From a virus (Duplodnaviria > Heunggongvirae > Uroviricota > Caudoviricetes), in IMG/VR virus record IMGVR_UViG_3300027808_000017, positions 1 to 64,000 of that record: a stretch of DNA of 64,000 bases. One strand, 5' to 3'. The position numbers and the translations under genes were made by a program. The notes beneath the pieces are model-generated. The model ran no database searches, was not told the DNA's origin, and worked only from the letters and a program-made list of their open reading frames with translations. Positions 1 through 64,000 of the stretch are shown here, one piece after another (within the stretch, counting starts at the first letter, position 1; each line of letters opens with the position of its first letter).

Positions 1-19
1 TACGAAAGAGCAAAACAAA

Positions 20-442
20 ATGGGACTATTTGATATATTTAAAAAGAAGCCAGTAGAACAGGTCGTAGCACCTGTTAAGGAAAAGAAACCTCGCACTCCC
101 AAAGTAAAAGAACCCATCAAGGAATTATCCGCTAAGGAAAAAGCAACCGCGGCAGGTGAACCTTATGTCAATGTATTGAGTATGGAAATTGATCCTGACA
201 ATATTAATGCAGGTGCATTTGAACTCGACTGGAACGACAAATTCATTCTTAATTTAATAAAAGCGGGTTACAAGATGCGTGACGATGATAAGGATACTGA
301 TTTAGTCGATAGGTGGTTTCAGACAGTGGCCAGAAACATTGCTTTAGAAGTATACGAGCAAGCACAAGCAGATCCAACTAACAGAGATTTACGAGAAATC
401 AAAACACGTGATTTGGGTAACGGGCGCACAGAAGTAAGTTAA
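20..442 (+). CDS. hypothetical protein, Lys/Pro-rich N-terminus
   Basis: 140-aa ORF in track; no recognisable motif. Confidence 0.45.
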   Translation: MGLFDIFKKKPVEQVVAPVKEKKPRTPKVKEPIKELSAKEKATAAGEPYVNVLSMEIDPDNINAGAFELDWNDKFILNLIKAGYKMRDDDKDTDLVDRWFQTVARNIALEVYEQAQADPTNRDLREIKTRDLGNGRTEVS

Positions 443-517
443 AGTATTATAAATTTTGGTTGACAATTAATTGATTCGGTGCTAAACTAACTACTTCTTT
501 ATAGATAGGAGTGACTC

Positions 518-1702
518 ATGGCATATTACTACAAATGGAAAAGTAATAATCAAAAACTTAAATTAGAACCCATTGACAATAAACTCAAACGTGAAAAAAA
601 TACGTTTAAAGTTAAAGATGTTGTTGGACTAACTGATGAATTAAATGATAGGTCCAACTCAGGATGGCATGAAAACATTGCACACTATATTGCAAACAAT
701 ATTTATTTTGAACTTAACAAACGTCCTAAACATGCACAAATAGAATTACGGTTATTGCTTAGTGATGAAGATATTCAGCGACTATTAGACGGCGGTCATT
801 GTGGTGATATTTCAGCACCGGGTGTATTTGATGAGCGCCGATTAAACCCTATCTTTGCAGTAAAACTTCTTAACGAAGATTATTTTCACGTTACTGATGG
901 TCAACATACACTTGCGGTAATTGCTGGCTTGGCAAGAAAAGGTAGATTAAAAATTGATGGCAATATTATTGAATCAAAAGATTGGTTAAGTGTCAAAGTT
1001 GATGTAATGTATGTAGAAAGCGATAGTCTTAGTTTTGCACGTAAACACTTTTTGTATATTAACGGTGAAGGTAAGAAACCCATAGAAGAATACGATAATC
1101 ATGCAGTGAATACATTGTGTGTTCGTTTAGATAGTGATACTGATCCTGATTCTATTAAAGCAGAGGAATTGCAATCTATCGCAGAAGAATACGGTATTAC
1201 TACATTACCTAAAAATCACCCTCAAGCAGAAGAACCCAATGCAGTAACACACATTAGTGGTATGAACAAGATGACTGCTGATGCATGGAGATTCTTGTGT
1301 GCAAATCACGAAAAATATTGGTCGAGCGAAAAAGTTGACAATGCTGAATTTGGTTTATTTGGTGGTCTATATGAACATTGCACTAAACCTAAATCAGGCA
1401 TTCGCACTGATACTAAGGCTTTTATAGAATTTGTACGTGACTTTAATGCTACTGTAAAAGAAGTTTTTGTTAATCCAAATGGATTAAAGGAAGCTACTAC
1501 TGAGGCATATAAAAAATATTCTTTACAAACAGTAAAATATGAAAAGAGTCCTGACAAAACAGTTGCATTAGCATTAATTTTAAAGATTTACAAAATGGCA
1601 GGTGGCACACATACAGTTCCGGGGATTGTAATGGCTCATGCACAAGACGGATATGATGTTACTGATTTTCTCTCAGAAGAAATTAAAGCAAAATTACCAT
1701 GA
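518..1702 (+). CDS. DGQHR-domain protein (DndB-like / ParB-like nuclease superfamily)
   Basis: 394-aa ORF; motif FHVTDGQHTLAVIAG matches the F-x-V-x-DGQH(R/T)-x-x-A core of DndB/DGQHR proteins; RBS GGAG upstream of ATG 518. Confidence 0.55.
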   Translation: MAYYYKWKSNNQKLKLEPIDNKLKREKNTFKVKDVVGLTDELNDRSNSGWHENIAHYIANNIYFELNKRPKHAQIELRLLLSDEDIQRLLDGGHCGDISAPGVFDERRLNPIFAVKLLNEDYFHVTDGQHTLAVIAGLARKGRLKIDGNIIESKDWLSVKVDVMYVESDSLSFARKHFLYINGEGKKPIEEYDNHAVNTLCVRLDSDTDPDSIKAEELQSIAEEYGITTLPKNHPQAEEPNAVTHISGMNKMTADAWRFLCANHEKYWSSEKVDNAEFGLFGGLYEHCTKPKSGIRTDTKAFIEFVRDFNATVKEVFVNPNGLKEATTEAYKKYSLQTVKYEKSPDKTVALALILKIYKMAGGTHTVPGIVMAHAQDGYDVTDFLSEEIKAKLP

Positions 1703-2121
1703 AATGGTTTTATATCATCAAGACTAGCCACAATGATACGCTAGGATTTGGAATTACTGCTCACTTATCTAAACGATTGGTTGATGGTTATTGCAATCCT
1801 AGCGCGGCAAAACAACAATTTTCAAAATTGTATTACGGAGAAAATCTGCATGTCAATCAATTAGAAAAATATATTAAACGTGTGTACAGTAGTAAACGAT
1901 TAAACTTTACTAACACACGTACCCGTAAACTTGAATGGATTGATCCAAAATATGATATTTCTATGCAAGAGTTGATTGAAGTGGTTGAGGATCGTATTGT
2001 AGGATATCCCTTACCGATTAGTCGTGTTAAGGGTAAATTCGTACCATACACACTTGATAATCCTGACGTATTTAGAACTATAACCGAAAATCCTGATTTG
2101 TTTTTAGAAGAAATCACTTGA
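1699..2121 (+). CDS. hypothetical protein
   Basis: 140-aa ORF, ATGA overlap with upstream gene. Confidence 0.45.
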   Translation: MKWFYIIKTSHNDTLGFGITAHLSKRLVDGYCNPSAAKQQFSKLYYGENLHVNQLEKYIKRVYSSKRLNFTNTRTRKLEWIDPKYDISMQELIEVVEDRIVGYPLPISRVKGKFVPYTLDNPDVFRTITENPDLFLEEIT

Positions 2122-2146
2122 CAATATTTAAATATACGTATATAAT
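2118..2146 (+). promoter_or_regulatory. sigma70-type promoter (TTGACA-17-TATAAT) immediately upstream of FEN gene
   Basis: TTGACA 2118-2123, 17-nt spacer, TATAAT 2141-2146; ATG at 2153 is only 7 nt downstream, implying a leaderless transcript. Confidence 0.5.
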
Positions 2147-2152
2147 ACACAC

Positions 2153-3163
2153 ATGACACACAAAACTTACGCACTCATTGATACCGCAAATACCTTCTTC
2201 CGTGCTAGACACGTTGCTAGTCGCAACTCTACATTAGAAGAAAAAATCGGCATGGCCCTACACTTGACACTTGCTAGTGTTAATCAAGCAGTAAGACGCT
2301 ATGGAATTGACCATGTTGTATTTTGCTTGGAGGGGAAATCGTGGAGGAAGGCAGTATACGGTCCTTACAAAAAAAATCGTGTGGTTGATGCAATGTCAGT
2401 CACTGAGGAAGAAAAAGAAGAATCGGCTATGTTTTGGGATACTTACGAAAAGTTTACCACATACATACGAGAGAAAACTAACGTCAGTGTACTCAGGCAC
2501 GAACGGGCTGAGGCTGATGATTTGATTGCCCGTTTTATCCATCTACATCCAAATGACACGCATTATATTATTAGCACTGATTCCGATTATGTTCAGCTTA
2601 TTACTGATAAAGTGTTCCAGTACAATGGAGTCGCAAATGAACTCATCACACTCTCCGGATATCTTAAAGATACGGGTAAGCCGATACTAGATAAGAAAAC
2701 TAAACAGCCTAAATTGTTAGAGGATCCACAGTACTTACTTTTTAAAAAATGTATGAGGGGAGACAGTTCCGACAACGTATTCAGTGCGTATCCGGGTGTG
2801 CGTGAAAAAGGTTCTAAGAATAAGGTTGGTTTGATTGAAGCATACGAAGATAGAATGAAGCAAGGTTTTTCGTGGAACAATCTAATGTTGCAACGCTGGC
2901 TGGACCACGAAAATGTCGAGCATCGGGTTAAAGATGACTATGAACGCAATCGTATGCTGATTGACTTAACTGCACAACCTGACGAGATTAAACAATTGGT
3001 TGATGAATCAATTCACAATGGTGTTCGTACAACTACAACATCTCAAGTTGGTATACACTTTATGAAATTTTGTAACAAATACGAATTGACTAAGCTCAGT
3101 GAACAATCAGAAACATATTCACGGTGGCTTAACAATCCCTATACAGGTGTACTCAATGGATAA
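2153..3163 (+). CDS. 5'-3' exonuclease / flap endonuclease (RNase H, T4 rnh / T5 D15-like)
   Basis: N-terminus YALIDTANTFFRA resembles FEN/PIN N-termini (LLLIDGNSLAYRAFFA-type), 336 aa, acidic clusters typical of FEN active site. Confidence 0.75.
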   Translation: MTHKTYALIDTANTFFRARHVASRNSTLEEKIGMALHLTLASVNQAVRRYGIDHVVFCLEGKSWRKAVYGPYKKNRVVDAMSVTEEEKEESAMFWDTYEKFTTYIREKTNVSVLRHERAEADDLIARFIHLHPNDTHYIISTDSDYVQLITDKVFQYNGVANELITLSGYLKDTGKPILDKKTKQPKLLEDPQYLLFKKCMRGDSSDNVFSAYPGVREKGSKNKVGLIEAYEDRMKQGFSWNNLMLQRWLDHENVEHRVKDDYERNRMLIDLTAQPDEIKQLVDESIHNGVRTTTTSQVGIHFMKFCNKYELTKLSEQSETYSRWLNNPYTGVLNG

Positions 3164-3359
3164 GAAAATTAGAATTAATTTAGCCGGCATTGATGAACTT
3201 GACGAACAAACATTGGGTATGTTGATTGACGGGCTTGTTGAACTATATCAAGAAAAATATGGATTAGATATTTTACTTGACGAACCAGACAAACCCGAGT
3301 ATGATGCAGAGAACTTGGATGTTGTAAAAGATTACTTGAAAAAATTTAGATTACAATGA
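3156..3359 (+). CDS. small highly acidic protein (possible DNA-mimic type)
   Basis: in-frame ATG 3156 (MDKKIRINL...) overlapping end of FEN gene; D/E-rich 67 aa. Confidence 0.35.
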   Translation: MDKKIRINLAGIDELDEQTLGMLIDGLVELYQEKYGLDILLDEPDKPEYDAENLDVVKDYLKKFRLQ

Positions 3360-3838
3360 ATGAGAAAATAACTTATTATAAAAAAGTGGGTCGTAGATAC
3401 AGGGCCGTGTATGAGTACGACCAAAAACTTAGTGATGCATTACCAAAAGGTACTCATCTAATACAGGTTTATCCAGGTGGAAAATTAACACGTTACAATA
3501 TAAACCCTGCACATGCACCAATGATTGCGGCTGGTCGTGTAGCAGAGGATAAGATTAGTGAGGTAATTAGAAAAGCCACTGACATGCGTCCTGCTAGTAA
3601 AGAAACAAAATTAACAGAAGAACAAATACGTTGCTGGAATGAACTAAGCAAAGCGTTTGGTGAAGATAACCACGCATTACAATGGCCCAGTGCTAGGGAA
3701 GCCTGTGAGGAAGCAGTCAAGGCAATGCAAGAGGAAGCAGAAAAACTACTAGCTGTGCCAGCAGTTAGAAAAGCCTATGAACATTTCTTGTTTGTAGCAG
3801 AATTAACCAAGGATACTAAAAATGAATCTAATAGCTAA
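3356..3838 (+). CDS. hypothetical protein
   Basis: 160-aa ORF, ATGA overlap. Confidence 0.45.
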   Translation: MNEKITYYKKVGRRYRAVYEYDQKLSDALPKGTHLIQVYPGGKLTRYNINPAHAPMIAAGRVAEDKISEVIRKATDMRPASKETKLTEEQIRCWNELSKAFGEDNHALQWPSAREACEEAVKAMQEEAEKLLAVPAVRKAYEHFLFVAELTKDTKNESNS

Positions 3839-4283
3839 ACCAATTATTAAAAATCAATATTGGGTAGTCACTGATGGTGACAAAAAAGTTGGTAATGTTA
3901 TTCAAGAGGGTAGTGAATACAAAGTTAAACTCAACAACAAAACTGAACTCTATGATAGCACCAAGGCTATTGAAAAACTTAAGCATATAGAATTTGAGAA
4001 ACTTGCAAAGGTCAAACCCAAGGACACTAGCCCGCCCTTTGCAGTCTTCCCAACAAGTAGGAATAAAATCTATAACAGCATATTAGATGTCAAGCGTAAG
4101 TTACATTTGTACACTACTACCCCAAAAAGCAAGTGTTACTATGTTGCTGGTTGGTTTGCTATCAAGACCGGTGCTGAGTATGTTGCTACTTTTTGTCCTA
4201 AATACATATTTGTTCAACGGTATAATTACAAAGGACCGTTTAACTCTGAGGTCGAAGCAAATAGTAGCATAAATACTCTATGA
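3822..4283 (+). CDS. hypothetical protein
   Basis: 153-aa ORF. Confidence 0.45.
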   Translation: MNLIAKPIIKNQYWVVTDGDKKVGNVIQEGSEYKVKLNNKTELYDSTKAIEKLKHIEFEKLAKVKPKDTSPPFAVFPTSRNKIYNSILDVKRKLHLYTTTPKSKCYYVAGWFAIKTGAEYVATFCPKYIFVQRYNYKGPFNSEVEANSSINTL

Positions 4284-4468
4284 ATCAAATAAAAAAATTT
4301 ATTGATAAAATAACGGTCATAGAAGGACGTCAAGCACGGGAAGTTGTACTTACACTCAATGATGCCAAAGAATTACGTGATGAAATTATGAAAATTCTAT
4401 TGGATAATCGTGAGTACAATAAAGAACCCGAAACTATTAAAGTAGTGATGCAGGGCGGTAAATGGTAA
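4280..4468 (+). CDS. hypothetical protein
   Basis: 62-aa ORF, ATGA overlap. Confidence 0.4.
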   Translation: MNQIKKFIDKITVIEGRQAREVVLTLNDAKELRDEIMKILLDNREYNKEPETIKVVMQGGKW

Positions 4469-4472
4469 ATTA

Positions 4473-4766
4473 ATGAGCAGAACACAACCCAAAGTTATAT
4501 TAGAAATAACAGATAAAGTCACATACAAATGTGACCAAATTGTAGAAGCTGCAGGTATATGGGCTGTGTTTTATGACGGGCAACCAATTAACTTAAAAGC
4601 ACAACATGCCTACGATAGTGAGAGTGTCCCAAAGTATAAAAAGACCAGTTTCAGTAATCCCGGTCATGCAAGAAACCTGTGTCGTAAATTAAACGCACAA
4701 TTTAAATCAGATAAATTCAGTGTCGTGTTTATGAACAACGGTACTAAAGTTTATCCTGATGACTAA
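4473..4766 (+). CDS. hypothetical protein
   Basis: 97-aa ORF. Confidence 0.45.
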   Translation: MSRTQPKVILEITDKVTYKCDQIVEAAGIWAVFYDGQPINLKAQHAYDSESVPKYKKTSFSNPGHARNLCRKLNAQFKSDKFSVVFMNNGTKVYPDD

Positions 4767-5157
4767 ACCCTCATATAAAGAAATTATTACCGAGGCAGTT
4801 GTAAATCAATTGCCAACAGGATTTGAGGTCTTGAAAGAAGATGCATTAAAGACATGGTGGTTTACTGGTCAGAGTAGTGACGTATTAAGATTAAGCGAAA
4901 CCGGTGATGTGAATTTTCGCATAGCACAAATTGAATTTTATCAATATGATTTTACACCCAAAACTGAAGATAGTTATTATCGGTACATGAGTGACTTGGG
5001 GAAGAAAATACGTTGCCCCTATTTTTTAGGTGTAAATAAAGTTGAAGGAAAGAAAAGTAAACCATACATAAGATTATATGATAGCAAGATTGCTATGATG
5101 ATTAGCTTATATGGGAACTTGGACAGTTATTTAAAATCAGTGAGGATACGAAAATGA
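4759..5157 (+). CDS. hypothetical protein
   Basis: 132-aa ORF. Confidence 0.45.
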   Translation: MTKPSYKEIITEAVVNQLPTGFEVLKEDALKTWWFTGQSSDVLRLSETGDVNFRIAQIEFYQYDFTPKTEDSYYRYMSDLGKKIRCPYFLGVNKVEGKKSKPYIRLYDSKIAMMISLYGNLDSYLKSVRIRK

Positions 5158-5330
5158 CAGAAGAAAAGAAAAGTAAGAACCCATTTGTGAATTTGGCTAA
5201 TGAAGCCAAAAAGAACAATAATGAACTTCACCCTGGATTGGGCAAAGCACCAAAGAAACAAGGACCAAAATTTAATACAAAAGGTTTTGGTGGTGCAAGT
5301 GTAATAAGACGGACAGGTCGTGGTGGATAG
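5154..5330 (+). CDS. small Lys-rich protein (58 aa, not in ORF track)
   Basis: ATG 5154 overlapping TGA of upstream gene (ATGA); MTEEKKSKNPFVNLANEAKK...; ends TAG 5328-5330. Confidence 0.35.
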   Translation: MTEEKKSKNPFVNLANEAKKNNNELHPGLGKAPKKQGPKFNTKGFGGASVIRRTGRGG

Positions 5331-5389
5331 TGTCAACGGAATCAATGCCTAAGGCGTTATATATAAATAATTTAACAAAGGAAACTAAA

Positions 5390-5584
5390 ATGAAACAACT
5401 CATCGTAATTATCATGACCACATTTGCATTAACAGCATTTGCCGCAGAACCAGCAACGGCTCCTGCGCCAGCGGCAGCACCTGCTAAAGACAGTAAAATG
5501 AAATTAGCTAAAAAGAAAGACCATAGCAAAGATAAAAAGGTTAAAAAGGACGCCACCAAAAGTCCCAGTAAACCAGCTAAGTGA
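5390..5584 (+). CDS. secreted Lys/Ala/Pro-rich protein
   Basis: start MKQLIVIIMTTFALTAFAAEP (signal peptide) with RBS AAAGGAAAC; C-terminal PAPAAAPAKD...KKVKKDATKSPSKPAK. Confidence 0.5.
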   Translation: MKQLIVIIMTTFALTAFAAEPATAPAPAAAPAKDSKMKLAKKKDHSKDKKVKKDATKSPSKPAK

Positions 5585-5777
5585 TGCTGAGGACGAGGAT
5601 GATGACGAATCATCTAGTCCAGACATAGTAGCGCATCGTGGTTATAGTCGTCCAAAGATTATTAACCATGAGTCTGATACTGATAACTTATCGGATCATG
5701 TAAAATTTAGGTTGTTTCTTGCTAGGAATTTAGCAATGAAAAAGTTTAGAGAAAAACGTAGTCAGGCATAAATATTA

Positions 5778-5812
5778 ATGCAGTTATGGGTTCTGCATAA
5801 AAACCCTTTTTA
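5778..5812 (+). terminator. rho-independent terminator-like hairpin
   Basis: ATGCAG..CTGCAT and GGGTT..AACCC stems followed by TTTTT. Confidence 0.4.
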
Positions 5813-5836
5813 AACACACTAACACAGGAGAAAATT

Positions 5837-6133
5837 ATGATTCAATCTTTCACACATGATGCCGTTGACGCGGTACAAACGGGTAAACTACAATTTGTTT
5901 CAGCTTTCGTTAAACACGAAGGTCTAGCAGAAACAATGACTAAATTTGTTGAAGCCCAAACAGAATACACCAAATCAGTATTAGATACAAACATTGATAC
6001 AATGTTGAATTTCGGTACACTTATTACAAAGAAAGACTTTGTTAAGGACCTTATCTCATCATATGGCTTTGATAAATTTGTACCCGCTATGCCGACTGCA
6101 CCTGCTAAATCTGCAAGTAAAAAGGCTAAGTAA
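5837..6133 (+). CDS. hypothetical protein with Ala/Pro/Lys-rich tail (phasin-like?)
   Basis: 98-aa ORF with RBS AGGAGAAAATT; C-terminus PAMPTAPAKSASKKAK. Confidence 0.45.
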   Translation: MIQSFTHDAVDAVQTGKLQFVSAFVKHEGLAETMTKFVEAQTEYTKSVLDTNIDTMLNFGTLITKKDFVKDLISSYGFDKFVPAMPTAPAKSASKKAK

Positions 6134-6479
6134 CTATGATGCCCTCCCTAATAGAGGTTATCAGAAACCTCTTTAAAAAATCAACCTATGGGTCTGACCT
6201 AGAAAAATATATTACTAACCGTTGTCCACAAAATTGCGGGGATGTAGAACGTTACACAATAGAATATCACAATAGAAAGGGTTCTATCCTATGAAATCCT
6301 TATGCAAATTCTATGAGTTTTTAATTATATGGGTAGAAATAATTCACGAATACCGTAAATTAAATAAGTCAAAATATTATTAATACCCAAAAGAATTGAT
6401 TGTATAGCATAACAATGTTATACTTCAATCGTGTTCACAAGGAACACAAACAGACATACACACATTAAAGGAGAAGATT

Positions 6480-6737
6480 ATGTCAAATTTACCAGAAGTA
6501 AAATTCAACAAAAACGGCTACGAGATTCGTACAGATATTTTAGACATGGCCAAGAGCATGGTCAGTGAAGAATTTCACGCCAAGTGGCACGGTTGGGAAA
6601 TGACTGCCGCACGTGATGAGAAAACCAATCAAATTGTTAGCACAGTTAAAATGCCAGAATTTCCAGGACTTGATAAGGTTCTTGAAACAGCAGAAAAGAT
6701 GTACAGTTTTGTAAATCAAGGCACTACTAAAAAGTAA
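6480..6737 (+). CDS. hypothetical protein
   Basis: 85 aa; RBS AAAGGAGAAGATT ATG. Confidence 0.5.
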   Translation: MSNLPEVKFNKNGYEIRTDILDMAKSMVSEEFHAKWHGWEMTAARDEKTNQIVSTVKMPEFPGLDKVLETAEKMYSFVNQGTTKK

Positions 6738-6756
6738 TACTTTTAGTTTCAAAAGA

Positions 6757-6782
6757 AGCTCCGCTAGTCGGGGCTTTTTTTT
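6757..6782 (+). terminator. rho-independent terminator
   Basis: GAAGCTCCG..CGGGGCTT stem followed by T9. Confidence 0.6.
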
Positions 6783-6791
6783 GCCCAAAAT

Positions 6792-6820
6792 TTGACAATA
6801 AATGGATACTCTGCTATACT
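6792..6820 (+). promoter_or_regulatory. sigma70-type early promoter (family member)
   Basis: TTGACA-17-TATACT followed by conserved UTR ...TGTATTGATTAATTAAAGGAGC. Confidence 0.6.
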
Positions 6821-6850
6821 ACGTGTATTGATTAATTAAAGGAGCTATCA

Positions 6851-7123
6851 ATGACCCAAGTTTATGATGCACTGAGCGAAAGCCAAAAACGTGACATTCG
6901 CATGTATGGCGTGACCGAAGCCGAGATGAAAGAGGCTGTAGAACAAAGTATTACTTTTCGTCATAGTGGTCCTGCTATGATGGCAGCTAGCCTGATGAGT
7001 GATTGTCAGGAAATGATTGCACATGACAACGGCGGATCGTATGATTTCATGGTTATCGAAGATGTTCGCCAAGCACTGAATCGTGCTAAGTGGATCCTCT
7101 TTGAATACTGTGACAAAAGGTAA
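6851..7123 (+). CDS. hypothetical early protein
   Basis: 90 aa, downstream of family promoter. Confidence 0.5.
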   Translation: MTQVYDALSESQKRDIRMYGVTEAEMKEAVEQSITFRHSGPAMMAASLMSDCQEMIAHDNGGSYDFMVIEDVRQALNRAKWILFEYCDKR

Positions 7124-7147
7124 TACTTAATGTTACATACCCAAAAC

Positions 7148-7176
7148 TTGACAATAAATCGGTTTGGGTATATAAT
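7148..7176 (+). promoter_or_regulatory. sigma70-type early promoter (family member)
   Basis: TTGACA-17(ATAAATCGGTTTGGGTA)-TATAAT; UTR CTTGTATTGATTGATTAAAGGAG. Confidence 0.65.
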
Positions 7177-7206
7177 ACTTGTATTGATTGATTAAAGGAG
7201 CTAGTT

Positions 7207-7443
7207 ATGAAGGTAAAACTTTTTGTTACAGGTAGTCAGAATTACATGTATTTCAAAAACAAACTTCCTACTAGGCGTTGGGATTACTGTGAAACACCCC
7301 GCAATGTGACTATTATCCCTGATCCGGTCAACGTCTATCAAGACGGTGAGTATGGTTTTGTGACAGTTTTTGGTCGTAAGATTTTTGTCAAATGTGACGG
7401 AAGTCATTGGGAAATCGTTGGTGCTGAGAAGCCCAAAACTTGA
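7207..7443 (+). CDS. hypothetical early protein
   Basis: 78 aa. Confidence 0.5.
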   Translation: MKVKLFVTGSQNYMYFKNKLPTRRWDYCETPRNVTIIPDPVNVYQDGEYGFVTVFGRKIFVKCDGSHWEIVGAEKPKT

Positions 7444-7468
7444 CAATAAATGGATTAGGGTATATAAT
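7440..7468 (+). promoter_or_regulatory. sigma70-type early promoter (family member)
   Basis: TTGACA (overlaps stop of upstream gene)-17-TATAAT; UTR AGACTCTTAGACAGTAAAGAAAAGGAAACGAA. Confidence 0.65.
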
Positions 7469-7500
7469 AGACTCTTAGACAGTAAAGAAAAGGAAACGAA

Positions 7501-7878
7501 ATGTCAAACGAATTAAAATCTTGGGAAGAAATGTCTGCACTAGAGCAGGCCCAATGTACATATTGGGATATGTACAAGGATGCTTACGGCGTTCGCCCCC
7601 GCGGTATTGACACTTCTGATTGGACCCTTAGGGATTTTGAAGCAGAGTTTGCTTCATTGGCTACTGCTATTGAACGTATGGAAACTCTACGTAAAATTGC
7701 TGAGGCAGAGACTATCGCCAAATTTGAGCAACACGTGACCAACACTATATGCATGGGTGCTCGGAATCGTGAGACCGCACTTAATTGGATCATGGATGCT
7801 AGCAACGCCAATGGTGACTGGGAGTACTTTTGTTTTATTGAAGGGTTACCTTATAGCTACTTCAGAAAAGCGGCCTAA
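7501..7878 (+). CDS. hypothetical early protein
   Basis: 125 aa. Confidence 0.5.
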   Translation: MSNELKSWEEMSALEQAQCTYWDMYKDAYGVRPRGIDTSDWTLRDFEAEFASLATAIERMETLRKIAEAETIAKFEQHVTNTICMGARNRETALNWIMDASNANGDWEYFCFIEGLPYSYFRKAA

Positions 7879-7880
7879 GG

Positions 7881-7909
7881 TTGACAATAAATAGATTTGG
7901 GTATATAAT
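7881..7909 (+). promoter_or_regulatory. sigma70-type early promoter (family member)
   Basis: TTGACA-17(ATAAATAGATTTGGGTA)-TATAAT. Confidence 0.65.
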
Positions 7910-7938
7910 ACTTGTATTGATTGATTAAAGGAGTTGAA

Positions 7939-8211
7939 ATGTCTGCACTAGTTGAATACACATTGGAACTGTACAAATCTGACAAACGTGTTACGGGCGG
8001 TAAGCGTCTTGTCACTAAAGAAGAATTTGCCCCTGTCACTAGAGCCTACATCAAGGCTGTGATTGAGTCAAAAACTAAGTTGGGTTTCATTGTTGAACCC
8101 CATGAGACTTATGTTACCAAACGCAACATGATGACCGGTAAAACATATCAGGAACGTTATGATACACCGTATTTCTGTTCACCCTCTAGCGAATCTTTTT
8201 GGAGCAATTAA
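7939..8211 (+). CDS. hypothetical early protein
   Basis: ATG 7939 after AAAGGAG; track ORF began at upstream TTG. Confidence 0.5.
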   Translation: MSALVEYTLELYKSDKRVTGGKRLVTKEEFAPVTRAYIKAVIESKTKLGFIVEPHETYVTKRNMMTGKTYQERYDTPYFCSPSSESFWSN

Positions 8212-8213
8212 TC

Positions 8214-8387
8214 ATGGCAGGTAAAGCAAAATCAATATATCTCACAGTAACCCCTAAGGGTCAATTACAAAGTGTTTTCAATAGGGTGTTCTTTGATGCT
8301 AAGTCCTACAATGAGTACATCAAGTCGGACGAATGCAAAGAAAAATATCCTGCTGACAAATTCGATATCATCAAAGAAACATATTAA
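8214..8387 (+). CDS. hypothetical small protein
   Basis: MAGKAKSIYL...; GGAG 11 nt upstream. Confidence 0.4.
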   Translation: MAGKAKSIYLTVTPKGQLQSVFNRVFFDAKSYNEYIKSDECKEKYPADKFDIIKETY

Positions 8388-8396
8388 GGAATAATC

Positions 8397-9125
8397 ATGC
8401 CTGGATTTGTAGATGTTACTGGTTGGTCTAAACAAGAAATTCAACGTCTTGGTCACGAGGATGACGATACACCTGATACAAAAACAGTATTCCGTGTTAA
8501 AAAGGAACCTAATATTAATTTCCAAGCTGATGATGTTTGGGCGGCTGCTTGTCAGGCTCAACAAGTCAATGGCAGTTATGTTAAACTCGGGGATGAAACT
8601 CAAAACACCAATCGTCAAATTATGTTTAGACTGTTGGCAGACACTACCCAAATTACCGATGAAAATCGTGTACAGGGTACAAAGGTTCGTCAATACTATC
8701 AAGCATTCACTTTCAAAATCCTTAAGGGAATTGCATTAAATGATTTTGATAACAATGCAATGCTTATCAGTAATCGCAATGTTATTACCAAACAGTATGA
8801 CGTAGCAGTCATTGCCAGCTTGCCACAAAGCTATGAACGAGGTTCTAAGCGAGCCAGTGTTACTCAACGGATTAAATTTGCTACTGGTGGTTATATCGGT
8901 CAACCCAGTGACAAAGTTACATTGACTATTGAACTATTGAAAGATGTTTATAGTCAGAAGTGGAATACAAATTATTTTACAGGTATTACAACTGATGACC
9001 AAATAGTATTTTTTGCTTATAATGGTACTGGTAAATTAGATATCGGTGATACATACACAATTCAGGGTACTGTTAAAGCGCACCGCGACAACAGTACGCA
9101 ACTAAATCGGGTAAAGTTTGTTTGA
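8397..9125 (+). CDS. hypothetical protein
   Basis: 242 aa; RBS AAGGAATAATC ATG. Confidence 0.5.
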   Translation: MPGFVDVTGWSKQEIQRLGHEDDDTPDTKTVFRVKKEPNINFQADDVWAAACQAQQVNGSYVKLGDETQNTNRQIMFRLLADTTQITDENRVQGTKVRQYYQAFTFKILKGIALNDFDNNAMLISNRNVITKQYDVAVIASLPQSYERGSKRASVTQRIKFATGGYIGQPSDKVTLTIELLKDVYSQKWNTNYFTGITTDDQIVFFAYNGTGKLDIGDTYTIQGTVKAHRDNSTQLNRVKFV

Positions 9126-9150
9126 CAATATATCCGGTTCGTAGTATACT
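9122..9150 (+). promoter_or_regulatory. sigma70-type promoter
   Basis: TTGACA-17-TATACT. Confidence 0.5.
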
Positions 9151-9182
9151 ACAATCATTCTTTCACACACAGGAGTTATACA

Positions 9183-9313
9183 TGAGTCATTTTATCGCAT
9201 TCATTCTTGGTATCGTAGTCGCAACAGTAGGCTTTACTGGTGTTGCTAAAATGCTTGACAACGGTGTCAACAAGACCAAAACAATTGTACAAGAACAAGC
9301 TAAGGAACAGTAA
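9183..9313 (+). CDS. small single-pass membrane protein
   Basis: MSHFIAFILGIVVATVGFTGV... after AGGAGTTATAC. Confidence 0.45.
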
Positions 9314-9408
9314 TGGTAATGTCTTGGCTTGCTGTACTACTGTTAGTGTTTGTGGGTGAACCTATGTTGGGATTAATTTTGGCATTTCTTATTTTGATGA
9401 TGGAGTAA
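9313..9408 (+). CDS. small hydrophobic peptide (31 aa)
   Basis: MVMSWLAVLLLVFVGEPMLGLILAFLILMME; not in ORF track. Confidence 0.3.
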   Translation: MVMSWLAVLLLVFVGEPMLGLILAFLILMME

Positions 9409-9412
9409 TAAT

Positions 9413-9559
9413 ATGAATGATGAATTGAAAGCACTAGTAATCAGTGCAGGTGCACCTAAAGACTTGCTTAATGAATTTTGGTTCAACATCTTTTGCGAGA
9501 AATTCGCTGATGTATTGTTGACGCAAGCCGAACAAGAAATGTTAGGAGCTAACAAATGA
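9413..9559 (+). CDS. small protein (48 aa)
   Basis: MNDELKALVISAGAPKDLLNEFWFNIF...; ATGA overlap with next ORF. Confidence 0.35.
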   Translation: MNDELKALVISAGAPKDLLNEFWFNIFCEKFADVLLTQAEQEMLGANK

Positions 9560-9681
9560 AAAAATATTTAAGCACAGATTTTATTATACCATTCTTGTGG
9601 TTCATCATACTGCAACCTTTGATTTTCTTCTTTACTATGTTTGTTTTTTTCTCGGCAGTGTATAATAGTATTTGGAGCTAA
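9556..9681 (+). CDS. small membrane peptide (41 aa)
   Basis: MKKYLSTDFIIPFLWFIILQPLIFFFTMFVFF... Confidence 0.35.
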   Translation: MKKYLSTDFIIPFLWFIILQPLIFFFTMFVFFSAVYNSIWS

Positions 9682-9684
9682 ACA

Positions 9685-11022
9685 ATGAGTGCAAGTTGGA
9701 TTAATAAATTAAACGAGAGCGACAGCCGCCTTCACAAAGAAGATGTGATTTTGCAGGCGCTTGAAGCAAGTGTCCTAGGCAGTCGTAATAGTCAGATTTT
9801 CTTGGGCTTTACTAACGCCTGTTATAATCCCTATGTTACATTTGGTATTCGTCAAGTGCCCGATACTGTAGGTATTGTTGACGCAGAAAATCCCTGGGAT
9901 GAATTCAATACGTTGATGTATCAACTTGGCCAGCGCAAGTTGACAGGTCATGCCGCACGTGATGCTGTACAAAATATGTCTGAACGATTTGACAGTATTG
10001 AATGGAACACATTCCTAGCACCTGTATTGCGTAGAGACTTACGTGCGGGTATCAGTGATAAGACAATCAATAAGATTTGTAAAGGTACTGAATATGAAGT
10101 ACCAATCTTTGGTTGTCAATTAGCAACTAACAGTGAAGGTCGTCCAGAGATGCAAGGTATCAAACGTCTTGAGCCTAAACTTGACGGCGTTCGTGTGTTG
10201 TTGACCGCTATCCCTGATGAAGATGGCAATATTGTCACTATTTGTTTCAGTCGCAATGGTAAACAGTTTGACAACTTTGGTCATATTGAAAATCAAGTGC
10301 GTGAGAACTTTGTAAAACTTACTCATAAAGCCGCAAGTAGTAACTTAAGCATGGGCTTTGTAATGGATGGTGAAGTGATTGGTAATACATTCCAAGAACT
10401 TATGCGACAAGCACGCCGCAAGACTGACGTACAAGCAGAGGATAGTGTGTTTAATGTATTTGACATTATACCAGTAGCAGCCTTCCGTGAGGGTCATTGG
10501 AATGCACAACTACACAAACGCATTACTATTTTAGAAGATATGCGTAGTATCATTGATGACATGCCTAATGTTGAATTGTTACCACATATCATGGTTGACT
10601 TGGATACAGCGGCAGGTAAAGATCAATTAGAACGATATGCCAAGGATCAAGTTAATGCAGGATTTGAAGGCATTATGATTAAAAATGTTGATGCGCCATA
10701 TGTTTGTAAACGTAGTACAGATTGGATGAAGTGGAAACCAGTTATTACCGTTGACTTAGAAGTTATTGGTATTGAAGAAGGTACCGGAAGAAATAAAGGA
10801 CGACTTGGAGCACTGGTTTGTGAGGGTCAAGATGACGGAAAGCACATTACTGTTAATGTTGGTAGTGGGTTCTCTGATACAGATAGAGATAGTTATTGGA
10901 ATGATAGCAATCACATCATTGGACGCACAGCCGAAATCTTATGTGATGTAGTGACACAAAATCGTGATGGTACATATAGTTTGCGCTTTCCACGATTTGT
11001 TAGATTTAGGGATGATAAATGA
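9685..11022 (+). CDS. ATP-dependent DNA ligase
   Basis: adenylation motif I (KxDG) in EPKLDGVRVLL; 445 aa; GGAG RBS. Confidence 0.85.
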   Translation: MSASWINKLNESDSRLHKEDVILQALEASVLGSRNSQIFLGFTNACYNPYVTFGIRQVPDTVGIVDAENPWDEFNTLMYQLGQRKLTGHAARDAVQNMSERFDSIEWNTFLAPVLRRDLRAGISDKTINKICKGTEYEVPIFGCQLATNSEGRPEMQGIKRLEPKLDGVRVLLTAIPDEDGNIVTICFSRNGKQFDNFGHIENQVRENFVKLTHKAASSNLSMGFVMDGEVIGNTFQELMRQARRKTDVQAEDSVFNVFDIIPVAAFREGHWNAQLHKRITILEDMRSIIDDMPNVELLPHIMVDLDTAAGKDQLERYAKDQVNAGFEGIMIKNVDAPYVCKRSTDWMKWKPVITVDLEVIGIEEGTGRNKGRLGALVCEGQDDGKHITVNVGSGFSDTDRDSYWNDSNHIIGRTAEILCDVVTQNRDGTYSLRFPRFVRFRDDK

Positions 11023-11228
11023 ACGAGCGAATTAAAGAACTTATCGAACAGGCTACTTGTTTCAAAGAAGGCCTTACTGAAGGATTATACGACATTGAAA
11101 TTTTTGACAAAGAAAAGTTTGCCGATTCGCTTGTATGGGAATGTATGAAAATCTGTGAAGATGTTATGAAAAAAGATAACTCTGCACTTGCCTGTTGGAG
11201 TGCAATCAAAGGAACATTTAGGAGTTGA
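11019..11228 (+). CDS. small protein, MNxRIKEL paralog family (copy 1)
   Basis: MNERIKELIEQATCF...; shares N-terminus with ORFs at 13466, 13774 and 62100-62303(-). Confidence 0.5.
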   Translation: MNERIKELIEQATCFKEGLTEGLYDIEIFDKEKFADSLVWECMKICEDVMKKDNSALACWSAIKGTFRS

Positions 11229-11231
11229 AGA

Positions 11232-11525
11232 ATGAATATATCTATTGCTAGTGCATCCGTAATGCCTGTACTCAATACCGCTGCCATGGCCGGTCGCAGA
11301 GTTGATAGAAATGAACAACTGGCGGATGAACACTATGATAAAATTGATGAATACTATGATGTGAAACGTAGTGATTGGCAAAAGAATCGTGCAAGTTTCC
11401 AGGATCATGAAGAGGCAAAATACATTGCAGAAATCAATGCATATCTCAGCCTCAAAAGACGAGTGGAATATGGGTTATATCAATATGGTAAATTTTTAGG
11501 CTACAACTTGGATGTATCCGTATGA
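11232..11525 (+). CDS. hypothetical protein
   Basis: 97 aa. Confidence 0.45.
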   Translation: MNISIASASVMPVLNTAAMAGRRVDRNEQLADEHYDKIDEYYDVKRSDWQKNRASFQDHEEAKYIAEINAYLSLKRRVEYGLYQYGKFLGYNLDVSV

Positions 11526-11647
11526 ACGAACCAGAAAAAGATAATGTTGCAGATTTAGTAGTTGATTATCCCATCAATGTAATACTGCCCATAGCCGGTG
11601 GTGTGTTGATATTTCTTTTGATTTTTATAGCTATTGTGGTGTCATAA
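11522..11647 (+). CDS. small membrane peptide (41 aa)
   Basis: MNEPEKDNVADLVVDYPINVILPIAGGVLIFLLIFIAIVVS; ATGA overlaps. Confidence 0.35.
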   Translation: MNEPEKDNVADLVVDYPINVILPIAGGVLIFLLIFIAIVVS

Positions 11648-11868
11648 TGAACGAATTAGAAATTGCACTGCAAGCACATGACTGGAGCCTAGATGGTTGG
11701 CGCACAAGACCTCAAGTGGATCAATTGATGAAGGGTCACCCAGATCCTGCAGAGGCCCAAGCACTGTGGCAACAGCATTGCCCTTGGAGCAACAGCAATG
11801 GCGGTTATGTTGCATGGTCAAAAAAATTCACCCAAGACAATGCCACAATGATATGGAGTTATCAATGA
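11647..11868 (+). CDS. hypothetical protein (G+C-richer)
   Basis: 73 aa. Confidence 0.45.
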   Translation: MNELEIALQAHDWSLDGWRTRPQVDQLMKGHPDPAEAQALWQQHCPWSNSNGGYVAWSKKFTQDNATMIWSYQ

Positions 11869-12158
11869 CACATAATCACAATTTATTATGTCAAATAAGG
11901 TCACTGTACAACGAACCATATCATGTTGTGAGGCCACTATTGCCCATAAGAATGCAACACGGTGCAGACATGATGGCCTGGGCTGAACACGCATTTGGTC
12001 CAGCAGGCAAAAGAATTAAGGGCATAATTGGGCAAACTGTAAAAGTTGAAGAACCTGGTCTTAGATACTATGTGGATCCCACTGCATTTTGGTTTAGAGA
12101 TAGCAAAGACCGTGATAGTTTTGTTGTACATTGGACAAAGGAGTTGAAGAATGATTAA
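11865..12158 (+). CDS. hypothetical protein
   Basis: internal Met (MTHNHNLL) of the 11697-12158 track ORF, ATGA-coupled to upstream gene. Confidence 0.4.
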   Translation: MTHNHNLLCQIRSLYNEPYHVVRPLLPIRMQHGADMMAWAEHAFGPAGKRIKGIIGQTVKVEEPGLRYYVDPTAFWFRDSKDRDSFVVHWTKELKND

Positions 12159-12327
12159 ACTTTGGTTAGCATTTATTATCCTTGCTGTTCTTATTCACTT
12201 TGGCATTAGTGCTTTAAGAAATATGAACGGTTTGGAACAATTAGCCTTGACAAAAAGTATAGGCTATAGTATACTTGTATCACTGGCAGCAGTAATGCTG
12301 ATGACAGTAATTGTTATTTTATTTTAA
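12151..12327 (+). CDS. small 2-TM membrane protein (58 aa)
   Basis: MIKLWLAFIILAVLIHFGISAL...; not in ORF track. Confidence 0.35.
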   Translation: MIKLWLAFIILAVLIHFGISALRNMNGLEQLALTKSIGYSILVSLAAVMLMTVIVILF

Positions 12328-12335
12328 GGAAAAAC

Positions 12336-13130
12336 ATGAAACGTATTTTTACTCTCTCTATTCTCGCTGCCGCAATTTTGGCAACTGGCTGTACACGTAT
12401 TGAAACCGGCGAGGTTGGTGTGCGAGTTGGATTTGACCGACAGATTCAGCCAGGTGAATTGTTGCCTGGATCATTCAATCAAACCATGATAGGTGATGTG
12501 CTTACATTCCCTATCAAGGACGTGAATGTGGTGCTGGAGAATATGACTCCTGTGGCCAAAGACAATTCAACCATGAAAGACTTTGATGCTGTGGTTGTTT
12601 ACAACATCAACCCACAACAAGTGAGTGAATTGTATGCAACCAAGAACAAGAGTTTCCACGCTGAGTTCAAAGGCGACACCTATGTGATGTACAACTACAT
12701 TGTGCAAAATGCTCGCAACGCCATCTACAAAGCCACACGTAAATATGAAGCATTAGACATGGCAGACAATCGTACTGAAATGGAAAACTATATCAAGGAT
12801 GAAATTACACGAAACCTTACTGAAGAAAAACTAGATGGCTCAATCACCATCAATCAAGTTATGGTTCGTAGTGTAATTCCTGCTGACAGTGTTGTTGAAA
12901 GTGCAAACGCCTTGGTTCGTAGCAAAAACGAATTGAAGCAAAAAGAAGTTGAAGTAAAAACTGCCGAAGCAGAAAGTCGCAGAATGGCAGCACTGGCCAA
13001 CAACTCAGGTGCTAGTATTGCGTTCATGCAAGCACAGGCTATGTTGAATATTAGTGAAGGTATCAAGAACGGTCAAGTGCAGACAATCGTTGTACCTAGC
13101 AACTTTAACGCATTGATGATGAACAAGTAA
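12336..13130 (+). CDS. SPFH/band-7 (prohibitin-like) lipoprotein
   Basis: lipobox ILATGC; TGEVGVRVGFDRQIQPGELLPG resembles SPFH domain start; C-terminal coiled coil. Confidence 0.55.
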   Translation: MKRIFTLSILAAAILATGCTRIETGEVGVRVGFDRQIQPGELLPGSFNQTMIGDVLTFPIKDVNVVLENMTPVAKDNSTMKDFDAVVVYNINPQQVSELYATKNKSFHAEFKGDTYVMYNYIVQNARNAIYKATRKYEALDMADNRTEMENYIKDEITRNLTEEKLDGSITINQVMVRSVIPADSVVESANALVRSKNELKQKEVEVKTAEAESRRMAALANNSGASIAFMQAQAMLNISEGIKNGQVQTIVVPSNFNALMMNK

Positions 13131-13274
13131 TATGTGGGCGTTGATTATTGCACTTACAATGGATGTAGCACCTTTTGAGATAAAGTTTACTCAATTGGCT
13201 GAGGTCAAAACATATCAAGAATGTAGAGACCTTTCTAAGATATTAAAAGACCGTGGCTTGAATGCACACTTGTT

Positions 13275-13469
13275 TTGTGTACAGCAACAATGAGTGGCTT
13301 AGGCATCATACAAGAAGAATCACCCCAAGCATGTCAAATGTGCGGGGTGATTGATGAATGTCGTCCTTATGGTCCTAATAACGAAGAAATTTGTTTTGAC
13401 TGTGCTATGAAGGATGAGGAAACTACTGAGCGCAAAATGACAACTTATATTTTTGGTGAACAACAATGA
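13275..13469 (+). CDS. small zinc-ribbon protein
   Basis: CQMCG...CRPYG...CFDC: two CxxC pairs. Confidence 0.45.
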   Translation: MCTATMSGLGIIQEESPQACQMCGVIDECRPYGPNNEEICFDCAMKDEETTERKMTTYIFGEQQ

Positions 13470-13777
13470 ACCAACGAATTAAAGAACTGTTAGATGAAGC
13501 CACTGTTTATGCACTGCATGAAACTAAAGATGCGGTTGACTTTTTAGATAATCCTGTAACAAAACAACAACGTGAGCGTCAATTGGAAATATTTGCTGAG
13601 GCTATTATTCGTGAATGTTGCATGGCATTACATCCTATGTTGCGTGACATGATTAGTCGTGGTCAAGGTCGTGAACTTATTCTACAACATTTTGGTATCA
13701 ATCCAAGAGAAATTACAACTTTTATGCTTGATAGAAGTATTGCACAGATGGAAAAGCAAATAGAGGTTAAAGAATGA
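13466..13777 (+). CDS. small protein, MNxRIKEL paralog family (copy 2)
   Basis: MNQRIKELLDEATVY...FAEAIIRECCMAL. Confidence 0.5.
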   Translation: MNQRIKELLDEATVYALHETKDAVDFLDNPVTKQQRERQLEIFAEAIIRECCMALHPMLRDMISRGQGRELILQHFGINPREITTFMLDRSIAQMEKQIEVKE

Positions 13778-13998
13778 ACCAGCGAATGAAAGAACTTGCT
13801 AAACAACTAGGTTACAATGTTAACTTTAAACCATCAGATGATGAAACAGATAGAGAATATCAGGTTGTTAGCAATGATTTTGCTGAAAAATTCGCTGAAT
13901 TGATTGTTCGGGATTGTGCCCTTACTGCTGGCCTAATGGAACATGGAGGCCGGAAAGGCATCGGTGCACAAATATTAGATAATTTTGGAGTTAAATAA
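13774..13998 (+). CDS. small protein, MNxRIKEL paralog family (copy 3)
   Basis: MNQRMKELAKQLGY...FAELIVRDCAL. Confidence 0.5.
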   Translation: MNQRMKELAKQLGYNVNFKPSDDETDREYQVVSNDFAEKFAELIVRDCALTAGLMEHGGRKGIGAQILDNFGVK

Positions 13999-14195
13999 TG
14001 TTTTTAACATGGGTTTTAGTAATATCAACATTCACCCCCGGTGGTGATTTAGTTAGTGAATATAAAGAAGGTCCTTTTCAATCTAAAAAAGAATGCATTG
14101 CATCAAAAAAAGAATTGAATAATCCACCTGCTTTAATGGGCTTGAAATTTAAAGGCAAGTGTGTTAGATTAAAAGTAGAAAACGAAAATGAGTAA
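13998..14195 (+). CDS. small secreted protein
   Basis: hydrophobic N-terminus MFLTWVLVISTFTPGG. Confidence 0.4.
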   Translation: MFLTWVLVISTFTPGGDLVSEYKEGPFQSKKECIASKKELNNPPALMGLKFKGKCVRLKVENENE

Positions 14196-14388
14196 CCTAG
14201 TCGGCAAGTCATACATTTTTGAAGATGGTGGCAAGATTGAAGTAATTCAAGTCAAACTAAGAGAAGATGGATTATGGGTGCATTATTTAATTTCAATGAA
14301 CTCTAGTCTACCTAGAAAACTAGTTATGAAACACGGTGAATTTATGACAAATTTTAAACATTTATTTGGAGAAGATGATGGCGTATAA
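14188..14388 (+). CDS. hypothetical protein
   Basis: 66 aa. Confidence 0.4.
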   Translation: MSNLVGKSYIFEDGGKIEVIQVKLREDGLWVHYLISMNSSLPRKLVMKHGEFMTNFKHLFGEDDGV

Positions 14389-14608
14389 AACAATTTATAC
14401 AGAAGTTGAAGTTGATGTTGACCTTTCAGAGTTTGAGACCGATGACCTACTTGACGAATTAGCAAGTCGTAGTTCACTCCCAATGGAAGAAGATTTCCAT
14501 GGTAAAGAAATACTTGAAGCCATTTATCATAAACGTAGAATGGGCCGCACTGATTATGAAAAAGAATTAGACCAATTGATTTGGAATAGTCTAGGCAAAA
14601 TGTTATAA
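14366..14608 (+). CDS. small acidic protein
   Basis: 80 aa, D/E-rich. Confidence 0.4.
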   Translation: MEKMMAYKTIYTEVEVDVDLSEFETDDLLDELASRSSLPMEEDFHGKEILEAIYHKRRMGRTDYEKELDQLIWNSLGKML

Positions 14609-14642
14609 TACATCGTGTAATCAACTATGAATAAATACTAGG

Positions 14643-16304
14643 ATGTTCTCACGAATCTTTTCACTCAGCAATGCCACTCTTTTAGTGGCATTGGCACTTA
14701 GTACTATCGCCGCTTGGTATAGTATTGTTGGTCTAACCGCTATCTTTGCAAGTGCGGTTATACCTATTATCATCATGGGCTCGGCACTTGAACTTGCAAA
14801 AATTATAACAACAGTCTGGTTGCGTAAGTATTGGGATCGTTGTACTTGGGTAATGAAAGTATATCTTGTTCCGGCTGTTATTGCACTTGCAGTATTAACA
14901 AGCATGGGTATTTTTGGTTTCTTATCTAAAGCACACTTAGACCAAGGTGTTATAGGTGGTGATAGTATTGCCCAAGTACAAATTTTAGATGAAAAAATAA
15001 AAACAGCAAAAGAAAATATAGAGTCCAATCGTAAGGCTCTTAAGCAAATGGATGAGGCTGTAGATCAAGTCATGGCACGTTCAGATTCAGAAAAAGGTGC
15101 AGATAAAGCAGTATCTGTTCGTAGAAGTCAGACAAAAGAACGAGTTAGATTACAAAATGAGATTATAGCTGAACAGACAAAAATTGCTAAACTTAACGAA
15201 GAACGAGCTCCTATTGCTTCAGAAGTACGTAAAGTTGAAGCAGAAGTTGGTCCAATCAAATACATTGCGGCATTTATTTATGGAGATAATCCAGATGCTA
15301 ATTTACTTGAACGTGCAGTACGATGGGTAATTATTTTACTTGTTATTGTATTTGACCCTCTTGCAATTATTTTAGTGATTGCGGCTAATCAGAGTAAAGA
15401 TTGGGATAAAGAAATTGAAGATGATAAAAATGCTATGGCTATCATCCCACCCAAAGAAGAAGATACGAGACCCTTTACCGAAGAAGAAATAACAGCATTA
15501 GATAAACCGGTAGAAGAAGTTGATATAGTTCCTGCACCAGAAACTGAACCAAAAGCAACTTGGGCTTTTCCATCTGACCCACAACCCGAATCAGTTGACC
15601 ATTATGTAGCAAACAAATTTACTGAATTTGATCCTAGATATTTGGTTACTAAAGTTATCACTGAAGAAGAATCTAAAGATATAGTGGCTTCTCCGGCATA
15701 CCCTGAAATGTATATCGATTATCAAATAATAGAAGATGTTATTGAAGAAGATTTACCACCTGTCACAAGTTGGGTAGAAATTCCTGAACCAGAAGTAATT
15801 GTAGCAGAGGAAGAAATCAAAGTAGACGATTCTCCTCCTTACGAAGGTATTAGAGATTTAAAAACAGGCCAATGGATACAAACAGGACCTGCAATTATTG
15901 ATCCAACAATAAAATCTACTATGGGTTTTAAAGATTTGGGCGGAGGGTATGTAGAATTTGAAGGCAAGAGAATGGCACTTCATGTTTTAAGAGATAAGCG
16001 TCCTGATTTGTTTGCTATCAGAGAAGACAATCCAAGACAAGTAAAAATTACTTTTGGATCCAAATCAGTTACTGTTGGTTTGATAGGTGATACGTTTATT
16101 CGTACCGATGCTATTCCCCATCGTGTTTTCAAAAGCAATGGTGAAAAATGGATAGAGATTAACAAGAACACAACAGCTACTTACTTAAGTAACACTAATT
16201 ACTTACAACATCTAATGGAAAAAATAGCAACTGGTGAATACGAACCCGACCTTTTAACCGAGTTGGAACAAGAGGCCATTTCAAATCATTTGAATTCAGC
16301 TTGA
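14643..16304 (+). CDS. multi-TM membrane protein with coiled coil and long acidic C-terminal domain
   Basis: 553 aa; ~3 N-terminal TM helices, coiled coil, further TM (VIILLVIVFDPLAIILVIAA), acidic tail. Confidence 0.55.
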   Translation: MFSRIFSLSNATLLVALALSTIAAWYSIVGLTAIFASAVIPIIIMGSALELAKIITTVWLRKYWDRCTWVMKVYLVPAVIALAVLTSMGIFGFLSKAHLDQGVIGGDSIAQVQILDEKIKTAKENIESNRKALKQMDEAVDQVMARSDSEKGADKAVSVRRSQTKERVRLQNEIIAEQTKIAKLNEERAPIASEVRKVEAEVGPIKYIAAFIYGDNPDANLLERAVRWVIILLVIVFDPLAIILVIAANQSKDWDKEIEDDKNAMAIIPPKEEDTRPFTEEEITALDKPVEEVDIVPAPETEPKATWAFPSDPQPESVDHYVANKFTEFDPRYLVTKVITEEESKDIVASPAYPEMYIDYQIIEDVIEEDLPPVTSWVEIPEPEVIVAEEEIKVDDSPPYEGIRDLKTGQWIQTGPAIIDPTIKSTMGFKDLGGGYVEFEGKRMALHVLRDKRPDLFAIREDNPRQVKITFGSKSVTVGLIGDTFIRTDAIPHRVFKSNGEKWIEINKNTTATYLSNTNYLQHLMEKIATGEYEPDLLTELEQEAISNHLNSA

Positions 16305-16324
16305 CCCAAAATCATCAAAAACAA

Positions 16325-16353
16325 TTGACACTAAATCATTTTGGTGCTATACT
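16325..16353 (+). promoter_or_regulatory. sigma70-type promoter
   Basis: TTGACA-17-TATACT. Confidence 0.5.
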
Positions 16354-16387
16354 ATGTTTATTGTTCAACTACACACAGAGGTTAATT

Positions 16388-17017
16388 ATGAAACTTAAAT
16401 TATCAGTACTTGTCATTGCATTGTCACTGACCGCATGTTCTAGTATGAAGACCGGTAACGGTACTAATTCTAGTGTCCCGATCGTCAATCAAAAGCTATC
16501 TACGTCATTCGTAGCTGAGGGTGTTAAGATTGAAACTAAATGTAGTTGGTCTATGTTCGGCAAAGATGAATGTCAATTAGTTGCTATTGAGGCAATTGGT
16601 ACAGCACCTACATTTGGTAACACTACGTCAAATCGTAAGAATGCACTTACCCGTGCTCAAATGGCAGCTGAACGTCAAGTAACTGAATTTTTGCAAAAAG
16701 AAGTCACCACTAGTCGTGTTCAAAACACTATTGCCAAGAACATTGAAAAGGCTTCTGACAAAGTTAAGTCAGGTAAGACTGATGATAGCGCAGTTGAATT
16801 GACTGACAAAGAGGCAAGTACTATTAATTTGCGTGAAAATCACAATGACACCCTTGTGTCATTGACTGAAAACATTCAAACATCAGCCAAAGCAATTCTC
16901 AAAGGCTTCATCAAGACTGACGAACGAGTTATTGGTGATCAGGAAGTTTCTGTGACTATGCGGTGGGACATAGACAGTGAACTGGCTCGCAATCAACTTG
17001 CTAAAGCAATGCGATGA
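16388..17017 (+). CDS. lipoprotein
   Basis: MKLKLSVLVIALSLTACSS lipobox; RBS GAGG. Confidence 0.55.
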   Translation: MKLKLSVLVIALSLTACSSMKTGNGTNSSVPIVNQKLSTSFVAEGVKIETKCSWSMFGKDECQLVAIEAIGTAPTFGNTTSNRKNALTRAQMAAERQVTEFLQKEVTTSRVQNTIAKNIEKASDKVKSGKTDDSAVELTDKEASTINLRENHNDTLVSLTENIQTSAKAILKGFIKTDERVIGDQEVSVTMRWDIDSELARNQLAKAMR

Positions 17018-18048
17018 AATACATATTGCTTGCGGTGATGCTGGCCCTAACAGCATGTGCTAGCACTACTGAGGCTGTAAGAACTTCAAGCGATAGTCCC
17101 GATGCTGGGGTCATACGTGTTCTCGGCACAGGATCAACTAAAGAAGAGGCAAAGAATAACGGCTTCACTACTGCTATCGAAATTGCTGTTGGTTCTGCAA
17201 TTCTTTCACACAAAGATGTCCGTTCCGATAAACTTATACGTGATGACATAGTGAAATACAATGCAGGTTACGTTGATAATTATAAAATCATTGACGAGAC
17301 AAAAACAAGCGGTGGTTACTCATTGTTGATGGATGTTCATGTTAAGAGCAGTCGCATACATGAACGATTATTGAGTGGGGGCGGTGACGAGAAAAATGTC
17401 AACGGTGATAAATTGGCTACTCAATATGACACATATCGTGCCCAACAAGAATCAGCCGATAAACTCATTGATGTGTTAATACAAGATTGGCCCGAAAAAG
17501 CCTTTACTATCAAACAAGGTAAACAAGAATTTAGTATTAATGAAAAACGTGTGTCTGTATTACGAATTCCAATTGAAATGAATATGAACTATAGCTATAT
17601 TATGGCATTGGATGAGTCTCTTAAAAAGATTAACCAAAAGAAAACATATTCAGATTTAAAAATTGGTATTGCAGTTAAAGCACCCGATGATTGGGTATTC
17701 GGTAGAACCAATGGATATTTCTTTGATGACATTCAACGTATAAAACAATTCCAACAAGGGTTTAATGATAACTTTTGGATTCAAGTTCATTTAAAAGATA
17801 TTAATGGTAATTTACTGTATTCTCAGTGTTTTGAACATGGAAGAAGTTTTTCATACCAAACAACTAAGGCATTTATTTTACAAGGTAATAACTCCGTAGA
17901 TTCTAACATTGAAATTGAACTAAATTCAAAACTATCCAAGACATTGCGCCAAGCATATAGTGTAGAAATGGTTCCCTCTAGAGTTTGTATCAACAAAATA
18001 TACGAAACTATACCTCTGCTAAAATGTCCCCCGCTAAACAAAAAATGA
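17014..18048 (+). CDS. lipoprotein
   Basis: MKYILLAVMLALTACAS lipobox; ATGA-coupled. Confidence 0.55.
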   Translation: MKYILLAVMLALTACASTTEAVRTSSDSPDAGVIRVLGTGSTKEEAKNNGFTTAIEIAVGSAILSHKDVRSDKLIRDDIVKYNAGYVDNYKIIDETKTSGGYSLLMDVHVKSSRIHERLLSGGGDEKNVNGDKLATQYDTYRAQQESADKLIDVLIQDWPEKAFTIKQGKQEFSINEKRVSVLRIPIEMNMNYSYIMALDESLKKINQKKTYSDLKIGIAVKAPDDWVFGRTNGYFFDDIQRIKQFQQGFNDNFWIQVHLKDINGNLLYSQCFEHGRSFSYQTTKAFILQGNNSVDSNIEIELNSKLSKTLRQAYSVEMVPSRVCINKIYETIPLLKCPPLNKK

Positions 18049-18059
18049 TAAGTAATAAT

Positions 18060-19283
18060 ATGACCGAAGAATCTAAAATAAATTATTGTCACTTTTGTGG
18101 GAACAGCAAAGAAATTGTAAAAAAACTTGTTGTTAGTGAGAAGGTTGCTATATGCAATGAGTGCGTGGAACTATGTCAGAATCTAATCAATGATGAAGTA
18201 GAGCCAGAAAATCCGATTGAACCTAATCGTGATCCGGAGGCCATCAAAGAATATCTTGATATGCACGTTGTTGGTCAAGAAGATGCTAAGATAGTTTTGA
18301 GCGTTGCTGTTGCCAATCATTATAAGCGCATCAACAATCCACCAAAAGATATTGAAATACAAAAAGGTAATGTGTTGATTGTCGGGCCTACAGGAAGTGG
18401 TAAAACATTGCTTGCTAAGACAGCCGCAAAATATCTTAAAGTGCCCTTCATTGTTGCTGATGCTACGAGTTTGACAGAAGCCGGGTATGTTGGAGATGAT
18501 GTTGAATCAATGATTAGTATGTTGATTCATGCCGCAGGTGGTGATGTAAAATTAGCCGAGCGTGGTATTATATTTGTTGATGAAATTGACAAGATTGCAC
18601 GTAAAGGTGAAAGTGCAAGTATCACCCGTGACGTATCAGGTGAAGGTGTTCAACAAGCATTGCTCAAAATGGTAGAAGGTAGTACCGTTCGTATTCCCAA
18701 AGAGGGTGGTCGTAAACATCCTGGTGGCGATATGAGTGAAATCAATACCAAAGATATATTGTTTATTGCCGGTGGCGCATTTGTTGGTCTTAAAGACATT
18801 ATTGCTAATCGTATGAATGGTACAAGTATTGGATTTAATGCTACTATCACTGACAGCAAAGTTGAAGGTGATTTGACAAAAGTCAGTCCTGATGACTTAA
18901 CCAAATATGGAATGATTCCTGAGTTCATTGGACGTTTTACTACTACAGTAAGTATCCAAGAATTGTCTAAGAAACAATTGGTTCATATTTTGACAGATGT
19001 AAAGAACAATTATATCAGTCAATACAAGTATTTGCTAAGTTTGGATAATATCAATTTATCTTTTACTAAAGAAGCCCTTGAACAAATTGCTGAGAATACA
19101 CTAACATTAAAGACCGGAGCACGTGGTTTACATACTGAGATTGAACGTGTTTTAATGTGTCATATGTTCTATACCAAGCAATACAAAGAAAATAATATAA
19201 CTATGCTAAATATAGATGTGGGTCAAATTTTAAATCCCACACCAATATATGACGAAAAAAGGAAGACAGGTACTAGTAACTGA
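18060..19283 (+). CDS. clpX: ATP-dependent Clp protease ATP-binding subunit ClpX
   Basis: N-terminal C4 zinc finger CHFCG...CNEC; Walker A GPTGSGKTLLAKT; ClpX-like length; start set at MTEESKINYCHFCG (track ORF starts further upstream). Confidence 0.85.
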   Translation: MTEESKINYCHFCGNSKEIVKKLVVSEKVAICNECVELCQNLINDEVEPENPIEPNRDPEAIKEYLDMHVVGQEDAKIVLSVAVANHYKRINNPPKDIEIQKGNVLIVGPTGSGKTLLAKTAAKYLKVPFIVADATSLTEAGYVGDDVESMISMLIHAAGGDVKLAERGIIFVDEIDKIARKGESASITRDVSGEGVQQALLKMVEGSTVRIPKEGGRKHPGGDMSEINTKDILFIAGGAFVGLKDIIANRMNGTSIGFNATITDSKVEGDLTKVSPDDLTKYGMIPEFIGRFTTTVSIQELSKKQLVHILTDVKNNYISQYKYLLSLDNINLSFTKEALEQIAENTLTLKTGARGLHTEIERVLMCHMFYTKQYKENNITMLNIDVGQILNPTPIYDEKRKTGTSN

Positions 19284-19470
19284 TGGTAATGTTGAAAAAG
19301 CATTACGTAAGTTTAAGAAAAAAATTGCAGAGCAAGGTCTACTGCAAGAAGTCCGCGACCGTCAAGAGTTCGTTAAACCCACAGTCAAACGCAAAATTGC
19401 CAAGAGCAAAGCAAAGAGTAGATGGAAGAAACATCTACGAGACCAAGAATTACCCAAAAAACTATATTAA
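19249..19470 (+). CDS. rpsU: 30S ribosomal protein S21
   Basis: VLVTDGNVEKALRKFKKKIAEQGLLQEVRDRQEFVKPTVKRK aligns with bacterial S21 ([43 protein letters not shown]); overlaps clpX 3' end. Confidence 0.75.
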   Translation: MTKKGRQVLVTDGNVEKALRKFKKKIAEQGLLQEVRDRQEFVKPTVKRKIAKSKAKSRWKKHLRDQELPKKLY

Positions 19471-19573
19471 CCTAAATAGTTGTATATATTGCACAATCAT
19501 GTAAAATATATACTGTAGTAGATGCCTAACGGGTCTATTACAACACAATCTTGCTTTAACAAAGGAGAAAATT

Positions 19574-21490
19574 ATGAGCAAAGTAATCGGTATCGACCTA
19601 GGTACCACAAATTCATGTGTAGCCGTCATTGAAAACGGAATCCCCAAAGTAATTGAAAACAGCGAAGGTGCTAGAACTACACCCTCAATCGTTGCCTATG
19701 CCAACGATGAGATTCTTGTAGGTGCTAGTGCTAAACGTCAAGCAGTTACTAATCCAAAAAATACAATCTACGCCGCAAAGCGACTGATTGGTCGTAAATT
19801 CAAAGAAGAGGCTGTACAAAAAGATATTAACTTGATGCCGTATACCATCGTTGAAAATGACAATGGTGATGCATGGGTTCAGTTAAACGATAATAAGTTA
19901 GCACCCCCGCAGATTTCAGCGGAAGTCTTACGCAAGATGAAAAAGACTGCGGAAGATTATCTAGGTCATGAAGTTACACAAGCAGTTATTACTGTTCCCG
20001 CTTATTTTAATGATAGTCAAAGACAAGCGACAAAAGATGCAGGTAAAATTGCAGGCTTGGAAGTATTGCGTATCATTAACGAACCCACAGCAGCCGCATT
20101 AGCGTATGGTGTAGATAAACAGGAAAAGCGTGACCGTAAAGTTGCTGTATATGACTTAGGTGGTGGTACCTTTGACGTATCAATCATTGAGATTGCCAAC
20201 GTTGATGGTGACACACAAGTTGAAGTATTGTCAACAAATGGCGATACATTCTTGGGTGGTGAAGACTTTGACCAACGCATCATGGACTACTTGATTAGTG
20301 AATTCAAAAAGGATTCAGGAGTCGATTTAAGTAAAGACATGCTAGCACTGCAACGACTAAAAGAAGCCGCAGAAAAGGCTAAGATTGAGTTGTCAAGTAC
20401 AGCACAAACAGATGTTAACTTACCATATGTAACAGCAGATGCTAGCGGTCCTAAGCACATGAACATTAAGTTGTCACGTAGCAAATTGGAACAGTTAGTT
20501 GATGAATTGATTCAACGCAGTATTCAACCATGTAAGACAGCTATGGCTGATGCTAAGATTTCAATAAGTGATATTGACGAGGTTATTCTTGTTGGTGGTA
20601 TGACACGTATGCCTAAAGTACAAGAAATGGTTGAATCATTTTTTGGTAAAGCACCTCGCAAGGACGTTAACCCGGATGAGGCAGTTGCCGCTGGTGCCGC
20701 TATTCAGGGTGATGTATTAGGTGGTGGACGCACAGATGTTTTATTGCTTGATGTTACTCCATTGAGTCTTGGCATTGAAACAATGGGTGGTGTGATGAGT
20801 AAGTTGATTCAAAAGAATACAACTATTCCTACTAAACAAAGTCAAACATTCAGTACAGCAGAAAACAATCAACAAGCGGTTACTATTAAAGTATTCCAAG
20901 GTGAACGTGAAATTGCACAATACAACAAGTTGCTAGGTGATTTTAACTTAGATGGAATTCCACCAGCACCAAAAGGTATGCCTCAAATCGAAGTTACATT
21001 TGATATTGATGCTAACGGCATTATGCACATCGGTGCAAAGGACAAAGGTACTGGTAAGGAAAACAAAATCACTATTAAATCAAACAGTGGTTTGAGTGAA
21101 TCAGAGATTCAAGAAATGGTTAAAGATGCTGAATTGAATGCTGAATCTGACAAGAAAGCCCGTGAATTAATTGAGGCACGTAATGGTGCAGAATCAACAT
21201 TGTATGGATTCAAACAAGACTTTAATAAGTACAGTGACAAAGTTACTGAAGAAGAAAAAACTAAAGCCGAAGAAGCAATCAAAGCAGTTGAAGAAGCAAT
21301 CAACGGGGATGACCCAACCGTTATCCAAGATAGTATTCCTAAATTATATGAGGCAATTGGTCCAATCACTAAAGCTAAAAGTGATGAAGAAGCCAAGAAA
21401 AAGGCTGAAGAGGCAACTAAGACTACAGAAGCACCAAAAGATGACAATGTAGTTGATGCAGAAGTTAAAGAGTCACCGGAGACTGTTTAA
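19574..21490 (+). CDS. dnaK: chaperone DnaK (Hsp70)
   Basis: [18 protein letters not shown]..., full-length Hsp70 (638 aa); RBS AAAGGAG. Confidence 0.9.
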
Positions 21491-21554
21491 ACTTTAGATC
21501 GGGTGCCGCATTGCGGGCCCGACAATTATTCTTGCTTTATTAAGGAGATATAAA

Positions 21555-22001
21555 ATGACAAGAGAATTAACATTAAGAGCGTTAGACATACCAACCATTC
21601 ATAGATTTGGAATAGGATTTGATTCTATGATAGATGAACTGATGCGTATGAATGCAACGCAAACTAACACCAACTACCCACCCTATAATATAGTAAAAGA
21701 ATCTGAGGATCGATTTGCTATTGAAGTAGCGGTTGCTGGGTTTAGTGAAGGTGAGGTTTCTATTGAAATAGAGAATCGTGTACTTACAATTGCCGGTAAC
21801 AAAATACATGACTTAGATAATCCTAAAGAATATCTACATCATGGGATAAGTAACCGTAATTTTATTCGTGAATTTTCTTTAGCAGAACATGTTGAAGTTA
21901 AAAGTGCTATAAATGAAAACGGGATCTTATCTATTGGACTAGAACGAATTATTCCAGAAGAGCATAAGCCCAAGAAGATTGTAATAAATTACAATAAATA
22001 A
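21555..22001 (+). CDS. small heat-shock protein (Hsp20/IbpA family)
   Basis: alpha-crystallin-like core (AVAGFSEGEVSIEIENRVLTIAG), 148 aa. Confidence 0.75.
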   Translation: MTRELTLRALDIPTIHRFGIGFDSMIDELMRMNATQTNTNYPPYNIVKESEDRFAIEVAVAGFSEGEVSIEIENRVLTIAGNKIHDLDNPKEYLHHGISNRNFIREFSLAEHVEVKSAINENGILSIGLERIIPEEHKPKKIVINYNK

Positions 22002-22024
22002 TATAATAGCATATCGTAAATACA

Positions 22025-22052
22025 AGTGTGCGGGAAACTGCACACTTTTTTG
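22025..22052 (+). terminator. rho-independent terminator
   Basis: AGTGTGC-GGGAAACT-GCACACT followed by T6. Confidence 0.6.
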
Positions 22053-22063
22053 AAAGAGAAAAA

Positions 22064-22369
22064 ATGGCACAAACAGATACGAACCTAAGCGTAAGACCTA
22101 TAGTTGATGTAAAGGAACCACCGTTGTTCAGAGTAATTTATATGAATGATGATTTAACCAGTATGGAATTTGTTATACGGAGTTTGATTGATCATTTTCA
22201 TTACACAGATGAAACCGCAGTGAATATCACAACTGGAATTCATGATTCCGGAAGTGCAGTAGTTGCAGTGTTACCATATGAAATTGCAGAACAAAAGGGT
22301 ATTGAAGTAACTATGGAAGCCAGAACTGAGGGCTATCCGTTACAAGTTAAAATTGAGGCCGAGACTTAA
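22064..22369 (+). CDS. clpS: ATP-dependent Clp protease adaptor ClpS
   Basis: PLFRVIYMNDDLTSMEFVIRSLIDHF...VAVLPYEIAEQKGIEVTMEARTEGYPLQ aligns with ClpS ([20 protein letters not shown]...); start moved to ATG 22064 after terminator. Confidence 0.65.
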   Translation: MAQTDTNLSVRPIVDVKEPPLFRVIYMNDDLTSMEFVIRSLIDHFHYTDETAVNITTGIHDSGSAVVAVLPYEIAEQKGIEVTMEARTEGYPLQVKIEAET

Positions 22370-23054
22370 ATTCTATTCGTTTAGGGTAATAAGGATTTCG
22401 GCCCGCACACGGGTTATTAAGGTAGTTGATATTGTCTAAGACAGTATCAACTATTTTTCCATGTGTGCCAAATACCCAGTGAGATACTTTGTTTTCAGTA
22501 TCATATTCTAATGCATCAGTTAGTGGTCCGGCATCATGCATATCAGGTTCTTCACCATAATATAATTTTTTAGTTGGTACAGAACTAGAAACTACCATAA
22601 TATGTTCTACTTCTGAATGGACCTGTAATCTGTGTATAGTACTGCATAGATATGAAACATCCTCATATCCAGCAACAATTAATTCTATTTCAGCCATTTT
22701 ATTTCTAGGCTTATAATTTCCATACCATCCATTAGTGGCTACGATTGCTATCTCATTTAGCACCACTACATTATCATGTAAGAATATTACATTCTTTAAT
22801 GACGCACAAATTTCTCCAATTTCTTTGATACGTTTTTCTCTAATAATTACAGTAGAGTGTTCTAACGCACCATCAATAAAAAAGACACCCTGATAGCAAT
22901 TACTCAGGGTGTCTAATACTGTTTGTAGCATTGCTAAATCATTACTGACATTACCCGCAACAATACAATATAAACTTGTAGGTTTATCTTCCCAGATAAA
23001 GGTGTCATCTACTGATAAATTCAAATCACTAATTACATCAAATCCAAGTATCAT
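22347..23054 (-). CDS. putative calcineurin-like metallophosphoesterase
   Basis: N-terminal D-x-SDLNL, later GN/GTHGK motifs; 235 aa. Confidence 0.4.
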   Translation of the reverse strand: MILGFDVISDLNLSVDDTFIWEDKPTSLYCIVAGNVSNDLAMLQTVLDTLSNCYQGVFFIDGALEHSTVIIREKRIKEIGEICASLKNVIFLHDNVVVLNEIAIVATNGWYGNYKPRNKMAEIELIVAGYEDVSYLCSTIHRLQVHSEVEHIMVVSSSVPTKKLYYGEEPDMHDAGPLTDALEYDTENKVSHWVFGTHGKIVDTVLDNINYLNNPCAGRNPYYPKRIEFKSRPQF

Positions 23055-23115
23055 GTTTTCAACAGTTAATATGGAAATAGGACTACTGCCCTATTTCGCA
23101 ATAAAGCAGTATATA

Positions 23116-23403
23116 TTACGCTTTTGGTTTAGCTTTAGTTGTTTTAGAGGCTACTTTTTTAACGGCAGCAACTGCATCTTTAACATCAACTTTGCCGTCT
23201 TCATTGACATCTAATGCTTTTTTAACACGGGTGGTAGTCTTTTTAGCAACTTCCTTAACAACCGCTACTTCAACTTTGACTTCAGCAACGGCTTCTTTGA
23301 CAACTTCTTCAACCTTAGCAATTGCTTCTGGTTCAGATTTAGCCAAATAATTCCATAATGAGTAAACAGCAATCACTGCAACGACAACGATAATAATTTC
23401 CAT
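23116..23403 (-). CDS. membrane-anchored Ala/Val/Lys-rich repeat protein
   Basis: N-terminal TM MEIIIVVVAVIAVY; internal repeats VKEAVAEVKVEV / VKDAVAAVKKVASKTTKAKPKA. Confidence 0.5.
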   Translation of the reverse strand: MEIIIVVVAVIAVYSLWNYLAKSEPEAIAKVEEVVKEAVAEVKVEVAVVKEVAKKTTTRVKKALDVNEDGKVDVKDAVAAVKKVASKTTKAKPKA

Positions 23404-23434
23404 AGTAAAATCTCCTTGAACTAATATTTATGAC

Positions 23435-23944
23435 TTGAGGTTCCAAAGCAGATTTTTTCATAAATACTGTATGTTCAAGTCCTTGTCATTGCGAGAGTTG
23501 ATGGATCTACCCTTGCCCAAAATCACCGCGCAAAAAAGACTACTATTTAGACCGGATTTAGAGGATGTGGAACATGTCTATGATTTGTTAAATGAGCATG
23601 TTTTTGATAATATTTTAGTTAAGCCTAATATTAAATTGGGCACATGCCGAGACTATTGGGGAATGTGTTATGGGGAGGACAATCCCTATAATAGCGGAAC
23701 TTATTGCAGAATCAAACTAAGTGACAAATGGTATTCTGCTCAATGGATGGTGACAATGTTATCGCATGAAATGAGTCATCAGTATCAATGGGATGTTTAC
23801 AGTCATGGTCGTAAGACTAGAGTTATGAGCCATGGACCTAGTTTCTACAGATATCAATTAAAGATGCGGGAACACAATATTTCATTGAAAACATACTATT
23901 CTACTAGACAATGGTTTAATAAACAAGATTTGTTTAAAGCGTGA
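23435..23944 (+). CDS. SprT-like zinc metallopeptidase
   Basis: HEMSHQYQW...H motif in SprT-like context; 169 aa (true start may be Met 23471). Confidence 0.55.
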   Translation: MRFQSRFFHKYCMFKSLSLRELMDLPLPKITAQKRLLFRPDLEDVEHVYDLLNEHVFDNILVKPNIKLGTCRDYWGMCYGEDNPYNSGTYCRIKLSDKWYSAQWMVTMLSHEMSHQYQWDVYSHGRKTRVMSHGPSFYRYQLKMREHNISLKTYYSTRQWFNKQDLFKA

Positions 23945-23963
23945 AAGAGATAAATACATTACT

Positions 23964-25457
23964 ATGAGAGCAATTGAATTTTTAAAAGAATCCCAAGGTG
24001 GTATATTCCGCCGTGCCCAAGAGGTTGACCAAGGTGCGGAAATCAAGTTTAAAAACGCGGAAACAAACCAAGAAATTAAACTACTGTCAGCAGAAGTATT
24101 TCCTCAAACTGGACAATACCAAACATATGAAGAATTAGACCAAGCAGTTACTGATTTTTGTACTATGTTTGAAGTTCCACCGGAGAACGTTCAGTATGCA
24201 GGTAAACCAGATAAATCACGTGCCGCAATGGTAAGTATTTGGACGGATTTAACATCAGGTGAACCAATGGCGTTTGTTAAACTTGCTACAAAACGTAGTG
24301 AAGGTGCTTCACCTATTATGCAGAGTAATGCTGATTTTAAGAATGCGTTTGGTTATGGAGATGTAGGTAAGACAGCACAACGTCAAACATTACAATTAAA
24401 ACCAAAAGACGTATTAGCATTTGATGAATGGTTAAATCCACAAGGTGTTATACGCAGTGTTACTAGCAGATTGAAAACTAGAAGTGACCTAGACGAAAAC
24501 CTGAAGCAAGGATTAGTACAGCTTGTAACTAATGTTGCCCAAGGTGTCAGTGAGCCTGTGCCGGGTATGGCACAATATTTAACAACGTTAGAAGTTGATT
24601 ACGGTGAGGTACCTGCCCCTATTGCGTTAATTACAGGTAATTTTGTAGGAGGAGACTATCTGCAAGCCGAAAAAGGATTATTAGGTCCATTAGGTTTAAA
24701 ATGGAGCGATTTATCAAAAATATTGTATCCCAAGGCCGGGGGCGAAAAGATTTATGATAGTTACATTTATATTGATGAAGAAACCAAACTTAAAGTAAGT
24801 TCAAAAGATAAAAAAGGCGGCGCAGCCGCTAGTATTACTGGATTAATTGATGAAATTAACAAAACACCAGAAAAATTTCAAAGTGTATTACTTAATAAAA
24901 AATTCGGCTCTTTACTTAATATATGTAGGACAATTGCTAGCGCACCAAATACATATCAAGGAAGTGCAAAAAAGAGTAGCAAAAGTATAAATGGCCCTTT
25001 AATTTTAGCTGTAAATACTTTTAAATTTATTGACGACAATGATGCTAGAACAATTGTAGGGTTGATGAACTCCCCAAATAATAAAATGATGCCAGAACAA
25101 GCATACAAAAAAAATGTCATTGGTCCTAATTTATGGAAGATAATTTCAGTTAAAGGTGCCAATTATAAGGACCCGGGATATAATTTAGGTTATCATGTAA
25201 TGGCATGTGTTGCAAAAAATATTGCTAATATATGTAATAGCGATCCAAATACTGATAAATTTTTTAGGTCTATTTTGGAAAGATCCAACATGGTACAAGT
25301 TAAAACTACAGTTAAAAAATCCGGTGACGGGGCGGCATTTACTAATTTTGTTGTAATGTATCCTCCGGTCTTCGATGGCAAAATGACTATGCATGCGGAT
25401 AACAATTATATGGCGACACGAAAGCCAATCGCACCATTAAGTTTCAAAATGCCTTAA
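23964..25457 (+). CDS. hypothetical protein (497 aa)
   Basis: N-terminus MRAIEFLKES resembles N-terminus of 863-aa protein at 46123. Confidence 0.5.
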   Translation: MRAIEFLKESQGGIFRRAQEVDQGAEIKFKNAETNQEIKLLSAEVFPQTGQYQTYEELDQAVTDFCTMFEVPPENVQYAGKPDKSRAAMVSIWTDLTSGEPMAFVKLATKRSEGASPIMQSNADFKNAFGYGDVGKTAQRQTLQLKPKDVLAFDEWLNPQGVIRSVTSRLKTRSDLDENLKQGLVQLVTNVAQGVSEPVPGMAQYLTTLEVDYGEVPAPIALITGNFVGGDYLQAEKGLLGPLGLKWSDLSKILYPKAGGEKIYDSYIYIDEETKLKVSSKDKKGGAAASITGLIDEINKTPEKFQSVLLNKKFGSLLNICRTIASAPNTYQGSAKKSSKSINGPLILAVNTFKFIDDNDARTIVGLMNSPNNKMMPEQAYKKNVIGPNLWKIISVKGANYKDPGYNLGYHVMACVAKNIANICNSDPNTDKFFRSILERSNMVQVKTTVKKSGDGAAFTNFVVMYPPVFDGKMTMHADNNYMATRKPIAPLSFKMP

Positions 25458-25519
25458 CCAAAACTCTTTTAATTTGTTTTACAACGTGTTATACTTGTAA
25501 AACATTTTAAAGGAAGTTT

Positions 25520-26107
25520 ATGAGTCTAGTCCCAATCGTCATTGAACAAACAAGCAAAGGTGAGCGTAGTTATGATATCTACAGCCGTCTATTGCGTGAC
25601 CGTGTAATTTTACTTGAGGGTGAAGTACATGACCAAATGGCAAATCTTATTGTTGCCCAATTGCTATTCCTAGAATCAGAGGGTGACAAGGATATTTCAA
25701 TGTATATCAATAGTCCCGGCGGTAGTGTGACAGCAGGTATGGCAATCTATGATGCTATGCAATTCGTTAAGCCTGATATTCATACAATTGTAATGGGTCA
25801 GGCATGTTCTATGGGTAGTCTACTCGCACAATCAGGTGCACCCGGTAAACGTTTTATGTTGCCCAATGCAAGGCACATGATTCATCAACCTTCAGGTGGT
25901 GCAAGAGGTCAAGCAACTGATATGCTGATTCAGGTAAATGAAATACTTGAAATGAAAAAGAACCTAACAGGAATCTACACTAAGCACAATTCAAAAGGTA
26001 AAACTTTTGATGTACTCCAAGCTGATATGGAACGTGATAATTTTATGAGTGCTCAACAAGCATTTGACTATGGACTAGTAGACGAAATAGTTACAAAGCG
26101 AGGTTAA
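25520..26107 (+). CDS. clpP: ATP-dependent Clp protease proteolytic subunit ClpP
   Basis: [27 protein letters not shown] (Ser), HQP...GQATD (His/Asp) catalytic triad context; 195 aa. Confidence 0.9.
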
Positions 26108-26109
26108 TT

Positions 26110-26850
26110 ATGGAAGAACTAATTGACCTTTCATATGCTCATCATATCCAAGATACCGTTGACATAGAAACTATATGTTCAAATGCAATTGAAGTTAATT
26201 CAATGGAACCCTATTGTTGGCCATTAGATATACCAATAGATAAAGAATTATTATTAGAAAGTTGGAACAAGCTATTTGTTTCGCTTGGTTATACTTATGA
26301 ATCTATGACCGCATTAATGCGTGAGTATTTTGTAGAAAAATATAAACAATTAGGTCACCCCAAAGATCCAATTGCATGGGATATGAATCTAACACATTAT
26401 ACCGAACTAACCGGTGATGATCGATGGAATAAGTTCAGAGGTACCGTCGAATGGATTCTAGAAGATGGCGGAGATCCTAAAAGAGCCACTGAGATGTTAT
26501 CAGAAATAAAAAATACATACTTAGAACATGTCATCAACAGTTTATTTGAGCATCATGCTAAGAATTTTAATAGAGAATTTAAAGGGCAACTTAATGTAAC
26601 TTGGGTTGGTCCTGGTCAACGATATAATCTTCACAACGATAATAATATCTATTTAAGATATCATATTCCGATCATAACAGATCCAAAAGTCTTTTGGATA
26701 TTTCAGGATGTAAATAATGTTGAACAATATTATAAAATGCACATGCCGGTTGGTGCTGTATGGATGTTAAATCCTGTACAAGTAGTACATACCGTAGTAA
26801 ACCAATGGGACCATGCAAGGGCACATTTATTATTGTCCGAGTTTAGATAA
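26110..26850 (+). CDS. putative aspartyl/asparaginyl beta-hydroxylase-like (cupin) protein
   Basis: NLHNDNN...RYHIPIITD resembles H-x-D...RxH(L/I)P(L/I) core of Asp beta-hydroxylases. Confidence 0.35.
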   Translation: MEELIDLSYAHHIQDTVDIETICSNAIEVNSMEPYCWPLDIPIDKELLLESWNKLFVSLGYTYESMTALMREYFVEKYKQLGHPKDPIAWDMNLTHYTELTGDDRWNKFRGTVEWILEDGGDPKRATEMLSEIKNTYLEHVINSLFEHHAKNFNREFKGQLNVTWVGPGQRYNLHNDNNIYLRYHIPIITDPKVFWIFQDVNNVEQYYKMHMPVGAVWMLNPVQVVHTVVNQWDHARAHLLLSEFR

Positions 26851-27531
26851 AATTAATTTAGAAAATGCTATATGAGCTTCTTGGTTAAAATGACCTAACG
26901 GCAATCGTTCATGCCCTTGATTCATACACCAAGTACTAAAATCTTCAAAGATTATTTTGCTAGTGTCAACGTGTTGAATTGAATTATAAATATCACTAAA
27001 TCCAAAAATATGAAAGTAATTTGAGGATAGATTTTTACATGTTTGGTCAACATAAAACAATGCATTTTCCACTCCGGTATCATTTATCCTTAGCATGTGT
27101 TCAATAAAATGCTTGTTAATTGGATGATGTTTTAAATTATTTTTATATTGATTTCCGCTCCACTGTATACCTAATTGAATGTAATTTGTATTGTCTCTCG
27201 CATAAAAATTTCCCTTATCAGGATAGTATAGTTCTTTTCGATGTGGTTCTGTATAAAAAAATAATACCAAACTATCAGGATGATCCGTCAGTGCTTTTGG
27301 TAAAATACGTAAACTGCGTTCATTACTCCCACCACTAAGAGCATAATTATAGCAAGGAATATTAAGGCTATCAGCTACTAACTTGGGGAAAGAAAAAGAT
27401 TTTGTTTGATTATCCATGTACTCCAAAGTAATACTACCTTTGATGTAATCGTTGACCAAATCCTCTCCCAATAATTCACATCCTGCAACATGGCTATCAC
27501 CAAATGCTAGCACCGACTTATAGTTTTTCAT
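26830..27531 (-). CDS. SGNH/GDSL-family hydrolase
   Basis: N-terminal block I motif VLAFGDSHVAG. Confidence 0.55.
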   Translation of the reverse strand: MKNYKSVLAFGDSHVAGCELLGEDLVNDYIKGSITLEYMDNQTKSFSFPKLVADSLNIPCYNYALSGGSNERSLRILPKALTDHPDSLVLFFYTEPHRKELYYPDKGNFYARDNTNYIQLGIQWSGNQYKNNLKHHPINKHFIEHMLRINDTGVENALFYVDQTCKNLSSNYFHIFGFSDIYNSIQHVDTSKIIFEDFSTWCMNQGHERLPLGHFNQEAHIAFSKLILSKLGQ

Positions 27532-27559
27532 AGTACATATTTAGTTAACAAAAATATGG

Positions 27560-27588
27560 TTGACAATAAATCACTTTGGGTATACAAT
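27560..27588 (+). promoter_or_regulatory. sigma70-type early promoter (family member)
   Basis: TTGACA-17(ATAAATCACTTTGGGTA)-TACAAT. Confidence 0.6.
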
Positions 27589-27617
27589 AGAGGCTTCTGT
27601 AGAGAAAAGGAGTTTTT

Positions 27618-27818
27618 ATGTCTTACGTTGTTTTCAAGCATAACAAAGAATACGGTCCTCGACAAGGTCTCGAGGGTCCGTTTCACTATCCCAATGGTCG
27701 TGTTCTGTATTACGATCCTAAAGCAGGTGAGTACTACGATCCTCGTACCGACTTTTACGTTGACCGTGACGAGGTCTCAGACCTGCAAAATTCTATCTTT
27801 GACATCCTGAAAGGTTAA
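27618..27818 (+). CDS. hypothetical early protein
   Basis: 66 aa; RBS AAAGGAG. Confidence 0.5.
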   Translation: MSYVVFKHNKEYGPRQGLEGPFHYPNGRVLYYDPKAGEYYDPRTDFYVDRDEVSDLQNSIFDILKG

Positions 27819-27819
27819 T

Positions 27820-28038
27820 ATGAACAGCTTATATGCTTTAGTATTCATTATGGCAGGTTCACCCCCTGCATATTTAGGTAACTATACTGGTCTGAATAGT
27901 TGTCAAAAGGCTATACGTGATATCTACAGTGGTCGCTTGAATCCAACCGGCGAATATTTGCCAGAGTTAGACAAAAGTATTAAATTGATAATGAAGAATA
28001 AAAAAGAATTTATTTGCATTCCGGTGTCAAAAGACTGA
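27820..28038 (+). CDS. hypothetical protein
   Basis: 72 aa. Confidence 0.45.
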   Translation: MNSLYALVFIMAGSPPAYLGNYTGLNSCQKAIRDIYSGRLNPTGEYLPELDKSIKLIMKNKKEFICIPVSKD

Positions 28039-28044
28039 AAACGG

Positions 28045-28073
28045 TTGACAATAAATGGCTTTGGGTATATAAT
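28045..28073 (+). promoter_or_regulatory. sigma70-type early promoter (family member)
   Basis: TTGACA-17(ATAAATGGCTTTGGGTA)-TATAAT; UTR AGAATCTTAAACAGTAAAGAAAAGGA. Confidence 0.65.
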
Positions 28074-28106
28074 AGAATCTTAAACAGTAAAGAAAAGGAC
28101 TTGCAA

Positions 28107-28379
28107 ATGCGTACACCAACTATAATTTATGGTTTGAAAAATTCTCAGAAAATTCGCATCATTTTCAAAGGTGATGGTTCTGAGAATGAAATTGGATTGT
28201 ACATGACAGTACAACAATCGGTGACAATGTTTGCTACCGCTCTCTCACGTAGCCTAGCTTGGGATGCATTATTGCAATTGTCATCTATACGTCAGGAAGC
28301 ACAAAAATATAACGAACCGATTCCAACAGGGATCGGCACTACAATTCGTGGCAAGCAAATTCAAGTTGATTTGGTCTGA
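28107..28379 (+). CDS. hypothetical early protein
   Basis: ATG 28107 (MRTPTIIYGL) after UTR/RBS; track ORF extends upstream through promoter. Confidence 0.5.
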   Translation: MRTPTIIYGLKNSQKIRIIFKGDGSENEIGLYMTVQQSVTMFATALSRSLAWDALLQLSSIRQEAQKYNEPIPTGIGTTIRGKQIQVDLV

Positions 28380-28389
28380 GGAGACAAAA

Positions 28390-28557
28390 ATGAAATTAGA
28401 AACCGCTCTTAACGTGATCCATAAAGAAGGTAAATTCTTAGGATTGACTTCCTTCGCAATGATGCAATTCATTGCAAAGAATCCCCTAGCACAACCTAAA
28501 AAGACATTAGAAGCCTTTAAGGTTGTAAAAGAAAGTGTTACAAATACTTTTGAATAA
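28390..28557 (+). CDS. hypothetical small protein (55 aa)
   Basis: MKLETALNVIHKEGKF...; RBS GAGGAGACAAAA. Confidence 0.4.
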   Translation: MKLETALNVIHKEGKFLGLTSFAMMQFIAKNPLAQPKKTLEAFKVVKESVTNTFE

Positions 28558-28562
28558 AAAGG

Positions 28563-28591
28563 TTGACGATAAATCGTTTTGGGTATATAAT
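28563..28591 (+). promoter_or_regulatory. sigma70-type early promoter (family member)
   Basis: TTGACG-17(ATAAATCGTTTTGGGTA)-TATAAT. Confidence 0.6.
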
Positions 28592-28625
28592 AGAATCTTA
28601 AACAGTAAACAACAGGAGTTAGCAA

Positions 28626-29093
28626 ATGGGTACACGTTCACTTATCGCAGTTGTTCATGGTGATAACTACAAAACAGTTTATTGTCATTGGGATGGCTAT
28701 CTGTCACACAATGGTCGTATTTTGCAAAAACACTATGATTCACCTAAAGCAAACAATCTTGTTGCAATGGGCAATATCTCTAGTCTCAAAGCTAACATTG
28801 GTAGAAAACACCCCTTCAGTGCGTTTGACATTCCCGGCATGTCTCCAAGTGCATGGGAAAATAAGTATGGCAACATGACTACATTCTATGGTCGTGACCG
28901 CGGAGACGAAGGTCAAGAGTTTGTCACACATACCAGCAAAGAATCACTAATTGAATCATTCAATGAGTCTTGGTGCGAGTTTGCATATATTATGAAAGAT
29001 GACATTTGGTATGTTATGTTTCAAGGTGATGAGAATTTTTATTTGTTGTCAGAAGAATTGGTTAAACAAAAAGATACAGTAGAGGCAGTATAA
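28626..29093 (+). CDS. hypothetical protein
   Basis: 155 aa. Confidence 0.5.
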   Translation: MGTRSLIAVVHGDNYKTVYCHWDGYLSHNGRILQKHYDSPKANNLVAMGNISSLKANIGRKHPFSAFDIPGMSPSAWENKYGNMTTFYGRDRGDEGQEFVTHTSKESLIESFNESWCEFAYIMKDDIWYVMFQGDENFYLLSEELVKQKDTVEAV

Positions 29094-29422
29094 TGGAAGC
29101 AGTTGTCGAGACTACAGTCTGGAACGATAGCAATAACGCTAATCATACCTATCTACTTGATGGCACCAAAATGATTGCGTACATTAAAGTAGGCGACACT
29201 GCTCCCTTTTATTTTAAAAACCCAATCACCATTGACAAACGTGGTCGGAAGTTTCAAGCATTGAAAGTTAATCCTTTCAAAAAGATAAAAGAAAAATCAA
29301 CAATAATTAAAGTGTCCGGTAGTAAAGGTAATATATATAGTATTGATACGGAAGACAAAACATGTACGTGTCCGGGCTATATGTATCGTGGTAGTTGTAA
29401 ACACATTACGGAGTTAGTATGA
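29093..29422 (+). CDS. SWIM-type zinc-finger protein
   Basis: C-terminal CTCPGYMYRGSCKH = CxCxnCxH SWIM signature. Confidence 0.5.
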   Translation: MEAVVETTVWNDSNNANHTYLLDGTKMIAYIKVGDTAPFYFKNPITIDKRGRKFQALKVNPFKKIKEKSTIIKVSGSKGNIYSIDTEDKTCTCPGYMYRGSCKHITELV

Positions 29423-29631
29423 ACGATTATAATACGCACATAGATCCCGAGTATCCATACTCTATTGTGATACCCGGTGACAATCTGGAAATGTCAGCAG
29501 TTAATAGCCCCACAAGTGTTTGGCTAAGAACTAAAAAGTATCCTTACATTGTAGGTGGTACTTTTGAAAGACACATTTTTAGGTTTAAAGAATACAAACA
29601 CGCTAAAGCGTTTGCGGCAAAATGGAAATAA
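29419..29631 (+). CDS. hypothetical protein
   Basis: 70 aa. Confidence 0.45.
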   Translation: MNDYNTHIDPEYPYSIVIPGDNLEMSAVNSPTSVWLRTKKYPYIVGGTFERHIFRFKEYKHAKAFAAKWK

Positions 29632-29637
29632 TTTATA

Positions 29638-30480
29638 ATGAAGATAGCAGTATGCAGTGACTTGCACTTAGAATTTGAAGACCTCATCCTCAAGAACGAA
29701 GAGGATGCAGAGGTCCTCATCCTGTCCGGCGACATTATGATTGCTGAGGACTTACACAGCCACCCTGTGAAGCATCCTATGGATCCTACTAACATTCCCA
29801 ATTTGGGTCGTAGACAAGAAGCCGCACAAAGGTTCCGTGATTTTCTTAGTCGTTGTAGTTTTCAATTCCCGCATGTAATTTACATTGCAGGCAATCACGA
29901 ATTCTATCATGGTAAGTGGGTAGCTAGTTTGAATCATCTACGTGAAGAATGTGCAAGATATCCTAATGTTTATTTCCTTGAGAATGATATCAAGGTTATC
30001 AATGAAGTGACCTTTATTGGTGCAACATTGTGGACTGACTGTAACAAGGCTGATCCATTGACTATGCATGCCTTGACTGATATGATGAATGACTTTAGAG
30101 TGATTCGTAATGATGAACTTGGATACACTAGATTGCGGCCTGCTCATATTGCAATGCGTCATAAAAAAACATTGGATTACTTCAAGCATGTTTTGGCTGA
30201 TAGAAAAGATGAGAAGTGTGTTATTGTTGGTCATCATTCACCTAGTCATTTAAGCATACATGAGATGTACAAGAATGATTACTTGATGAACGGTGGTTAT
30301 CACAGTGATTTAAGTGAATTCATTTTGGATCATCCGCAAGTTAAACTATGGACTCATGGTCATACGCACACACCTTTTGACTATGTGATTGGTGATACCC
30401 GAATCGTATGCAACCCAAGAGGGTATAAAGGACATGATGCAAGTGCCGATATTTTCAAACTTATTTTTGTAGATGTTTGA
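29638..30480 (+). CDS. calcineurin-like metallophosphoesterase
   Basis: motifs CSDLHLE, SGDI, AGNHEFY, GHHSP, HGHTHT. Confidence 0.65.
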   Translation: MKIAVCSDLHLEFEDLILKNEEDAEVLILSGDIMIAEDLHSHPVKHPMDPTNIPNLGRRQEAAQRFRDFLSRCSFQFPHVIYIAGNHEFYHGKWVASLNHLREECARYPNVYFLENDIKVINEVTFIGATLWTDCNKADPLTMHALTDMMNDFRVIRNDELGYTRLRPAHIAMRHKKTLDYFKHVLADRKDEKCVIVGHHSPSHLSIHEMYKNDYLMNGGYHSDLSEFILDHPQVKLWTHGHTHTPFDYVIGDTRIVCNPRGYKGHDASADIFKLIFVDV

Positions 30481-30498
30481 TTCACGTTAAATATTTTC

Positions 30499-31359
30499 AT
30501 GACCGAATCAACAGAATCGCAACCTGAAAAATTAGTACATTTAAAATTTATATTTAACCAGATCGGTGATCAGGTTTGTACTACAGGTTTGCCTGAAATA
30601 ATATACAAAAAAACAAATACCAAATCAGTAATCACTGATCCATTAATATGGGTATTCAAGCATAACCCATATGTTGTATTCATGACCGAAGAAGAGGCAA
30701 AGGACCTTCCTATGGCTGTAGTTCAGCCTGACACTAGGCATGAAGATCATCGACAAAAATATATGGATACTTTTGGTACGCAACTAATTTATGGACAACT
30801 TGAATTTATGTCTACTTTAATGGGTGTTCCAGGTATACATTTGCGTCATCCTAGATTGTATTTGCATGAAGATTCAGAGATAGTTCCACATAAGATTGTG
30901 GTTCACACTACTGGATCTGATAGAACACGATTGAATGAAGTAAACATCAGAACACATTTGGGTGAGGATAACGTCCGAGTAATGTCTGATGAAATAATTT
31001 CAGCTATTCTAAAGAATTATAAAAATTTCAAGATAGTACAAATAGGTGGAAAAGATGACAAACCACTAGGTGGTGATACCATAGACTTGCGTGGTAAGAT
31101 AAGTTTATGGGAAGTTGCCAAAGAGATATCTGAATCAAGTAGATTTATTGGTGTTAATTCAGGATTAATGCATATTGCTAATTGCTATCCTAGAGTTGAT
31201 AAAAGAATTTTCCTAACAGAATTTCCTAGAGAATCCTTATTGAAGTGGTATCCAGGAGATATGAGAAACCTTTTGTTTTCCTGGGCCGACGCAACCAACA
31301 TGTATTTCAACAGAACAGTTGATGATATTGGATTGACATATTCTTACACGAAGATTTAA
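30499..31359 (+). CDS. putative GT9-like (heptosyltransferase-like) glycosyltransferase
   Basis: C-terminal FIGVNSGLMHIANCY resembles GT9 LIGNDSGPMHLAAA motif. Confidence 0.35.
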   Translation: MTESTESQPEKLVHLKFIFNQIGDQVCTTGLPEIIYKKTNTKSVITDPLIWVFKHNPYVVFMTEEEAKDLPMAVVQPDTRHEDHRQKYMDTFGTQLIYGQLEFMSTLMGVPGIHLRHPRLYLHEDSEIVPHKIVVHTTGSDRTRLNEVNIRTHLGEDNVRVMSDEIISAILKNYKNFKIVQIGGKDDKPLGGDTIDLRGKISLWEVAKEISESSRFIGVNSGLMHIANCYPRVDKRIFLTEFPRESLLKWYPGDMRNLLFSWADATNMYFNRTVDDIGLTYSYTKI

Positions 31360-31396
31360 AACGGGTAAAATTTAAAAAAGAGTTTACCAAATACTA

Positions 31397-31425
31397 TTGT
31401 AATAGTCCTGTCTTTATATTATAAT
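31397..31425 (+). promoter_or_regulatory. putative sigma70 promoter
   Basis: TTGTAA-17-TATAAT. Confidence 0.35.
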
Positions 31426-31469
31426 CTGTATACGTTGTGAGAGCAACGATTTTTTAAGGAAGAAAAAAT

Positions 31470-31733
31470 ATGAACAAGCAAGTAACTAAGCAAGAACGCC
31501 TTATCGAGGCATTCAAGTCAGGCGAAAAACTGACAGCGGCACAAATCAAAGCACGTTTTGGTATTGCCAACCCAACCGCAACCGTAAGTGATTTGCGTTT
31601 GCGTAGTGGATTTGCTATCTATGCAAATCAACACACCGATACTAAAGGTCGTGTTAGCACCAAGTACCGTTTAGGTAACCCTAGCCGCGAAGTTGTTGCC
31701 GCAGGATATCGTGCATTGGCACTTATCGCCTAA
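31470..31733 (+). CDS. hypothetical small basic protein (possible DNA-binding)
   Basis: 87 aa; RBS AAGGAAGAAAAAAT. Confidence 0.5.
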   Translation: MNKQVTKQERLIEAFKSGEKLTAAQIKARFGIANPTATVSDLRLRSGFAIYANQHTDTKGRVSTKYRLGNPSREVVAAGYRALALIA

Positions 31734-31754
31734 TCTCTTTATTGAGACTACTGA

Positions 31755-31780
31755 AAAAGGGTGTTTATCACCCTTTTTTC
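31755..31780 (+). terminator. rho-independent terminator
   Basis: AAAGGGTG-TTTATC-CACCCTTTT then T-run. Confidence 0.65.
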
Positions 31781-31782
31781 AT

Positions 31783-31811
31783 TTGCACATAATTAAGTTA
31801 TGTGTTATAAT
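31783..31811 (+). promoter_or_regulatory. putative sigma70 promoter
   Basis: TTGCAC-17-TATAAT; RBS AAAGGAG follows. Confidence 0.45.
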
Positions 31812-31829
31812 ATATGAAAGGAGAATTCA

Positions 31830-32354
31830 ATGGGTTTATTTCATAAGATAATGAACAAGCTAGGTCGTTATCGCCTAATTCCAGATCGTAGAACAGGTGA
31901 AGACTATATGCATCGCTACTATCTGTTTCTTAAAGACCGTACATGGTTTCCCTTCAATTTCACATTACACAAGATTGTAAAAAGTGACGATCCAATTTTT
32001 CACGACCATCCTTGGGCTTTTATGACTATTGTTCTTAAAGGTGGTTACTGGGAACATACACCTGTCTTTAATTCTGAAGGTAAAAAGATTGCTGAGTTTC
32101 AACGTTGGCACGGTCCAGGTAGTATTATCTTTCGCCGAGCAAAAGATTTTCATTGGCTAGAACTTGACTGGATGGTTGGCCCTGCAACTACATTGTTCTT
32201 CATGGGTCCTCAAGTGCGTGACTGGGGATTTCTAATCAATAGAACTAAAACAAAAAACCAGTGGGTTCAACATGAAAATTATCTGAACAATTACCAAGAT
32301 TATCACAAGAAATACATAGAGCCAAAAACAATGGCAAGTAGAAAGAAACCATAA
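31830..32354 (+). CDS. hypothetical protein (possible cupin-like)
   Basis: 174 aa; HDHPW...WEH...H pattern. Confidence 0.4.
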   Translation: MGLFHKIMNKLGRYRLIPDRRTGEDYMHRYYLFLKDRTWFPFNFTLHKIVKSDDPIFHDHPWAFMTIVLKGGYWEHTPVFNSEGKKIAEFQRWHGPGSIIFRRAKDFHWLELDWMVGPATTLFFMGPQVRDWGFLINRTKTKNQWVQHENYLNNYQDYHKKYIEPKTMASRKKP

Positions 32355-32578
32355 TGTACATCACACTAACAAACGCCGCAGAGTCACACAAAGGAAACAA
32401 GATTGCAATTAATACAAGTTTAATTGCAACTGTACATCAATCAACAGTTAAACAAGATGACGGTATTATTGGACATGTAACTTATATTTTCTGCCCACCT
32501 CATGGTACATGGGAAGTCAGTGAATCACTTGAAGATGTAGTTAAAGAATTAAATTCTTTAGAATGGAATAAAAAATGA
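32354..32578 (+). CDS. hypothetical protein
   Basis: 74 aa. Confidence 0.45.
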   Translation: MYITLTNAAESHKGNKIAINTSLIATVHQSTVKQDDGIIGHVTYIFCPPHGTWEVSESLEDVVKELNSLEWNKK

Positions 32579-32856
32579 ATGAAGATACACGTGAAGTCTT
32601 GTTAATTCTGCAAGAAGAATGTGCAGAGGTAACTCAAGCGGTCAGTAAGTGTTTTCGTTTTGGTCCCGATCAAATGAAACCTGGTAAGGATCGCACTAAT
32701 ATTAATATGCTTGAAGAAGAAATTGGCGATCTGTTTGCTATGGTTGAGTTACTTACTGACTTAAATGTTGGTGTAACAGTTGAGGGCATTCAACAAGCCA
32801 AGATGAAGAAGTTTGAAAAATTGAAGATTTGGTCTGACTTAAAAATTAATAAATAA
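32575..32856 (+). CDS. MazG-like nucleoside triphosphate pyrophosphohydrolase
   Basis: LQEECAEV...EEEIGDLFAMV: EExxE/D metal-binding pattern of MazG/dimeric dUTPase family. Confidence 0.55.
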   Translation: MNEDTREVLLILQEECAEVTQAVSKCFRFGPDQMKPGKDRTNINMLEEEIGDLFAMVELLTDLNVGVTVEGIQQAKMKKFEKLKIWSDLKINK

Positions 32857-32860
32857 TATT

Positions 32861-33214
32861 ATGGAAATATTACTTCTTATCGTTGGTCTTGTAATTGGTT
32901 ACCTAATAGGTGAGTCCTATTGTTTGTTCAAAATGCGTCATATTATTCTGGATGTAGCTTCAAAAGAAGGCATTTATCTTGATGATGAAATAGAGTCTAA
33001 AGGCAAGGTAATAGAAGTACACAAGTTAAGAATTCAAAATATCAATGATATGTTGTATCTTTATACTGATGCAGAAGATTTCATATGTCAAGCCAAAACG
33101 TTAGAAGAATTAGCCACACTATCACAACAATATAAAAACATCAACTACGCCGCAGTGATTCATGATAACAAAGTGTTCACTTTCATCAACGGCAATGTAA
33201 CTGAAAAAGAATGA
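32861..33214 (+). CDS. membrane-anchored hypothetical protein
   Basis: N-terminal TM MEILLLIVGLVIGYLIG. Confidence 0.45.
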   Translation: MEILLLIVGLVIGYLIGESYCLFKMRHIILDVASKEGIYLDDEIESKGKVIEVHKLRIQNINDMLYLYTDAEDFICQAKTLEELATLSQQYKNINYAAVIHDNKVFTFINGNVTEKE

Positions 33215-33750
33215 AAATCAAAATTAACAAGTGGCCCAAAGGGGCAGGAGATCAAAAAGTTGATATCCAAATTGATTCATGGGATACATGGAACATGGAT
33301 GGTACCTTGGCTAAAATCATCTACCCAATGTTGATTCAACTAAAAGCTACTAAGCACGGTATACCTAACGAATTTGTAAATGATGTTGGTGGTGAAGATT
33401 ATGTTGACCAAGAAAGTTTTGACTTTTATAAAGAAACTCACAAAGAATCCTGGGATATTGCAGCAAAGCAGTGGGATGAAACACTTGATAAAATGATCTG
33501 GTCGTTTGGTCAAATTGCTTATGAAGATTATGATGATAAGTATCATCACGGCAAAGCTGAGTATGATTGGGTTGATTCTGATAAGACATATCCAAACCCA
33601 GTTACTGGTAAATTAGAACCCACATATCGAATGGTTGACAAGAACCCAGGTGAACATTGGTATGATCATGTAGGTCATCAACTGCATGAACAGCGTATAC
33701 AAGAAGGTTTTGAATTGTTCGGTAAGTATTTTCGTAATCTTTGGGACTAA
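33211..33750 (+). CDS. hypothetical protein
   Basis: 179 aa. Confidence 0.45.
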   Translation: MKIKINKWPKGAGDQKVDIQIDSWDTWNMDGTLAKIIYPMLIQLKATKHGIPNEFVNDVGGEDYVDQESFDFYKETHKESWDIAAKQWDETLDKMIWSFGQIAYEDYDDKYHHGKAEYDWVDSDKTYPNPVTGKLEPTYRMVDKNPGEHWYDHVGHQLHEQRIQEGFELFGKYFRNLWD

Positions 33751-33751
33751 C

Positions 33752-34009
33752 ATGAACGCATTTGACCATATGGTAACTATTCTATCCGCTGAGGCGTATA
33801 AAGATAATGATTTTACACCTATTAGTAAAGATGAGTATGCTAAATTTTGCAAAGAGTATATTTTTGAAAAACTAAAAGAGATACGATTTGGTACAGCCTT
33901 TCAAAAAAGATTTGGCGTAAGAGATAGAGTACTAAGTATATTTAGCGAACAGAAAGATGCCATGGATCATATTGAGAGATATTATATAGGGGAAAGTAAT
34001 GAGTGGTGA
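33752..34009 (+). CDS. hypothetical protein
   Basis: internal Met MNAFDHM of track ORF 33686-34009. Confidence 0.4.
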   Translation: MNAFDHMVTILSAEAYKDNDFTPISKDEYAKFCKEYIFEKLKEIRFGTAFQKRFGVRDRVLSIFSEQKDAMDHIERYYIGESNEW

Positions 34010-34799
34010 AATAGAAAATATACGCAAGAGAGGAATTGTAGTAGAAACCGCAGTTGATGCTAATAGGATTTTAGGTTTAATTAATAAATTAAAACCAATA
34101 CAAACTCAATATGAATTAATGCGTGTAGGTCACGACAGAGAAGGGGGCTATTTAATTCCAGATGACATTGTTGGGATAGCAACTTGTTTTTCTGCTTGTT
34201 CCTCTATAGATAGTTCAGTTGCATTTGAACAAGATTTGCATGAATCATTTGGTATTAATTCGCATCTAGTAAATTTTTCTATGGAAGAAGTACCTGGATA
34301 TATTACACCATTGTCATTCATTCCAAAATTTTTAGGTCCAACTAATAATAATACGGATATAACATTAGATTCTTGGGTCAAAGAAACAGTAGAATACGAA
34401 TATTGTGGAGTGCATCAATTAATGCTTAAATTAGATTGTGAAGGTAAGGAATATGGTGCTATTCTTTCCTCCTCTGAGGAAATTCTTAAACAATTTAGAA
34501 TTATAGTCTTAAAATTAACTGATGTTGATAAATGGGGGCATCCGTCTTTCTTTAAAATTGTCGAAGATTTTACCAACAAACTATTACAACATTTTAATGT
34601 AGTACATATTCATCCAGACAATAAAGGAATCATCAAAAATATTAATGGGATAGATTTACCAGAAACAATAGAGATTACCTTTCTTTCTAAAAAAAGATGT
34701 AAGGTATTGGGATATGTAAATTCATTGCCAGATGAATTAGATAAACCATGCAATCCGGATTTAGTTGATATAGCGTTACCTGATATTTGGTATAAGTAA
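33999..34799 (+). CDS. hypothetical protein, tandem paralog A
   Basis: shares GGYL(I/V)PDD, ESFGINSHL, DSWVK, KWGHPSFF, LLQHFxVVHxHP, LPDIWYK with next ORF. Confidence 0.5.
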   Translation: MSGEIENIRKRGIVVETAVDANRILGLINKLKPIQTQYELMRVGHDREGGYLIPDDIVGIATCFSACSSIDSSVAFEQDLHESFGINSHLVNFSMEEVPGYITPLSFIPKFLGPTNNNTDITLDSWVKETVEYEYCGVHQLMLKLDCEGKEYGAILSSSEEILKQFRIIVLKLTDVDKWGHPSFFKIVEDFTNKLLQHFNVVHIHPDNKGIIKNINGIDLPETIEITFLSKKRCKVLGYVNSLPDELDKPCNPDLVDIALPDIWYK

Positions 34800-34822
34800 A
34801 ATATAAATTATAAAGGAAAATA

Positions 34823-35587
34823 ATGCCAAACGAAACTATTGTTGAACTTGCTGTAAGTGCGGATAGGCTTGTCAATTTGATTAGTAAATTAAAGCCAGTA
34901 AAAACACAAACTGAACTAATGAGAGTTGGATCTACCCAAGATGGTGGATATTTAGTTCCGGATGATGTCGGGGGGATAATTGCATGTTTCTCTCCTGGAG
35001 TAGAACATACATCAACATTTGAATTAGATTTACTTGAATCTTTTGGAATCAATTCTCATTTAGCAGATTATTCAGTAGACGGTCCTCCTGCATATTTTAA
35101 CCCATTATCGTTTACTAAAAAATTCTTGGGCGCAATAAACAATGATGTATATATGACAATGGATTCATGGGTAAAGAGTACACCTGAATACGAATCTATT
35201 GGTGATTTTCTACTTCAAATGGATATTGAATTTGGTGAGTACAGTACATTGCTTGCAACTTCGGATGAGATTCTTAAAAGATTTAGAATTATAGTTATTG
35301 AAGTACATCACATTGACAAATGGGGACACCCCTCTTTCTTTAACATAGCAGAATCATTCTTTGATAAACTGTTACAACATTTTCATGTAGTACATGCACA
35401 TCCTAATAATTATGGCACTGTTATTAATGTTAATGGAGTAGAGTTACCGCAAACTATTGAATTTACTTTACTTGCAAAAGACAGATGTAATATATCAGGG
35501 TTTGTTGATACTTTTCCAGATGAATTAGATAGTCCGTGCTGCCCTGATAAAAATGAACTAGTGTTACCTGATATTTGGTATAAATGA
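34823..35587 (+). CDS. hypothetical protein, tandem paralog B
   Basis: collinear homolog of 33999-34799. Confidence 0.5.
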   Translation: MPNETIVELAVSADRLVNLISKLKPVKTQTELMRVGSTQDGGYLVPDDVGGIIACFSPGVEHTSTFELDLLESFGINSHLADYSVDGPPAYFNPLSFTKKFLGAINNDVYMTMDSWVKSTPEYESIGDFLLQMDIEFGEYSTLLATSDEILKRFRIIVIEVHHIDKWGHPSFFNIAESFFDKLLQHFHVVHAHPNNYGTVINVNGVELPQTIEFTLLAKDRCNISGFVDTFPDELDSPCCPDKNELVLPDIWYK

Positions 35588-36126
35588 AACAAAAATTTAT
35601 AGATTACTTCATGGATGTAGCTGAACGCACTAGTCAGTTAAGCCATGCTATACGATTGCAAGTTGGTGCTATCATTGTTAAAGATGATAGGATCATCAGC
35701 ATCGGATACAACGGTATGCCTAGTGGTTGGGACAACAATTGTGAAGATAAAGAATACATGAGTAGTGATGCCGGGGGTTGGTTAGATCCTAATGAGATTT
35801 ATGAACGATGGCCGTTTGAAGAAAAACCCAGAATTCAATGGTTTGGGGATGACTCTATAACTGTTACCAATAGATATAAACTGAAAACGAAACAAGAGGT
35901 GTTACATGCTGAAACAAATGCGATTGCAAAACTGGCTAAGTCTAACGAATCTGGTGTGGGTGCTACTTTGTTTATTACCCATTCTCCATGTTTGGACTGT
36001 GCCAAACTTATATACCAAAGTGGTATTAACAACGTTCTATACCGTAACACTTATCGTAGCGATGATGGTATAGATTTCTTAAACAAGAGTGGAGTCAATG
36101 TCACCCAACACACAGTACAAAACTGA
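35584..36126 (+). CDS. dCMP deaminase
   Basis: zinc-binding HAETNAI ... PCLDCAKLI (H-A-E / PCxxC). Confidence 0.8.
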   Translation: MKQKFIDYFMDVAERTSQLSHAIRLQVGAIIVKDDRIISIGYNGMPSGWDNNCEDKEYMSSDAGGWLDPNEIYERWPFEEKPRIQWFGDDSITVTNRYKLKTKQEVLHAETNAIAKLAKSNESGVGATLFITHSPCLDCAKLIYQSGINNVLYRNTYRSDDGIDFLNKSGVNVTQHTVQN

Positions 36127-36298
36127 AATAAACATTAAGTTTGGTCAACTAGCACCAATCATGCACTGGTGCCAAACTCAATGTAATTGTGATTGGGGTT
36201 ACAAAATGTTAGACAATGCAGGATATCATCCAGGTAAATATGAATTTTACTTTGAAGATGAGAAAGATTACGTTAACTTTATACTTTGGAAAAAATGA
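36089..36298 (+). CDS. hypothetical small Cys-containing protein
   Basis: track ORF; true start may be Met 36161 (MHWCQTQCNCDWGY). Confidence 0.35.
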   Translation: MESMSPNTQYKTEINIKFGQLAPIMHWCQTQCNCDWGYKMLDNAGYHPGKYEFYFEDEKDYVNFILWKK

Positions 36299-36546
36299 AG
36301 TACTTTACTTTTTACCGTGAATCAAATAACTTTGATGACATATTAAACGATATCAATCTTAAAAAATTGATTACTACTAAACTGCGTTGGGATAATTACC
36401 TAATGATTGGCATCAGCAAATATAAAAAAGATGCGGAAAAGATATTCAGCTATGTCACACTTAAGTATGGTGATGAGATGCGTAACCGATTGACTAAAGA
36501 CTATAGCCCTGTACCAAATGTGGATTACATCCCTATTAGAAAATAG
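36286..36546 (+). CDS. hypothetical protein
   Basis: 86 aa. Confidence 0.4.
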   Translation: MEKMKYFTFYRESNNFDDILNDINLKKLITTKLRWDNYLMIGISKYKKDAEKIFSYVTLKYGDEMRNRLTKDYSPVPNVDYIPIRK

Positions 36547-36714
36547 TCATTTGGTTACTTTGTGCAAAAAATGATCCTATACTATATAGTACTTGAACTA
36601 GAATAAACCCAGCATTCAATACACCAAACAACAAATACATAGCCGTTAATGCCATGATTAAGCTATGTAATGCTGGATTCATCAATAATTTTTTTATTTT
36701 TTGGCAAATATTTT

Positions 36715-37014
36715 TCATCGTTTACTTTGTTGTACCTTTTCTGTTGTAGTATTAGAGCAACTAACCGCATTGCTACGAAATGTTTTATATATTGTTGCCT
36801 TATTACCCTCTCTACAATGGTACTCGCATATTTGCATACCGTTATCTGTAACCGAGGTATAGGCTAAATCACATTGACTATTTATTAGTTTTGTTTTTTC
36901 TATCTTATGAGTTGATTCTGAATTTATATTTATATATAAATTCTTCGGGACAAGCGGTGCTACCACAGTAACTACGGCAGCAACACCCAATAAGAAATTA
37001 TTGAATTTTATCAC
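36715..37014 (-). CDS. secreted Cys-rich small protein
   Basis: signal peptide MIKFNNFLLGVAAVVTVVAPLV; 6 Cys. Confidence 0.45.
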   Translation of the reverse strand: MIKFNNFLLGVAAVVTVVAPLVPKNLYININSESTHKIEKTKLINSQCDLAYTSVTDNGMQICEYHCREGNKATIYKTFRSNAVSCSNTTTEKVQQSKR

Positions 37015-37126
37015 TACGTATAGTCCTTTCTTGTTTTATTTTTTAGTGCAACTATACTAGAATATTTACCCCACGTGGACAGGCAATATCTTACTAGATA
37101 TTGGTAAATTCAATTAACTGAGTATA

Positions 37127-37468
37127 TTAAATGTTATTAGGATTGCTTCCGGCATTGCCGGAACCTAATACACATGCAGTAGTATCGGTGTACTCTACTA
37201 CAGTCCAAGTTTTCTTTTCTTTGTTTACTAGTAAAGCAAGATGACTGTTGGTGTTTGACTTACCAACCCACACAGGTGTTTCTCCAAATTCTTTGGCAAA
37301 ATGCGGTATCACAAAGTCTGCATTACTACATTTTAATGGCTTTTGTAATTGGATAATTTCTTGTGCGTGGCCAGTTAAACAAACCAACAATGACAGTGCT
37401 AATAATTTTTTCATTGTATACGTCCCTAAGGCAACGGACTGCTGGAGGGTCCTGATGAATGTATACAT
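37127..37468 (-). CDS. secreted small protein (paralog 1)
   Basis: signal peptide MKKLLALSLLVCLTGHAQ; shares EFGxxxxWVG...TWTVVEY...AC with next ORF. Confidence 0.5.
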   Translation of the reverse strand: MYTFIRTLQQSVALGTYTMKKLLALSLLVCLTGHAQEIIQLQKPLKCSNADFVIPHFAKEFGETPVWVGKSNTNSHLALLVNKEKKTWTVVEYTDTTACVLGSGNAGSNPNNI

Positions 37469-37731
37469 GCAACACTAGAACTATACTGAACTACAGTAAA
37501 TGTTCCTGTAACACGATTACGCATCACTGCAATAGTTGTGGGGGTTTTAGTTAAATTGTCTTGTCCCACCCATATTTGTTCTTGACCAAATTCTCTAGCC
37601 AAGAATTCTAACATAGCTTGTGCCGGGGCACAACTTAATTGCACTTCAGCTTGGAACATGCGATTTGGTACTTGGGCGCTGGCTATAGAGCTAATTAGGC
37701 AGAATAGGAACGCCGCTATTGATTTTTGCAT
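37426..37731 (-). CDS. secreted small protein (paralog 2)
   Basis: signal peptide MQKSIAAFLFCLISSIASAQV. Confidence 0.5.
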   Translation of the reverse strand: MQKSIAAFLFCLISSIASAQVPNRMFQAEVQLSCAPAQAMLEFLAREFGQEQIWVGQDNLTKTPTTIAVMRNRVTGTFTVVQYSSSVACIHSSGPSSSPLP

Positions 37732-37781
37732 AATGGATCCTTAAAATAGTATTGAATAGTATTTATCTTCGCTGGTATTAG

Positions 37782-38564
37782 TTAATTTAACAAATCTGGT
37801 TGTTCTTTTAGGATTCTATGATACAGTGGTTGAAAACTAAACCAACCTGCAAATGCTGATCCCACGATTGAATACGATTGTTCACATGATTCCGTAGAAA
37901 TACTTTTTGGGCTATGGGTGACACCCGCAGATTCTGTCAATAACTGTACCTGACAACTTCTTTCCATGGTAATAAACCACCATGCGGCTGCGTCAACAGT
38001 ATCGCCCACAGTCAGCAAACCGTGATTTTGTAGGATTACCGCTTTGTTTGCCCCCAGTGCATTGGCTATTCTTTTACCCTCATCAAGTTCAACTGCCACA
38101 CCACCAAAGTCTTGATATACTGAATGATCATTGTAAAAAGCACAAACATCTTGTGTCAGCATGTCAAGAGGTTTACCAAATGTGCTCCATGCCCTACCGT
38201 ACATACTATGTGAATGTGCCGCTGCCATAGCATCAGGTCGGGCGTGATGAACACTGCTGTGTATTGCAAAACCTGCTGTGTTAACAGGATGATTACCTTC
38301 AATGACATTTCCTGAATGGTCTACTCTGAGCAAATTAGACACACACACCTGACTAAAATGCACTCCAAACGGATTAATCCAAAACGTGTCTAAAAATTCT
38401 GGATCCCGAGCCGTTATATGCCCCGCGACACCTTCATCAAATCCAAATTTTGAAAAAAGACGAAACGCCGCAGCCAGGCGCTGTTTGCAATGAAGTCGGT
38501 GGTCTTGGGGATTTGAAAACACCGGCGGGGTTGGTAAATCTAATGCCATTTTACGTTGATCCAT
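37782..38564 (-). CDS. class II aldolase/adducin-domain protein
   Basis: GHITARDP..., HSH, LQNHGLLTVG motifs typical of class II aldolase/adducin N-terminal domain; G+C-richer. Confidence 0.55.
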   Translation of the reverse strand: MDQRKMALDLPTPPVFSNPQDHRLHCKQRLAAAFRLFSKFGFDEGVAGHITARDPEFLDTFWINPFGVHFSQVCVSNLLRVDHSGNVIEGNHPVNTAGFAIHSSVHHARPDAMAAAHSHSMYGRAWSTFGKPLDMLTQDVCAFYNDHSVYQDFGGVAVELDEGKRIANALGANKAVILQNHGLLTVGDTVDAAAWWFITMERSCQVQLLTESAGVTHSPKSISTESCEQSYSIVGSAFAGWFSFQPLYHRILKEQPDLLN

Positions 38565-38576
38565 AATTATTTTCTT

Positions 38577-39095
38577 TTATTGTGATGGGTTTGAGAGGCA
38601 GCTTCTCTGTACTTCGTTTAACATCATATAACGTTCACGCTGTCCGTGATGAATATTATAAATCAAATCGGCAATATTCCGAGTGATACGCATGAATTCT
38701 GGATTACAATGATGTGGGAATGTTTGTACAAATGTTTTCTTTGTATAGTCCCAGTCATTATCCCGCATGATAAATGCATAATGTGTGAGTTCGTGTCCTA
38801 GGCCCCAATCTATCATCTCATAACCATAATGTTTCAGTGTTTCGGGAGAGATGATAATTTGCATATCATAGTCAGAGTTATCTAGTATAGGAAATTGAAA
38901 CATCATTCTTACTCCAGGGGGCAGCGTTTCAACGGTGATTGGTGGCATGGGTAAATCTACAGGAGCGCCCACACGCTGTTTGATAAATTTCCACTCTAGT
39001 TCAATCACTGGCCAATCTAAATCCGATAATATCGGTTGGACGTTGGCTATGGAGCTAGTTAGGCAGAATAGGAACGCCATTGCTATGTATTTCAT
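38577..39095 (-). CDS. secreted HExxH zinc metallopeptidase-like protein
   Basis: signal peptide MKYIAMAFLFCLTSSIANVQP; GLGHELTHYAF. Confidence 0.5.
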   Translation of the reverse strand: MKYIAMAFLFCLTSSIANVQPILSDLDWPVIELEWKFIKQRVGAPVDLPMPPITVETLPPGVRMMFQFPILDNSDYDMQIIISPETLKHYGYEMIDWGLGHELTHYAFIMRDNDWDYTKKTFVQTFPHHCNPEFMRITRNIADLIYNIHHGQRERYMMLNEVQRSCLSNPSQ

Positions 39096-39269
39096 AGTGG
39101 CTCCTTTTAATATAGTATTTATTTAAATTTGCTTGGCAAAGTGTCCTTAGGACCAGTTTTCTTTGCTTCATCCATCATTTTTTCTGTTGCTGGGCTAGTT
39201 CTGTGGGGTACACTGTGATGTTTTTGTGATGGGGGATATTTCGGGGGACTGTGTTTAAACCAACTCATG

Positions 39270-39521
39270 TTATTCTCCTTCTTTTTTTTCGTTTGATTTT
39301 GTTGTTCCGTATTGTATTTGTCGTTGCTTTGCTATTACCATTCTCATACATTGAGTCCTACGTTCATAACTCTTAATCTTATCACAAAATGTAGCACTAC
39401 CTGCATAACTTGCTAGACAGTAGTTTTTGTCATCCTGTACATTCATTTTGGAACAATCATTCATGTCACTGTTGACTGACACTGACACAAACAATAATGA
39501 TAATATGATAATATTTCGCAT
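39270..39521 (-). CDS. secreted Cys-rich small protein
   Basis: start at MRNIIILSLLFVSVSVNS (signal peptide); track start further upstream falls in terminator hairpin. Confidence 0.45.
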   Translation of the reverse strand: MRNIIILSLLFVSVSVNSDMNDCSKMNVQDDKNYCLASYAGSATFCDKIKSYERRTQCMRMVIAKQRQIQYGTTKSNEKKEGE

Positions 39522-39547
39522 ATAGAAAAGCCCCTTACGGGGCGATA
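39522..39547 (-). terminator. rho-independent terminator (minus strand)
   Basis: minus-strand reading: CGCCCCG-TAA-GGGGCT then TTTTCT. Confidence 0.55.
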
Positions 39548-39763
39548 TCATTCTTGCATTTTTCTCTGAATATAACTGTCAATTTTTGACTTTGCATCAT
39601 CTAACGAATTTGCATATATTTTAAAAATACCTTTATTTTTATTAATAGTTACATCGTATGGTATAATACCGTTAAAATTAAATCCTTCAGGAACTTCTAC
39701 TTCTACTTCAAATTGTCTCAGATTTTTAATTCTCTCTAACAATTTTGTCACTAATTCAGCCAT
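39548..39763 (-). CDS. hypothetical protein
   Basis: 71 aa. Confidence 0.45.
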   Translation of the reverse strand: MAELVTKLLERIKNLRQFEVEVEVPEGFNFNGIIPYDVTINKNKGIFKIYANSLDDAKSKIDSYIQRKMQE

Positions 39764-39963
39764 AAATTTCTCCTATATTTTATAGTGTACTATATCTCTT
39801 AGTTATTTATTCTAAATATTTACATGAGTAAATCTTTATTAGACGAACTACGTGAACACTTAGAGGGTATTGAAAACTATTGGCTAGCATTAGCTATAAT
39901 TATGTTATTCTCTTTATTTGCATCAGTATTAACATTATTTGGTGTGTACTTTTATACTCGTCT

Positions 39964-40299
39964 TTAATGTTTTCTAGGATGGTTTATAAACCATCTCTCT
40001 AATTCTTCCAAATTTAAATCACCATCAAAGTGTTTCTTAAATCCCTTATAGAATCTTATCTTTTCTGGATCTCCGTTGAATCGTTCCATGATTTGATCTT
40101 CTTCTAACTGCTCCCGTTGAAACTCTGGTAATATTTCTTTATAGCTGTAATATCCAAATAAAATAAAACAAGCAAGCACTGATGTTATGAAAATGAAGGC
40201 ATATATATAGTCGTGGAAAATAATTAAAATTATAGGTACTAAAAAGACACCAAGAATTGATAGCAAAATTAACGATAGTGTTTTAGTTACTGGATTCAT
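39964..40299 (-). CDS. 2-TM membrane protein
   Basis: TM helices LSLILLSILGVFLVPIILIIF and FIFITSVLACFILFGYY. Confidence 0.45.
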   Translation of the reverse strand: MNPVTKTLSLILLSILGVFLVPIILIIFHDYIYAFIFITSVLACFILFGYYSYKEILPEFQREQLEEDQIMERFNGDPEKIRFYKGFKKHFDGDLNLEELERWFINHPRKH

Positions 40300-41122
40300 T
40301 TTCTGTTTTCTTTCTCTCTTTCTCTGCTAAAAATTCTTCATATTCTTTTAATTTTTTCTGTCGTTCAAACCATTCCTGTTTCCTCAATTCGGCTAGGCGA
40401 GTTTGATATGGTTTATTTTTTATGTCATATCCCCATCTTGTTTGAGCATCATGTGCTATCCACATCATTAACCCACCTATGACTAACATTACAATAATAA
40501 CACCCACACCAAACATAAACTCAAATTGATACTTAGCCATTCTTTGTTTGCGTCTTAATGCTTGTGCCGCCTCTGCTCGCATTTGTTTTGCAACAAGAAT
40601 TTTTTGTTCAGTACCCATTTCTTTAGTCATTAAGTCTACTTCGGTGTACAATGCACCCAGTTCAGGTGGTGATTGGTAGATCATGAGTTCACGCAATTCT
40701 TTACCCATTTGTTCTAATTGCTTTTTCATTAGAACACGTTTTAATGCACGTTTAGCTAAACTATCACCACCACTATATACTTCTGTCTTACTGCGCTTTT
40801 CTTCTTCTTCAAGTACTGCTAGACATTTGAAATAGTTATCGTAGTAAGCGCCCAGACTGTCTCCAATTTCTGTATAGATATTGGTGCTTTCCTCACTACG
40901 TTTGTTTAGTTCTTTTACGCGGGTTTTTTCTTCTGCTAACTGCTTAACCGCGGCAGGTGGAACAGGTTTTCCCTCATACTTTTTATGAAACTGGTCATCT
41001 AAATCTTTTAGTACGCCCTTTACATCACCTGTCGCACTCTTAATGTCTTTATAAAGTTGGCACCCCTTCTTAACGGCTTGTACTGCGCCGTTTGCTAAGG
41101 CAAAGAGGGTAAACGGATCCAT
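40283..41122 (-). CDS. coiled-coil protein with C-proximal TM segment
   Basis: 279 aa; TM FMFGVGVIIVMLVIGGLMMWI. Confidence 0.5.
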   Translation of the reverse strand: MDPFTLFALANGAVQAVKKGCQLYKDIKSATGDVKGVLKDLDDQFHKKYEGKPVPPAAVKQLAEEKTRVKELNKRSEESTNIYTEIGDSLGAYYDNYFKCLAVLEEEEKRSKTEVYSGGDSLAKRALKRVLMKKQLEQMGKELRELMIYQSPPELGALYTEVDLMTKEMGTEQKILVAKQMRAEAAQALRRKQRMAKYQFEFMFGVGVIIVMLVIGGLMMWIAHDAQTRWGYDIKNKPYQTRLAELRKQEWFERQKKLKEYEEFLAEKERKKTENESSN

Positions 41123-41159
41123 AGCGGTCCTTTAGGTGTTAAGGCATAACCGAATCAAA

Positions 41160-41711
41160 TTAGATAGGTAACCAAAGCCAAAGTGCTTGGCTCATTAGTA
41201 TCATTGCTACACCACCTACATATAAACTTGCTGTATATAGACGATTGTTAACTGATAAGATACTTGCTGATAAAAGAACAATAGCAATTTGAAATAAGCT
41301 ACCTGCAAATGTATACCATGGACTACGTAGTTTAGCCACTGCACGTTCATCTTCTAATTTACGTGCTTTAGCCATTAACTCTTTTTTACCTTCACCAGAT
41401 TCTGGATCAGATTCGTAACGGTCAATTTTAGCCTGTAGTCGTGCAACTTTTTCCTTGTCACCTCTAGCTAAGGCATCATCACGTGCCATTTCTGCTAATG
41501 TACCCTTGATACTTTTAGCTTGATAGAAGCTCCAAGTATTGTTAGCATCAATAGTATTGTTCAATACTTTACCACTATTACTACCACCTATATAGGTATT
41601 GATAGCAAGTAGTGCCGCAAATACGACAATAACCCATCCTGCTTTATCCTTGATTAATGCCTCACGCTCTGAACGAGATAGAGGTTTTGCTTCTTGTTTT
41701 ACTTCTGCCAT
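41160..41711 (-). CDS. membrane protein
   Basis: 183 aa; TM near N-term and C-term; RBS AAGGGAG. Confidence 0.5.
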   Translation of the reverse strand: MAEVKQEAKPLSRSEREALIKDKAGWVIVVFAALLAINTYIGGSNSGKVLNNTIDANNTWSFYQAKSIKGTLAEMARDDALARGDKEKVARLQAKIDRYESDPESGEGKKELMAKARKLEDERAVAKLRSPWYTFAGSLFQIAIVLLSASILSVNNRLYTASLYVGGVAMILMSQALWLWLPI

Positions 41712-41772
41712 TTTAGTCTCCCTTATGTTATAATTATTATATTAGTATTTATTGTTTTTTTGCCCAAAATCT

Positions 41773-41802
41773 TTGACAATCATGTGCAAAGTATGATACT
41801 AT
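41773..41802 (+). promoter_or_regulatory. sigma70-type promoter with extended -10
   Basis: TTGACA, ~18-nt spacer, TGaTACTAT; ATG 41809 only ~7 nt downstream. Confidence 0.4.
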
Positions 41803-41808
41803 TATATT

Positions 41809-42336
41809 ATGAAATTAAACATGCCACATTTATACCTAGACATGGACGGTGTCCAAGCAGACTTATTCACCGAAGTAGCACATAGATGCGGAGTCAAACA
41901 TTGGGATGATATACCAGATCATGATGAAGTTTTTAACAAACTAAGTTTACAAGGCCCAGAGGTTGCCTATGAATTATTTCGTGTATTGAAACCATTATCC
42001 GGTGGACAAGTTATTGTCAACTGGCTACATGATAGCAAAATACCGTTCACTGTATTAAGTGCCCCATTACGCAATGAAGGTGATGCAAGTGTTAGGGCAA
42101 AACGTGATTGGCTAGATGAGTTTAATCCCGGAACCAGTCAAAATGCTATCTTTACTAAACGCAAATTCAAATATGCAATATCAGATGGACAACCTAATGT
42201 ACTAGTAGATGACTTTAACTATTATCTAAACAGTTGGGCAGAAGCCGGTGGTATTGCAGTCAAGCATAGTGATGCAACTACTGAACATACCATAATGCAG
42301 TTGAACAAAATCTATAAGCCTTATCTAAATAACTAA
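41809..42336 (+). CDS. 5'(3')-deoxyribonucleotidase-like HAD phosphatase
   Basis: HAD motif I LYLDMDGVQADLF near N-terminus (cf. DMDGVLAD of dNT-type nucleotidases). Confidence 0.55.
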   Translation: MKLNMPHLYLDMDGVQADLFTEVAHRCGVKHWDDIPDHDEVFNKLSLQGPEVAYELFRVLKPLSGGQVIVNWLHDSKIPFTVLSAPLRNEGDASVRAKRDWLDEFNPGTSQNAIFTKRKFKYAISDGQPNVLVDDFNYYLNSWAEAGGIAVKHSDATTEHTIMQLNKIYKPYLNN

Positions 42337-42343
42337 ATATTAG

Positions 42344-42532
42344 ATGAGCAAAAAACTGCCTGAAGGAAAGATCCAAAGTTACGAGGTCATATCTCACAAA
42401 GATGAGAATGGTGACATGTTGATGCCTATACCAAAATCTTTATTGAAAGAATTAGGTTGGAAACCCGGTGACAACATTGAATTTGGACTTGATACTAAAG
42501 GTCAGTTTATTTTAACGAGAAAAGAAGAATGA
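42344..42532 (+). CDS. SpoVT/AbrB (MazE-like) swapped-hairpin domain protein
   Basis: MLMPIPKSLLKELGWKPGDNIEFGLDTKGQFILTRKEE; homologous to N-terminus of 58775-59257(-). Confidence 0.45.
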   Translation: MSKKLPEGKIQSYEVISHKDENGDMLMPIPKSLLKELGWKPGDNIEFGLDTKGQFILTRKEE

Positions 42533-42954
42533 GTTACGTTTACACTAGTCCCGGGATGACCCCAACCGCAGTACCAACAATAACCGTTTCTACCGTTTCA
42601 CCCAACACAGTTACTTATCCTAATCAAATAAATTGGGGTACCATGTCTACCGGTGGTAATGGTAGTACTGGTACTTACACCATTGCAACTGATCCCAATC
42701 TTAAAGGTGCATCATTACAAATTAAAGGTAATGCAGAGTTTGAAGGTGATGTTACTTTTGAGGGTGACGTTGCTATTAAAGGTAAGTCAATCAAAGAGTC
42801 ACTATTAGCTATTGAGGAACGGTTAGCCATACTACACCCAAATATAGAACTAGAGAAGAAATGGAACAACTTGCGAGAACTACGTAAACAATACATGGAA
42901 CTTGAAGCCGAAATTATAGAAAAAGAGAAGATGTGGGCTATACTGAAAAAGTAG
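42529..42954 (+). CDS. hypothetical protein with Thr-rich / fibre-like N-half and coiled-coil C-half
   Basis: GNAEFEGDVTFEGDVAIKG repeats then heptad-rich tail. Confidence 0.45.
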   Translation: MSYVYTSPGMTPTAVPTITVSTVSPNTVTYPNQINWGTMSTGGNGSTGTYTIATDPNLKGASLQIKGNAEFEGDVTFEGDVAIKGKSIKESLLAIEERLAILHPNIELEKKWNNLRELRKQYMELEAEIIEKEKMWAILKK

Positions 42955-42957
42955 TAC

Positions 42958-42986
42958 TTGACAGTAATTGGGCTTTAGTCTATAAT
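42958..42986 (+). promoter_or_regulatory. sigma70-type promoter
   Basis: TTGACA-17-TATAAT. Confidence 0.55.
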
Positions 42987-43018
42987 ATGTACATGTTCAA
43001 CACTATGACTCACACATT

Positions 43019-43408
43019 ATGACTATGCATCTTGAGGGCCCATGGCTCAGTCTTGGCGGCAAACGTAAAGGCAAGGTTAAGTTCCGCAATGCTGAACAAG
43101 CAAAGAAAGCAAGAGAATTGGAAGAATCTTGGAAAGAAATGCTGAAACGCCAAGGCGTTGAAGCCGAAGAAAAGAAACGTGCTAAGGCACTTAAGGCTCC
43201 TACACTTACATATAAATTGTCTGCACCTCCAGGACGTGAGACACAAAAAATCAAAAGTCTAAGCACACCCGGTGGTTCTACTGCCGCTGTTCACAAAGTG
43301 TACACTGGTGACAAAATCATTGGTATCGCTACTATGCACAAATCAAATGCTGTGCCTGTGTTTAGCAATGAACAAGCGGTAGAAATTTCAAGGATGCGCC
43401 GTGGCTAG
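43019..43408 (+). CDS. hypothetical basic protein (G+C-richer)
   Basis: 129 aa. Confidence 0.45.
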   Translation: MTMHLEGPWLSLGGKRKGKVKFRNAEQAKKARELEESWKEMLKRQGVEAEEKKRAKALKAPTLTYKLSAPPGRETQKIKSLSTPGGSTAAVHKVYTGDKIIGIATMHKSNAVPVFSNEQAVEISRMRRG

Positions 43409-43664
43409 ATGCACCTACTACGGCGTCAAAGGCGACTATGCGTGGAAATTGGCATTGGACAATAAATTGCGCTCGACCAATATCAACCACATTCCCCGAC
43501 TCATGCGTGAAAGCGATCAAGTGTGGTATCAAGGTCCTCGTGGCGGTGTGCAGTTGGCCAAGGGTGCATACTGGAACTACTGGGCCACCTATCTGCGCCA
43601 GGATTCAGAAAAAATGAAAGAATTCATATGGATCAAGTTAAAAGCAAAGGAGTTGCGATTTTAA
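43401..43664 (+). CDS. hypothetical protein
   Basis: 87 aa. Confidence 0.45.
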   Translation: MARCTYYGVKGDYAWKLALDNKLRSTNINHIPRLMRESDQVWYQGPRGGVQLAKGAYWNYWATYLRQDSEKMKEFIWIKLKAKELRF

Positions 43665-43880
43665 ATGGCAAAAGAAGAGGGTATTAAAATGGACGGCAAG
43701 GTAGTAGATGTACTACCTAATGCCGTTTTTAAAGTAGTAATGGAAGCTGGTCCTATCATAACAGGATACATCAGCGGCCGCATGCGTAAGCATGATATTA
43801 AAATTTTATTGGGTGATACTGTTGAAGTTGAATTCAGCCCATATGATTTGACTAAAGGTCGTATAACCCGTAGACGGTAA
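43665..43880 (+). CDS. infA: translation initiation factor IF-1
   Basis: 71 aa S1-like OB fold: [63 protein letters not shown] aligns end-to-end with bacterial IF-1. Confidence 0.85.
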
Positions 43881-43923
43881 GTTGTAACAGTATTGTCACA
43901 TATATCCCAATAAATATGGGTAT

Positions 43924-44808
43924 ATGCAAAAAACTTACCGCAGTATTTTCATTAGCGATGTACACTTAGGTACAAAAGATTGTCAAGCAGGAAAATTAAA
44001 CAATTTCCTCAAGCACAATTCGTGCGATACCCTATATCTTGTGGGTGATATAATTGATGCATGGAAAATACAACAAAACAAATGGCGTTGGAAACAATCA
44101 CACACCAACGTAGTACGCAGAGTATTAGGTCATGCCAAGCGTGGCACTAAAGTAATATTCATTGCAGGCAATCACGATGAATTCTTAAGACCAATGATAC
44201 CCTATGGTTTCAGTTTTGGCTTAATAGAAATACACAATCAAATAGAGCATATAGGTGCAGACGGTAAACATTATCTTGTCACTCACGGAGACATGTTTGA
44301 TGGCCTTACAAGACTAGCACCCTGGTTATCATTCTTAGGAGACAAAGCATATGATTTCATTCTTAGCCTCAATAGCAAACTTGCTTGGATTCGTCGCCGT
44401 ATGGGTTTTGGGTACTTTAGCCTTAGCCGTTTTCTTAAGCACAGGGTCAAAAAAGCAGTAGATTTTATTTTTAAGTTTGAAGAAAACTTAGCTAAGTATT
44501 GCAAGAAGCGTGGATTTGATGGAGTGATATGCGGTCACATACATCACGCAGAAATAAAAGATATAGATGGTGTAACTTATATGAATGACGGTGATTGGGT
44601 AGAGAGTTGTACTGCGCTAGTAGAACATCATGATGGTCGTTGGGAAATAATAACTTGGACACAGGAGAGTGACAATGTGGATAATGATATTGATAGCAGT
44701 ACACGTGAACAACCCACAGGATCAACCAGGAAGAATAGAACTGACATTCAACGACCAAAAGAGTTGCGAACAAGCGTTGTTGACAATGAAGTACGAATTA
44801 AAATTTAA
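43924..44808 (+). CDS. LpxH-family metallophosphoesterase
   Basis: ISDVHLG, GDIIDAW, AGNHDEF, THGD, CGHIHH, DGDW - same motif order as LpxH; acidic C-terminal extension. Confidence 0.55.
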   Translation: MQKTYRSIFISDVHLGTKDCQAGKLNNFLKHNSCDTLYLVGDIIDAWKIQQNKWRWKQSHTNVVRRVLGHAKRGTKVIFIAGNHDEFLRPMIPYGFSFGLIEIHNQIEHIGADGKHYLVTHGDMFDGLTRLAPWLSFLGDKAYDFILSLNSKLAWIRRRMGFGYFSLSRFLKHRVKKAVDFIFKFEENLAKYCKKRGFDGVICGHIHHAEIKDIDGVTYMNDGDWVESCTALVEHHDGRWEIITWTQESDNVDNDIDSSTREQPTGSTRKNRTDIQRPKELRTSVVDNEVRIKI

Positions 44809-44829
44809 GAGTTTTAAGGTAGAAGGAAA

Positions 44830-45549
44830 ATGTCAGAAACAATACTAAGTGAAAAAATTACAATCGTTGTGCCATGTAAGAATGAAGAAAATTACATCGC
44901 ACATCTACTGATGCATCTACGCAATCAACTGATAGGTAGTACCAAAATCATTATTGCAGATTGTTCTACTGACAATACCCGTGAAGTTATTCAAGCAACA
45001 AAGGGTAGATTAAATGTAGAAATCATTGACGGTGGACCTGTTAGCATTGCAAAGAATCGTGGTGCTAAATTAGTAACTACTCCCTACATTCTATTCATTG
45101 ACGCTGATGTTCGTTTCTTTAAAGAGACAGTTATCCGTGATTCAGTCAATGAGATGGAGTCAAAGAACTTAGATTTAATCGGACTAAACATCAAATGCTA
45201 TGACCATGACAAACGTACTAGTATTGGATTTGCTGTTTTCAACGGAATCAACCGTATATTAAAACACTTTAGTCCATTTGCTGTGGGTGCTTTCATGCTA
45301 ACACGCAGAGATAGATTTGAAGAATTCGGGGGATTCCCTGAAAAGATGTCAACATCCGAAGACTATTTCCTATCCAGAAAGTACAGCCCCAAAAAGTTTA
45401 GAATTATTAAACATCATTTTGGTCAAGATAGTCGCAGATTTAAGAAGATGGGTTATTTTGGAATGGCTACATATCTTGTTAAGAACTTTGTTAACCGAAA
45501 CAATAAGAAATACTGGGATAGTTTAGACTCATCTAAGTATTGGAGCTAA
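44830..45549 (+). CDS. family 2 glycosyltransferase
   Basis: ITIVVPCKNEENYI N-terminus, DAD (DxD) motif, 239 aa. Confidence 0.65.
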   Translation: MSETILSEKITIVVPCKNEENYIAHLLMHLRNQLIGSTKIIIADCSTDNTREVIQATKGRLNVEIIDGGPVSIAKNRGAKLVTTPYILFIDADVRFFKETVIRDSVNEMESKNLDLIGLNIKCYDHDKRTSIGFAVFNGINRILKHFSPFAVGAFMLTRRDRFEEFGGFPEKMSTSEDYFLSRKYSPKKFRIIKHHFGQDSRRFKKMGYFGMATYLVKNFVNRNNKKYWDSLDSSKYWS

Positions 45550-45574
45550 TGTAAGTTGCGATAAATACTCTACT

Positions 45575-46126
45575 ATGTACGATATTGTAGAGAAAATCAG
45601 TGAATCCAGAACAAAAAAATTAGAGATAGTCAAGCTATCCTATGACCTTTCCGACCTCAATCCAGTATTAAGCAAAAAGACAATGGATTATCACTATGGG
45701 GATTTAGCCCATGGATATGCATCCCGATACAACAAGGGTGAGGGTGACAAAGATTTCAATTATGCGGGTGCTTTCCTGCACAACATTTATTTTCCGCAGT
45801 TTCGCAAAATACAAGAAGATAACACTCCTAACGGTCCTGTACTAGGAATCATTAAGCGTAAGTACGATTGGTGGAGAGATTTTAAAGAACAATTCAAACA
45901 AGAAGCCATGAAGATACAGGGTAGTGGTTGGATTTATATGAGTTATACAGGTGAGATAAAGACTATTGTTAACCACGAGGTTCGTGAAGATATTCTTATT
46001 CTAGTTGACTGGTGGGAACATGCTTGGGCCTTAGACTATCAAGCAGATAAAAAAGGTTACTTAGAAAACATTTGGAAGATAATGAACTGGAGTCACATCA
46101 ATACCCGCTGGGGGAAGAATTTATGA
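45575..46126 (+). CDS. Fe/Mn superoxide dismutase homolog
   Basis: SKKTMDYHYGDLAHGY ~ QTMEIHHTKHHQTY; GSGWIYM ~ GSGWAWL; DWWEHAWALDYQ...IWKIMNW ~ DVWEHAYYLKFQ...FWNVVNW. Confidence 0.6.
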   Translation: MYDIVEKISESRTKKLEIVKLSYDLSDLNPVLSKKTMDYHYGDLAHGYASRYNKGEGDKDFNYAGAFLHNIYFPQFRKIQEDNTPNGPVLGIIKRKYDWWRDFKEQFKQEAMKIQGSGWIYMSYTGEIKTIVNHEVREDILILVDWWEHAWALDYQADKKGYLENIWKIMNWSHINTRWGKNL

Positions 46127-48663
46127 GAGCCACTGAATTTATAACTGAATCTAAAACTGTAGAGTACGAAGGCTTAACACTAAAAATAAGTAAACAAGGT
46201 CATGAGTTAATAGTCAATGCCCTTGATGATTGGGGTAATAAAGTATTAGGCCATGTAAGATTCAACATAGGTGATGGTAAAGAATTAGACCCACAAGACC
46301 TTAAAGTTGATGATAAGTATCAAGGTCAAGGCATCGCTAAAGTCATGTATGATTATGTTAAAAGTCTTGGCTATACGATTGCTAGAAGTTATGACCAAAC
46401 TGATGCCGGTGCAGGCTTTTGGAACAAGCATCGCGGAGAAGATGTTCGTATTTGGGAAGCCCGAGCCGGTGGAAAACTGAATAGAAAATACGATTCGGCC
46501 CGTCGAGAAGTTAAAAGCATTTTGAACAGCCCATACATAAACTTAAAAGAGTGGGGTCTGAGCATGACTATGTTGCCCAAACTAGGTATTAATCCTGGCA
46601 AGGGCATCAGCGAGGATACTCCCAAGGGCATTTACTTTTATCCATTAGCGTATGTCAATGATTGGGTCAATGGTTCTGAGGAGTTACCATGGGGTAATGA
46701 TTTCCCATACATACAAGTGTTTCAATACGATACTAGTCATCGAATGACACCGGACACAAAAGTTGATCCTGAGAGATTAAAGGCAACACTGCGTCAATAT
46801 TGTCCTGAAGAAGTTATCAATCAATTAATAGAAGAAGGCACATACAACAATGATCCTTATTGGTTTATTTATAATTGCCTAATTCAAGTAAGCAAGAATG
46901 ATGAATCTACTATTATTCGTTGGAATAAAATATTAAGAGACTTGGGCTTTACTAGTGTTTATGACTATGGCAAGGGCTGGATAGCACACAACGAACCAGA
47001 GCAAGGTATTATCTTAGATCCAAGAATCATCAAGCAGGTTCAAACTTTTAACAACTACACACGTAAGCAAGGTGTAGCGGAGGGCAAGGTCAAACTCTAC
47101 ACAGATCCTGGCTATTTTGGGGCAGAAGTAGATGACACAGGGTTTGATGGCCTACCAGTAGTCAACATACCCACTAATCAACTTGTGGGATTTGAACCAG
47201 ATTCAAAGATGAATCAACCAAAAAGCCGAGCCAATGTTGAAAAAATAGTAGCAGGATTGAAACAAGGTGACAAGTTGCCACCATTGTTGGTTCGCAAATA
47301 TAAAAATGGATATCAAGTATTAGATGGTCATCATAGATTCTGGGCCTATAAATTGTCGGGTACAAAATCTATTCCATCACGAATTGTACCTGATAAAGAT
47401 ATAGAAGAAATCAGTAAACAAGGTGTGGTAGAAAGTGTCAATGACTATCTATGGCACGGGTCTAGGTATAGAAATGAGGTACTAGTACCGCGTCAGGCTA
47501 ATGATACCGGTGGTAAAGAAGAAAGTAATAAAAATGCTATATATGCTACTCCTAGTGCAAAAGTTGCTATAGCAATGGGGCTAACTACTCCTGGATCAGA
47601 TACCGGAATGTTTCCAAACGATCCACAAATGGTACTATTCAAAGGCGGTATTAGAAAAGGTGAAATGGTTTACTTGCACAAGGTACCTAAAGATTTATTC
47701 ATAAAACACAACAGCAGAGAATGGTATAGTAAACCCGATGTAAAAGAAATTACACCTATAGAAGTAGTAACAGTTCCTGTAGACAAATGGTTAAGTTTGA
47801 TTAGAACTGCTACCCCTAAAGATTTAGAATTACAGAAAAAAAACATGAAGAAGCAAGGTGTGGCGGAAGGCTTAGATGATAATAGAGTTAGTTTCAAGGT
47901 ACAAAAAGGTAAAAACAAATTTGCAACTACTTTAAGTGTTGGTGGCGACCCAGTAGGAGTATACCAATATGATGCTGATACAGGTCGTAGCATAGCCGAG
48001 ATTTATCCAGAATTCAAAGGCAAAGGATTAGGTAAATTATTGGTTTTACATGCTATCTATACCGCGGCTAATTTGGGATTAGATTTCCAAGAAGATGAAT
48101 CAAGAACCTCAGAGTATGATAATGTATTAGATAGTTTGAGTAGTAACGGTTATATTGTAGATGACGATGGATATTGGTATGTAACCGGTCAAGGTGAACA
48201 ATATCTACAACAATCATTAAAACAAGGTGTGGCGGAAGGTGATGACAAATTAAAAGATCCAATAGCAAATGCAATATTAGATTTCTATCAACATGCCGGA
48301 CATATTAGCAAAGACCCAATTGATAACTATGTTGGTACTGCAAAAGAATTGCTAAGTCAGGTCAGTGATCCTACAGTCAAATCAAAGATACTAGATATTT
48401 TCAAACAAGCAAAACAAAGCCCATATGTTCAAGGTGGAGTTGTTACAACTATTGGTGCATTACTTGCCGGTGGAGTATTAAGTTCAGCACAGAAAATGGG
48501 ATTGAGTCCAGCGCAAACTAACTTAGTGTTACAAGCGATACTAAATACAGTTATACCTACTGTGGTGTCCAGGATCAATGGAAAGAGTTGGAGTGACACA
48601 GTTAAGTACACACTAGCAAGTGCAGGCATTGGTACTGGCATTGCTGGTATGATGGAGGAATAA
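46123..48663 (+). CDS. large multidomain protein: GNAT-like / ParB-like nuclease domain / second GNAT-like, with KQGVAEG linker repeats and hydrophobic C-terminus
   Basis: GNAT motif A-like YQGQGIAKVMYDYV and KGKGLGKLLVLHAIY; ParB/Srx motif GYQVLDGHHRFWAYKL; start at MRATEFITES (GGGGGAAG RBS). Confidence 0.5.
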   Translation: MRATEFITESKTVEYEGLTLKISKQGHELIVNALDDWGNKVLGHVRFNIGDGKELDPQDLKVDDKYQGQGIAKVMYDYVKSLGYTIARSYDQTDAGAGFWNKHRGEDVRIWEARAGGKLNRKYDSARREVKSILNSPYINLKEWGLSMTMLPKLGINPGKGISEDTPKGIYFYPLAYVNDWVNGSEELPWGNDFPYIQVFQYDTSHRMTPDTKVDPERLKATLRQYCPEEVINQLIEEGTYNNDPYWFIYNCLIQVSKNDESTIIRWNKILRDLGFTSVYDYGKGWIAHNEPEQGIILDPRIIKQVQTFNNYTRKQGVAEGKVKLYTDPGYFGAEVDDTGFDGLPVVNIPTNQLVGFEPDSKMNQPKSRANVEKIVAGLKQGDKLPPLLVRKYKNGYQVLDGHHRFWAYKLSGTKSIPSRIVPDKDIEEISKQGVVESVNDYLWHGSRYRNEVLVPRQANDTGGKEESNKNAIYATPSAKVAIAMGLTTPGSDTGMFPNDPQMVLFKGGIRKGEMVYLHKVPKDLFIKHNSREWYSKPDVKEITPIEVVTVPVDKWLSLIRTATPKDLELQKKNMKKQGVAEGLDDNRVSFKVQKGKNKFATTLSVGGDPVGVYQYDADTGRSIAEIYPEFKGKGLGKLLVLHAIYTAANLGLDFQEDESRTSEYDNVLDSLSSNGYIVDDDGYWYVTGQGEQYLQQSLKQGVAEGDDKLKDPIANAILDFYQHAGHISKDPIDNYVGTAKELLSQVSDPTVKSKILDIFKQAKQSPYVQGGVVTTIGALLAGGVLSSAQKMGLSPAQTNLVLQAILNTVIPTVVSRINGKSWSDTVKYTLASAGIGTGIAGMMEE
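47065..48240 (+). repeat. three copies of a ~20-nt intragenic direct repeat encoding KQGVAEG
   Basis: AAGCAAGGTGTAGCGGAGGGC at 47065-47085, AAGCAAGGTGTGGCGGAAGG at 47851-47870, AACAAGGTGTGGCGGAAGGT at 48221-48240. Confidence 0.7.
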
Positions 48664-48986
48664 TGGCATATTCAGAAAAAGTAATTGACCAAATAGTAAA
48701 AGAACACAATGTTGTGTTGTTTATGAAGGGGACCGCACAATTTCCCATGTGTGGATTTTCGGGCAAAGCTATACAACTGCTGAATGAATGCGATTCAGAC
48801 TTTGATGTATTCACTGTAAATGTGCTTGATGATAATGACATTCGACAAAGTATCAAAGAATACAGTAATTGGCCGACCATTCCTCAATTGTATGTCAATG
48901 GTGAGTTCATCGGCGGATCTGACATCTTGATCGAAATGCACGAATCAGGTGAATTACAACAATTATTAAAAAACAAGGAGTCATAA
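48663..48986 (+). CDS. monothiol glutaredoxin (Grx4/GrxD type)
   Basis: FMKGTAQFPMCGFSGKA: CGFS active site; 107 aa. Confidence 0.8.
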   Translation: MAYSEKVIDQIVKEHNVVLFMKGTAQFPMCGFSGKAIQLLNECDSDFDVFTVNVLDDNDIRQSIKEYSNWPTIPQLYVNGEFIGGSDILIEMHESGELQQLLKNKES

Positions 48987-48989
48987 TTT

Positions 48990-49018
48990 ATGGCATATTC
49001 AGAAAAAGTAATTGACCA
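48990..49018 (+). repeat. 29-bp exact direct repeat of the first 29 nt of the grx CDS (copy at 48663-48691)
   Basis: ATGGCATATTCAGAAAAAGTAATTGACCA present at both positions; second copy opens a 16-codon remnant ORF. Confidence 0.85.
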
Positions 49019-49078
49019 CTACGCAGTTATGATAGAATAATAATGCACACAACCGGGTGCACCTAGATAAATACTTGT

Positions 49079-49675
49079 ATGAAAAACAAATATGGTCTAA
49101 GTAAGGTGTGCTTTTTTTGTGAATCTAGTTTTATAACTAAACCTAGATTTATAGATTACTGTTCACAAAAATGTAAAAATCCTCTTAACAGGGGAGAATA
49201 TGATCCCTGGAATAAAGGTATCAAACTTACAGATGAACAAAAAGCAAAACAAAATACAGACGGGCTCAAAAAAGGATGGGGATGGAACAAGGGCGGAACT
49301 AATGAAGCGGCACGCCAGCGTATGCTAGTCAATAATCCAAATAAAGATGGAAGGTTAAACAATCTTAGACCAAAAAATCCAATTACAGAACCCCTTAAAA
49401 TATATCGTAGTAAGGTTAGGTACCATACATATAGAACTCTTAAAGAAATGAGAGCAAACGGTGAGTGGGTTCCAAAAACTGGTAAGTATAAAGACAGTTG
49501 GCAAATTGACCATATTATTCCACACAAACAAGGTTTTGAATTAAGAATAGATCCTTCAGTACTTGGTGGAAAAAAGAATATACAATTTATTAAAGGCGAA
49601 GAAAACAGAAAAAAATGGGATAGTTATCAACCCATTGAAATAGTAGAGTCTATTACAGGAGGTAATTATGTATAG
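49079..49675 (+). CDS. putative HNH endonuclease
   Basis: N-terminal Cys cluster CFFC...C..C; WQIDHIIPHKQG...N...N consistent with HNH core. Confidence 0.45.
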   Translation: MKNKYGLSKVCFFCESSFITKPRFIDYCSQKCKNPLNRGEYDPWNKGIKLTDEQKAKQNTDGLKKGWGWNKGGTNEAARQRMLVNNPNKDGRLNNLRPKNPITEPLKIYRSKVRYHTYRTLKEMRANGEWVPKTGKYKDSWQIDHIIPHKQGFELRIDPSVLGGKKNIQFIKGEENRKKWDSYQPIEIVESITGGNYV

Positions 49676-50051
49676 TGCAAAAGTGTTAGATCATTATGAG
49701 AACCCTAGGAACGCAGGAAGTTTTTCCAAAGATGAAGAAAATATAGGTACGGGATTAGTAGGAGCCCCGGCGTGTGGTGACCTAATGAAACTACAAATAA
49801 GAGTAGAGAATGGCATTATTACAGATGCACGTTTTAAAACGTATGGATGTGGATCGGCAATTGCAAGTAGTTCTCTAGTCACAGAGTGGGTTAAAGGCAA
49901 GACATTAGACGAGGCAGCAACTATTAAAAATTCAGAAATTGCTGAGGAACTTGCATTACCCCCAGTTAAGATACATTGTAGTATCTTAGCAGAAGATGCT
50001 ATCAAAGCCGCAGTAGAAGATTATAAAAAGAAACATGATATCATTATCTGA
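49668..50051 (+). CDS. iscU: Fe-S cluster assembly scaffold IscU
   Basis: YENPRNAGSF, GAPACGD, YGCGSAIASS, LPPVKIHCS (three conserved Cys + LPPVK). Confidence 0.85.
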   Translation: MYSAKVLDHYENPRNAGSFSKDEENIGTGLVGAPACGDLMKLQIRVENGIITDARFKTYGCGSAIASSSLVTEWVKGKTLDEAATIKNSEIAEELALPPVKIHCSILAEDAIKAAVEDYKKKHDIII

Positions 50052-50358
50052 CAAAGCAAAAACAAAAATAGAAACTCTATTAAAGAGTTCTCAACATGTT
50101 GGGATTCGTATAGGGGTGAAAACAACTGGTTGTAGTGGATTAGCATATGTATTAGAATATGTAAAAGAATATGTTAGTGATCCTACTACTATCAATTACG
50201 CTCAACCTAACTTTTGTGTATTAGTAGATAAAAAGCATAATGTATATTTAGAAGGTCTTACGATGGATTATGTCCGTAATGGACTAAATGAGGGGTTTGA
50301 GTTTAGCAACCCGAATGAACGTGACCGCTGTGGATGCGGAGAAAGTTTTAGAGTATGA
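50035..50358 (+). CDS. A-type Fe-S carrier (IscA/HesB family)
   Basis: GCSGLAY ... CGCGESF C-terminal signature. Confidence 0.7.
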
Positions 50359-50678
50359 TAACAATTACAGAATCAGCAAGTATCAAAATAGCAGATATTA
50401 TTGCGGAAGAAAACAACCCTGACTTAAAGTTACGTATGTTTGTCCAGGGCGGGGGATGCTCAGGATTCAGCTATGGATTTACGTTAGAGGAGATAAAAAA
50501 TGAAGATGACTTTGAATTTGAAGCTGGTGCCACAAGTGTCCTGGTCGATGCAATGTCGGCTCAATATCTTCAAGGGGCTGAGGTTGATTACGTAGAAGAC
50601 TTAATGGGGGCAGAATTCAAGATAAAGAACCCCACAGCTACTAGTACTTGCGGATGCGGGAGTTCCTTTTCGGTTTAA
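50355..50678 (+). CDS. A-type Fe-S carrier (IscA/ErpA family)
   Basis: [21 protein letters not shown] ... CGCGSSFSV. Confidence 0.8.
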
Positions 50679-50702
50679 GATAAATACTAGACAAGGATTA
50701 TC

Positions 50703-52751
50703 ATGGCAATTTTAGGACAAGCAAACATATTAGTAGGAGTAGAAAATCAAGCTACTGGTAGTGATAGCATCTACACCGCATTCAATAAAGTAGTTGACAA
50801 CTTTGACACGTTATTCACCTATTCCAGCCCGTTCAATACATTTAATAGTGGTAACGGGATCACAGCAACCCCATTTAGTAGCAACGGATCAGTATTCTTT
50901 GAAAACACAGGAGTAACTAGTTTAATTGCCGGTACTGGAATCACTATATCATCTCAAACAGGAGAAATTGTTATTTCTTCTGCCGGTGGGGAGGGAATGT
51001 CAGGTGTCACTAGTGTTGGAATATCAAGTATTTCGTTAGATGTAAGTGATTCTCCTATCGTCAGTTCAGGATTAATTAGAGTAGAATTACCTACAATTGA
51101 AACAGGCCTTGGATTTGAACCGGGTGACTATATTACACCCGCACTTACCGTAGATGCATACGGTCGTATTACTAGTATTTCTAATACCTCTACGTCAGGT
51201 ACAGTAACCAGCATAGCACTAGATACAGTTGGTGATGGCATTGGCATAACCGGAGGTCCGATAACAGATAATGGAACGATTGTTATTACTAACACAGGCG
51301 TTACCAGAATAAATGCAGGAAATGGAATTGAATTAAGTGGTAGTACCGGAAACGTGACTATCAATTCTACACTTAGAGGTGTTGGTGTTGTTAGTAGAGT
51401 AGATGTTGATAGTACTACACTGACAGTACTGAACAGTCCAATAACATCATCAGGAACAATTACAGTTGATATTCCAGATGACATCTCGTTAGCTGGAAAT
51501 CTTATTGCAAATACTATCACTAGCAACTCCACAGCAACAATTACAGGTAATATTACTGTGGGTAATATTACCTCTACTGGTACAATTACTTCATTAGGTG
51601 GAAATATTTTATTAGGAGCTAATCTAGTAATTACTACCTTAAGTGGCACGGGCGGACCATCTAATATTCTTACTATTGGGTTTACTACTCAACCAAGAAT
51701 ACCGTTTGTACCAGGTGCTATCATTACCATTACCGGAACAACACCAACTACTTACAATGGATCTTACACAGTAATCACAGGTACTACAAGTGCAGTAACT
51801 GTGACTAGTTCAGTATCAACAGCAGTAGTTACAAAAGGTAGAATCATTGGTGGAGGTGATATAATTAGTAATGGATTTGTTACGGTATCTGCTAACATTA
51901 CTAGTGCAAACGTGATAGCTACTACAGCATTGCAGGCACCCAAAGTTAATATTACAGGTAATGTATCATCCTCTGCATGGGGTACAAGTGGAATAGGTTT
52001 AGTTGTGTCAGCAAATACATATACTGATGCCTCTACTGCAGGTTCAGGCACAGTCGCAAGTGCTTCAATCAACGTGATAAATATACCAACTATTACAGCA
52101 AGTAATCTTGCAGTAACCGTCACTAAAGCATCGTCATTATATATTGCAGGTGCACCTGCTGCCGGTGCTAATATTACATTAACCAATTCATATGCATTGC
52201 AAGTGGCTGCTGGGCCTGTACAGATTGATACATCTACTGCCGCAACATCAGCCACGACCGGCGCACTAAGAGTTGCCGGTGGTGTAGGTATCAGTGGTGC
52301 TTTATATGCAGGAGGCGGAATAGCTAGTGCAAACACTACATCCGGTTCTCTAGTGGTTACCGGTGGACTAGGTGTTAGTGGTGATACATATCACGGTGGT
52401 AGTGTCCTTATTTCAGGAACAGGCGGGCTAGGGTACGGAACTGGATCTGGTGGAACAGTTACGCAAGCTACAAGCCGAACAACCGGTGTAACTATTAATA
52501 AAACAAACGGTGCTATTGTTCTTATTTCCGGAGCAGGTTCTACCGGGTGGCAATCATTCACTGTGACTAATAGTACAGTGGTAGCTACTGATGTAGTTCA
52601 TGTTTCTCAAAAATCAGGTACGGATCTTTATCAAATATTTGTTACTGCTATAGCAGCCGGTAGCTTTCGAATAACATATGCAACTACTGCAGGCTCAACT
52701 ACTGAGCAACCGGTATTTAATTTCGCTGTCGTAAAAGCAGTAACAGCATAA
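50703..52751 (+). CDS. tail-fibre-like structural protein (Thr/Gly/Ser/Ile-rich repeats)
   Basis: 682 aa; repeated NTGVT(S/R)(L/I)xAGxGIxxSxxTGxVxI units. Confidence 0.5.
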   Translation: MAILGQANILVGVENQATGSDSIYTAFNKVVDNFDTLFTYSSPFNTFNSGNGITATPFSSNGSVFFENTGVTSLIAGTGITISSQTGEIVISSAGGEGMSGVTSVGISSISLDVSDSPIVSSGLIRVELPTIETGLGFEPGDYITPALTVDAYGRITSISNTSTSGTVTSIALDTVGDGIGITGGPITDNGTIVITNTGVTRINAGNGIELSGSTGNVTINSTLRGVGVVSRVDVDSTTLTVLNSPITSSGTITVDIPDDISLAGNLIANTITSNSTATITGNITVGNITSTGTITSLGGNILLGANLVITTLSGTGGPSNILTIGFTTQPRIPFVPGAIITITGTTPTTYNGSYTVITGTTSAVTVTSSVSTAVVTKGRIIGGGDIISNGFVTVSANITSANVIATTALQAPKVNITGNVSSSAWGTSGIGLVVSANTYTDASTAGSGTVASASINVINIPTITASNLAVTVTKASSLYIAGAPAAGANITLTNSYALQVAAGPVQIDTSTAATSATTGALRVAGGVGISGALYAGGGIASANTTSGSLVVTGGLGVSGDTYHGGSVLISGTGGLGYGTGSGGTVTQATSRTTGVTINKTNGAIVLISGAGSTGWQSFTVTNSTVVATDVVHVSQKSGTDLYQIFVTAIAAGSFRITYATTAGSTTEQPVFNFAVVKAVTA

Positions 52752-52778
52752 AAAAAGCCCCTTAAGGGGCTTTTTTGT
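52752..52778. terminator. bidirectional rho-independent terminator between convergent genes
   Basis: AAAAAAAGCCCCTT-AA-GGGGCTTTTTTG. Confidence 0.75.
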
Positions 52779-53011
52779 TATATAAAATTCTTTATATCTA
52801 GCTTGGATAGCATGTGGTCTGTGTATTTTGAATGACACATTGTAATGATATCTTCATAGGGCCATTCTAAATAAAACGGACATCCGGTTCGCCACTTGCT
52901 ATTTGTTCTAAAATAAGCCAACTCATACAAGTCTGCTTTATTTGAAGGATCAAACTTACGGCGCTTAAGTGATATCTCACTTAATGTTGTCCAATTATCG
53001 TATGCTGGCAT
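52778..53011 (-). CDS. hypothetical protein
   Basis: 77 aa. Confidence 0.45.
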   Translation of the reverse strand: MPAYDNWTTLSEISLKRRKFDPSNKADLYELAYFRTNSKWRTGCPFYLEWPYEDIITMCHSKYTDHMLSKLDIKNFI

Positions 53012-53014
53012 TTA

Positions 53015-53203
53015 TCAATCACGTTCCATTTTGCTGGCTTCTACTATGACTGCATTTACTTCTTCCAAAGTAGGGCACATAATCTTAGCAGATTTCCAAT
53101 CATCATCATGGTCACGACCGGACACTTCAACCATGTAGCCGTTATCATAAAAATAAACAGTTACACTGTCACCGGCTTTTTTCAATTTATCACTTAATTT
53201 CAT
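53015..53203 (-). CDS. hypothetical protein
   Basis: 62 aa. Confidence 0.4.
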   Translation of the reverse strand: MKLSDKLKKAGDSVTVYFYDNGYMVEVSGRDHDDDWKSAKIMCPTLEEVNAVIVEASKMERD

Positions 53204-53230
53204 TTTGTTTCCTTATTGTAAATGGGTATA

Positions 53231-53254
53231 GGCGCCGTAGCGCCTTTTGTTATT
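53231..53254 (+). terminator. hairpin + T-run (plus-strand orientation) immediately 3' of a minus-strand gene
   Basis: GGCGC-CGTA-GCGCC TTTTGTTATT. Confidence 0.3.
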
Positions 53255-53636
53255 AAACGGTTGCGACACCGACTTCTGCCAACAGTTGTTCAGCAGACAC
53301 TTCTTTCTTACCACGAGCCTTGATGTTAGCAAGACTAGGCTTTGCGGCTTTAGTAGTACGCACTTTAACAGTGCCCTTGCTTGCCTCTTTAACACGATCA
53401 GCCAATGCATCACTGATTGTTGCTTGATCACCAGCAGATTGGAAATCTGCATGAGCGGTCAAATAATTGAGTGCCTCAACCTTAGTCATCTCAGAGGGCA
53501 ACTCAATCAGGTCGATACGTGTAGCACCGCCCTTAGAGAATTGTTTGACACGGCGAACCATGTCATCTGTAAAACGGACCTTAGCGTTACCGTTGTGAAT
53601 TGTAATACCTGCAACTTTAAAAGTTTGATTAGCCAT
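53253..53636 (-). CDS. hypothetical protein (128 aa)
   Basis: start at MANQTFKV after AAAGGAATACAA; track ORF starts further upstream. Confidence 0.45.
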   Translation of the reverse strand: MANQTFKVAGITIHNGNAKVRFTDDMVRRVKQFSKGGATRIDLIELPSEMTKVEALNYLTAHADFQSAGDQATISDALADRVKEASKGTVKVRTTKAAKPSLANIKARGKKEVSAEQLLAEVGVATV

Positions 53637-53750
53637 TTGTATTCCTTTAAAAAATATAGCTAGTTGAAAAAATATGCTTTTCAGCACAGTTATAATGATA
53701 ACACAAAGGGTTATTAATGTCAACCATTTGTGTTACCAAAATCTTTTTAA

Positions 53751-54161
53751 TTAACCCACAATGTAGGGCTTGTTCCATTTGCCGATGTGTACTTCAACAT
53801 ACCAACCTACGTTAAAATAGTCGGATTGGATATCGCTCTTGTCCCAATTACCATCGTTCATTGCTTCCATTACTTCGGTCAAGAATGCCTTAGCATCACC
53901 GTCATAGTGTTCATGGAACCAGTAAGGATTGATAGAATCGTAAGCATTTGTGTTAGGCTTGAAACCTTGTGCAACCTGATAAAAATTATTACCGCACACA
54001 CGATTAGAGTTTGCGATAAAGTCAATTTTACCTGACTTTAAGGTCAATGACAATGTAGAATGATGACGGACACTCAGTGAACCCTTGATACCATACTTGT
54101 TAAGAATGGATTTAACTTTAGGGGCGATTTCTGATTTACGTTCCTGAGACATATAAGCCAT
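53751..54161 (-). CDS. hypothetical early protein
   Basis: 136 aa downstream of family promoter. Confidence 0.5.
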   Translation of the reverse strand: MAYMSQERKSEIAPKVKSILNKYGIKGSLSVRHHSTLSLTLKSGKIDFIANSNRVCGNNFYQVAQGFKPNTNAYDSINPYWFHEHYDGDAKAFLTEVMEAMNDGNWDKSDIQSDYFNVGWYVEVHIGKWNKPYIVG

Positions 54162-54194
54162 TTGTTACTCCTTGTTTCGACTGTTTAAGATTCT

Positions 54195-54223
54195 ATTATA
54201 TACCCAAATCCATTTACTGTCAA
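54195..54223 (-). promoter_or_regulatory. sigma70-type early promoter (family member, minus strand)
   Basis: revcomp TTGACAGTAAATGGATTTGGGTA TATAAT + UTR AGAATCTTAAACAG. Confidence 0.65.
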
Positions 54224-54228
54224 CCGTT

Positions 54229-54360
54229 TTACTGTTCCATCGGATCATTAAGAATATATTCGGAAATATATTCTACTACAAAAGTTTTACCTTTGTGCAA
54301 TTTGAGATATTCACCTAGGGACTCTGCACTGCGAAAAATATAACTGTTAATGCGAAACAT
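54229..54360 (-). CDS. small early protein (43 aa, not in ORF track)
   Basis: MFRINSYIFRSAESLGEYLKLHKGKTFVVEYISEYILNDPMEQ after UTR ...TTGATTGATTAAAGGAGTGTAT. Confidence 0.4.
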   Translation of the reverse strand: MFRINSYIFRSAESLGEYLKLHKGKTFVVEYISEYILNDPMEQ

Positions 54361-54380
54361 ATACACTCCTTTAATCAATC

Positions 54381-54409
54381 AATAAAAGTATTATATACCC
54401 GAATCCATT
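54381..54409 (-). promoter_or_regulatory. sigma70-type early promoter (family member, minus strand)
   Basis: revcomp TTGACA-ATAAATGGATTCGGGTA-TATAAT. Confidence 0.65.
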
Positions 54410-54573
54410 TATTGTCAAATTTTGGCTAATTTCTTTTTAGTGTGTCAGAGTTCTAGGCCTATATCAGAATCGGTCCTAGAGCACCTGACACACAAATGAA
54501 TACTCAAGTATTCATTTTTATTAAGAAGTTATATATAAAAAAACCCTACAAGGTTAATACTTTACTTTTAGTT

Positions 54574-55641
54574 TCAAAAAGCATCGTACATGCGGTACAT
54601 GGTCTTTTCAACTCTTGTCAGTACAACAGTGGTACCGTTGTCTTTGAAAGTGAATTCACCTTTACGACCATCAACGTGAATCAATGCATCAGGCTTGAAG
54701 GTCTTCCAAATGTACTCACTATCCTTATCCTCAGGGTCACTGTCAAATTCAACTTCAACACCTTTTGGTTGCAGGGGATTACCTTGAAACTTGCCATCAC
54801 GGTTACCACTTTTAACTTCTTTACCGTTGTGTACAATTTTCAGTGTGTACTCGGTACCGTTATCAAACTCAGGTTTAGCGTTAAGCATTTCTAGCGCCTC
54901 TTGCGGAGATTCGTTATAGCGGTTCATTTCTTCAACAATTGACTTCAACATATCAAAATTGAATTCAGCAAACAAGCTACCAATATTTACCATGCTATCA
55001 ACATTTTTGAGGCTTGCATCCTTAAGATTGTCATAACAGTATTCACGGATGAATGGCTCATCCAATCCTTTGAAGTCTAGCATGTAGTAGATACGACCTG
55101 GACGATTACGCATGTGTGAATCAACACGCCACTTATCGTTACAGGTAATCATAAACAATTTCTTAGTTGGAAAGACACCATCCAACAATGTTAGAATTGA
55201 TTCTTGTTGGTCTTTATCATACGTCTTTTCAAACTCATCAAATAGAATAGCACAAGGCTGTTCAATGTTTTGAATGAATGTATTAAACTTATCACCGCAC
55301 CAAGGCTGATTGATAACGATTGTAGGGATTCCTTGCTTAGCCAATTGAATAGCAACATTCTTAGTAAGCAATGTTTTACCACTACCTTTTTCACCAGTCA
55401 TCATTACACCGGTTGCGTTATCACGATCCATAAAGGTACGGATAATCTTGTCAGTGTTCTTAAGACAATTTCCGTAGATTTTACCTGGAATAGCAAAGCC
55501 ATCAATATGTTCTAGGTACAACTCACCTGACATTTCATTAATTTTAACAACATAATTACCTGCAGGCAACATACGATGAATGTCCATTGCCTCATCACTG
55601 GCTACACGGTAGGTATTACCAGTCTTCAAAAAATAACTCAT
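54574..55641 (-). CDS. classic-clade AAA+ ATPase
   Basis: Walker A GEKGSGKTLL, Walker B ILFDEFE, sensor-2-like NRPGRIYY; 355 aa; RBS AAAGGA. Confidence 0.65.
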   Translation of the reverse strand: MSYFLKTGNTYRVASDEAMDIHRMLPAGNYVVKINEMSGELYLEHIDGFAIPGKIYGNCLKNTDKIIRTFMDRDNATGVMMTGEKGSGKTLLTKNVAIQLAKQGIPTIVINQPWCGDKFNTFIQNIEQPCAILFDEFEKTYDKDQQESILTLLDGVFPTKKLFMITCNDKWRVDSHMRNRPGRIYYMLDFKGLDEPFIREYCYDNLKDASLKNVDSMVNIGSLFAEFNFDMLKSIVEEMNRYNESPQEALEMLNAKPEFDNGTEYTLKIVHNGKEVKSGNRDGKFQGNPLQPKGVEVEFDSDPEDKDSEYIWKTFKPDALIHVDGRKGEFTFKDNGTTVVLTRVEKTMYRMYDAF

Positions 55642-55799
55642 TTCAATCCTTTAAAAAAAATTGTTCTATATTTGTTAACACTGACATTGTATTCAATACA
55701 AAACATACTCCGGCTGCATACCAGGAAAAAGAATATTTTTCAGAATCAATAATCCACTTAGCCGCCCAAATTGCAAATATTAGGTTAAGTATTATCATA

Positions 55800-55973
55800 T
55801 TATGAATTCAGTGTAGCAAATGGACTCATATCTTCTTCATTCGGTTCTATCTGCTCAAGTGTATCATACACCCACACGATAGGGATATCAAGAATTTTGG
55901 CAATTGTCGCAGGATGAACACCATCCTCGATCATCATTTCAATATCCAGCATTACATTAGTCATTTTGCTCAT
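55800..55973 (-). CDS. small acidic protein (57 aa, not in ORF track)
   Basis: MSKMTNVMLDIEMMIEDGVHPATIAKILDIPIVWVYDTLEQIEPNEEDMSPFATLNS. Confidence 0.35.
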   Translation of the reverse strand: MSKMTNVMLDIEMMIEDGVHPATIAKILDIPIVWVYDTLEQIEPNEEDMSPFATLNS

Positions 55974-56136
55974 TTTCTAACTCCTCAAGTCTATACTCTG
56001 CTAATTCATCAATCATGGTATCAATTAACACAAGGTGATCTTGTACAAAATTCATATCACCCAATGTATCAATCATTAGTTCTTTGGCTTCTTCTAATCT
56101 TTCGATTGCCAATTTCATTTTTTCTGCATTAGTCAT
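55957..56136 (-). CDS. small acidic coiled-coil protein (59 aa, not in ORF track)
   Basis: MTNAEKMKLAIERLEEAKELMIDTLGDMNFVQDHLVLIDTMIDELAEYRLEELENEQND. Confidence 0.35.
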   Translation of the reverse strand: MTNAEKMKLAIERLEEAKELMIDTLGDMNFVQDHLVLIDTMIDELAEYRLEELENEQND

Positions 56137-56348
56137 TTTGAATTACTCACTGTAGTTTTAAACAAAAATCCAAACAACACCGTAATGCCCCACGCCTGCA
56201 GCCAGGACACTTCACTAACCCCTGCAACGGCTCCAACCAAGCAACCATTCCAAAGCATGTACACCGGCCAACTTAGTAAGAAACTAAGTAACAATAGTCC
56301 TGCAATAGCAATGACAATTGCCCCAATCATAACAGCAATTTTTTCCAT
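56133..56348 (-). CDS. small 2-TM membrane protein
   Basis: MEKIAVMIGAIVIAIAGLLLLSFLLSW... Confidence 0.45.
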   Translation of the reverse strand: MEKIAVMIGAIVIAIAGLLLLSFLLSWPVYMLWNGCLVGAVAGVSEVSWLQAWGITVLFGFLFKTTVSNSK

Positions 56349-56353
56349 GATTA

Positions 56354-56626
56354 TTACTCCGAAAATTCGTACATGTATTGAGCAACGCTAGGATCCAACT
56401 TGATGAGGTCTTTAGCGGCACCAGTCAATGCACGATAACGGGCTTGCACTTGACTACGGGGCAGTTCGCCGTCACAGGAAAGATTCTCAGGGCTCAGTGC
56501 GGCATCAATACTTTGTGCAACACGTTTGCGACCCTCAGCCGTTTTAACTTCGTAGACCACAACGTTACCACTGAACAATGAATTCCAGCTGTTTTGCTGG
56601 GAGATGTATGCGTTAAGTGCTTTCAT
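56354..56626 (-). CDS. hypothetical early protein
   Basis: 90 aa. Confidence 0.5.
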   Translation of the reverse strand: MKALNAYISQQNSWNSLFSGNVVVYEVKTAEGRKRVAQSIDAALSPENLSCDGELPRSQVQARYRALTGAAKDLIKLDPSVAQYMYEFSE

Positions 56627-56659
56627 TTTTGATTCCTTTAATCAACTGTTTAAGATTAT

Positions 56660-56688
56660 ATTATATACCCGAATTGATTTATTGTCAA
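56660..56688 (-). promoter_or_regulatory. sigma70-type early promoter (family member, minus strand)
   Basis: revcomp TTGACAATAAATCAATTCGGGTA TATAAT. Confidence 0.65.
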
Positions 56689-56951
56689 GCCTGGTATGTA
56701 AAATAACTACGGATTTTGCTTTGGCGATTGGTGTGACTTTCGTTGAATTTTACTTCATAGCCTCGCTCACGGAGAGCAGTCATCAACACTGACAAGTCAC
56801 AGTCCTCTTCCAGGAATGCATTCTCACCCTTTTGATAACTGTATGTAGAGATTTTGTCGGCGATACCAAGTGACACCAACTTGGACTTTGCAATACGTGC
56901 CCAAGCATGACCAGGATCTGCAAAAACTTTGATGGAGATTTTTTTAGTCAT
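56685..56951 (-). CDS. hypothetical protein
   Basis: 88 aa; 3' end overlaps -35 of downstream promoter. Confidence 0.45.
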   Translation of the reverse strand: MTKKISIKVFADPGHAWARIAKSKLVSLGIADKISTYSYQKGENAFLEEDCDLSVLMTALRERGYEVKFNESHTNRQSKIRSYFTYQA

Positions 56952-56960
56952 GTTTGTTCC

Positions 56961-57203
56961 TTAGATGTAAAAACATTCACCACGCTTGTCGGCACCGATA
57001 GCATCATAGACACATTCACGAACCATAGTGTCCATTGCCTCACCGAACATGTCAGGATTAGAATCGGCCAAGTCACGCAATGCCTTGAAAGTCTGTTTCC
57101 ATGACAGATTTTGACTTTTGGCAGTTGTCACAATACCGTGAACAGCCATGTTACCTTCATCAGAGTACATAGCATAAGTGATATCAAGTGTGATTTTAGT
57201 CAT
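56961..57203 (-). CDS. hypothetical early protein
   Basis: 80 aa. Confidence 0.5.
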   Translation of the reverse strand: MTKITLDITYAMYSDEGNMAVHGIVTTAKSQNLSWKQTFKALRDLADSNPDMFGEAMDTMVRECVYDAIGADKRGECFYI

Positions 57204-57235
57204 TTCGTTTCCTTTTCTTTACTGTCTAAGATTCT

Positions 57236-57264
57236 ATTATATACCCAAAGCCATTTATTGTCAA
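57236..57264 (-). promoter_or_regulatory. sigma70-type early promoter (family member, minus strand)
   Basis: promoter+UTR (to ATG 57203) nearly identical over ~60 nt to the + strand copy at 7440-7503. Confidence 0.7.
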
Positions 57265-57281
57265 CTTTGGGTATGTTGTTT

Positions 57282-57584
57282 TTAAGCAACTTCCAACATG
57301 CTAGCTGGGACTCTCCAGGTCGTGCCAATCAAGCTACTTGACTTTTGCTCACTCACCAGGATGTACTTTTGATTTACTTTTTTCACAGTACCGGTCACAA
57401 TCATACCATTGCGACTATTTTTGAATTTGACAACAGTACCAACGTTCATGGCACGTTTGTTCTGCTTTGCAATGCTAGCACGGGCAAACTTGATGGCATC
57501 ACCAATGCTATTCAGTTCATCATTGGTAAAGTTACCGAACATGATAGCAGAATTAACTTGCTGAATTGCTGAGAATTTTTCCAT
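57282..57584 (-). CDS. hypothetical early protein
   Basis: start at MEKFSAIQQ after AAAGGAAAGACAA; track start is a TTG upstream. Confidence 0.5.
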   Translation of the reverse strand: MEKFSAIQQVNSAIMFGNFTNDELNSIGDAIKFARASIAKQNKRAMNVGTVVKFKNSRNGMIVTGTVKKVNQKYILVSEQKSSSLIGTTWRVPASMLEVA

Positions 57585-57619
57585 TTGTCTTTCCTTTGAG
57601 TTAATCAATCAATACACGT

Positions 57620-57648
57620 AGTATATCAAACTTTGGATTTATTGTCAA
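57620..57648 (-). promoter_or_regulatory. sigma70-type early promoter embedded in 3' end of upstream small ORF
   Basis: revcomp TTGACAATAAATCCAAAGTTTGA TATACT. Confidence 0.55.
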
Positions 57649-57763
57649 CCAAAACTTGGTCTGTGACAATGATTCCACCGTAAGCATTTTGATAAGTTTC
57701 CGCAACTGCACGGATGAAGAAAGTGAGTACTTTACCGTTACCTGCAATCAAAGTGAATTTCAT
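57626..57763 (-). CDS. small early protein (45 aa, not in ORF track)
   Basis: MKFTLIAGNGKVLTFFIRAVAETYQNAYGGIIVTDQVLVDNKSKV; last codons encode the next promoter's -35. Confidence 0.4.
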   Translation of the reverse strand: MKFTLIAGNGKVLTFFIRAVAETYQNAYGGIIVTDQVLVDNKSKV

Positions 57764-57789
57764 ATCGATTCCTTACTGTTGATACAAGT

Positions 57790-57818
57790 ATTATATACCC
57801 GAAATGATTTACTGTCAA
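57790..57818 (-). promoter_or_regulatory. sigma70-type early promoter (family member, minus strand)
   Basis: revcomp TTGACAGTAAATCATTTCGGGTA TATAAT. Confidence 0.65.
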
Positions 57819-57839
57819 CTGAAAAATGAATACTTTATG

Positions 57840-58073
57840 TTACTCTTTGGTAGTATAGTTTCTAGCAGATATCCCGCACTTTTCGCCGTACATGCGTGAT
57901 TGTTCACAGGTCTTCAAATAACTGGTCCTAGAGCGGCCTAGTACGTAATCGGGGGTTGGTTCTGTCAAAGAATCTGGATGTGTGCAAGTATGCTCATAAT
58001 CATTTCGTATTACTTTGTTAAGTAACGGGATTTGACTGATAAACTTACAATCCTTACAAAGCAGGACTTCCAT
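57840..58073 (-). CDS. small Cys/His-containing protein (possible zinc-binding)
   Basis: MEVLLCKDCKF...HTCTH...C; ATG one nt after stop of upstream basic ORF. Confidence 0.4.
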   Translation of the reverse strand: MEVLLCKDCKFISQIPLLNKVIRNDYEHTCTHPDSLTEPTPDYVLGRSRTSYLKTCEQSRMYGEKCGISARNYTTKE

Positions 58074-58074
58074 G

Positions 58075-58227
58075 TTAGTACTCACTCTTTTTATGTTTTG
58101 GTGTGCGGCGATATGCAATTTTGCTTTGCACAACCTTGGGTTTGAACGGTGTATTTTCTTGAAACAATACACGATGGGCCCTGTGTTTGGGCTGTTCAAT
58201 TTTGAAAGATAAGAGTTCTTTTTTCAT
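58075..58227 (-). CDS. small highly basic protein (50 aa)
   Basis: MKKELLSFKIEQPKHRAHRVLFQENTPFKPKVVQSKIAYRRTPKHKKSEY; ATG 7 nt from -10. Confidence 0.4.
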   Translation of the reverse strand: MKKELLSFKIEQPKHRAHRVLFQENTPFKPKVVQSKIAYRRTPKHKKSEY

Positions 58228-58234
58228 AGCCTTT

Positions 58235-58263
58235 AGTATAGCAGAACCCTTATTTATTGTCAA
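58235..58263 (-). promoter_or_regulatory. sigma70-type promoter (minus strand)
   Basis: revcomp TTGACAATAAATAAGGGTTCTGC TATACT. Confidence 0.5.
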
Positions 58264-58508
58264 CCAGAGCGGCCTGTACTGTAGTGTGTACCTTTTGGTC
58301 CTTTTGAAACAAAAGTTCTACCATATAATTCACCCTGATATTCATCACTATTAGTAGAGTATTTCAGTACCACTTTGATACTTTTATTCAGGCTAATGCT
58401 TAACAGTACTTGAGGTTTGAATTCAAGTACATCGGCCGTTACCGTTTGTCCATTGTCTACACACTTGACCTGTGCAGTTTCATCATACCGAATCATCTTA
58501 GACTCCAA
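58260..58508 (-). CDS. hypothetical protein
   Basis: 82 aa. Confidence 0.45.
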   Translation of the reverse strand: MESKMIRYDETAQVKCVDNGQTVTADVLEFKPQVLLSISLNKSIKVVLKYSTNSDEYQGELYGRTFVSKGPKGTHYSTGRSG

Positions 58509-58791
58509 GAGTAACGTTTATTTGTTTGATAGATTTGGTAGTGAAACTACGCCACTCTTTAATGTCTGTATCAAACACCCGCATTGTAGTTTCTGATTGT
58601 TTCCTAGGTGTTGCACCTTCTTTGATTTCAATTTTAGGAACAACGTCAGGATTGGTTGTGCAATTCATTACACGTTCAGTACCATCCTTTTTAGTGAAGG
58701 TAACTGTAACTGTATCAGTACCCAACATACCACGCAACCAAGATTCAAACTTAGTCCAGTCTTCTTCTTTCCAATCAATTGTCGGATTCAT
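58498..58791 (-). CDS. hypothetical protein
   Basis: 97 aa. Confidence 0.45.
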   Translation of the reverse strand: MNPTIDWKEEDWTKFESWLRGMLGTDTVTVTFTKKDGTERVMNCTTNPDVVPKIEIKEGATPRKQSETTMRVFDTDIKEWRSFTTKSIKQINVTLGV

Positions 58792-59257
58792 CTTCTTGTT
58801 CTTCCCAGGTTGTAAAAAAGTTTTTAATTTTTAATTCTTCATCCCAAGAACTACAATAATCATTATCTACATCACACAATGTCAATGCTTCCTCTTTAGA
58901 CACAATACGATGACTAACAATCTGTTCACCAATATGTTCTTGGCTAAACTCTTTTGCCTCGTTCATTGTAACAGTATCTAATGCCCAATCAGTTTTGTTC
59001 TTCCCGTACTTATCAATACCAACAGGAACTTCAACCATATAACGTTCACGGAATGTACTGACACATTCAACAAGAACCCATTGTGTATCTTTCTTTTCTT
59101 TCTTAGTCAAGGTAAAACTCCCGTCTTTGTGTGTTTTAAATTTAAGTGTATCACCGATCTCCCAACCTAATTCATCACAAAATCCCTCCGGGAACGGAAG
59201 AATCAAGTCACCTGTATCAGGATCTTCTTGTAGGTATACTGTGTGTTTCTTTGACAT
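58775..59257 (-). CDS. protein with N-terminal SpoVT/AbrB-like domain
   Basis: DLILPFPEGFCDELGWEIGDTLKFKTHKDGSFTLTKKE homologous to ORF 42344-42532. Confidence 0.45.
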   Translation of the reverse strand: MSKKHTVYLQEDPDTGDLILPFPEGFCDELGWEIGDTLKFKTHKDGSFTLTKKEKKDTQWVLVECVSTFRERYMVEVPVGIDKYGKNKTDWALDTVTMNEAKEFSQEHIGEQIVSHRIVSKEEALTLCDVDNDYCSSWDEELKIKNFFTTWEEQEDESDN

Positions 59258-59266
59258 TTTTTTTCC

Positions 59267-59554
59267 TTATGTTAACATGCGAATTAAACCAATTGAATCT
59301 ATCGTTGTGAGCAAGAGGTAGTTCCCAAGCATACCAAACGATCGGCGAGTATAACTAGCCCAAGCGTACATAGCACACCCTGTAATCCAAACAGGATAAA
59401 GTGCCAGTAAAGGTGGATTTGGAACTGTTGCAGCCATTGTGATAGCACACCCAATGCTAATACCCCAAGCAACAACTTCAACACAGAATCTAAATTTGTT
59501 AGTTTTGTAATCACTTTTTATCCAATCAAAGGTATCATGTAAAAAATTAGTCAT
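59267..59554 (-). CDS. 3-TM membrane protein
   Basis: 95 aa hydrophobic. Confidence 0.45.
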   Translation of the reverse strand: MTNFLHDTFDWIKSDYKTNKFRFCVEVVAWGISIGCAITMAATVPNPPLLALYPVWITGCAMYAWASYTRRSFGMLGNYLLLTTIDSIGLIRMLT

Positions 59555-60146
59555 GTGTTTTTATTACTTCAAGTAATACTTTCTCAACCATTTTGTTAAG
59601 TGTAATATCATGTTTATGTGCTTCCATGCACAATTGTAACATAACATCATCTTCCAATTCAATAGGAACTTGAACACGCTTGTCAAAATCTTCACCATAA
59701 AAGATTGCTTTTGCTTTTTCTAAAAAGTCTTCCTCAGTTTCAAGATCAATCCATTTAACATCATCCCAAGCCTTGCGCCATTTAACATTGCGTGACTTAG
59801 CCTCAGATATCATGGCATCTTTATATTCAGGATTCAACCAACGATAAGGTTCCATCTCTTTATCTTCTTTGCCCCATCCACTGGTTTTAATACTTACATC
59901 GGCTTCATAGATTTCCTGTGTCTCAGTACTGTAAAGCACAGACACATGAGCAAACTCACTTTCATAATTTAAAAACCTTGCGTTTGGATAACAGTTCCAT
60001 CCATACTCACTACCTTCAGTAATACGGTGATTTGTTAGTTCATTTATTTGACTTAAGTGCATTTTCTTGTCCTTTGTAGTGTTCAATAATAGGTTCGATG
60101 TTGTTATTGTATATCTGTTCCATTGTTTTGTAAAGCAGTTTGGCAT
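59547..60146 (-). CDS. hypothetical protein with C-terminal ribbon-helix-helix-like segment
   Basis: RVQVPIELEDDVMLQLCMEAHKHDITLNKMVEKVLLEVIK (beta-alpha-alpha pattern); true start may be internal Met MHLSQ. Confidence 0.4.
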   Translation of the reverse strand: MPNCFTKQWNRYTITTSNLLLNTTKDKKMHLSQINELTNHRITEGSEYGWNCYPNARFLNYESEFAHVSVLYSTETQEIYEADVSIKTSGWGKEDKEMEPYRWLNPEYKDAMISEAKSRNVKWRKAWDDVKWIDLETEEDFLEKAKAIFYGEDFDKRVQVPIELEDDVMLQLCMEAHKHDITLNKMVEKVLLEVIKTHD

Positions 60147-60279
60147 CCTGCTCAGTCATACCTGCTGTCCAATTTGGTTCGCCATCTTCTTTACGCAACC
60201 CATAATCATGCCTATATGTATAACACATGTCAGTGATAATTTGTTCTTTATCTTTCATATAATTTTTTACACTCCACAA
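60040..60279 (-). CDS. hypothetical protein
   Basis: 79 aa. Confidence 0.4.
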   Translation of the reverse strand: MWSVKNYMKDKEQIITDMCYTYRHDYGLRKEDGEPNWTAGMTEQDAKLLYKTMEQIYNNNIEPIIEHYKGQENALKSNK

Positions 60280-60475
60280 TTACAAAAGTGGGATAGTTTT
60301 CTTTCATTGATAAAACAGTCGGGCAATGAAATTCAACTACAATAGTTTCACTATCATAGTAGTCATTGGTTATCAACCCCCAAACAAATCGTCCAATAAA
60401 TATTACACCCAATAATACAACGATAGGCAATATCAAACTACTTGCTCTGTTGGGTCCTGGAAAACTATACATCAT
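60248..60475 (-). CDS. small membrane protein
   Basis: TM ILPIVVLLGVIFIGRFVWGLI. Confidence 0.4.
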   Translation of the reverse strand: MMYSFPGPNRASSLILPIVVLLGVIFIGRFVWGLITNDYYDSETIVVEFHCPTVLSMKENYPTFVIVECKKLYER

Positions 60476-60484
60476 GTATCCTTG

Positions 60485-60763
60485 TCAACATTCAATCCAG
60501 CAATTGTTTGCATAATCCCAATGTCTATTATCATATAAAGAAAACATGATTTCATAACCAAACAAACCTAACTCAAGTTTAATACCTGCATGGTCACCTT
60601 TTCTACGCCAATCAAATTTAAAATGAAATAGATTTTCACAGTCTTGAAATACTTCAAATTCAAAATATTTGTGTTTGAAGGGCGTACCACAAACATAATT
60701 AAAAATATGATTGAATGACGTACTAGTGAAGGGGTAATCAATTGAAAAGTTTAGTTTAATCAT
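60485..60763 (-). CDS. hypothetical protein
   Basis: 92 aa. Confidence 0.45.
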   Translation of the reverse strand: MIKLNFSIDYPFTSTSFNHIFNYVCGTPFKHKYFEFEVFQDCENLFHFKFDWRRKGDHAGIKLELGLFGYEIMFSLYDNRHWDYANNCWIEC

Positions 60764-60802
60764 ATTATGATGATAACATGAAACCTAATTAAAGTCAATT
60801 AT

Positions 60803-61015
60803 TTAGGTTAACATGTTGTTGATAAGTTTTAGGGCACTTTGTACTACTGATACATCTACGTGCATTCTTTGGGCAATTTCATGCACATTCAGATTTCTTT
60901 CAACCATTTCTTTCACTTGCAACATTACGTCATGGGACATGTTAAACTCCTTAGGGGGTATATATAACGCCTCAGGATCCAGTTCCGTTGACATTAAATT
61001 TTCAACATTGCCCAC
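60803..61015 (-). CDS. small putative HTH DNA-binding protein
   Basis: C-terminal LNVHEIAQRMHVDVSVVQSAL helix-turn-helix-like. Confidence 0.4.
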   Translation of the reverse strand: MGNVENLMSTELDPEALYIPPKEFNMSHDVMLQVKEMVERNLNVHEIAQRMHVDVSVVQSALKLINNMLT

Positions 61016-61329
61016 ATTGCTGTCTTTTCCAAATCAGTTTGAAAGTTTGGGTATACCTCATCCAATCTTGATTTAGGAATATTCACATATCCTTTATTTT
61101 CTTTTTTGCGAAACATATCTTCTGCTTCCCAAATTGATGCACTAAACATCTTTGTCTGTAATTTGGCACCACGCCGGCCCCAAAATGATAGGTATTCATT
61201 GTATGCAGGTTTATAGTTTGGAAAAGGATGAAATTTAAGATGTGAGGCCTCATGTTCACGCAACAGAATGATGCCCCAGACTTTATCAGAAGTGCCTTCA
61301 CGACACCAACCAATATATGCGTAGTTCAT
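60994..61329 (-). CDS. WGR-domain protein
   Basis: DKVWGIILL...SFWGRRGAKLQTKMFSASIWEAEDMFRKKENKGY matches WGR domain pattern (W..., WGRxG, KxxKGY). Confidence 0.5.
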   Translation of the reverse strand: MNYAYIGWCREGTSDKVWGIILLREHEASHLKFHPFPNYKPAYNEYLSFWGRRGAKLQTKMFSASIWEAEDMFRKKENKGYVNIPKSRLDEVYPNFQTDLEKTAMWAMLKI

Positions 61330-61604
61330 TCTTCAATTTCCTCTACAGGTTTATCAGGGATATTTTCTGTATCATTATCTTGTGCAAACACAAAGCCCAT
61401 ATCTAACATTGTGTCCATTTCAGCAGGTGTACAGTGAGCACGAAACACAAACAGTCGGCAAGTAAGATTGTCCTTGCTATAGTAGATCCTATAACTCACA
61501 CGTTCCACATTCAATGCTTTAGCAAGGTCGTCTAAAGAAAAACTTTCGGGCCAGTCATCATCAACGCTATTACGTATCTTTTCAAAATAAAAATCTTGCA
61601 TCAT
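61326..61604 (-). CDS. hypothetical protein
   Basis: start at MMQDFYF after GAAGGA RBS; avoids overlap with upstream ORF. Confidence 0.45.
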   Translation of the reverse strand: MMQDFYFEKIRNSVDDDWPESFSLDDLAKALNVERVSYRIYYSKDNLTCRLFVFRAHCTPAEMDTMLDMGFVFAQDNDTENIPDKPVEEIEE

Positions 61605-61614
61605 TTTAATTCCT

Positions 61615-61872
61615 TCAGCTAAAAACAAATATCCAGGCATTGATAATAAACCAAACTGTTGCACAAGACATAATAACAATCAATGCATCCAGTGCAATGA
61701 TTTCGGGTCCAGGGGGCTTAGGTCCAAATTCTTTTAACCAAGAATTTTGGTCAACCTTTTTAACTTCTGCTGTACCTAAATGCAAATCAACGGGTTTCAT
61801 TACCGTAAACTCATTCATTATTTCATCGGTCATTTCCGGCAAGTCATCAAAGTCATCAAGTGGTTTATTCAT
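61615..61872 (-). CDS. hypothetical protein with C-terminal TM
   Basis: 85 aa. Confidence 0.45.
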   Translation of the reverse strand: MNKPLDDFDDLPEMTDEIMNEFTVMKPVDLHLGTAEVKKVDQNSWLKEFGPKPPGPEIIALDALIVIMSCATVWFIINAWIFVFS

Positions 61873-61875
61873 ATT

Positions 61876-62103
61876 TTATCTCCATGCATTAACTAAACCA
61901 ATTACACAAGTAACGATTGCTACCATGTTCACTACTAGTTGCGGGCGATTCTTAACACGAATAGTCCACGCCATAAATGCTAATGTGCCTAATGTAAATG
62001 CCACAATGTTGTAGGGATAAACACTAGGTCCAATTGCATTGCACACGTGTCCTGCAATAATGAATACTGCACCAGCCCATTGTAAGATATCGTTTACTTT
62101 CAT
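61876..62103 (-). CDS. 2-TM membrane protein
   Basis: 75 aa. Confidence 0.45.
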   Translation of the reverse strand: MKVNDILQWAGAVFIIAGHVCNAIGPSVYPYNIVAFTLGTLAFMAWTIRVKNRPQLVVNMVAIVTCVIGLVNAWR

Positions 62104-62303
62104 TCTTCAACTCCGAAAACTCTGAAATGTTTTCCAATAATTACACAGCCTCTAAATTCACCATTATCCGCTAGAATCTTGATACATTCCATCACAATCA
62201 ACTCGGCAAACTTTTGACATTCTGGCATGTCCCAGTGTCCAATGCCAAACATATCCGTTGTGTATCCAGCCTGTTCAGCAAGTTCTCGAATTCGTTCGTT
62301 CAT
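62100..62303 (-). CDS. small protein, MNxRIKEL paralog family (copy 4)
   Basis: MNERIRELAEQAGYTTD...FAELIVMECIKIL. Confidence 0.5.
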   Translation of the reverse strand: MNERIRELAEQAGYTTDMFGIGHWDMPECQKFAELIVMECIKILADNGEFRGCVIIGKHFRVFGVEE

Positions 62304-62641
62304 TACTTTACTCCAAATGTGTTCAATGCTGGTTGCAGTGTGTTAATCAATTCAGTCTCGCGGGCATGAGCAGGACGCTTGCCTCTCACAATCTCCACGA
62401 CACCAAATACAAATCGCTCGGCACCTTGTTCACGCAAGGCACGTGACAAACCCCAATCTTTGTTCTCAGTCATAGCACGTTGCATGTGTTTTTGCATACG
62501 ACGGCGTAATGTGCGAAATACATTACCCTTGAATGAAACAGCAGTCAGACCAATGTAATACTCAAGTGTTACAGTGTCTTGAATGTAGTAGATGACTTGA
62601 TTGCGGTCTGTTCTACGTTTGCGGTTGATTTTCGAGTTCAT
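62303..62641 (-). CDS. putative GIY-YIG nuclease
   Basis: VIYYIQDTVTLEYYIGLT...RTLRRRMQKH...ARETELINTLQPALN fits GIY-x10-YIG...R...H...E...N spacing. Confidence 0.45.
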   Translation of the reverse strand: MNSKINRKRRTDRNQVIYYIQDTVTLEYYIGLTAVSFKGNVFRTLRRRMQKHMQRAMTENKDWGLSRALREQGAERFVFGVVEIVRGKRPAHARETELINTLQPALNTFGVK

Positions 62642-62647
62642 GTAAGT

Positions 62648-62676
62648 ATTATATACCCAATGTGATTTATTGTCAA
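62648..62676 (-). promoter_or_regulatory. sigma70-type early promoter (family member, minus strand); leaderless
   Basis: revcomp TTGACAATAAATCACATTGGGTA TATAAT then ACTTAC ATG. Confidence 0.6.
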
Positions 62677-62699
62677 CTATTGAGTATACTACTTTCAGT

Positions 62700-62927
62700 T
62701 TACTTTACAAACCCAGCAAACATTTCAATGTCATACCAAGCTACTGCTTTAGTATTCATTTCATAAACAAGCACAGGGAATGCTTGAGTATTAACTTTAT
62801 CAAAGTTAACAAGTTTCTCAAAATTAGATTGACACAGTTCTTCATCAGACTGGTCCTCAAAAGTCACAAATGCTTTGTTAGTGTTCACAAACTCATCAAT
62901 GTTGTAAGACATAATAGGCCCTTTCAA
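62700..62927 (-). CDS. hypothetical early protein
   Basis: 75 aa; RBS AAAGGG. Confidence 0.5.
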   Translation of the reverse strand: MKGPIMSYNIDEFVNTNKAFVTFEDQSDEELCQSNFEKLVNFDKVNTQAFPVLVYEMNTKAVAWYDIEMFAGFVK

Positions 62928-62942
62928 ATGTTTAAGATGCTA

Positions 62943-62971
62943 TTGTATACCCAATTTGATTTATTGTCAAC
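62943..62971 (-). promoter_or_regulatory. sigma70-type early promoter (family member, minus strand)
   Basis: revcomp TTGACAATAAATCAAATTGGGTA TACAAT. Confidence 0.6.
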
Positions 62972-63407
62972 TTGTTGTTGTAAGGATATCCAAAGCCTGT
63001 TGTAATACTTTTGACTGACGATGTTGTACATCCAACTCCCATGGTAGGTTGGTGTATTCTTCATGTGTCATTTCTTCAGGTGGTTTATTTGTATAGGGTA
63101 TGCCATGCCAATAACACATGCCATTAGGTTTAATCTTAAGCATACCTAAATACTTTTGACTAACATGTATCAGTTCATGTACAAGAATTTTTAGTTGTGA
63201 TTCTAGTGATAGGTTGATGTTCAATCCAATACGATTGACTCGGTTGATATCAATACCACCATAGACATTCTCCTCTAAGGGGCACAAGCATACCTCTACA
63301 GTGTCCGGCAACTCTATGATTTGAGATACTGCAATGGCTAACGAGGTCAATAAAGCCTCGTTATCTTTTTCATAGTTATTATTTTTATAGTAAAACTTAA
63401 CTTCCAT
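62967..63407 (-). CDS. HExxH-motif protein (putative zinc metallopeptidase-like)
   Basis: LVHELIHVSQKY; 146 aa. Confidence 0.4.
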   Translation of the reverse strand: MEVKFYYKNNNYEKDNEALLTSLAIAVSQIIELPDTVEVCLCPLEENVYGGIDINRVNRIGLNINLSLESQLKILVHELIHVSQKYLGMLKIKPNGMCYWHGIPYTNKPPEEMTHEEYTNLPWELDVQHRQSKVLQQALDILTTTS

Positions 63408-64000
63408 TATGCATTATGAATTTTGTCCATTGCCTTTTTAACTATCTTCTCACGTTCTTGTTTAGTTCTAGCACCTAGCACTGTTATATTATATAATTGG
63501 TTATTTGTACTTACAAGCATTGTGATACAGAATCCTGCCGCATTTGTAAACCCTGTCTTTATCGTAACTATTCCTTCTTTTCCAAAATAATGACTAGTTG
63601 GATTACTAATAATTGATTTGTTCCTTGGTTGTTTGATTCGCTTTTTAGATTTTTTACTCTTTTTAGATTTATTAGGTACCGCTGATTTAGTAACCACTCT
63701 TTGTGTTTGTGCGGCTTGTTGTACAATAGGAAAATTACTAACTGCTTTAACTAGCATTACAATATCATTAACAGTACTGTAATTCATAGCACTCAATCCA
63801 GTGGGTTCGACAAATCCGGTATGCATCATTCCAAGTTCTTTTGAATGAGTATTCATTTGACGAATAAAATGTGGTTGTCCACCGGGATAATTTTGCGATA
63901 AAGTAACTGCGGCTAAATTATCACTGCTTACTAATGACATGTTAACTAGTTCTTGTCTTGTCAGAATCATGCCCTTCCTTAGTTTAGTGTGATTGATTTT
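63407..64000 (-). CDS. D-alanyl-D-alanine carboxypeptidase (peptidase S11/PBP5-like), 5'-truncated by window edge
   Basis: SxN motif VSSDN, KTG motif IKTGFTNAAGFC; frame open to window end so SxxK motif presumably lies beyond 64000. Confidence 0.6.
   Translation of the reverse strand, partial: KINHTKLRKGMILTRQELVNMSLVSSDNLAAVTLSQNYPGGQPHFIRQMNTHSKELGMMHTGFVEPTGLSAMNYSTVNDIVMLVKAVSNFPIVQQAAQTQRVVTKSAVPNKSKKSKKSKKRIKQPRNKSIISNPTSHYFGKEGIVTIKTGFTNAAGFCITMLVSTNNQLYNITVLGARTKQEREKIVKKAMDKIHNA

Follow-up and report, generated by a model that had tools for sequence, protein, structure and literature searches.

Conserved promoter-leader cassettes probably serve as portable, PeSL-like units of expression and recombination in a clade of uncultured freshwater phages

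The two classes of conserved 5' leader, A and B, that follow a promoter family in this phage DNA are probably alleles of a portable expression and recombination cassette, similar to the PeSL (promoter-early stem-loop) cassettes of T4-like phages and mostly without a stem-loop. The cassette is ~65-70 bp long, and the leader classes are its downstream half. At its core is a perfect sigma-70 promoter of the host type (TTGACA, 17 bp, TATAAT), preceded by a short A-rich segment that lies ahead of the -35 element and marked by unusual conservation of the spacer. A discriminator of 6 nt follows, and then an unstructured purine/A-rich leader of 23-28 nt with a Shine-Dalgarno (SD) sequence 6-7 nt before the ATG. 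The whole stretch analyzed, 64 kb long and hereafter called the window, contains ~16 copies of the perfect promoter (TTGACAATAAAT-N6-GGGTATATAAT), each followed by 29-35 nt that are conserved as far as the ATG. Thirteen copies belong to the promoter family at ≤3 mismatches. Four plus-strand copies (in the first 20 kb) and six minus-strand copies match the hexamers at 12 of 12 positions with a 17-bp spacer, and further copies match at 11 of 12; variant promoters lie at 2118, 6792, 42958, and 57648(-). The cassettes stand ahead of small ORFan genes in two early clusters of opposite orientation, and a Pfam search with nine proteins (78-155 aa) of leadered cassette-driven genes gave no match.

Both leader classes, first described in an earlier note on this DNA, are real: exact copies or copies with one or two mismatches were found, with a chance expectation of 0.00 for either class. 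The class A leader, CTTGTATTGATTGATTAAAGGAG, matched exactly at 7178-7200 and 7911-7933, with one mismatch at 54388-54366(-) and with two at 6822-6844. These leaders belong to the cassettes 7148..7209 (ATG 7207), 7881..7941 (ATG 7939), 54358..54418(-) (ATG 54360), and 6792..6853 (ATG 6851), the last being a variant with the promoter TTGACAATAAAT..TGCTATACT and the leader ACGTGTATTGATTAATTAAAGGAG. All four sites had been listed, with the minus-strand promoter placed at 54381 rather than at its actual position of 54418-54390. A further class-A-like copy, absent from that list, is the variant cassette 57582..57648(-), with the promoter TTGACAATAAAT..TGATATACT (TGn-TATACT), the leader ACGTGTATTGATTGATTAA..AAAGGAAAG, and its ATG at 57584.

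The class B leader, AGAATCTTAAACAGTAAAGAAAAGGA, matched exactly at 28074-28099 in the consensus cassette 28045..28109 (ATG 28107). One or two mismatches were found at 57235-57210(-), 7469-7494, and 28592-28617, within the cassettes 57201..57264(-) (ATG 57203), 7440..7503 (ATG 7501), and 28563..28628 (ATG 28626), the last with a variant leader ..AAACAACAGGAG. Class B membership thus holds for the promoters at 7440, 28045, 28563, and 57236(-). Two further promoters that the earlier note had counted as class B, 54195(-) and 56660(-), match that class only in their first ~15 nt. The former is a divergent class B cassette (54159..54223(-), leader AGAATCTTAAACAGTCGAAACAAGGAG, ATG 54161). The latter (56624..56688(-), ATG 56626) has a hybrid leader, since its 3' half is class-A-like (TTGATTAAAGGA), and combines a class B 5' half, ATAATCTTAAACAGT, with a class A 3' half, TGATTAAAGGA. 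The near-identity reported for the two inverted copies was confirmed: the 7440-7503 segment and the reverse complement of 57201-57264 are identical at 61 of 64 positions from the -35 element through the ATG, where the likeness stops.

The discrete leader alleles number at least four, classes A and B among them, and occur together with a leaderless form in a set of 259 non-redundant copies taken from at least 120 IMG/VR contigs (4-367 kb). Most of these loci were gathered by their promoter and the remainder via proteins of cassette-driven genes. Other leader types in the window are found in two cassettes with a TACAAT -10 element, 27560..27620 (third leader type AGAGGCTTCTGTAGAGAAAAGGAG, ATG 27618) and 62910..62970(-) (another type, AGCATCTTAAACATTTGAAAGGG, ATG 62912), and in the hybrid cassette 57761..57818(-) (ATG 57763), where the class A discriminator ACTTGT is followed by a B-like ..AACAGTAAGGA. 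The promoter at 62639..62676(-) has no leader, and the ATG at 62641, which opens a gene for a GIY-YIG domain protein, is the 7th nt after TATAAT. The same layout was found at a related perfect-hexamer promoter with another spacer (2118..2155), upstream of a 5'-3' exonuclease gene (ATG 2153), both here and in two related contigs (L026 and L087), so the exonuclease mRNA is predicted to be leaderless. Across the family, 26 copies from at least four gene families have their ATG exactly at the 7th nt after TATAAT, and the coding signal starts at that ATG. Judged from the sequence, transcription most likely starts at this 7th nt; the first 6 nt of what had been called the untranslated region would therefore be promoter discriminator DNA and not RNA, leaving true leaders of 23-28 nt.

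The cassette was found again in >100 metagenomic phage contigs of many samples and genome sizes, and it is common to a large clade of uncultured freshwater phages. Conservation in the 259 copies begins about 5 nt before the -35 element and ends at the start codon; it extends well beyond the ribosome binding site and the -10 element, with an information content of 0.3-1.5 bits from the -10 element to the start codon and ~0 beyond. The outcome that the earlier note named as refuting, conservation confined to those two elements, thus did not occur. Leader lengths are 23-25 nt in class A and 26-28 nt in classes B and D, and the motif GGA(G/C/A) lies 6-7 nt from the ATG, reading GGAG in 21 of 28 class A copies and GGAC or GGAA in 48 of 83 class B copies. 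In positions +1 to +20, 65% of the bases are purines (52-53% in controls), although class A leaders reach only ~60%. At position -5, G (the B, C, and D types) was counted 114 times among 233 copies and C, found in class A and others, 86 times. Between orthologues with 35-55% amino-acid identity, the promoters were 89% and the leaders 72% identical, compared with 65% for random cassette pairs and 51% for shuffled sequences.

The cassette leader has no conserved RNA structure. The mean minimum free energy (MFE) of the leaders was -3.0 kcal/mol vs -7.5 kcal/mol in coding controls (range of leaders -0.7 to -7 kcal/mol, mostly weaker than shuffles), and the folding z-scores were +0.66 and -0.38, respectively. 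Eleven of the 13 window leaders had z > 0, that is, they fold worse than shuffles. RNAalifold predicted no pairs in 50 diverse leaders, and an Rfam search of the leaders found no matches. A stem-loop or terminator accompanies only three of the ~16 window copies and 32 of 259 copies family-wide (terminator with T-run in 19, hairpin across the -35 element in 13). In the window, these are an intrinsic terminator hairpin with a T8 run (~6756-6789) directly upstream of the 6792 cassette, a 9-bp hairpin around the -35 element of the 7148 cassette (7137-7171), and a 10-11 bp hairpin around that of the 57264(-) cassette (57274-57240); the 7440 and 28045 copies have neither hairpin nor terminator.

Mosaic and rearrangement boundaries between related genomes coincide with the cassette. 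The gene at 7939 follows a class A leader in the window and a class B leader in two relatives (L118 and L023), with 93% amino-acid identity and identical flanks. Contig L129 is ~99.7% identical to the window apart from a patch (28057-28345) that starts within the promoter spacer at ~28057 and exchanges class B for class A together with a divergent gene allele. In L075, the sequence flanking the 7881 cassette upstream and a class A leader are fused to the coding sequence of the gene at 28107, and in L138 a gene replacement ends at 57819, exactly at the 57818(-) cassette. Overlaps between HSPs were equal to the cassette in four contigs (L004, L015, L075, and L120), and gene content and order vary among relatives.

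At the 7440 cassette, contig L139 carries an inserted three-gene block, flanked by two direct cassette copies and made up of the gene at 57203, ORF56951, and a novel ORF. Two of the three genes come from the minus-strand cluster of the window, and the gene at 57203 is preceded there by a cassette of the 54159..54223 type. L139 is a single metagenomic contig, and misassembly at the repeat is possible; six other loci have similar cross-cluster joins. Overall, 42 of 172 rearrangement ends were ≤100 nt from a cassette, with cassettes plus this margin making up ~6% of the window, an enrichment that is biased upwards because the loci were chosen for the promoter or for cassette-driven proteins. Boundaries at cassettes are also expected from any process that moves whole transcription units. 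The breakpoint of one large rearrangement present in L001 and L002, joining 29.1 kb to 60.8 kb, was not at an A or B cassette. The suggestion that the repeats are recombination substrates is borne out by leader swaps, mosaic boundaries inside cassettes, and cross-cluster joins, but not by inversion, as none between the 7440 and 57264 copies occurred in any contig examined. Eighteen contigs with the exact protein of the gene at 7501 represented five gene contexts, and the gene at 7207 was present in every context reaching far enough upstream.

PeSL cassettes are known from the T4-like phages RB49/phi1, PST/T4, and nt-1/KVP40 (Arbiol et al. 2010, PMC2839356; Comeau et al. 2014, PMC4122927). In RB49/phi1, mapping placed their crossovers between the -10 element and the SD or ATG (PMC2839356). 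In both systems, an early promoter close to the sigma-70 consensus leads into a conserved segment that carries the SD and ends in the start codon; copies are numerous among small ORFan genes in variable regions and lie at insertion, deletion, replacement, and displacement boundaries of related phages; crossovers fall between the -10 element and the ATG, and inserted modules are flanked by two cassette copies. However, the defining stem-loop or terminator is missing from most copies here, spacer and leader vary far less, and discrete leader alleles including a leaderless form exist. Excised mini-circles formed by recombination between flanking copies are a further feature of PeSL cassettes. The phages carrying our cassette are an uncultured freshwater group. 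A nucleotide search of INPHARED with the window matched no phage, nor did a 497-aa protein; the window ligase is 31-35% identical to those of both SPO1-like and Schizo-T4 phages, and the window contains no structural genes.

Phage morons are autonomous promoter-gene-terminator units inserted between genes. They resemble the present modules as small accessory genes with their own promoter that are gained or lost as units between conserved neighbors, but they have no single shared promoter-leader supplying recombination homology. The A/U-rich unstructured translational enhancers, such as the T7 gene 10 leader and S1-binding enhancers, are likewise short, with a strong SD at optimal spacing; here, however, exact sequence alleles are conserved rather than composition, and enhancer activity is putative. 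The promoter half is comparable in sequence to the strong early promoters T5 N25 and T7 A1, with consensus-like hexamers, a 17-bp spacer, a 6-bp discriminator, a purine-rich +1 to +20, and conservation into the transcribed region. Class B has G at -5, as does N25, whereas class A has C and is less purine-rich. The discriminator AGAATC resembles that of N25, AGATTC. In both N25, a near-consensus promoter, and A1, promoter escape is governed by the initially transcribed sequence (Hsu & Han 2025, PMC12464699).

It is possible but unlikely that the leader alleles are instead recognition sites for a trans-acting phage factor, such as a RegA/RegB-type translational repressor or endoribonuclease or a ribosome remodeled by S21 or IF-1, conferring class-specific timing or favored translation of early mRNA. 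Sequence 5' of the SD is conserved in discrete alleles far past the need of SD pairing, leaderless and leadered forms stand side by side, a GGAG-specific nuclease could separate class A from class B by the motif frequencies given above, and the window has phage genes for S21 (19283-19504) and IF-1 (43665-43880). However, orthologues change alleles freely, even between near-identical strains, which argues against gene-specific regulatory coding. In addition, the leaders have neither structure nor covariation, tblastn with T4 RegA and RegB gave chance matches only (E > 0.3; a weak test, as the query sequences were approximate), and nothing observed links S21 or IF-1 to the leaders.

We consider it very unlikely that the pattern reflects history only, that is, recent duplicates homogenized by gene conversion with leaders unselected beyond the SD and -10 element. 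Near-identical copies do precede unrelated genes within a genome, and exchange between copies is demonstrated. However, the same alleles persist where orthologous proteins are only 35-55% identical and in contigs of many samples and genome sizes, and gene conversion, acting within a genome, cannot keep a whole clade uniform in sequence. Tight constraints also apply to leader length and GGA-to-ATG spacing, and folding energy is biased toward no structure relative to shuffles.

A DNA operator from -10 to ~+15, read by a phage repressor or activator of early transcription and with A and B as different operators, seems highly improbable. The class A variant ACATGT creates a perfect 12-bp palindrome, AATACATGTATT, across -10 and +1 (ACTTGT gives 5-bp arms), the promoter spacer is likewise unusually conserved, and the discriminator type is tightly linked to the following 9 nt. 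However, dyad symmetry is absent from classes B, C, and D, shared ancestry of the alleles can explain the linkage, one allele can stand in for another at the same gene, and no candidate regulator was identified. Structured cis-regulatory RNA (riboswitch, RNA thermometer, or ribosomal-protein-type leader), for which sequence conservation alone speaks, is effectively refuted by leaders of only 23-28 nt together with the folding, RNAalifold, and Rfam results.

Under the preferred reading as a PeSL-like cassette, the segment from the -10 element to the ATG would owe its conservation to two roles, one as DNA and nascent RNA and the other as mRNA. By analogy with T5 N25, the discriminator and initially transcribed sequence would set the lifetime of the open complex and promoter escape; a consensus promoter would bind too tightly, and the downstream sequence would tune escape. 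As mRNA, the leader would offer an open landing site for ribosomes. The conservation of the spacer and the 5' part of the leader (CTTARACAGT, ATTGATTGA) exceeds what the known reading by sigma-70 and ribosomes accounts for, and an additional trans-acting factor may read both. Many genes lie between near-identical copies, which could therefore serve the recombination machinery of phage or host as short patches of homology. Modules would thereby be inserted, deleted, or translocated and leader alleles replaced, a PeSL-like modular shuffling. As the genome comparisons indicate, small early genes of these phages are swapped, inserted, and moved with the cassette as the joint.

The window contains 13 copies of a sigma-70-type promoter (perfect form TTGACAATAAAT-N6-GGGTATATAAT) with at most three mismatches, against 0.00 expected, and variant copies lie at 2118, 6792, 42958 and 57648(-). 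Each promoter, with its discriminator and, where present, a leader bearing a Shine-Dalgarno (SD) sequence up to the ATG, forms a cassette that we name by its start coordinate. The two leader classes proposed in the earlier note are real and non-random, with matches at four window sites each. The class A leader CTTGTATTGATTGATTAAAGGAG is exact at 7178 and 7911, with one mismatch at 54388-54366(-) and two at 6822; the class B leader AGAATCTTAAACAGTAAAGAAAAGGA is exact at 28074 and has one or two mismatches at 7469, 28592 and 57235-57210(-). The reported near-identity of inverted copies was also borne out, since 61 of 64 positions are identical between 7440-7503 and the reverse complement of 57201-57264; the likeness ends at the ATG. 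The 54195(-) and 56660(-) copies, previously assigned to class B, follow it for the first ~15 nt and depart from it beyond, the 56660 copy being a B/A hybrid. The 57818(-) copy has an A/B hybrid leader, the 27560 and 62970(-) copies have leaders of other types, the 62676(-) copy has none, and a class-A-like leader at 57648(-) had been overlooked. A second promoter sub-family, with identical -35 and ATAAAT and an extended -10 (TGnTATACT), occurs at 6792-6820(+), 16325-16353(+), 57648-57620(-) and 58263-58235(-). Its 6792 and 57648(-) copies have the leader ACGTGTATTGATT in common and form a second inverted pair.

When IMG/VR was scanned for exact matches to the 23 specified promoter bases, at least 120 loci were recovered. 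Among the matches listed, contigs carrying the promoter ranged from 4 to 367 kb, and removal of near-duplicates left 259 cassette copies. The motif was rejected as a host feature, since a scan of 185,579 bacterial and archaeal genomes found it in only three MAG contigs, which are probably mis-binned phage. Across the 259 listed copies, information content was 0.3-1.5 bits at positions left unspecified by the search, between the end of the -10 and the start codon, so conservation is not limited to the -10 and ribosome-binding site. It falls to ~0 upstream of -5 and 3' of the ATG, which defines a sharp-edged conserved unit of ~65-70 bp. The cassette is a property of a clade and not of the window genome alone.

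The ATG begins exactly at the 7th nt after TATAAT in 26 of the 259 listed copies, which represent at least four unrelated gene families, including a 5'-3' exonuclease (ATG 2153), a GIY-YIG protein (ATG 62641) and two ORFans, and third-codon-position variation indicates that coding begins at this ATG. Because the ATG falls there and coding begins with it, the 7th nt is likely the transcription start. The genes of these 26 copies are therefore predicted to be leaderless, and the first six nucleotides of the previously described "UTRs" (ACTTGT, AGAATC) would belong to the promoter discriminator. Predicted leaderless early mRNA sites in the window are 2118-2155(+), 62676-62639(-), 60798-60761(-) and 58263-58225(-). 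Two of these four sites belong to additional promoters, whose ATG falls at the 7th or 8th nt. The predicted leaderless arrangement was also seen in related contig loci L014, L026, L028, L035, L048, L050 and others. Such predicted mRNAs are notable beside the phage's own S21 and IF-1.

The remaining listed copies were sorted by leader motif into type A (ATTGATTGA, 28/259), type B (TTARACAGT, 83/259), type C (TTATTCAGT, 35/259) and type D (ATAGACAGT, 22/259), with 65/259 of other types. Class A leaders are 23-25 nt long and those of classes B and D 26-28 nt, and a spacing of 6-7 nt separates GGA from the ATG. Alignment shows A and B to be homologous variants, A being 3 nt shorter, and hybrids occur. 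Because of this alignment, the hybrids and the additional types, including the leaderless form, the two classes of the earlier note are better regarded as a local sample of a multi-allelic series than as the full set.

The earlier note had suggested that the leaders could be RNA-binding or translational-control elements, perhaps for the phage's own S21 or IF-1. The RNA-element reading finds no support here, and S21 or IF-1 binding would be a candidate link. All structural searches were negative, and tblastn for RegA and RegB homologues, a weak test, gave only chance matches (E > 0.3). Folding energies of the 13 window leaders lie between -0.7 and -7.2 kcal/mol, and 11 of these leaders fold more weakly than their own shuffles. 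Family-wide, the first 50 nt of the transcript have a mean of -3.0 kcal/mol (z = +0.66, 82% above 0), against -7.5 kcal/mol (z = -0.38) for coding controls. RNAalifold predicted zero base pairs for 50 diverse leaders, and an Rfam search of the window gave no match. The bias is toward openness, as expected for an efficient ribosome landing site. Stop codons in all three frames of class A (TGA, TGA, TAA) were given no weight, since the sequence is rich in A and T and upstream genes already terminate ahead of the promoter.

Orthologues of cassette genes that share only 35-55% protein identity retain 89% identity in the promoter and 72% in the leader, compared with 65% for random cassette pairs and 51% for shuffled sequences. 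Gene conversion within one genome cannot account for leader identity kept between orthologues so divergent. Across the clade, the leader sequence is under constraint. Purines make up 65% of positions +1 to +20 (52-53% in controls), and position -5 is G in types B, C and D and C in class A. At the near-consensus T5 N25 promoter, promoter escape limits productive initiation and is strongly modulated by the initially transcribed sequence; purine-rich sequences give good escape, and G at -5 prolongs open-complex life (PMC12464699). With perfect hexamers, we infer that the leader region may be selected for escape as well as for translation.

Leader class is swapped between orthologues (genes are named here by the window coordinate of their ATG). 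Gene g7939 has a class A leader in the window and L066 and, at 93% amino-acid identity, a class B leader in L118 and L023; apart from this swap, L118 is like the window in upstream flank, promoter and coding sequence. Gene g28107 has a class B leader in the window and class A in L001, L042 and L075, and g7207, with a leader in the window, lacks one in L048 and L120. Over window 25.6-32.1 kb, loci L124-L128 show 99.6-100% identity. L129 agrees almost perfectly with window 25.6-29.3 kb except for a ~290-nt patch of ~70% identity (28057-28345), which starts in the variable triplet of the promoter, changes the class B leader to class A and ends within g28107. This patch is a recombination tract with its anchor in the cassette, and it represents an exchange inside one population.

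Larger modules are also joined at cassettes. In L075 the g28107 coding sequence follows a class A leader and the upstream flank of the 7881 cassette, to which it is fused. In L004, L015, L036, L048, L120 and others, modules of the plus-strand clusters (6.8-8.2 kb, 27.5-28.6 kb) and minus-strand clusters (54-57 kb, 62.6-63 kb) are joined in a single orientation, and in several of these cross-cluster loci the HSP overlap is the cassette. L139, which carries the exact g57203 protein, reads g6851, g7207, a 54223-type cassette, g57203, ORF56951, a small novel ORF, a class B cassette and g7501; in this single contig, three genes are inserted at the window 7440 cassette between two direct cassette copies. 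L138 has a hydrolase gene in place of window 58520-57819, with the 57818 cassette marking the exact end of the replacement. Overall, 42 of 172 junction ends lay within 100 nt of a cassette, a zone that covers ~6% of the sequence; this proportion is inflated by locus selection since most loci were chosen via the promoter itself and the remainder via proteins of cassette-driven genes.

ORF56951 (56685-56951(-), 88 aa) has no cassette of its own in the window. Its homologues stand directly behind different cassettes or beside plus-strand-cluster modules in L036, L048, L049, L053, L097, L120 and L139, and it looks like an especially mobile module. The GIY-YIG domain protein (62303-62641(-), leaderless, Pfam E = 2e-5) has homologues behind the promoter in 22 of the loci listed, and for 20 of these the amino-acid identity is 78-100%. 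Homing-type nucleases of the GIY-YIG kind could have a part in module mobility.

The idea that cassettes are recombination substrates is thus supported for module shuffling, as leader swaps, fusions and the L139 insertion, and not for inversion. No inversion was seen between the 7440 copy and the 57264 copy: its reciprocal junction, the 57264 upstream flank joined to g7501, was absent from all 18 contigs with exact g7501, which represent five gene contexts and have g7207 upstream wherever they extend far enough. In L001 and L002, which come from two different samples, window 27.5-29.1 kb (+) is linked to 60.8->48.0 kb in reversed orientation, equivalent to a ~29.1-60.8 kb inversion relative to the window; the 171-kb contig L043 keeps the window order. 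The junctions (L001:2740-3590, L002:541-1392; window 29098 and 60768) enclose two or three small genes and lie at other promoters, not at an A/B cassette.

The closest known system is the promoter-early stem-loop (PeSL) cassette of T4-like phages, which consists of an AT-rich region, stem-loop, sigma-70 promoter, SD and ATG, lies between ORFans in hyperplastic regions and serves modular shuffling (PMC2839356, PMC4122927). In RB49/phi1, PeSL crossovers were mapped to the interval from the -10 to the SD or ATG (PMC2839356). The window cassette shows all PeSL features except the stem-loop and therefore probably works like a PeSL; the L139 insertion between two cassettes is the exact product predicted by the PeSL integration model. 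It differs in being stem-loop-poor, in its discrete leader alleles and leaderless form, and in its different, uncultured clade. On this comparison of sequences, we regard the cassette as a putative stem-loop-poor, PeSL-like variant.

Hairpins were found in few copies. In the window, one copy has an upstream terminator (6792), and in two others the -35 lies within a hairpin (7148, -6.7 kcal/mol, z = -2.8; 57264, -8.5 kcal/mol, z = -4.0); family-wide, a terminator occurs in 19/259 listed copies. The -35-enclosing inverted repeat of 8-11 bp, ATACCCAAA...TTTGGGTAT, is present in 13/259 (window 7137-7171(+) and 57274-57240(-); L015, L033, L050, L065 and others), shows compensatory stem changes (e.g., CACCCAATAC/GTATTGGGTG) and resembles the promoter-overlapping stem-loops of RB49 PeSLs. 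A hairpin between upstream flank and spacer was rejected as a general feature (mean complementarity 4.15 versus 4.04 in permutations). Separately, AAAGTAnTAC occurs nine times (1.1 expected), including 6731, 6945, 27425 and 42948 (+) and 58016, 59582 and 63011 (-), frequently within the palindrome AAAGTAATACTTT. It often stands immediately upstream of terminators or cassettes, recurs 5' of cassettes in many loci and may represent a further class of promoter or a site for a regulator. A perfect inverted repeat with a 12-bp stem, AGGTAATATTAC...GTAATATTACCT, lies at 51545-51573(-) within a 682-aa ORF (50703-52751).

The window (37% GC) encodes a 5'-3' exonuclease, ATP-dependent ligase, ClpX, DnaK, a ClpP-like protease, S21 (19283-19504) and IF-1 (43665-43880), and no tRNAs were found in it. 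ClpX, S21, DnaK (Hsp70, E = 5e-260) and the ClpP-like protease are clustered at 17985-21490 and 25520-26107, and with IF-1 they make an unusually rich proteostasis and translation gene set. INPHARED gave no nucleotide match: the regions and the 81-nt cassette, queried by megablast, blastn and tblastn, returned nothing or chance partial matches, and neither the S21 protein nor a 497-aa ORF protein had a match there. INPHARED thus contains no cultured relative. The ligase shares only 31-35% identity with its counterparts in SPO1-like and Schizo-T4 phages, and PHROGs and Pfam searches of large ORFs yielded no taxonomic placement. Exact copies of window proteins were found on dozens of freshwater metagenome contigs.

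We consider it very improbable that the discrete leader alleles and invariant spacer are, beyond passive homology, recognition sites of a dedicated phage system. Such a system might be a phage-modified ribosome, with its own S21 and IF-1, that would prefer 23-28 nt leaders and leaderless mRNAs. It might instead be an active mobilisation system, such as the conserved leaderless GIY-YIG nuclease, that would target cassettes and transfer modules of early genes inside a jumbo phage genome and from one co-infecting jumbo phage to another.

A promoter-leader unit that both expresses and shuffles small accessory genes had previously been described only in cultured T4-like phages. The PeSL principle probably also extends to a large uncultured freshwater phage clade, including contigs of 300-367 kb, without the stem-loop. 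Because public metagenomes show leaders and gene alleles being replaced among strains that are ~99.7% identical, gene flux is ongoing and can be followed in nature. The cassette also provides a 29-nt exact-match tag that retrieves clade members and marks early genes, probably host-takeover or anti-defence ORFans. Finally, conserved, predicted leaderless early mRNAs in a phage with its own S21 and IF-1 offer a concrete route to the role of phage-borne translation factors.

Follow-up and report, generated by a model that had tools for sequence, protein, structure and literature searches.

Evidence for a conserved proteostasis-and-translation module with ROSE-like leaders in large uncultured freshwater phages

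The window analyzed here, 64,000 nucleotides corresponding to positions 1–64,000 of IMG/VR record IMGVR_UViG_3300027808_000017, very likely stems from a large uncultured freshwater phage, as suggested by IMG/VR membership, PHROG matches and densely packed small ORFs. It contains 119 ORFs, mostly small orphans, at a coding density of 91%. The original prediction described a phage-encoded proteostasis island of some eight kb; ClpX, S21, DnaK, Hsp20, ClpS, ClpP and a SprT-like peptidase are all found where it had placed them, at full length. Regulatory RNA leaders and promoters, which it did not mention, are listed below together with the genes.

14643–16304, plus strand: p553, conserved membrane/coiled-coil protein, upstream neighbor of the module (dN/dS 0.14)
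16325–16353: sigma70-like promoter TTGACA-17-TATACT in the p238/p344 region (promoter scan)
16385–18048, plus strand: two predicted lipoproteins immediately 5' of clpX, p238 (16385–17017) and p344 (17014–18048), with lipobox-like N-termini LTAC-S and LTAC-A
18024–19283, plus strand: clpX, 419 aa from ATG 18024 (NCBIfam PRK05342, 508.9 bits versus a cutoff of 359; zf-C4_ClpX domain)
19249–19470, plus strand: rpsU-like gene for ribosomal protein bS21 (PF01165, 57.5 bits; TIGR00030, 51.2 versus 28.95)
19480–19507, plus strand: sigma70-like promoter read from the sequence, -35 TTGTAT, 16-nt spacer, -10 TAAAAT
19513–19579, plus strand: ROSE-like leader of dnaK, with hairpin 1 (19516–19540), anti-SD CUUGCU (19550–19555) and SD AAGGAG (19562–19567)
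19574–21490, plus strand: dnaK, 638 aa, accessory insert in a variable slot (NF001413, 987.6 versus 648; TIGR02350, 917.5 versus 822.55)
21494–21560, plus strand: ROSE-like leader of the sHsp gene, with hairpin 1 (21499–21522), anti-SD CUUGCU (21531–21536) and SD (21542–21547)
21555–22001, plus strand: IbpA-like small heat-shock protein (sHsp), 148 aa (PF00011, 63.1 bits versus 20.8)
22002–22053, plus strand: clpS promoter and conserved 5' hairpin, the -10 element TATAAT abutting the sHsp stop codon
22064–22369, plus strand: clpS, 101 aa from ATG 22064 (PF02617, 82.1 bits versus 23)
22347–23054, minus strand: metallophosphoesterase-like protein, its metal-binding motifs degenerate and its gene convergent with clpS (distant homolog L070)
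23116–23403, minus strand: p95, small protein, hydrophobic segment at the N-terminus (weak, sub-cutoff Dockerin_1 match)
23501–23944, plus strand: SprT-like zinc metallopeptidase, 147 aa according to gene finders, longest ORF from 23435 (PF10263, 32.6 versus 25.6 bits)
23964–25457, plus strand: p497, conserved protein of unknown function
25520–26107, plus strand: clpP, 195 aa, no propeptide (PRK00277, 301 bits versus 249)

Alignment to solved structures revealed no substituted catalytic residue, in agreement with the intact motifs claimed earlier. Compared with E. coli ClpX (8e91), the window protein retains all four zinc-finger cysteines, Walker A (GPTGSGKT), the pore loop GYVG, Walker B (DEIDK), the RKH and IGF loops, the arginine finger (EFIGR) and sensor-2 (GARGL). 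The position at which the predicted island began, 17985 (TTG), holds as the start of the longest clpX ORF, but translation likely begins at ATG 18024 or 18060. The 3' end of clpX overlaps the bS21 gene by 35 nt. The ClpP triad is intact relative to solved ClpP, with Ser in GQACSMG, His in MIHQP and Asp in ERD, and so are the N-degron pocket residues of ClpS (NDD-T-M...H), aligned to C. crescentus ClpS (3dnj); translation of clpS likely begins at ATG 22064 and not at GTG 22028, where the longest ORF opens. DnaK is collinear with residues 1–592 of E. coli DnaK, linker included. The SprT-like protein carries HEMSH and, downstream, MSHGP; HExxH and MSHGP are kept in 18/18 homologs. The sHsp scores 122.7 bits against the IbpA model NF008013, under its cutoff of 212. 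In the distant phosphoesterase homolog L070, which matches phrog_1649 (3.7e-29), the motifs DxH, GD, GNxEH and GHxH are intact, whereas the window copy reads DLN, GN, GALEH, SSS and GTHG. No match to p553 was found in Pfam, PHROG or PADLOC.

As the original prediction stated, neither DnaJ nor GrpE is encoded in the window (Pfam tables; J-domain tblastn). Its description of the set as a complete complement does not hold, as ClpA, ClpB, Lon and GroEL are likewise missing from the window. ClpS is an adaptor of ClpA, not of ClpX.

How general is this arrangement? The ClpX type occurs on at least 143 IMG/VR viral contigs of up to 360 kb, eight of them above 200 kb, and synteny was counted by tblastn on 80 of these. 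The core order is ClpX, bS21, a variable slot, sHsp, ClpS and the phosphoesterase-like gene; ClpX is present in all 80, sHsp in 77, S21 (always immediately 3' of clpX) and ClpS in 75 each, and the phosphoesterase-like gene in 69, in constant order. An IGF-like [ILMV]GF is found in the ClpX of 80/80 relatives and GYVG in 79. Rarity in phages, as originally proposed, applies to cultured phages; among the IMG/VR contigs this ClpX type and its core neighbors recur. Nor do the eight kb form one unit in the comparative data: ClpP (within 10 kb of clpX) is found in 30 loci, the SprT-like gene in 19 and DnaK, always between S21 and sHsp, in 17, and these genes together with p497 are lineage-specific additions to a conserved core. 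Since ClpP is near clpX in only 30/80 relatives, a dedicated ClpXP pair is not a feature of all these phages. In three relatives (L081, L082, L103) the slot holds ORFs that read as GroES-GroEL, judged from N-terminal sequences only, and in two others (L063, L067) an IscU-like ORF. The p553 gene lies 5' of clpX in 66/80 loci by tblastn and in 73 by clustering, and p238/p344 were found in 35–36. For p95, tblastn gave no match among the 80 loci; the gene is called on near-identical metagenome contigs.

Synteny persists down to 55% ClpX identity, and the module order with an identical DnaK recurs on 15 independent metagenome contigs, which rules out an assembly artifact. Every island gene is under purifying selection, with dN/dS of 0.03–0.17 at dS of 0.3–1.3 relative to L077 and L011 (clpX 0.03–0.05, SprT-like 0.05–0.09, sHsp 0.06–0.08, clpS 0.08–0.09, dnaK 0.09–0.10, phosphoesterase-like 0.09–0.12). 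No frameshifts or lost motifs were found in module genes, as examined in the relatives and in motif alignments of ClpX, ClpP, ClpS and DnaK. In a neighbor-joining tree without support values, the 18 phage DnaKs group as one clade to the exclusion of the 80 closest bacterial DnaKs, the bacterial sample being drawn from a pattern-limited scan; nearest to the phage clade are DnaKs of Comamonadaceae and other Burkholderiales, at 70–73% full-length identity. The gene is of betaproteobacterial type and probably entered the variable slot in this lineage, with its own copy of the leader.

A new feature of the locus is the leader found ahead of both dnaK and the sHsp gene, which has two hairpins and is similar to short ROSE RNA thermometers. 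Relatives carry TTGACA-N17-TATAAAT at the site equivalent to the dnaK leader promoter, 4–6 nt 5' of hairpin 1; no sigma32-type box was found. The sHsp leader begins 4 nt past the dnaK stop codon and is without a promoter of its own. Our own covariance model, R1, scores the dnaK leader at 50.3 bits (E 1.4e-8) and the sHsp leader at 64.7 bits, and detects 100 copies, every one of them on the coding strand. Where the downstream gene was checked, nearly all sites lie immediately 5' of sHsp, dnaK or a GroES-like ORF, the exceptions being one site ahead of clpS and two ahead of another small ORF. Hairpin 1 is a conserved RNA structure, with compensatory changes in 8/10 pairs, 95.6% of cells paired, and a covariation score of 0.50 versus at most 0.17 with partners slid. 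The UUGCU motif is invariant or nearly so across 69 leaders and pairs with the ribosome-binding site in hairpin 2, where the fixed ribosome-binding site precludes covariation.

In Pseudomonas, the short ROSE-like thermometers of ibpA pair U(U/C)GCU imperfectly with the SD, leaving a G opposite and the start codon free (PMC3669281). These ROSE_3 elements (RF02523) resemble the window leaders in having two hairpins within about 60 nt upstream of an ibpA-type gene, and the hairpin 1 core is common to both. The window leaders, putative thermometers, differ in lying on a phage genome, in standing also before dnaK and, in relatives, a GroES-like ORF, in having a sigma70-like promoter, and in their sub-threshold scores.

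Could the leader be something other than a thermometer? Hairpin 1 might be a 5' stabilizing stem-loop as before clpS, and the UUGCU box might be conserved for protein binding (autoregulation by sHsp) or for the spacing of a strong ribosome-binding site. We regard this as possible, if doubtful. The clpS promoter (TTGTAA-17-TATAAT at 21979–22007, from a promoter scan) is also followed by a covarying 5' hairpin, a different one; in almost all relatives TA(A/G)TATAAT and then a hairpin precede clpS, with variable sequence and a preserved stem, so that 5' hairpins appear to be general in these transcripts. Single-sequence folds give hairpin 2 marginal stability, and fold z-scores are modest, -1.4 to -3.0: the minimum free energy (MFE) fold of the sHsp leader sequesters the SD while its centroid fold lacks hairpin 2, and in the MFE fold of the dnaK leader UUGCU pairs with the start-codon region, not the ribosome-binding site. 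A thermometer, however, needs a marginally stable hairpin 2. Rfam scores are below threshold (gathering score 43), with 25.9 bits (E 0.013) for the sHsp leader and 33.2 in L059, and no match at gathering in seven relatives; yet both matches cover the whole ROSE_3 model, SD hairpin included, and the hairpin 1 core GAUGCCGA...UCGGGUC is common to the ROSE_3 consensus. The motif takes three forms only, UUGCU, UCGCU and UUCGU, of which UUGCU and UCGCU fit the ROSE rule U(U/C)GCU exactly (PMC3669281). A ROSE-like thermometer is the reading that we prefer.

Taken as a whole, we think it rather probable that the locus forms a genuine, conserved module for proteostasis and translation, belonging to an uncultured clade of large freshwater phages that are often of jumbo size. 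In the scheme that follows, the activities of the enzymes, their partners and timing, and the response to temperature are predictions. The ancestral core would have comprised clpX, rpsU (bS21), a promoter with a ROSE-like leader, sHsp, clpS and the convergent phosphoesterase-like gene; in this lineage dnaK, with its own leader copy, would have entered the slot, and the SprT-like zinc peptidase, p497 and clpP would have been added downstream. Host RNA polymerase would read the module from sigma70-like promoters, yielding dnaK and sHsp messages with a stable hairpin first and then a weak one that places UUGCU on the ribosome-binding site; melting of hairpin 2, by heat or another destabilizing condition, would increase dnaK and sHsp translation. 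ClpX hexamers may use their IGF loops to engage ClpP of phage or host origin and so degrade tagged proteins, and ClpS may bind N-degron substrates, acting only via host ClpA. The sHsp would hold unfolding proteins and DnaK refold them with host DnaJ and GrpE, while phage bS21 would join host ribosomes. The net effect would be phage-supplied quality control and a translation factor that keep protein synthesis in the infected cell going or redirect it.

Is the module instead mainly an offensive device for takeover or counter-defence, with the chaperones secondary? Host regulators or defence proteins would then be selectively destroyed by phage ClpXP and by ClpS working on host ClpAP, with the SprT-like peptidase removing further targets. 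ClpX retains its zinc-finger domain, which binds substrates and adaptors, and its RKH loop, and ClpS has an intact N-degron pocket, all of which fit such a role; Iyer et al. see patchily distributed phage peptidases, ClpP and ClpS as anti-host (PMC7824862), and phage heat-shock proteins have been proposed to counter defences (moraphages, PMC12619734). We nevertheless consider it unlikely: the products encoded most constantly beside ClpX across the clade are sHsp and bS21, not ClpP (30/80) or SprT (19/80), the slot repeatedly takes foldases (DnaK, GroES-GroEL), which better fits folding capacity than degradation of chosen targets, and PADLOC gave nothing beyond generic AAA similarity.

No virion, terminase or portal gene was seen in the 64 kb or in about 10 kb of upstream flank (Pfam tables), which leaves IMG/VR classification and replication-type genes as the basis for calling the sequence phage. 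All module products are also of typical cellular protein kinds, as expected if a bacterial chromosomal island, plasmid or other element with ordinary heat-shock genes had been miscalled viral. We hold this to be very improbable. The gene order differs from the bacterial clpP-clpX, clpS-clpA and grpE-dnaK-dnaJ operons, the window is filled with small, mostly orphan ORFs, and no tRNA, rRNA or Rfam RNA was found in it. T4-type ligase (1e-89), exonuclease (6.5e-37) and phage ATPase (3e-91) PHROGs match strongly, with top matches in large myoviruses; the ClpX type recurs on more than 140 IMG/VR contigs, and the phage DnaKs form a separate clade. That the module is recently captured host DNA, passive cargo without phage function, is barely credible: the identity of DnaK to Burkholderiales DnaK and the similarity of the leader to a bacterial ibpA leader would fit, but the low dN/dS over this range of dS, the synteny kept among distant ClpX relatives and the lack of detected frameshifts or motif losses in module genes already argue against it.

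T4 gp31 replaces GroES. The J-domain protein Rki of phage RB43 binds host DnaK (cited in PMC12619734). Like these phages, the window phage would tune host chaperone machines; T4 and RB43 provide a co-chaperone for a host chaperone, whereas the window phage provides DnaK, apparently leaning on host co-chaperones. Jumbo phages with Clp and chaperone genes spread over the genome have been described before; one is Atu_ph07, which encodes ClpX, ClpA, ClpB, ClpP, ClpS and DnaJ (PMC6102473), to which a later survey adds Hsp20 (PMC7824862). Among the closest known systems are Atu_ph07 and its relatives, the Sinorhizobium phages AP-J-162 and Phosso: here a cultured phage has bona fide ClpX, ClpP, ClpS, Hsp20 and bS21, as in the window, and ClpA, ClpB, DnaJ and GroES besides (PMC6102473; PMC11242549). 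The ClpPs of Phosso (68%) and Atu_ph07 (67%) are the closest phage relatives of the window ClpP, whereas Atu_ph07 ClpX is only about 50% identical. In Atu_ph07 clpX is followed by the gene of another translation factor, IF-3, where the window has bS21; its genes are scattered (gp2, gp292, gp492, gp676, gp708), include no DnaK and do not share the synteny, and a ROSE-like leader has not been reported.

Full-length Hsp70 also occurs in other large uncultured phages, namely Lak megaphages, which have ClpX too, the huge phages of Al-Shayeb et al., and moraphages, which combine DnaK, DnaJ and Hsp20, with DnaK from the host lineage (PMC12619734). These DnaKs are 51–59% identical to that of the window and of other bacterial origins (Flavobacteriales for moraphages); unlike moraphages, the window has no DnaJ that we could see, and no DnaK placed in a fixed slot and preceded by a ROSE-like leader has been described for those phages. 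In the 900 published bS21 phage genomes surveyed by Chen et al. (2022), Hsp20 stood no more than 10 genes from bS21 in 127 genomes and Clp protease genes in 50 and 47 (PMC9723584); the survey gives as counts the same association that the window shows. In the five clades studied in depth there, bS21 lies amid capsid, portal and terminase genes and the predicted hosts are Bacteroidetes, whereas the window has bS21 flanked by clpX and the chaperone slot, and a DnaK of betaproteobacterial affinity.

The genes named in the original prediction, which had described a complete chaperone and ATP-dependent Clp protease complement of a kind rare in phages, are present: Pfam and NCBIfam family models score above cutoff for all seven. 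The plus-strand genes run at 17985-22369 and 23435-26850, and two minus-strand ORFs interrupt them.

Genes of the island and the family models that identify them (bit score versus cutoff)
ClpX: PRK05342, 508.9 versus 359; TIGR00382, 479.2 versus 370.75 (NCBIfam)
bS21: TIGR00030, 51.2 versus 28.95; PF01165, 57.5 versus 27
DnaK: NF001413, 987.6 versus 648; TIGR02350, 917.5 versus 822.55
Small heat-shock protein (sHsp): PF00011 (alpha-crystallin domain), 63.1 versus 20.8
ClpS: PF02617, 82.1 versus 23
Phosphoesterase-like ORF, 235 aa, minus strand: weak metallophosphoesterase similarity, no family assigned
p95, 95 aa, minus strand: no family match
SprT-like peptidase: PF10263, 32.6 versus 25.6
p497, 497 aa, plus strand: no family match
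ClpP: PRK00277, 301 versus 249; TIGR00493, 286.7, just under 308.6

The catalytic motifs of ClpX, ClpP, ClpS and DnaK are intact on careful alignment to solved structures or E. coli proteins, and the SprT-like peptidase has its HExxH, so the objection that the prediction itself had anticipated, substitution of these residues, does not hold. ClpX carries the N-terminal C4 zinc-binding domain (PF06689, 42.9 bits), with a CxxC...CxxC pattern that aligns to E. coli ClpX; its four zinc-finger cysteines, Walker A, Walker B, GYVG, RKH loop, arginine finger and sensor-2 are identical or conservatively replaced compared with the E. coli protein (8e91). The ClpP-docking IGF loop reads SIGF where E. coli has GIGF, an IGF-like [ILMV]GF motif is found in the ClpX of all 80 relatives, and with its loop intact this ClpX can, judging by sequence, dock on ClpP. 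The Ser-His-Asp triad of ClpP aligns to that of solved ClpP, and its N-terminus corresponds to the mature start, without a propeptide. Since it scores far higher with the ClpP model than with that for the head-maturation (ClpP-like prohead) protease, NF045542 (102.7, under the cutoff of 120), we consider it a true ClpP. DnaK is collinear with residues 1-592 of E. coli DnaK without notable gaps, interdomain linker included; nucleotide-binding domain, linker, substrate-binding domain and lid are complete, and HscA models remain below their cutoffs. The sHsp falls below the IbpA equivalog cutoff (NF008013, 122.7 versus 212) and by its sequence is an IbpA-related small heat-shock protein, not an IbpA equivalog. 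In ClpS the N-degron pocket residues NDD, T, M and H align to C. crescentus ClpS, and all NCBIfam ClpS equivalog models score under cutoff. The SprT-like protein retains HEMSH in 18 of 18 homologues, followed downstream by MSHGP; a sequence search returned no solved relative.

Do these genes form a single unit? A scan of IMG/VR with the ClpX protein yielded at least 143 relatives, 80 of which (55-96% identity) were examined by reading 21 kb of each related contig. The longest contig, IMGVR_UViG_3300042549_004104, measures 359,563 bp, and eight contigs are above 200 kb, 3300017917_003143 (343,632 bp) and 3300032116_000004 (315,778 bp) among them; the ClpX of IMGVR_UViG_3300023174_003073 (170,986 bp) is 96% identical to that of the window. 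Tblastn across the 80 loci revealed a conserved order: p553 - [two lipoproteins] - ClpX - bS21 - [slot] - sHsp - ClpS - phosphoesterase-like (opposite strand) - [SprT-like] - [p497] - ClpP, where the slot is a variable position between the bS21 and sHsp genes.

Occurrence of module genes among 80 related loci
ClpX: 80
sHsp: 77
bS21: 75
ClpS: 75
Phosphoesterase-like: 69
p553: 66
ClpP within 10 kb: 30
SprT-like: 19
DnaK: 17
p497: 11

From these counts and this order it follows that the 8-kb island, although its genes are present as predicted, is not one unit: it consists of a conserved four-gene core plus lineage-specific additions. bS21 is the most constant neighbour of ClpX, and its gene overlaps the clpX 3' end. 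Two predicted lipoproteins (lipobox LTAC; 16385-18048) lie directly upstream of clpX, apparently in one transcription unit with it; the pair is kept in about 36 of the 80 relatives and diverges fast, with p344, one of the two, showing 37-67% identity where ClpX shows 79-96%. A protein cluster with members in 11 relatives is a multi-pass membrane protein encoded upstream of clpX (7156-7878 in the related locus L066) that is BAX-inhibitor/YccA-like by eye only; proteins of this type modulate FtsH in E. coli. Three nucleotides past the clpP stop codon of the window starts a gene for an Asp/Asn beta-hydroxylase-like protein (26110-26850; weak PF05118), for which tblastn found no match in the 80 loci.

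All island genes are maintained by selection, the phosphoesterase-like gene and p497 included. By the Nei-Gojobori method, with the two closest diverged relatives (L077 and L011) as reference, every island gene falls within a dN/dS of 0.03-0.17, while dS ranges from 0.3 to 1.3. The phosphoesterase-like gene (22347-23054, minus strand), with which the core module ends, has lost its metal-binding motifs in the sub-lineage of the window, where they read DLN, GN, GALEH, SSS and GTHG; its distant relatives in L070, L059 and L095 retain DxH, GD, GNxEH, H and GHxH. Because purifying selection persists (dN/dS about 0.1) despite this loss, the protein has probably become a pseudoenzyme that still serves in some non-catalytic way.

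What occupies the slot differs between lineages. DnaK, where present, is invariably found in the bS21-sHsp interval. In three relatives the slot holds GroES-GroEL-like ORFs preceded by a ROSE-like leader (L081:11617-13571, L082:11632-13554 and L103:12137-13774), and in two others an IscU-like gene and a second gene, with no DnaK (L063:11640-14378 and L067:11625-13235); the GroES-GroEL and IscU calls were made from N-terminal sequences only, with no family-library score. The control elements of the window are listed below.

Promoters and leaders of the module
14581-14609: sigma70-like promoter of p553
16325-16353: sigma70-like promoter of the lipoprotein-clpX-rpsU block
19480-19507: sigma70-like promoter of dnaK
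19513-19579, plus strand: ROSE-like leader of dnaK, match to covariance model R1, two hairpins
21494-21560, plus strand: ROSE-like leader of the sHsp gene, match to R1, two hairpins
22002-22007: TATAAT of the sigma70-like promoter of clpS, abutting or fused with the sHsp stop codon

A consensus scan for promoters and terminators over 14-29 kb gave no overall excess (65 found versus 56 expected in shuffles), and we used only those sigma70-like sites that are corroborated by conservation in relatives. No credible sigma32-type heat-shock promoter (CTTGAAA-N-CCCCAT) was seen near the genes. Transcription would fall to host RNA polymerase.

The bS21-dnaK and dnaK-sHsp spacers have a sequence in common, ...UCUUGCUUUA-N-AAGGAG...AUG. 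Across relatives, the 60-70 nt that precede the sHsp start are of constant architecture: a sigma70-type promoter, often exactly TTGACA-N17-TATAAAT; 4-6 nt after it hairpin 1, with the consensus GUAGAUGCCGAUGGUCGGGUCUAC; and then a variable spacer, CUUGCUU, a short A/U loop, AAGGAG and AUG. The Rfam model ROSE_3 (RF02523) represents the short ROSE thermoregulators of ibpA. On the window element it is spanned in full at 25.9 bits (E 0.013 in a 2.2-kb search) and on the related locus L059 it reaches 33.2 bits (E 3e-5), both under the gathering score of 43, a threshold at which no Rfam family at all matched the window or any of seven relatives. Hairpin 1 is also predicted by RNAalifold, and 8 of its 10 pairs show compensatory changes. 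We built R1 from 69 leaders and searched it over 1.4 Mb, which returned 100 copies, all on the coding strand and two of them in the window. The downstream gene, where checked, is directly an sHsp, dnaK or GroES-like ORF in all cases save three: two weaker matches stand before another small ORF, and one very weak match before clpS.

In the model-based alignment of the leaders 94.6% of cells pair, versus 81.7% in column shuffles, and the covariation score is 0.50 versus at most 0.17 for slid partners. Helix 1 shows double changes in 8 of its 10 pairs. Helix 2 (92.9% of cells paired) shows one-sided changes only, as expected because one of its strands is the ribosome-binding site. UUGCU is invariant or nearly so across the leaders, with UCGCU and UUCGU as variants; the published ROSE rule is a U(U/C)GCU imperfectly paired with the Shine-Dalgarno sequence, which the variant UCGCU obeys (PMC3669281). 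In the minimum free energy fold of the sHsp leader, UUGCU-AAGGAG pairing sequesters the Shine-Dalgarno sequence in a weak hairpin with a bulged G, a hairpin that is absent from the centroid of this single-sequence fold. The dnaK leader folds such that UUGCU prefers pairing with the start-codon region.

We read these leaders, from their sequence and covariation, as homologues of the bacterial short ROSE elements and as putative thermometers. They were probably captured along with an ibpA-type gene and copied ahead of each chaperone that entered the slot. Tentatively, and with more doubt than conviction, we propose that the position after bS21 is a chaperone slot furnished with a promoter and a ROSE-type thermosensing leader, into which host chaperone genes (DnaK, GroES-GroEL and others) would have been inserted repeatedly, each behind its own leader copy, so that temperature, or the infected cell's physical state, might gate translation of the phage's chaperones. 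If true, these leaders would be the first family of RNA thermometers shown to persist by vertical inheritance in phages, and one in physical linkage with a ribosomal protein of the phage whose site of action is the anti-Shine-Dalgarno region. Should the leaders be thermometers, water temperature or host stress would act directly on phage gene expression.

A second conserved leader structure, distinct from the ROSE-like leader, is a strong 5' hairpin between the TATAAT box and clpS (22002-22053), present also in most relatives, where the sequence varies and the stem is kept. It falls inside the GTG-22028 extension of the clpS ORF; we take 22064 as the start, since the position equivalent to this ATG is where ClpS begins in relatives.

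How might such a module work? DnaK requires a J-protein and a nucleotide-exchange factor. As had been noted from the sequence alone, neither DnaJ nor GrpE is found on any called gene within the window (PF00226, PF01025), and tblastn with the J-domains of E. coli DnaJ, CbpA, DjlA and HscB gave no HPD-containing match in the window or the 80 related loci. The 70-80% identity of the phage DnaK to that of Burkholderiales makes use of host DnaJ and GrpE plausible. In proteobacteria ClpS is established to work with ClpA only (Dougan et al. 2002, as cited in PMC6102473). Because no ClpA-like gene occurs among the called genes of the window (Pfam/NCBIfam), the phage ClpS would reprogramme host ClpAP, acting via an assumed host ClpA partner. 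Such reprogramming by phage ClpS has been predicted for other jumbo phages by Iyer et al. (PMC7824862). ClpS without ClpA and DnaK without DnaJ or GrpE thus predict specific phage-host protein partnerships. The sHsp would hold proteins as they unfold, and relatives without a nearby clpP may encode it elsewhere in the genome or use host ClpP. According to a second-hand citation, phage bS21 is known to enter ribosomes. The simplest summary would be that the phage adds folding, holding and degradation capacity, together with a ribosome modifier, at a time when much phage protein is being made. A rival role of the module, still to be considered, would be the targeted destruction of host proteins. 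The observation behind the original prediction is upheld, and its interpretation is borne out in part.

Where did the phage DnaK originate? The nearest bacterial DnaKs, in a sample of one genome per GTDB species, belong to Burkholderiales at 70-73% full-length identity, in genera that include Limnohabitans, Paracidovorax, Rhodoferax, Hydrogenophaga and Polynucleobacter. In a neighbour-joining tree, computed without support values on a bacterial sample limited by a pattern scan, all 18 phage DnaKs group together to the exclusion of every bacterial sequence. The DnaK of locus L074 groups with that of L026, although their ClpX proteins are 60% and 79% identical, respectively, to the ClpX of the window. 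This phylogeny fits a scenario in which dnaK was captured once from a betaproteobacterium and then inherited, lost in places and now and then passed between phages, and it points to Burkholderiales hosts, e.g. Limnohabitans, Polynucleobacter or Rhodoferax, which are ecologically dominant lake bacteria. The ClpP of locus L032 (region at 17464) is 95% identical to that of the window (25520-26107; dS 0.67), whereas its ClpX is only 78% identical (dS about 2.2), and the dS of DnaK is below that of neighbouring genes. These contrasts suggest that phage lineages have swapped individual genes of the module by recombination.

The window is very probably a phage. Its 119 non-overlapping ORFs, mostly small orphans, amount to 91% coding density, and neither a tRNA scan nor Rfam at gathering returned anything over the whole window. 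Among its products are a T4-type ATP-dependent DNA ligase (phrog_114, 1e-89), a 5'-3' exonuclease (phrog_107), an AAA ATPase (phrog_2376, 3e-91) with its best relatives in large myoviruses, and a dCMP deaminase. Neither the 64 kb of the window nor the roughly 10 kb of flank read upstream of it showed a capsid, portal, terminase or tail gene, and a PAAR protein in relatives is the sole hint of a virion gene. Related contigs of 171-360 kb, of which 21 kb each was read, are classed as viral by IMG/VR. An exact 41-mer of the dnaK gene recurs in five IMG/VR contigs, one of 170,986 bp. On 15 metagenome contigs drawn from several JGI and ENA samples, a gene for an identical DnaK lies among the same neighbours, which excludes assembly chimerism. 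A giant eukaryotic virus was rejected in view of the bacterial-type clpX, clpP, clpS, ibpA and rpsU, the Shine-Dalgarno sites, and the ligase and ATPase, whose best matches are phage proteins. A near-identity DNA search with the 8-kb island against 50,697 GenBank phage records returned nothing relevant; the phage is absent from the records searched.

Components of this kind are known from other phages. Atu_ph07 encodes ClpX, ClpA, ClpB, ClpP, ClpS and DnaJ (PMC6102473), to which related Sinorhizobium phages add GroES, Hsp20, bS21 and IF-3 (PMC11242549); unlike in our module, the gene that comes after clpX in Atu_ph07 is that for IF-3. Iyer et al. (PMC7824862) list ClpP, ClpS, SprT-like peptidases, Hsp20, DnaJ, ClpA and ClpX as sporadic jumbo-phage genes. 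Lak phages and further huge phages carry DnaK, as do moraphages, which also encode DnaJ and Hsp20 (PMC12619734). Within 10 genes of bS21 in 900 phage genomes, Chen et al. (PMC9723584) counted Hsp20 in 127 and Clp proteases in 50 and 47. To our knowledge from the searches made, the fixed ClpX-bS21-slot-sHsp-ClpS architecture, the interchangeable DnaK or GroESL cargo and the ROSE-like leaders on phage have not been described before. For the leaders, a literature search combining ROSE or RNA thermometers with phage found no such report; as its coverage is incomplete, this is absence of evidence only.

Earlier reports of chaperones and Clp components in phages described them as isolated oddities. 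In a large, abundant, uncultured group of freshwater phages they are now seen joined in a syntenic module under selection, and so the question why big phages bring their own protein quality control becomes comparatively testable. The slot provides a natural experiment, with DnaK, GroES-GroEL or nothing at one position. The interest lies in the conserved module, this slot and the candidate phage RNA thermometers, not in mere possession of Clp proteins and chaperones.

The window also harbors a second auxiliary cluster, an iron-sulfur and oxidative-stress set at 43665-50678.

Genes of the second auxiliary cluster
43665-43880: IF1-like protein (PF01176)
45575-46126: Fe/Mn superoxide dismutase
48663-48986: glutaredoxin
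49668-50051: IscU
50035-50678: two IscA/HesB proteins

An IscU-like gene also occurs in the chaperone slot of some relatives. Towards the end of the window, three independent metagenome contigs (L012, L013 and L014) all terminate within about 500 bp, at approximately 62160-62660, which may mark the end of the genome or else a hypervariable or repeated stretch; the ORFs at 59547-60146 and 63407-63970 have no exact match on record. On the other side, in a stretch of about 10 kb upstream of the window start (contig L021:1-9925), lie genes for GTP cyclohydrolase I, a QueD-like PTPS and a radical-SAM protein, a set that suggests 7-deazaguanine DNA modification, and genes for UvdE, a glycosyltransferase, an epimerase and an Hc1 histone-like protein.

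What the first reader, a model, noticed from the sequence alone, without database searches (positions are those of the whole stretch)
19249..19470. Phage-encoded ribosomal protein S21
There is clear homology to bacterial bS21 across the conserved core. S21 sits at the mRNA exit and anti-SD region and modulates initiation. A phage copy could retune ribosomes toward phage leaders. S21 is among the few ribosomal proteins reported in phage genomes, so this fits an emerging pattern.
Basis: partly seen in the sequence, partly recalled or inferred. Interest (0 to 1): 0.55.

Follow-up and report, generated by a model that had tools for sequence, protein, structure and literature searches.

The report
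Jumbo-phage ribosomal protein S21 gene
A real ribosomal protein S21 gene sits on an uncultured giant freshwater-type phage, fused in expression to the phage's own ClpX chaperone gene; phage S21 genes are already well documented, so this is a good new example rather than a discovery.

Summary
ORF 19249..19470 (+) encodes a 73-aa basic protein that passes the curated S21 thresholds (Pfam 57.5 bits against a cutoff of 27; TIGR00030 51.2 against 28.95).

The setting is viral. There are many small ORFans and a T4-type DNA ligase. A family B polymerase lies just upstream on contigs that continue the window, and it is closest to the Atu_ph07, RaK2 and PA5oct-type jumbo phages. At least 80 syntenic IMG/VR contigs carry the same region, the longest 524 kb. 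No virion gene was seen directly.

The gene is under strong purifying selection (dN/dS about 0.12). In all 86 phage-clade loci examined, plus the window itself, its ATG overlaps the stop codon of a phage clpX. The module is conserved: ClpX–S21–(DnaK)–Hsp20–ClpS…ClpP. The cultured Pseudomonas jumbo phage PA5oct has the same ClpX/S21 overlap followed by Hsp20 and ClpS.

The C-terminal tail (LRDQELPKKLY) is of the betaproteobacterial type. An invariant Trp59 is specific to the phage lineage. The window also encodes IF-1.

Phage bS21 is a published phenomenon (Mizuno 2019, Al-Shayeb 2020, Chen 2022). Ribosome retuning remains untested here. Verdict: new member of a known kind, modest interest.

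The parts
19249..19470 (+). bS21 (rpsU) homologue, 73 aa
   Evidence: Pfam PF01165 57.5 bits, TIGR00030 51.2 bits, phrog_21469. dN/dS about 0.12 over 67 distinct CDS. PDB hits are all S21 chains.
18024..19283 (+). Phage ClpX (zinc finger plus AAA+), 419 aa from the ATG used in the public gene calls. A TTG at 17985 is also open.
   Evidence: NCBIfam ClpX equivalog NF003745 508.9 bits (cutoff 359); Pfam zf-C4_ClpX and AAA_2. Gene call of 419 aa on identical contigs.
19249..19283 (+). 35-nt overlap of the clpX 3' end with the S21 start. There is no Shine-Dalgarno motif before the S21 ATG, which implies translational coupling.
   Evidence: The overlap is present in all 86 phage-clade loci L001-L086: 4 nt (ATGA) in 65, 7-35 nt in the rest. 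The upstream sequence is flagged as lacking an SD. PA5oct has a 14-nt overlap.
19574..21490 (+). Phage DnaK (Hsp70), 638 aa, with a strong AAGGAG Shine-Dalgarno. Present in about half of the related loci.
   Evidence: NF001413 DnaK 987.6 bits. Presence/absence seen.
21555..22001 (+). Hsp20 small heat-shock protein
   Evidence: Pfam HSP20 E=2.9e-17; phrog_432 E=1.4e-40. Syntenic in all complete loci.
22028..22369 (+). ClpS adaptor homologue
   Evidence: Pfam PF02617 on the identical gene in L001 and E=2.4e-23.
23501..23944 (+). SprT-like metalloprotease-domain protein
   Evidence: PF10263.
25520..26107 (+). ClpP protease subunit
   Evidence: Pfam CLP_protease E=1.8e-77. Conserved at 70-95% identity in related loci.
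14643..18048 (+). Three conserved genes of unknown function that always precede clpX: a 553-aa protein with a hydrophobic N-terminus, a 209-238-aa protein, and a 344-aa predicted lipoprotein.
   Evidence: Syntenic in nearly all 80 IMG/VR loci. No Pfam or PHROG hits.
43665..43880 (+). Translation initiation factor IF-1 homologue, 71 aa. This is a second 30S-initiation gene on the same phage.
   Evidence: Pfam PF01176 E=1.3e-20 for one ORF of the set. That ORF was identified by blastp, 56% identity to E. coli IF1 over 70 aa.

Best explanation
This is a genuine bS21 ribosomal protein gene carried by an uncultured jumbo myophage of the RaK2/Atu_ph07/PA5oct supergroup.

It is expressed as the distal cistron of phage clpX. 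Its ATG lies inside the end of clpX and has no Shine-Dalgarno of its own, so ribosomes finishing ClpX re-initiate on S21. The pair belongs to a conserved phage operon: ClpX-S21-(DnaK)-Hsp20-ClpS...ClpP.

The inferred mechanism follows from bS21 being a late-binding, readily exchangeable 30S protein that sits next to the anti-Shine-Dalgarno end of 16S rRNA. The phage copy would enter host 30S subunits during infection, replacing or supplementing host bS21. It would then alter start-site selection or keep initiation running for phage mRNAs, about half of which carry strong SD motifs. A phage IF-1 may assist.

Shown here: homology, viral setting, purifying selection, coupling to clpX, and an SD-using translation style. 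Inferred: ribosome incorporation, by analogy with the HTVC008M bS21 experiment. Speculative: preference for phage leaders.
For: S21 identity. The core residues shared with cellular S21 (E16, A18, R20, F22, R36, R38, K43, P44, A55) are intact, and the C-terminal tail LRDQELPKKLY aligns without gaps to Burkholderia ...RIRSQTLPKKLY and Neisseria ...RLRSQQLPPKMY.

Viral setting.

Selection.

Coupling: 86 of 86 clade loci; PA5oct gp255/gp256.

SD use: 49 of 109 ORFs have a core SD 4-mer at -17..-4, against a 7.9% background; 5-mers are 34% against 1.7%.

IF-1.

Literature: HTVC008M bS21 is stably incorporated into E. coli 70S (PMC6375957). Phage bS21 is transcribed with late genes in lake metatranscriptomes (PMC9723584).
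Against: There is no direct evidence that this protein binds a ribosome. The host is unknown, so the tail comparison is with a likely donor lineage and not with the host. PA5oct's S21 tail (...QRQKKKKI) lacks the ...RLY ending typical of gammaproteobacterial bS21 (E. coli sequence from my own knowledge; host P. aeruginosa per PMC7318152), so tail mimicry of the host is not a general rule. In Mizuno 2019, ribosomes carrying phage bS21 translated a reporter at only about 5%. That result fits inhibition or incompatibility as well as selectivity. Structure search could not confirm the fold (Foldseek E>=0.38). No virion gene was seen in the window itself.
Confidence: 0.62

Rival explanations
1. Simple supplementation. 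The phage S21 has no selectivity. It tops up a sub-stoichiometric, easily lost 30S protein so that more host ribosomes are initiation-competent during the heavy protein synthesis of a jumbo-phage infection. Phage DnaK, Hsp20 and ClpXP then handle the resulting folding load.
For: The core and tail are close to cellular S21. The gene is co-located with a complete folding/degradation set. Phage genes use ordinary SD motifs.
Against: The phage lineage has its own invariant features that cellular S21 lacks. These are a short basic N-terminal extension (G5, R6), D12-G13-N14, and Trp59, which is found in 82 of 82 phage-module S21 and 0 of 59 genome/MAG S21. This pattern suggests altered rather than identical function.
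Confidence: 0.2
2. Host shut-off. The phage S21 poisons or re-specifies host ribosomes so that host mRNAs are poorly initiated, acting mainly as an inhibitor.
For: E. coli ribosomes carrying HTVC008M bS21 had about 5% activity in vitro (PMC6375957).
Against: That assay was heterologous, and the authors themselves suggest incompatibility. Nothing in this sequence indicates loss of the S21 core.
Confidence: 0.1
3. Repurposed partner of the phage Clp machinery. The S21-like protein works with phage ClpX/ClpS, for example as an adaptor, as an anti-adaptor, or as the replacement delivered while phage ClpXP removes host S21. Its main role would not be as an independent ribosomal protein.
For: The start/stop overlap with clpX is strict in 86 of 86 loci and in PA5oct. 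Related jumbo phages place another initiation factor (IF-3) directly after ClpX, or next to S21 and a ClpS-like gene.
Against: Operon linkage alone is weak evidence for physical partnership. HTVC008M has S21 next to Hsp20 without ClpX. All S21 family hallmarks are retained.
Confidence: 0.06
4. The window is cellular (for example a small-genome bacterium) and this is its ordinary rpsU.
For: clpX, dnaK, clpS, clpP, infA and Fe-S assembly genes look cellular. Three relatives are labelled as MAG contigs: Nanopelagicus, Polynucleobacter and Chitinophagales.
Against: Those MAG contigs are short (5-11 kb) and carry the same phage module. The three labels disagree with each other at phylum level. The window has no tRNA or rRNA. 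It has dozens of ORFans, a T4-type ligase matching 2158 phage records and PHROG-only families. The adjoining polymerase is jumbo-phage type. The 80 relatives kept for inspection come from the IMG/VR viral-contig collection.
Confidence: 0.02

Closest known systems
Pseudomonas jumbo phage vB_PaeM_PA5oct gp255 (ClpX) / gp256 (30S ribosomal protein S21), GenBank MK797984
   Same: The gene order matches: FolE/QueD nearby, then ClpX, S21 overlapping the ClpX stop (14 nt), Hsp20, ClpS, and a SOD-like gene that has a homologue in the window at 45575..46126. Both are non-nucleus jumbo myophages of the RaK2-related group (PMC7318152 and its preprint; polymerase hits).
   Different: The proteins are only distantly related: ClpX 42%, S21 46% over 57 aa, Hsp20 27%, ClpS 33%. 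PA5oct has two extra small genes after S21, has no DnaK there, and its S21 tail (...QRQKKKKI) lacks the LP-KK-LY ending and Trp59.
Pelagibacter phage HTVC008M bS21 (AGE60443), the experimentally tested phage S21
   Same: It is a phage-borne bS21 in a T4-like aquatic myophage, two genes away from an Hsp20. It shares 44% identity over the N-terminal 41 residues.
   Different: No ClpX coupling; the upstream gene is CobS. The tail is of a different type. The genome is smaller (147 kb) and the host is an alphaproteobacterium.
bS21 of freshwater Bacteroidetes-infecting huge phages (Chen et al. 2022, PMC9723584)
   Same: These are huge phages from lakes with a conserved bS21 under selection. Their survey of 900 published bS21 phages already recorded Hsp20 (127) and Clp proteases (50 and 47) within ten genes of bS21.
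   Different: There the gene lies on the reverse strand inside the capsid/terminase block and keeps an aromatic residue at the F. johnsoniae Tyr54 position. Here it lies in a chaperone/protease operon. The residue aligned to Tyr54 is Ser57, with Trp59 two positions later (alignment). The phage genes are also SD-rich.
Cellular bS21 of Betaproteobacteria (Burkholderia, Neisseria, Mycetohabitans rpsU)
   Same: The alignment is full-length and gap-free in the C-terminal half. The shared tail motif is LR[SD]Q-LP[KP]K[LM]Y. In the plasmid/chromid collection, only betaproteobacterial hits reach residue 73.
   Different: Overall identity is only 39-43% by MAFFT (44-50% in the tblastn segments). Cellular proteins lack the 3-residue basic N-terminal extension, the DGN motif and Trp59.
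ClpX/IF-3/S21/ClpS neighbourhoods of other jumbo phages (Vibrio phage 2.275.O, Sinorhizobium phage Phosso, AP-J-162/Atu_ph07)
   Same: A translation-initiation gene sits directly beside Clp components: IF-3-RpsU3-ClpS-like-...-SOD in the Vibrio phage, and ClpX-IF-3 in Phosso (PMC11242549). The polymerase on contigs that continue the window is closest to these phages.
   Different: The initiation gene next to ClpX is IF-3 rather than S21. This window carries IF-1 elsewhere, and no IF-3 was found.

Membership tests
Bacterial ribosomal protein bS21 (Pfam PF01165 / TIGR00030) | Profile-HMM score above the curated threshold over the whole domain | tested here: met
   PF01165 57.5 bits against 27, profile positions 1-53 of 55. 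TIGR00030 51.2 bits against 28.95, positions 1-56 of 58.
Bacterial ribosomal protein bS21 (Pfam PF01165 / TIGR00030) | Small (about 55-90 aa), single-domain, strongly basic protein | tested here: met
   73 aa with 24 K+R against 8 D+E, read from the sequence.
Bacterial ribosomal protein bS21 (Pfam PF01165 / TIGR00030) | Conserved core residues shared with cellular S21 | tested here: met
   E16, A18, R20, F22, R36, R38, K43, P44 and A55 are invariant in an alignment with Burkholderia, Neisseria, Mycetohabitans, Bacteroidia-type and Bdellovibrionota-type S21.
Bacterial ribosomal protein bS21 (Pfam PF01165 / TIGR00030) | Helical S21 fold as seen on the 30S subunit | tested here: inconclusive
   The AlphaFold2 model has pLDDT 76 and helices at 15-29, 31-39 and 46-67. 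The top four Foldseek PDB hits are S21 chains, but E=0.38-2.1. The fold is only defined on rRNA.
Bacterial ribosomal protein bS21 (Pfam PF01165 / TIGR00030) | Physical incorporation into the 30S subunit near the 16S 3' end | not testable with these tools
   This needs ribosome purification with mass spectrometry, or cryo-EM. The only precedent is HTVC008M bS21 in E. coli (PMC6375957).
Virus-encoded bS21 (Mizuno 2019; Al-Shayeb 2020; Chen 2022) | Gene lies on a viral genome | tested here: met
   Syntenic IMG/VR contigs reach 524 kb. A jumbo-phage-type family B polymerase lies on contigs that continue the window. The ligase is phage-type. The window has no tRNA, rRNA or Rfam hits. Caveat: no capsid, portal or terminase gene was seen directly.
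Virus-encoded bS21 (Mizuno 2019; Al-Shayeb 2020; Chen 2022) | Under purifying selection in the viral lineage | tested here: met
   Median dN/dS 0.12; pN 0.17 against pS 0.77.
Virus-encoded bS21 (Mizuno 2019; Al-Shayeb 2020; Chen 2022) | N-terminal extension rich in basic or aromatic residues (noted for many huge-phage S21, PMC7162821) | tested here: met
   There are 17 residues before the ALRKFK motif, against 14 in Burkholderia and Neisseria. The extension MTKKGRQ has invariant G5 and R6. It is short compared with many relatives.
Bacteroidetes-phage bS21 clades of Chen et al. 2022 | bS21 on the reverse strand inside the terminase/capsid/portal block | tested here: not met
   The neighbours are ClpX, DnaK, Hsp20 and ClpS on the same strand. 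No structural-gene block lies within at least 19 kb on either side; the only faint structural hit in the window is ORF 20..442 (phrog_13349, E=6e-8), about 19 kb upstream.
Bacteroidetes-phage bS21 clades of Chen et al. 2022 | Aromatic residue at the position of F. johnsoniae Tyr54, and a host that lacks SD-led initiation | tested here: not met
   The aligned position is Ser57; Trp59 lies two residues later. SD motifs are 6- to 20-fold enriched upstream of the window ORFs.

The most novel reading that the evidence does not exclude
The strict clpX-rpsU start/stop overlap, together with the recurrent placement of initiation genes (S21, IF-3) beside ClpX/ClpS in several jumbo-phage lineages, may reflect a functional hand-over. 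In this reading, phage ClpX(P)/ClpS strips or degrades host bS21, or other exchangeable initiation components, while an equimolar, degradation-resistant phage bS21 takes its place. The phage protein is marked by the basic N-terminal extension, the DGN motif and Trp59. The result would be a coordinated protease-plus-replacement system for reprogramming 30S subunits.
Probability: 0.07. Interest if true: 0.7.

Novelty: new member of a known kind. Interest (0 to 1): 0.3.

Why it matters
Phage bS21 is the commonest ribosomal protein in viruses, yet its role in infection has never been shown.

This clade adds three things. First, it is very abundant and diverse: 397 IMG/VR stretches encode relatives. 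Second, it fixes S21 as the translationally coupled partner of a phage ClpX inside a full chaperone/protease operon. Third, the same arrangement exists in the cultivable PA5oct/Pseudomonas aeruginosa system, which gives a tractable model for deletion, ribosome proteomics and Ribo-seq.

The result also flags MAG contigs labelled Nanopelagicus, Polynucleobacter and Chitinophagales as misbinned phage fragments. This matters for anyone inferring S21 distribution from MAGs.

Tried and rejected
- GenBank phage DNA and protein searches at default stringency found no close relative. Only N-terminal matches at or below 53% appeared at E<=1.
- Host or donor identification by scanning GTDB species genomes returned mainly sequences that share one 8-mer (EKALRKFK). 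The two best hits were themselves phage-module contigs. No cellular near-relative was found, and the scan is not exhaustive.
- The exhaustive representative search gave 50-60% identical relatives, but none carries an organism name.
- Using the tail as a host predictor was rejected as a general rule, because PA5oct's S21 tail (...QRQKKKKI) lacks the ...RLY ending typical of gammaproteobacterial bS21 (E. coli sequence from my own knowledge).
- Promoter and terminator scans around the operon were no better than shuffled sequence.
- Rfam found nothing in the window.
- The fold search was not significant.
The last window ORF is not on record.
- No capsid, portal or terminase gene was reached, so the viral assignment rests on replication genes, synteny with IMG/VR contigs and cultured jumbo phages.
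- The PA5oct paper and its held text say nothing about gp255/gp256 timing.

Full report
**Observation.** It passes the curated S21 models with room to spare. Pfam Ribosomal_S21 gives 57.5 bits against a cutoff of 27, covering profile positions 1-53 of 55. NCBIfam TIGR00030 gives 51.2 bits against 28.95. PHROG 21469 'ribosomal protein S21' gives E=9e-12. A profile of the clade hits 34 PDB sequences, all of them bacterial bS21 or mitochondrial bS21m. The protein is one-third Lys+Arg.

**Is it a phage?** The window has 37% GC, no tRNA and no Rfam family. It holds about 110 mostly small ORFs, most without any family hit. It contains a T4-type ATP-dependent DNA ligase that matches 2158 phage records, and a 5'-3' exonuclease.
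- The exact S21 protein lies on at least 24 metagenome contigs with identical neighbours.
- 397 stretches in IMG/VR encode relatives at 68-97% identity. The 80 loci kept are all syntenic, on contigs of up to 170, 350-367 and 524 kb.
- Contigs 97-100% identical to the window continue upstream into FolE/QueD/QueE-like genes, UvdE and a family B polymerase (phrog_262, E=1e-195).
- The best cultured matches of that polymerase are Sinorhizobium phage Phosso (48%), Agrobacterium phage Atu_ph07 (47%), Vibrio phage 2.275.O, Xanthomonas phage XaC1 and Klebsiella phage RaK2.

I did not reach a capsid or terminase gene. The viral assignment is therefore strong but indirect. Three relatives labelled as MAG contigs (Nanopelagicus, Polynucleobacter, Chitinophagales) are short contigs carrying the same module, which makes them misbinned phage fragments.

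**Anatomy.** S21 is the second cistron of a conserved block:
- three unknown genes (553 aa, about 209-238 aa, and a 344-aa lipoprotein);
- ClpX, then S21;
- DnaK, present in roughly half of the loci;
- Hsp20, then ClpS;
- a reverse-strand unknown gene, a SprT-like gene, and further on ClpP.

In the window the S21 ATG lies 35 nt inside clpX and has no SD motif in front of it. In all 86 phage-clade loci the S21 start overlaps the clpX stop. In 65 of them this is the classic ATGA four-base overlap. That is the signature of translational coupling. By contrast, dnaK, hsp20 and clpP each have their own AAGGAG-type SD.

Across 67 distinct coding sequences, synonymous sites are saturated (pS 0.77) while pN is 0.17. 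The median dN/dS is 0.12, and 25 of 74 columns are invariant.

**Comparison with cellular S21.** The family core is intact: E16, A18, R20, F22, R36, R38, K43, P44 and A55 are invariant against five cellular types. The C-terminal tail ...KHLRDQELPKKLY aligns without gaps to Burkholderia ...KRIRSQTLPKKLY and Neisseria ...KRLRSQQLPPKMY. In the plasmid/chromid collection only betaproteobacterial S21 align through residue 73, whereas alphaproteobacterial hits stop near residue 46.

Overall identity to any named cellular S21 is only 39-50%. The nearest relatives outside the clade in 1.84 billion representatives are unnamed metagenomic proteins at 50-60%.

Features specific to the phage lineage are:
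- a three-residue basic N-terminal extension with invariant G5 and R6;
- D12-G13-N14;
- Trp59, present in 82 of 82 phage-module S21 and in 0 of 59 genome/MAG S21.

The tail points to a betaproteobacterial donor. It cannot name the host, because PA5oct's S21 tail (...QRQKKKKI) lacks the ...RLY ending typical of gammaproteobacterial bS21 (E. coli sequence, from my own knowledge). Core SD motifs precede 45% of window ORFs against a 7.9% background. The host therefore uses SD-led initiation, unlike the Bacteroidetes hosts of Chen et al. 2022.

**Known relatives of the arrangement.** The cultured Pseudomonas jumbo phage PA5oct has gp255 ClpX and gp256 S21 overlapping by 14 nt. These are followed by two small genes, Hsp20, ClpS and a SOD-like gene, with FolE/QueD just upstream. 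The proteins are 27-46% identical to those of the window.

HTVC008M has S21-hyp-Hsp20 without ClpX. Vibrio phage 2.275.O has IF-3-RpsU3-ClpS-like-...-SOD, and Phosso has ClpX-IF-3. Chen et al. counted Hsp20 (127) and Clp proteases (50 and 47) within ten genes of bS21 in 900 published phage genomes. The association is thus visible in the literature, but I found no paper that discusses the clpX-rpsU coupling.

The window also carries an IF-1 homologue at 43665..43880. This fits the repertoire of initiation genes reported for huge phages (PMC7162821).

**Mechanism.** Established knowledge holds that bS21 is a late-assembling, exchangeable 30S protein beside the anti-SD, and that it is needed for initiation on natural mRNAs (van Duin and Wijnands 1981, as cited in PMC6375957 and PMC7162821). 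HTVC008M bS21 enters E. coli 70S ribosomes and changes their activity.

The best-supported reading is that this protein is made together with phage ClpX and then exchanges into host 30S subunits. There it would modify or sustain initiation for phage messages. Incorporation is inferred, and selectivity is speculative. The rivals are plain supplementation, host shut-off, a Clp-linked role, and a cellular origin. They are weighed in the rival section; the cellular origin is essentially excluded.

**Verdict.** Phage bS21 has been described since 2013-2019 and surveyed in more than 1300 viral genomes. This is therefore a new member of a known kind. It adds a well-defined operon context, a lineage signature and a cultivable model for testing. 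Interest is modest at 0.3.

Noticed in passing
window 43665..43880 (+): A 71-aa translation initiation factor IF-1 homologue (Pfam PF01176 E=1.3e-20; 56% identical to E. coli IF1). The phage therefore carries two 30S-initiation genes.
   Followed up: partly
window, several ORFs among those scanned (exact coordinates not resolved, except the SOD-like ORF at 45575..46126): The window holds a cargo of Fe-S cluster assembly and redox genes: two IscA-like (Fe-S_biosyn), one IscU/NifU_N, Fe/Mn superoxide dismutase and glutaredoxin. It also has dCMP deaminase, MazG, a DD-carboxypeptidase (Peptidase_S11), Band_7 (12336..13130) and DUF4337.
   Followed up: no
window 19574..21490 and loci L007-L086: A full-length phage DnaK lies directly after S21 in only about half of the related loci. 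In the rest, Hsp20 follows S21 directly, so this is a presence/absence polymorphism within one module.
   Followed up: partly
L087, L088, L154 (GTDB/NCBI MAG contigs): Contigs deposited as Chitinophagales, Polynucleobacter and Candidatus Nanopelagicus MAGs carry the phage ClpX-S21-Hsp20-ClpS module. L087 has 53% GC and L088 47%. They are probably misbinned phage fragments.
   Followed up: yes
L050 and L075 (IMGVR_UViG_3300027749_002876, 524,565 bp): One IMG/VR contig holds two different copies of the whole module in opposite orientation. Their S21 proteins are 73% and 76% identical to the query. This is probably a chimeric assembly of two related phages.
   Followed up: no
window 40283..41122 (-): A 279-aa ORF has a weak match to the C-terminal domain of Alp7A, an actin-like plasmid-segregation protein (PF22128, E=6.4e-5, 23.2 bits against a cutoff of 22).
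   Followed up: no
window 46072..48663 (+): An 863-aa protein combines an N-terminal GNAT acetyltransferase signal with a central ParB-like region. The architecture is unusual and the function is unknown.
   Followed up: no
L151/L152 1716..5638 and L156 2417..5134 (contigs continuing the window upstream): GTP cyclohydrolase I, PTPS/QueD and a radical-SAM gene are present, which suggests 7-deazaguanine-type DNA modification. UvdE and a T4-type family B DNA polymerase are there too. PA5oct has FolE/QueD immediately before its ClpX-S21 pair.
   Followed up: partly
window 37782..38564 (-): A class II aldolase/adducin-domain protein (PF00596, E=3e-49) is encoded on the phage.
   Followed up: no
window 19283..19504 (+): A 73-aa ORF in another frame overlaps the S21 gene. 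It has no homologues or family hits and is judged spurious.
   Followed up: partly
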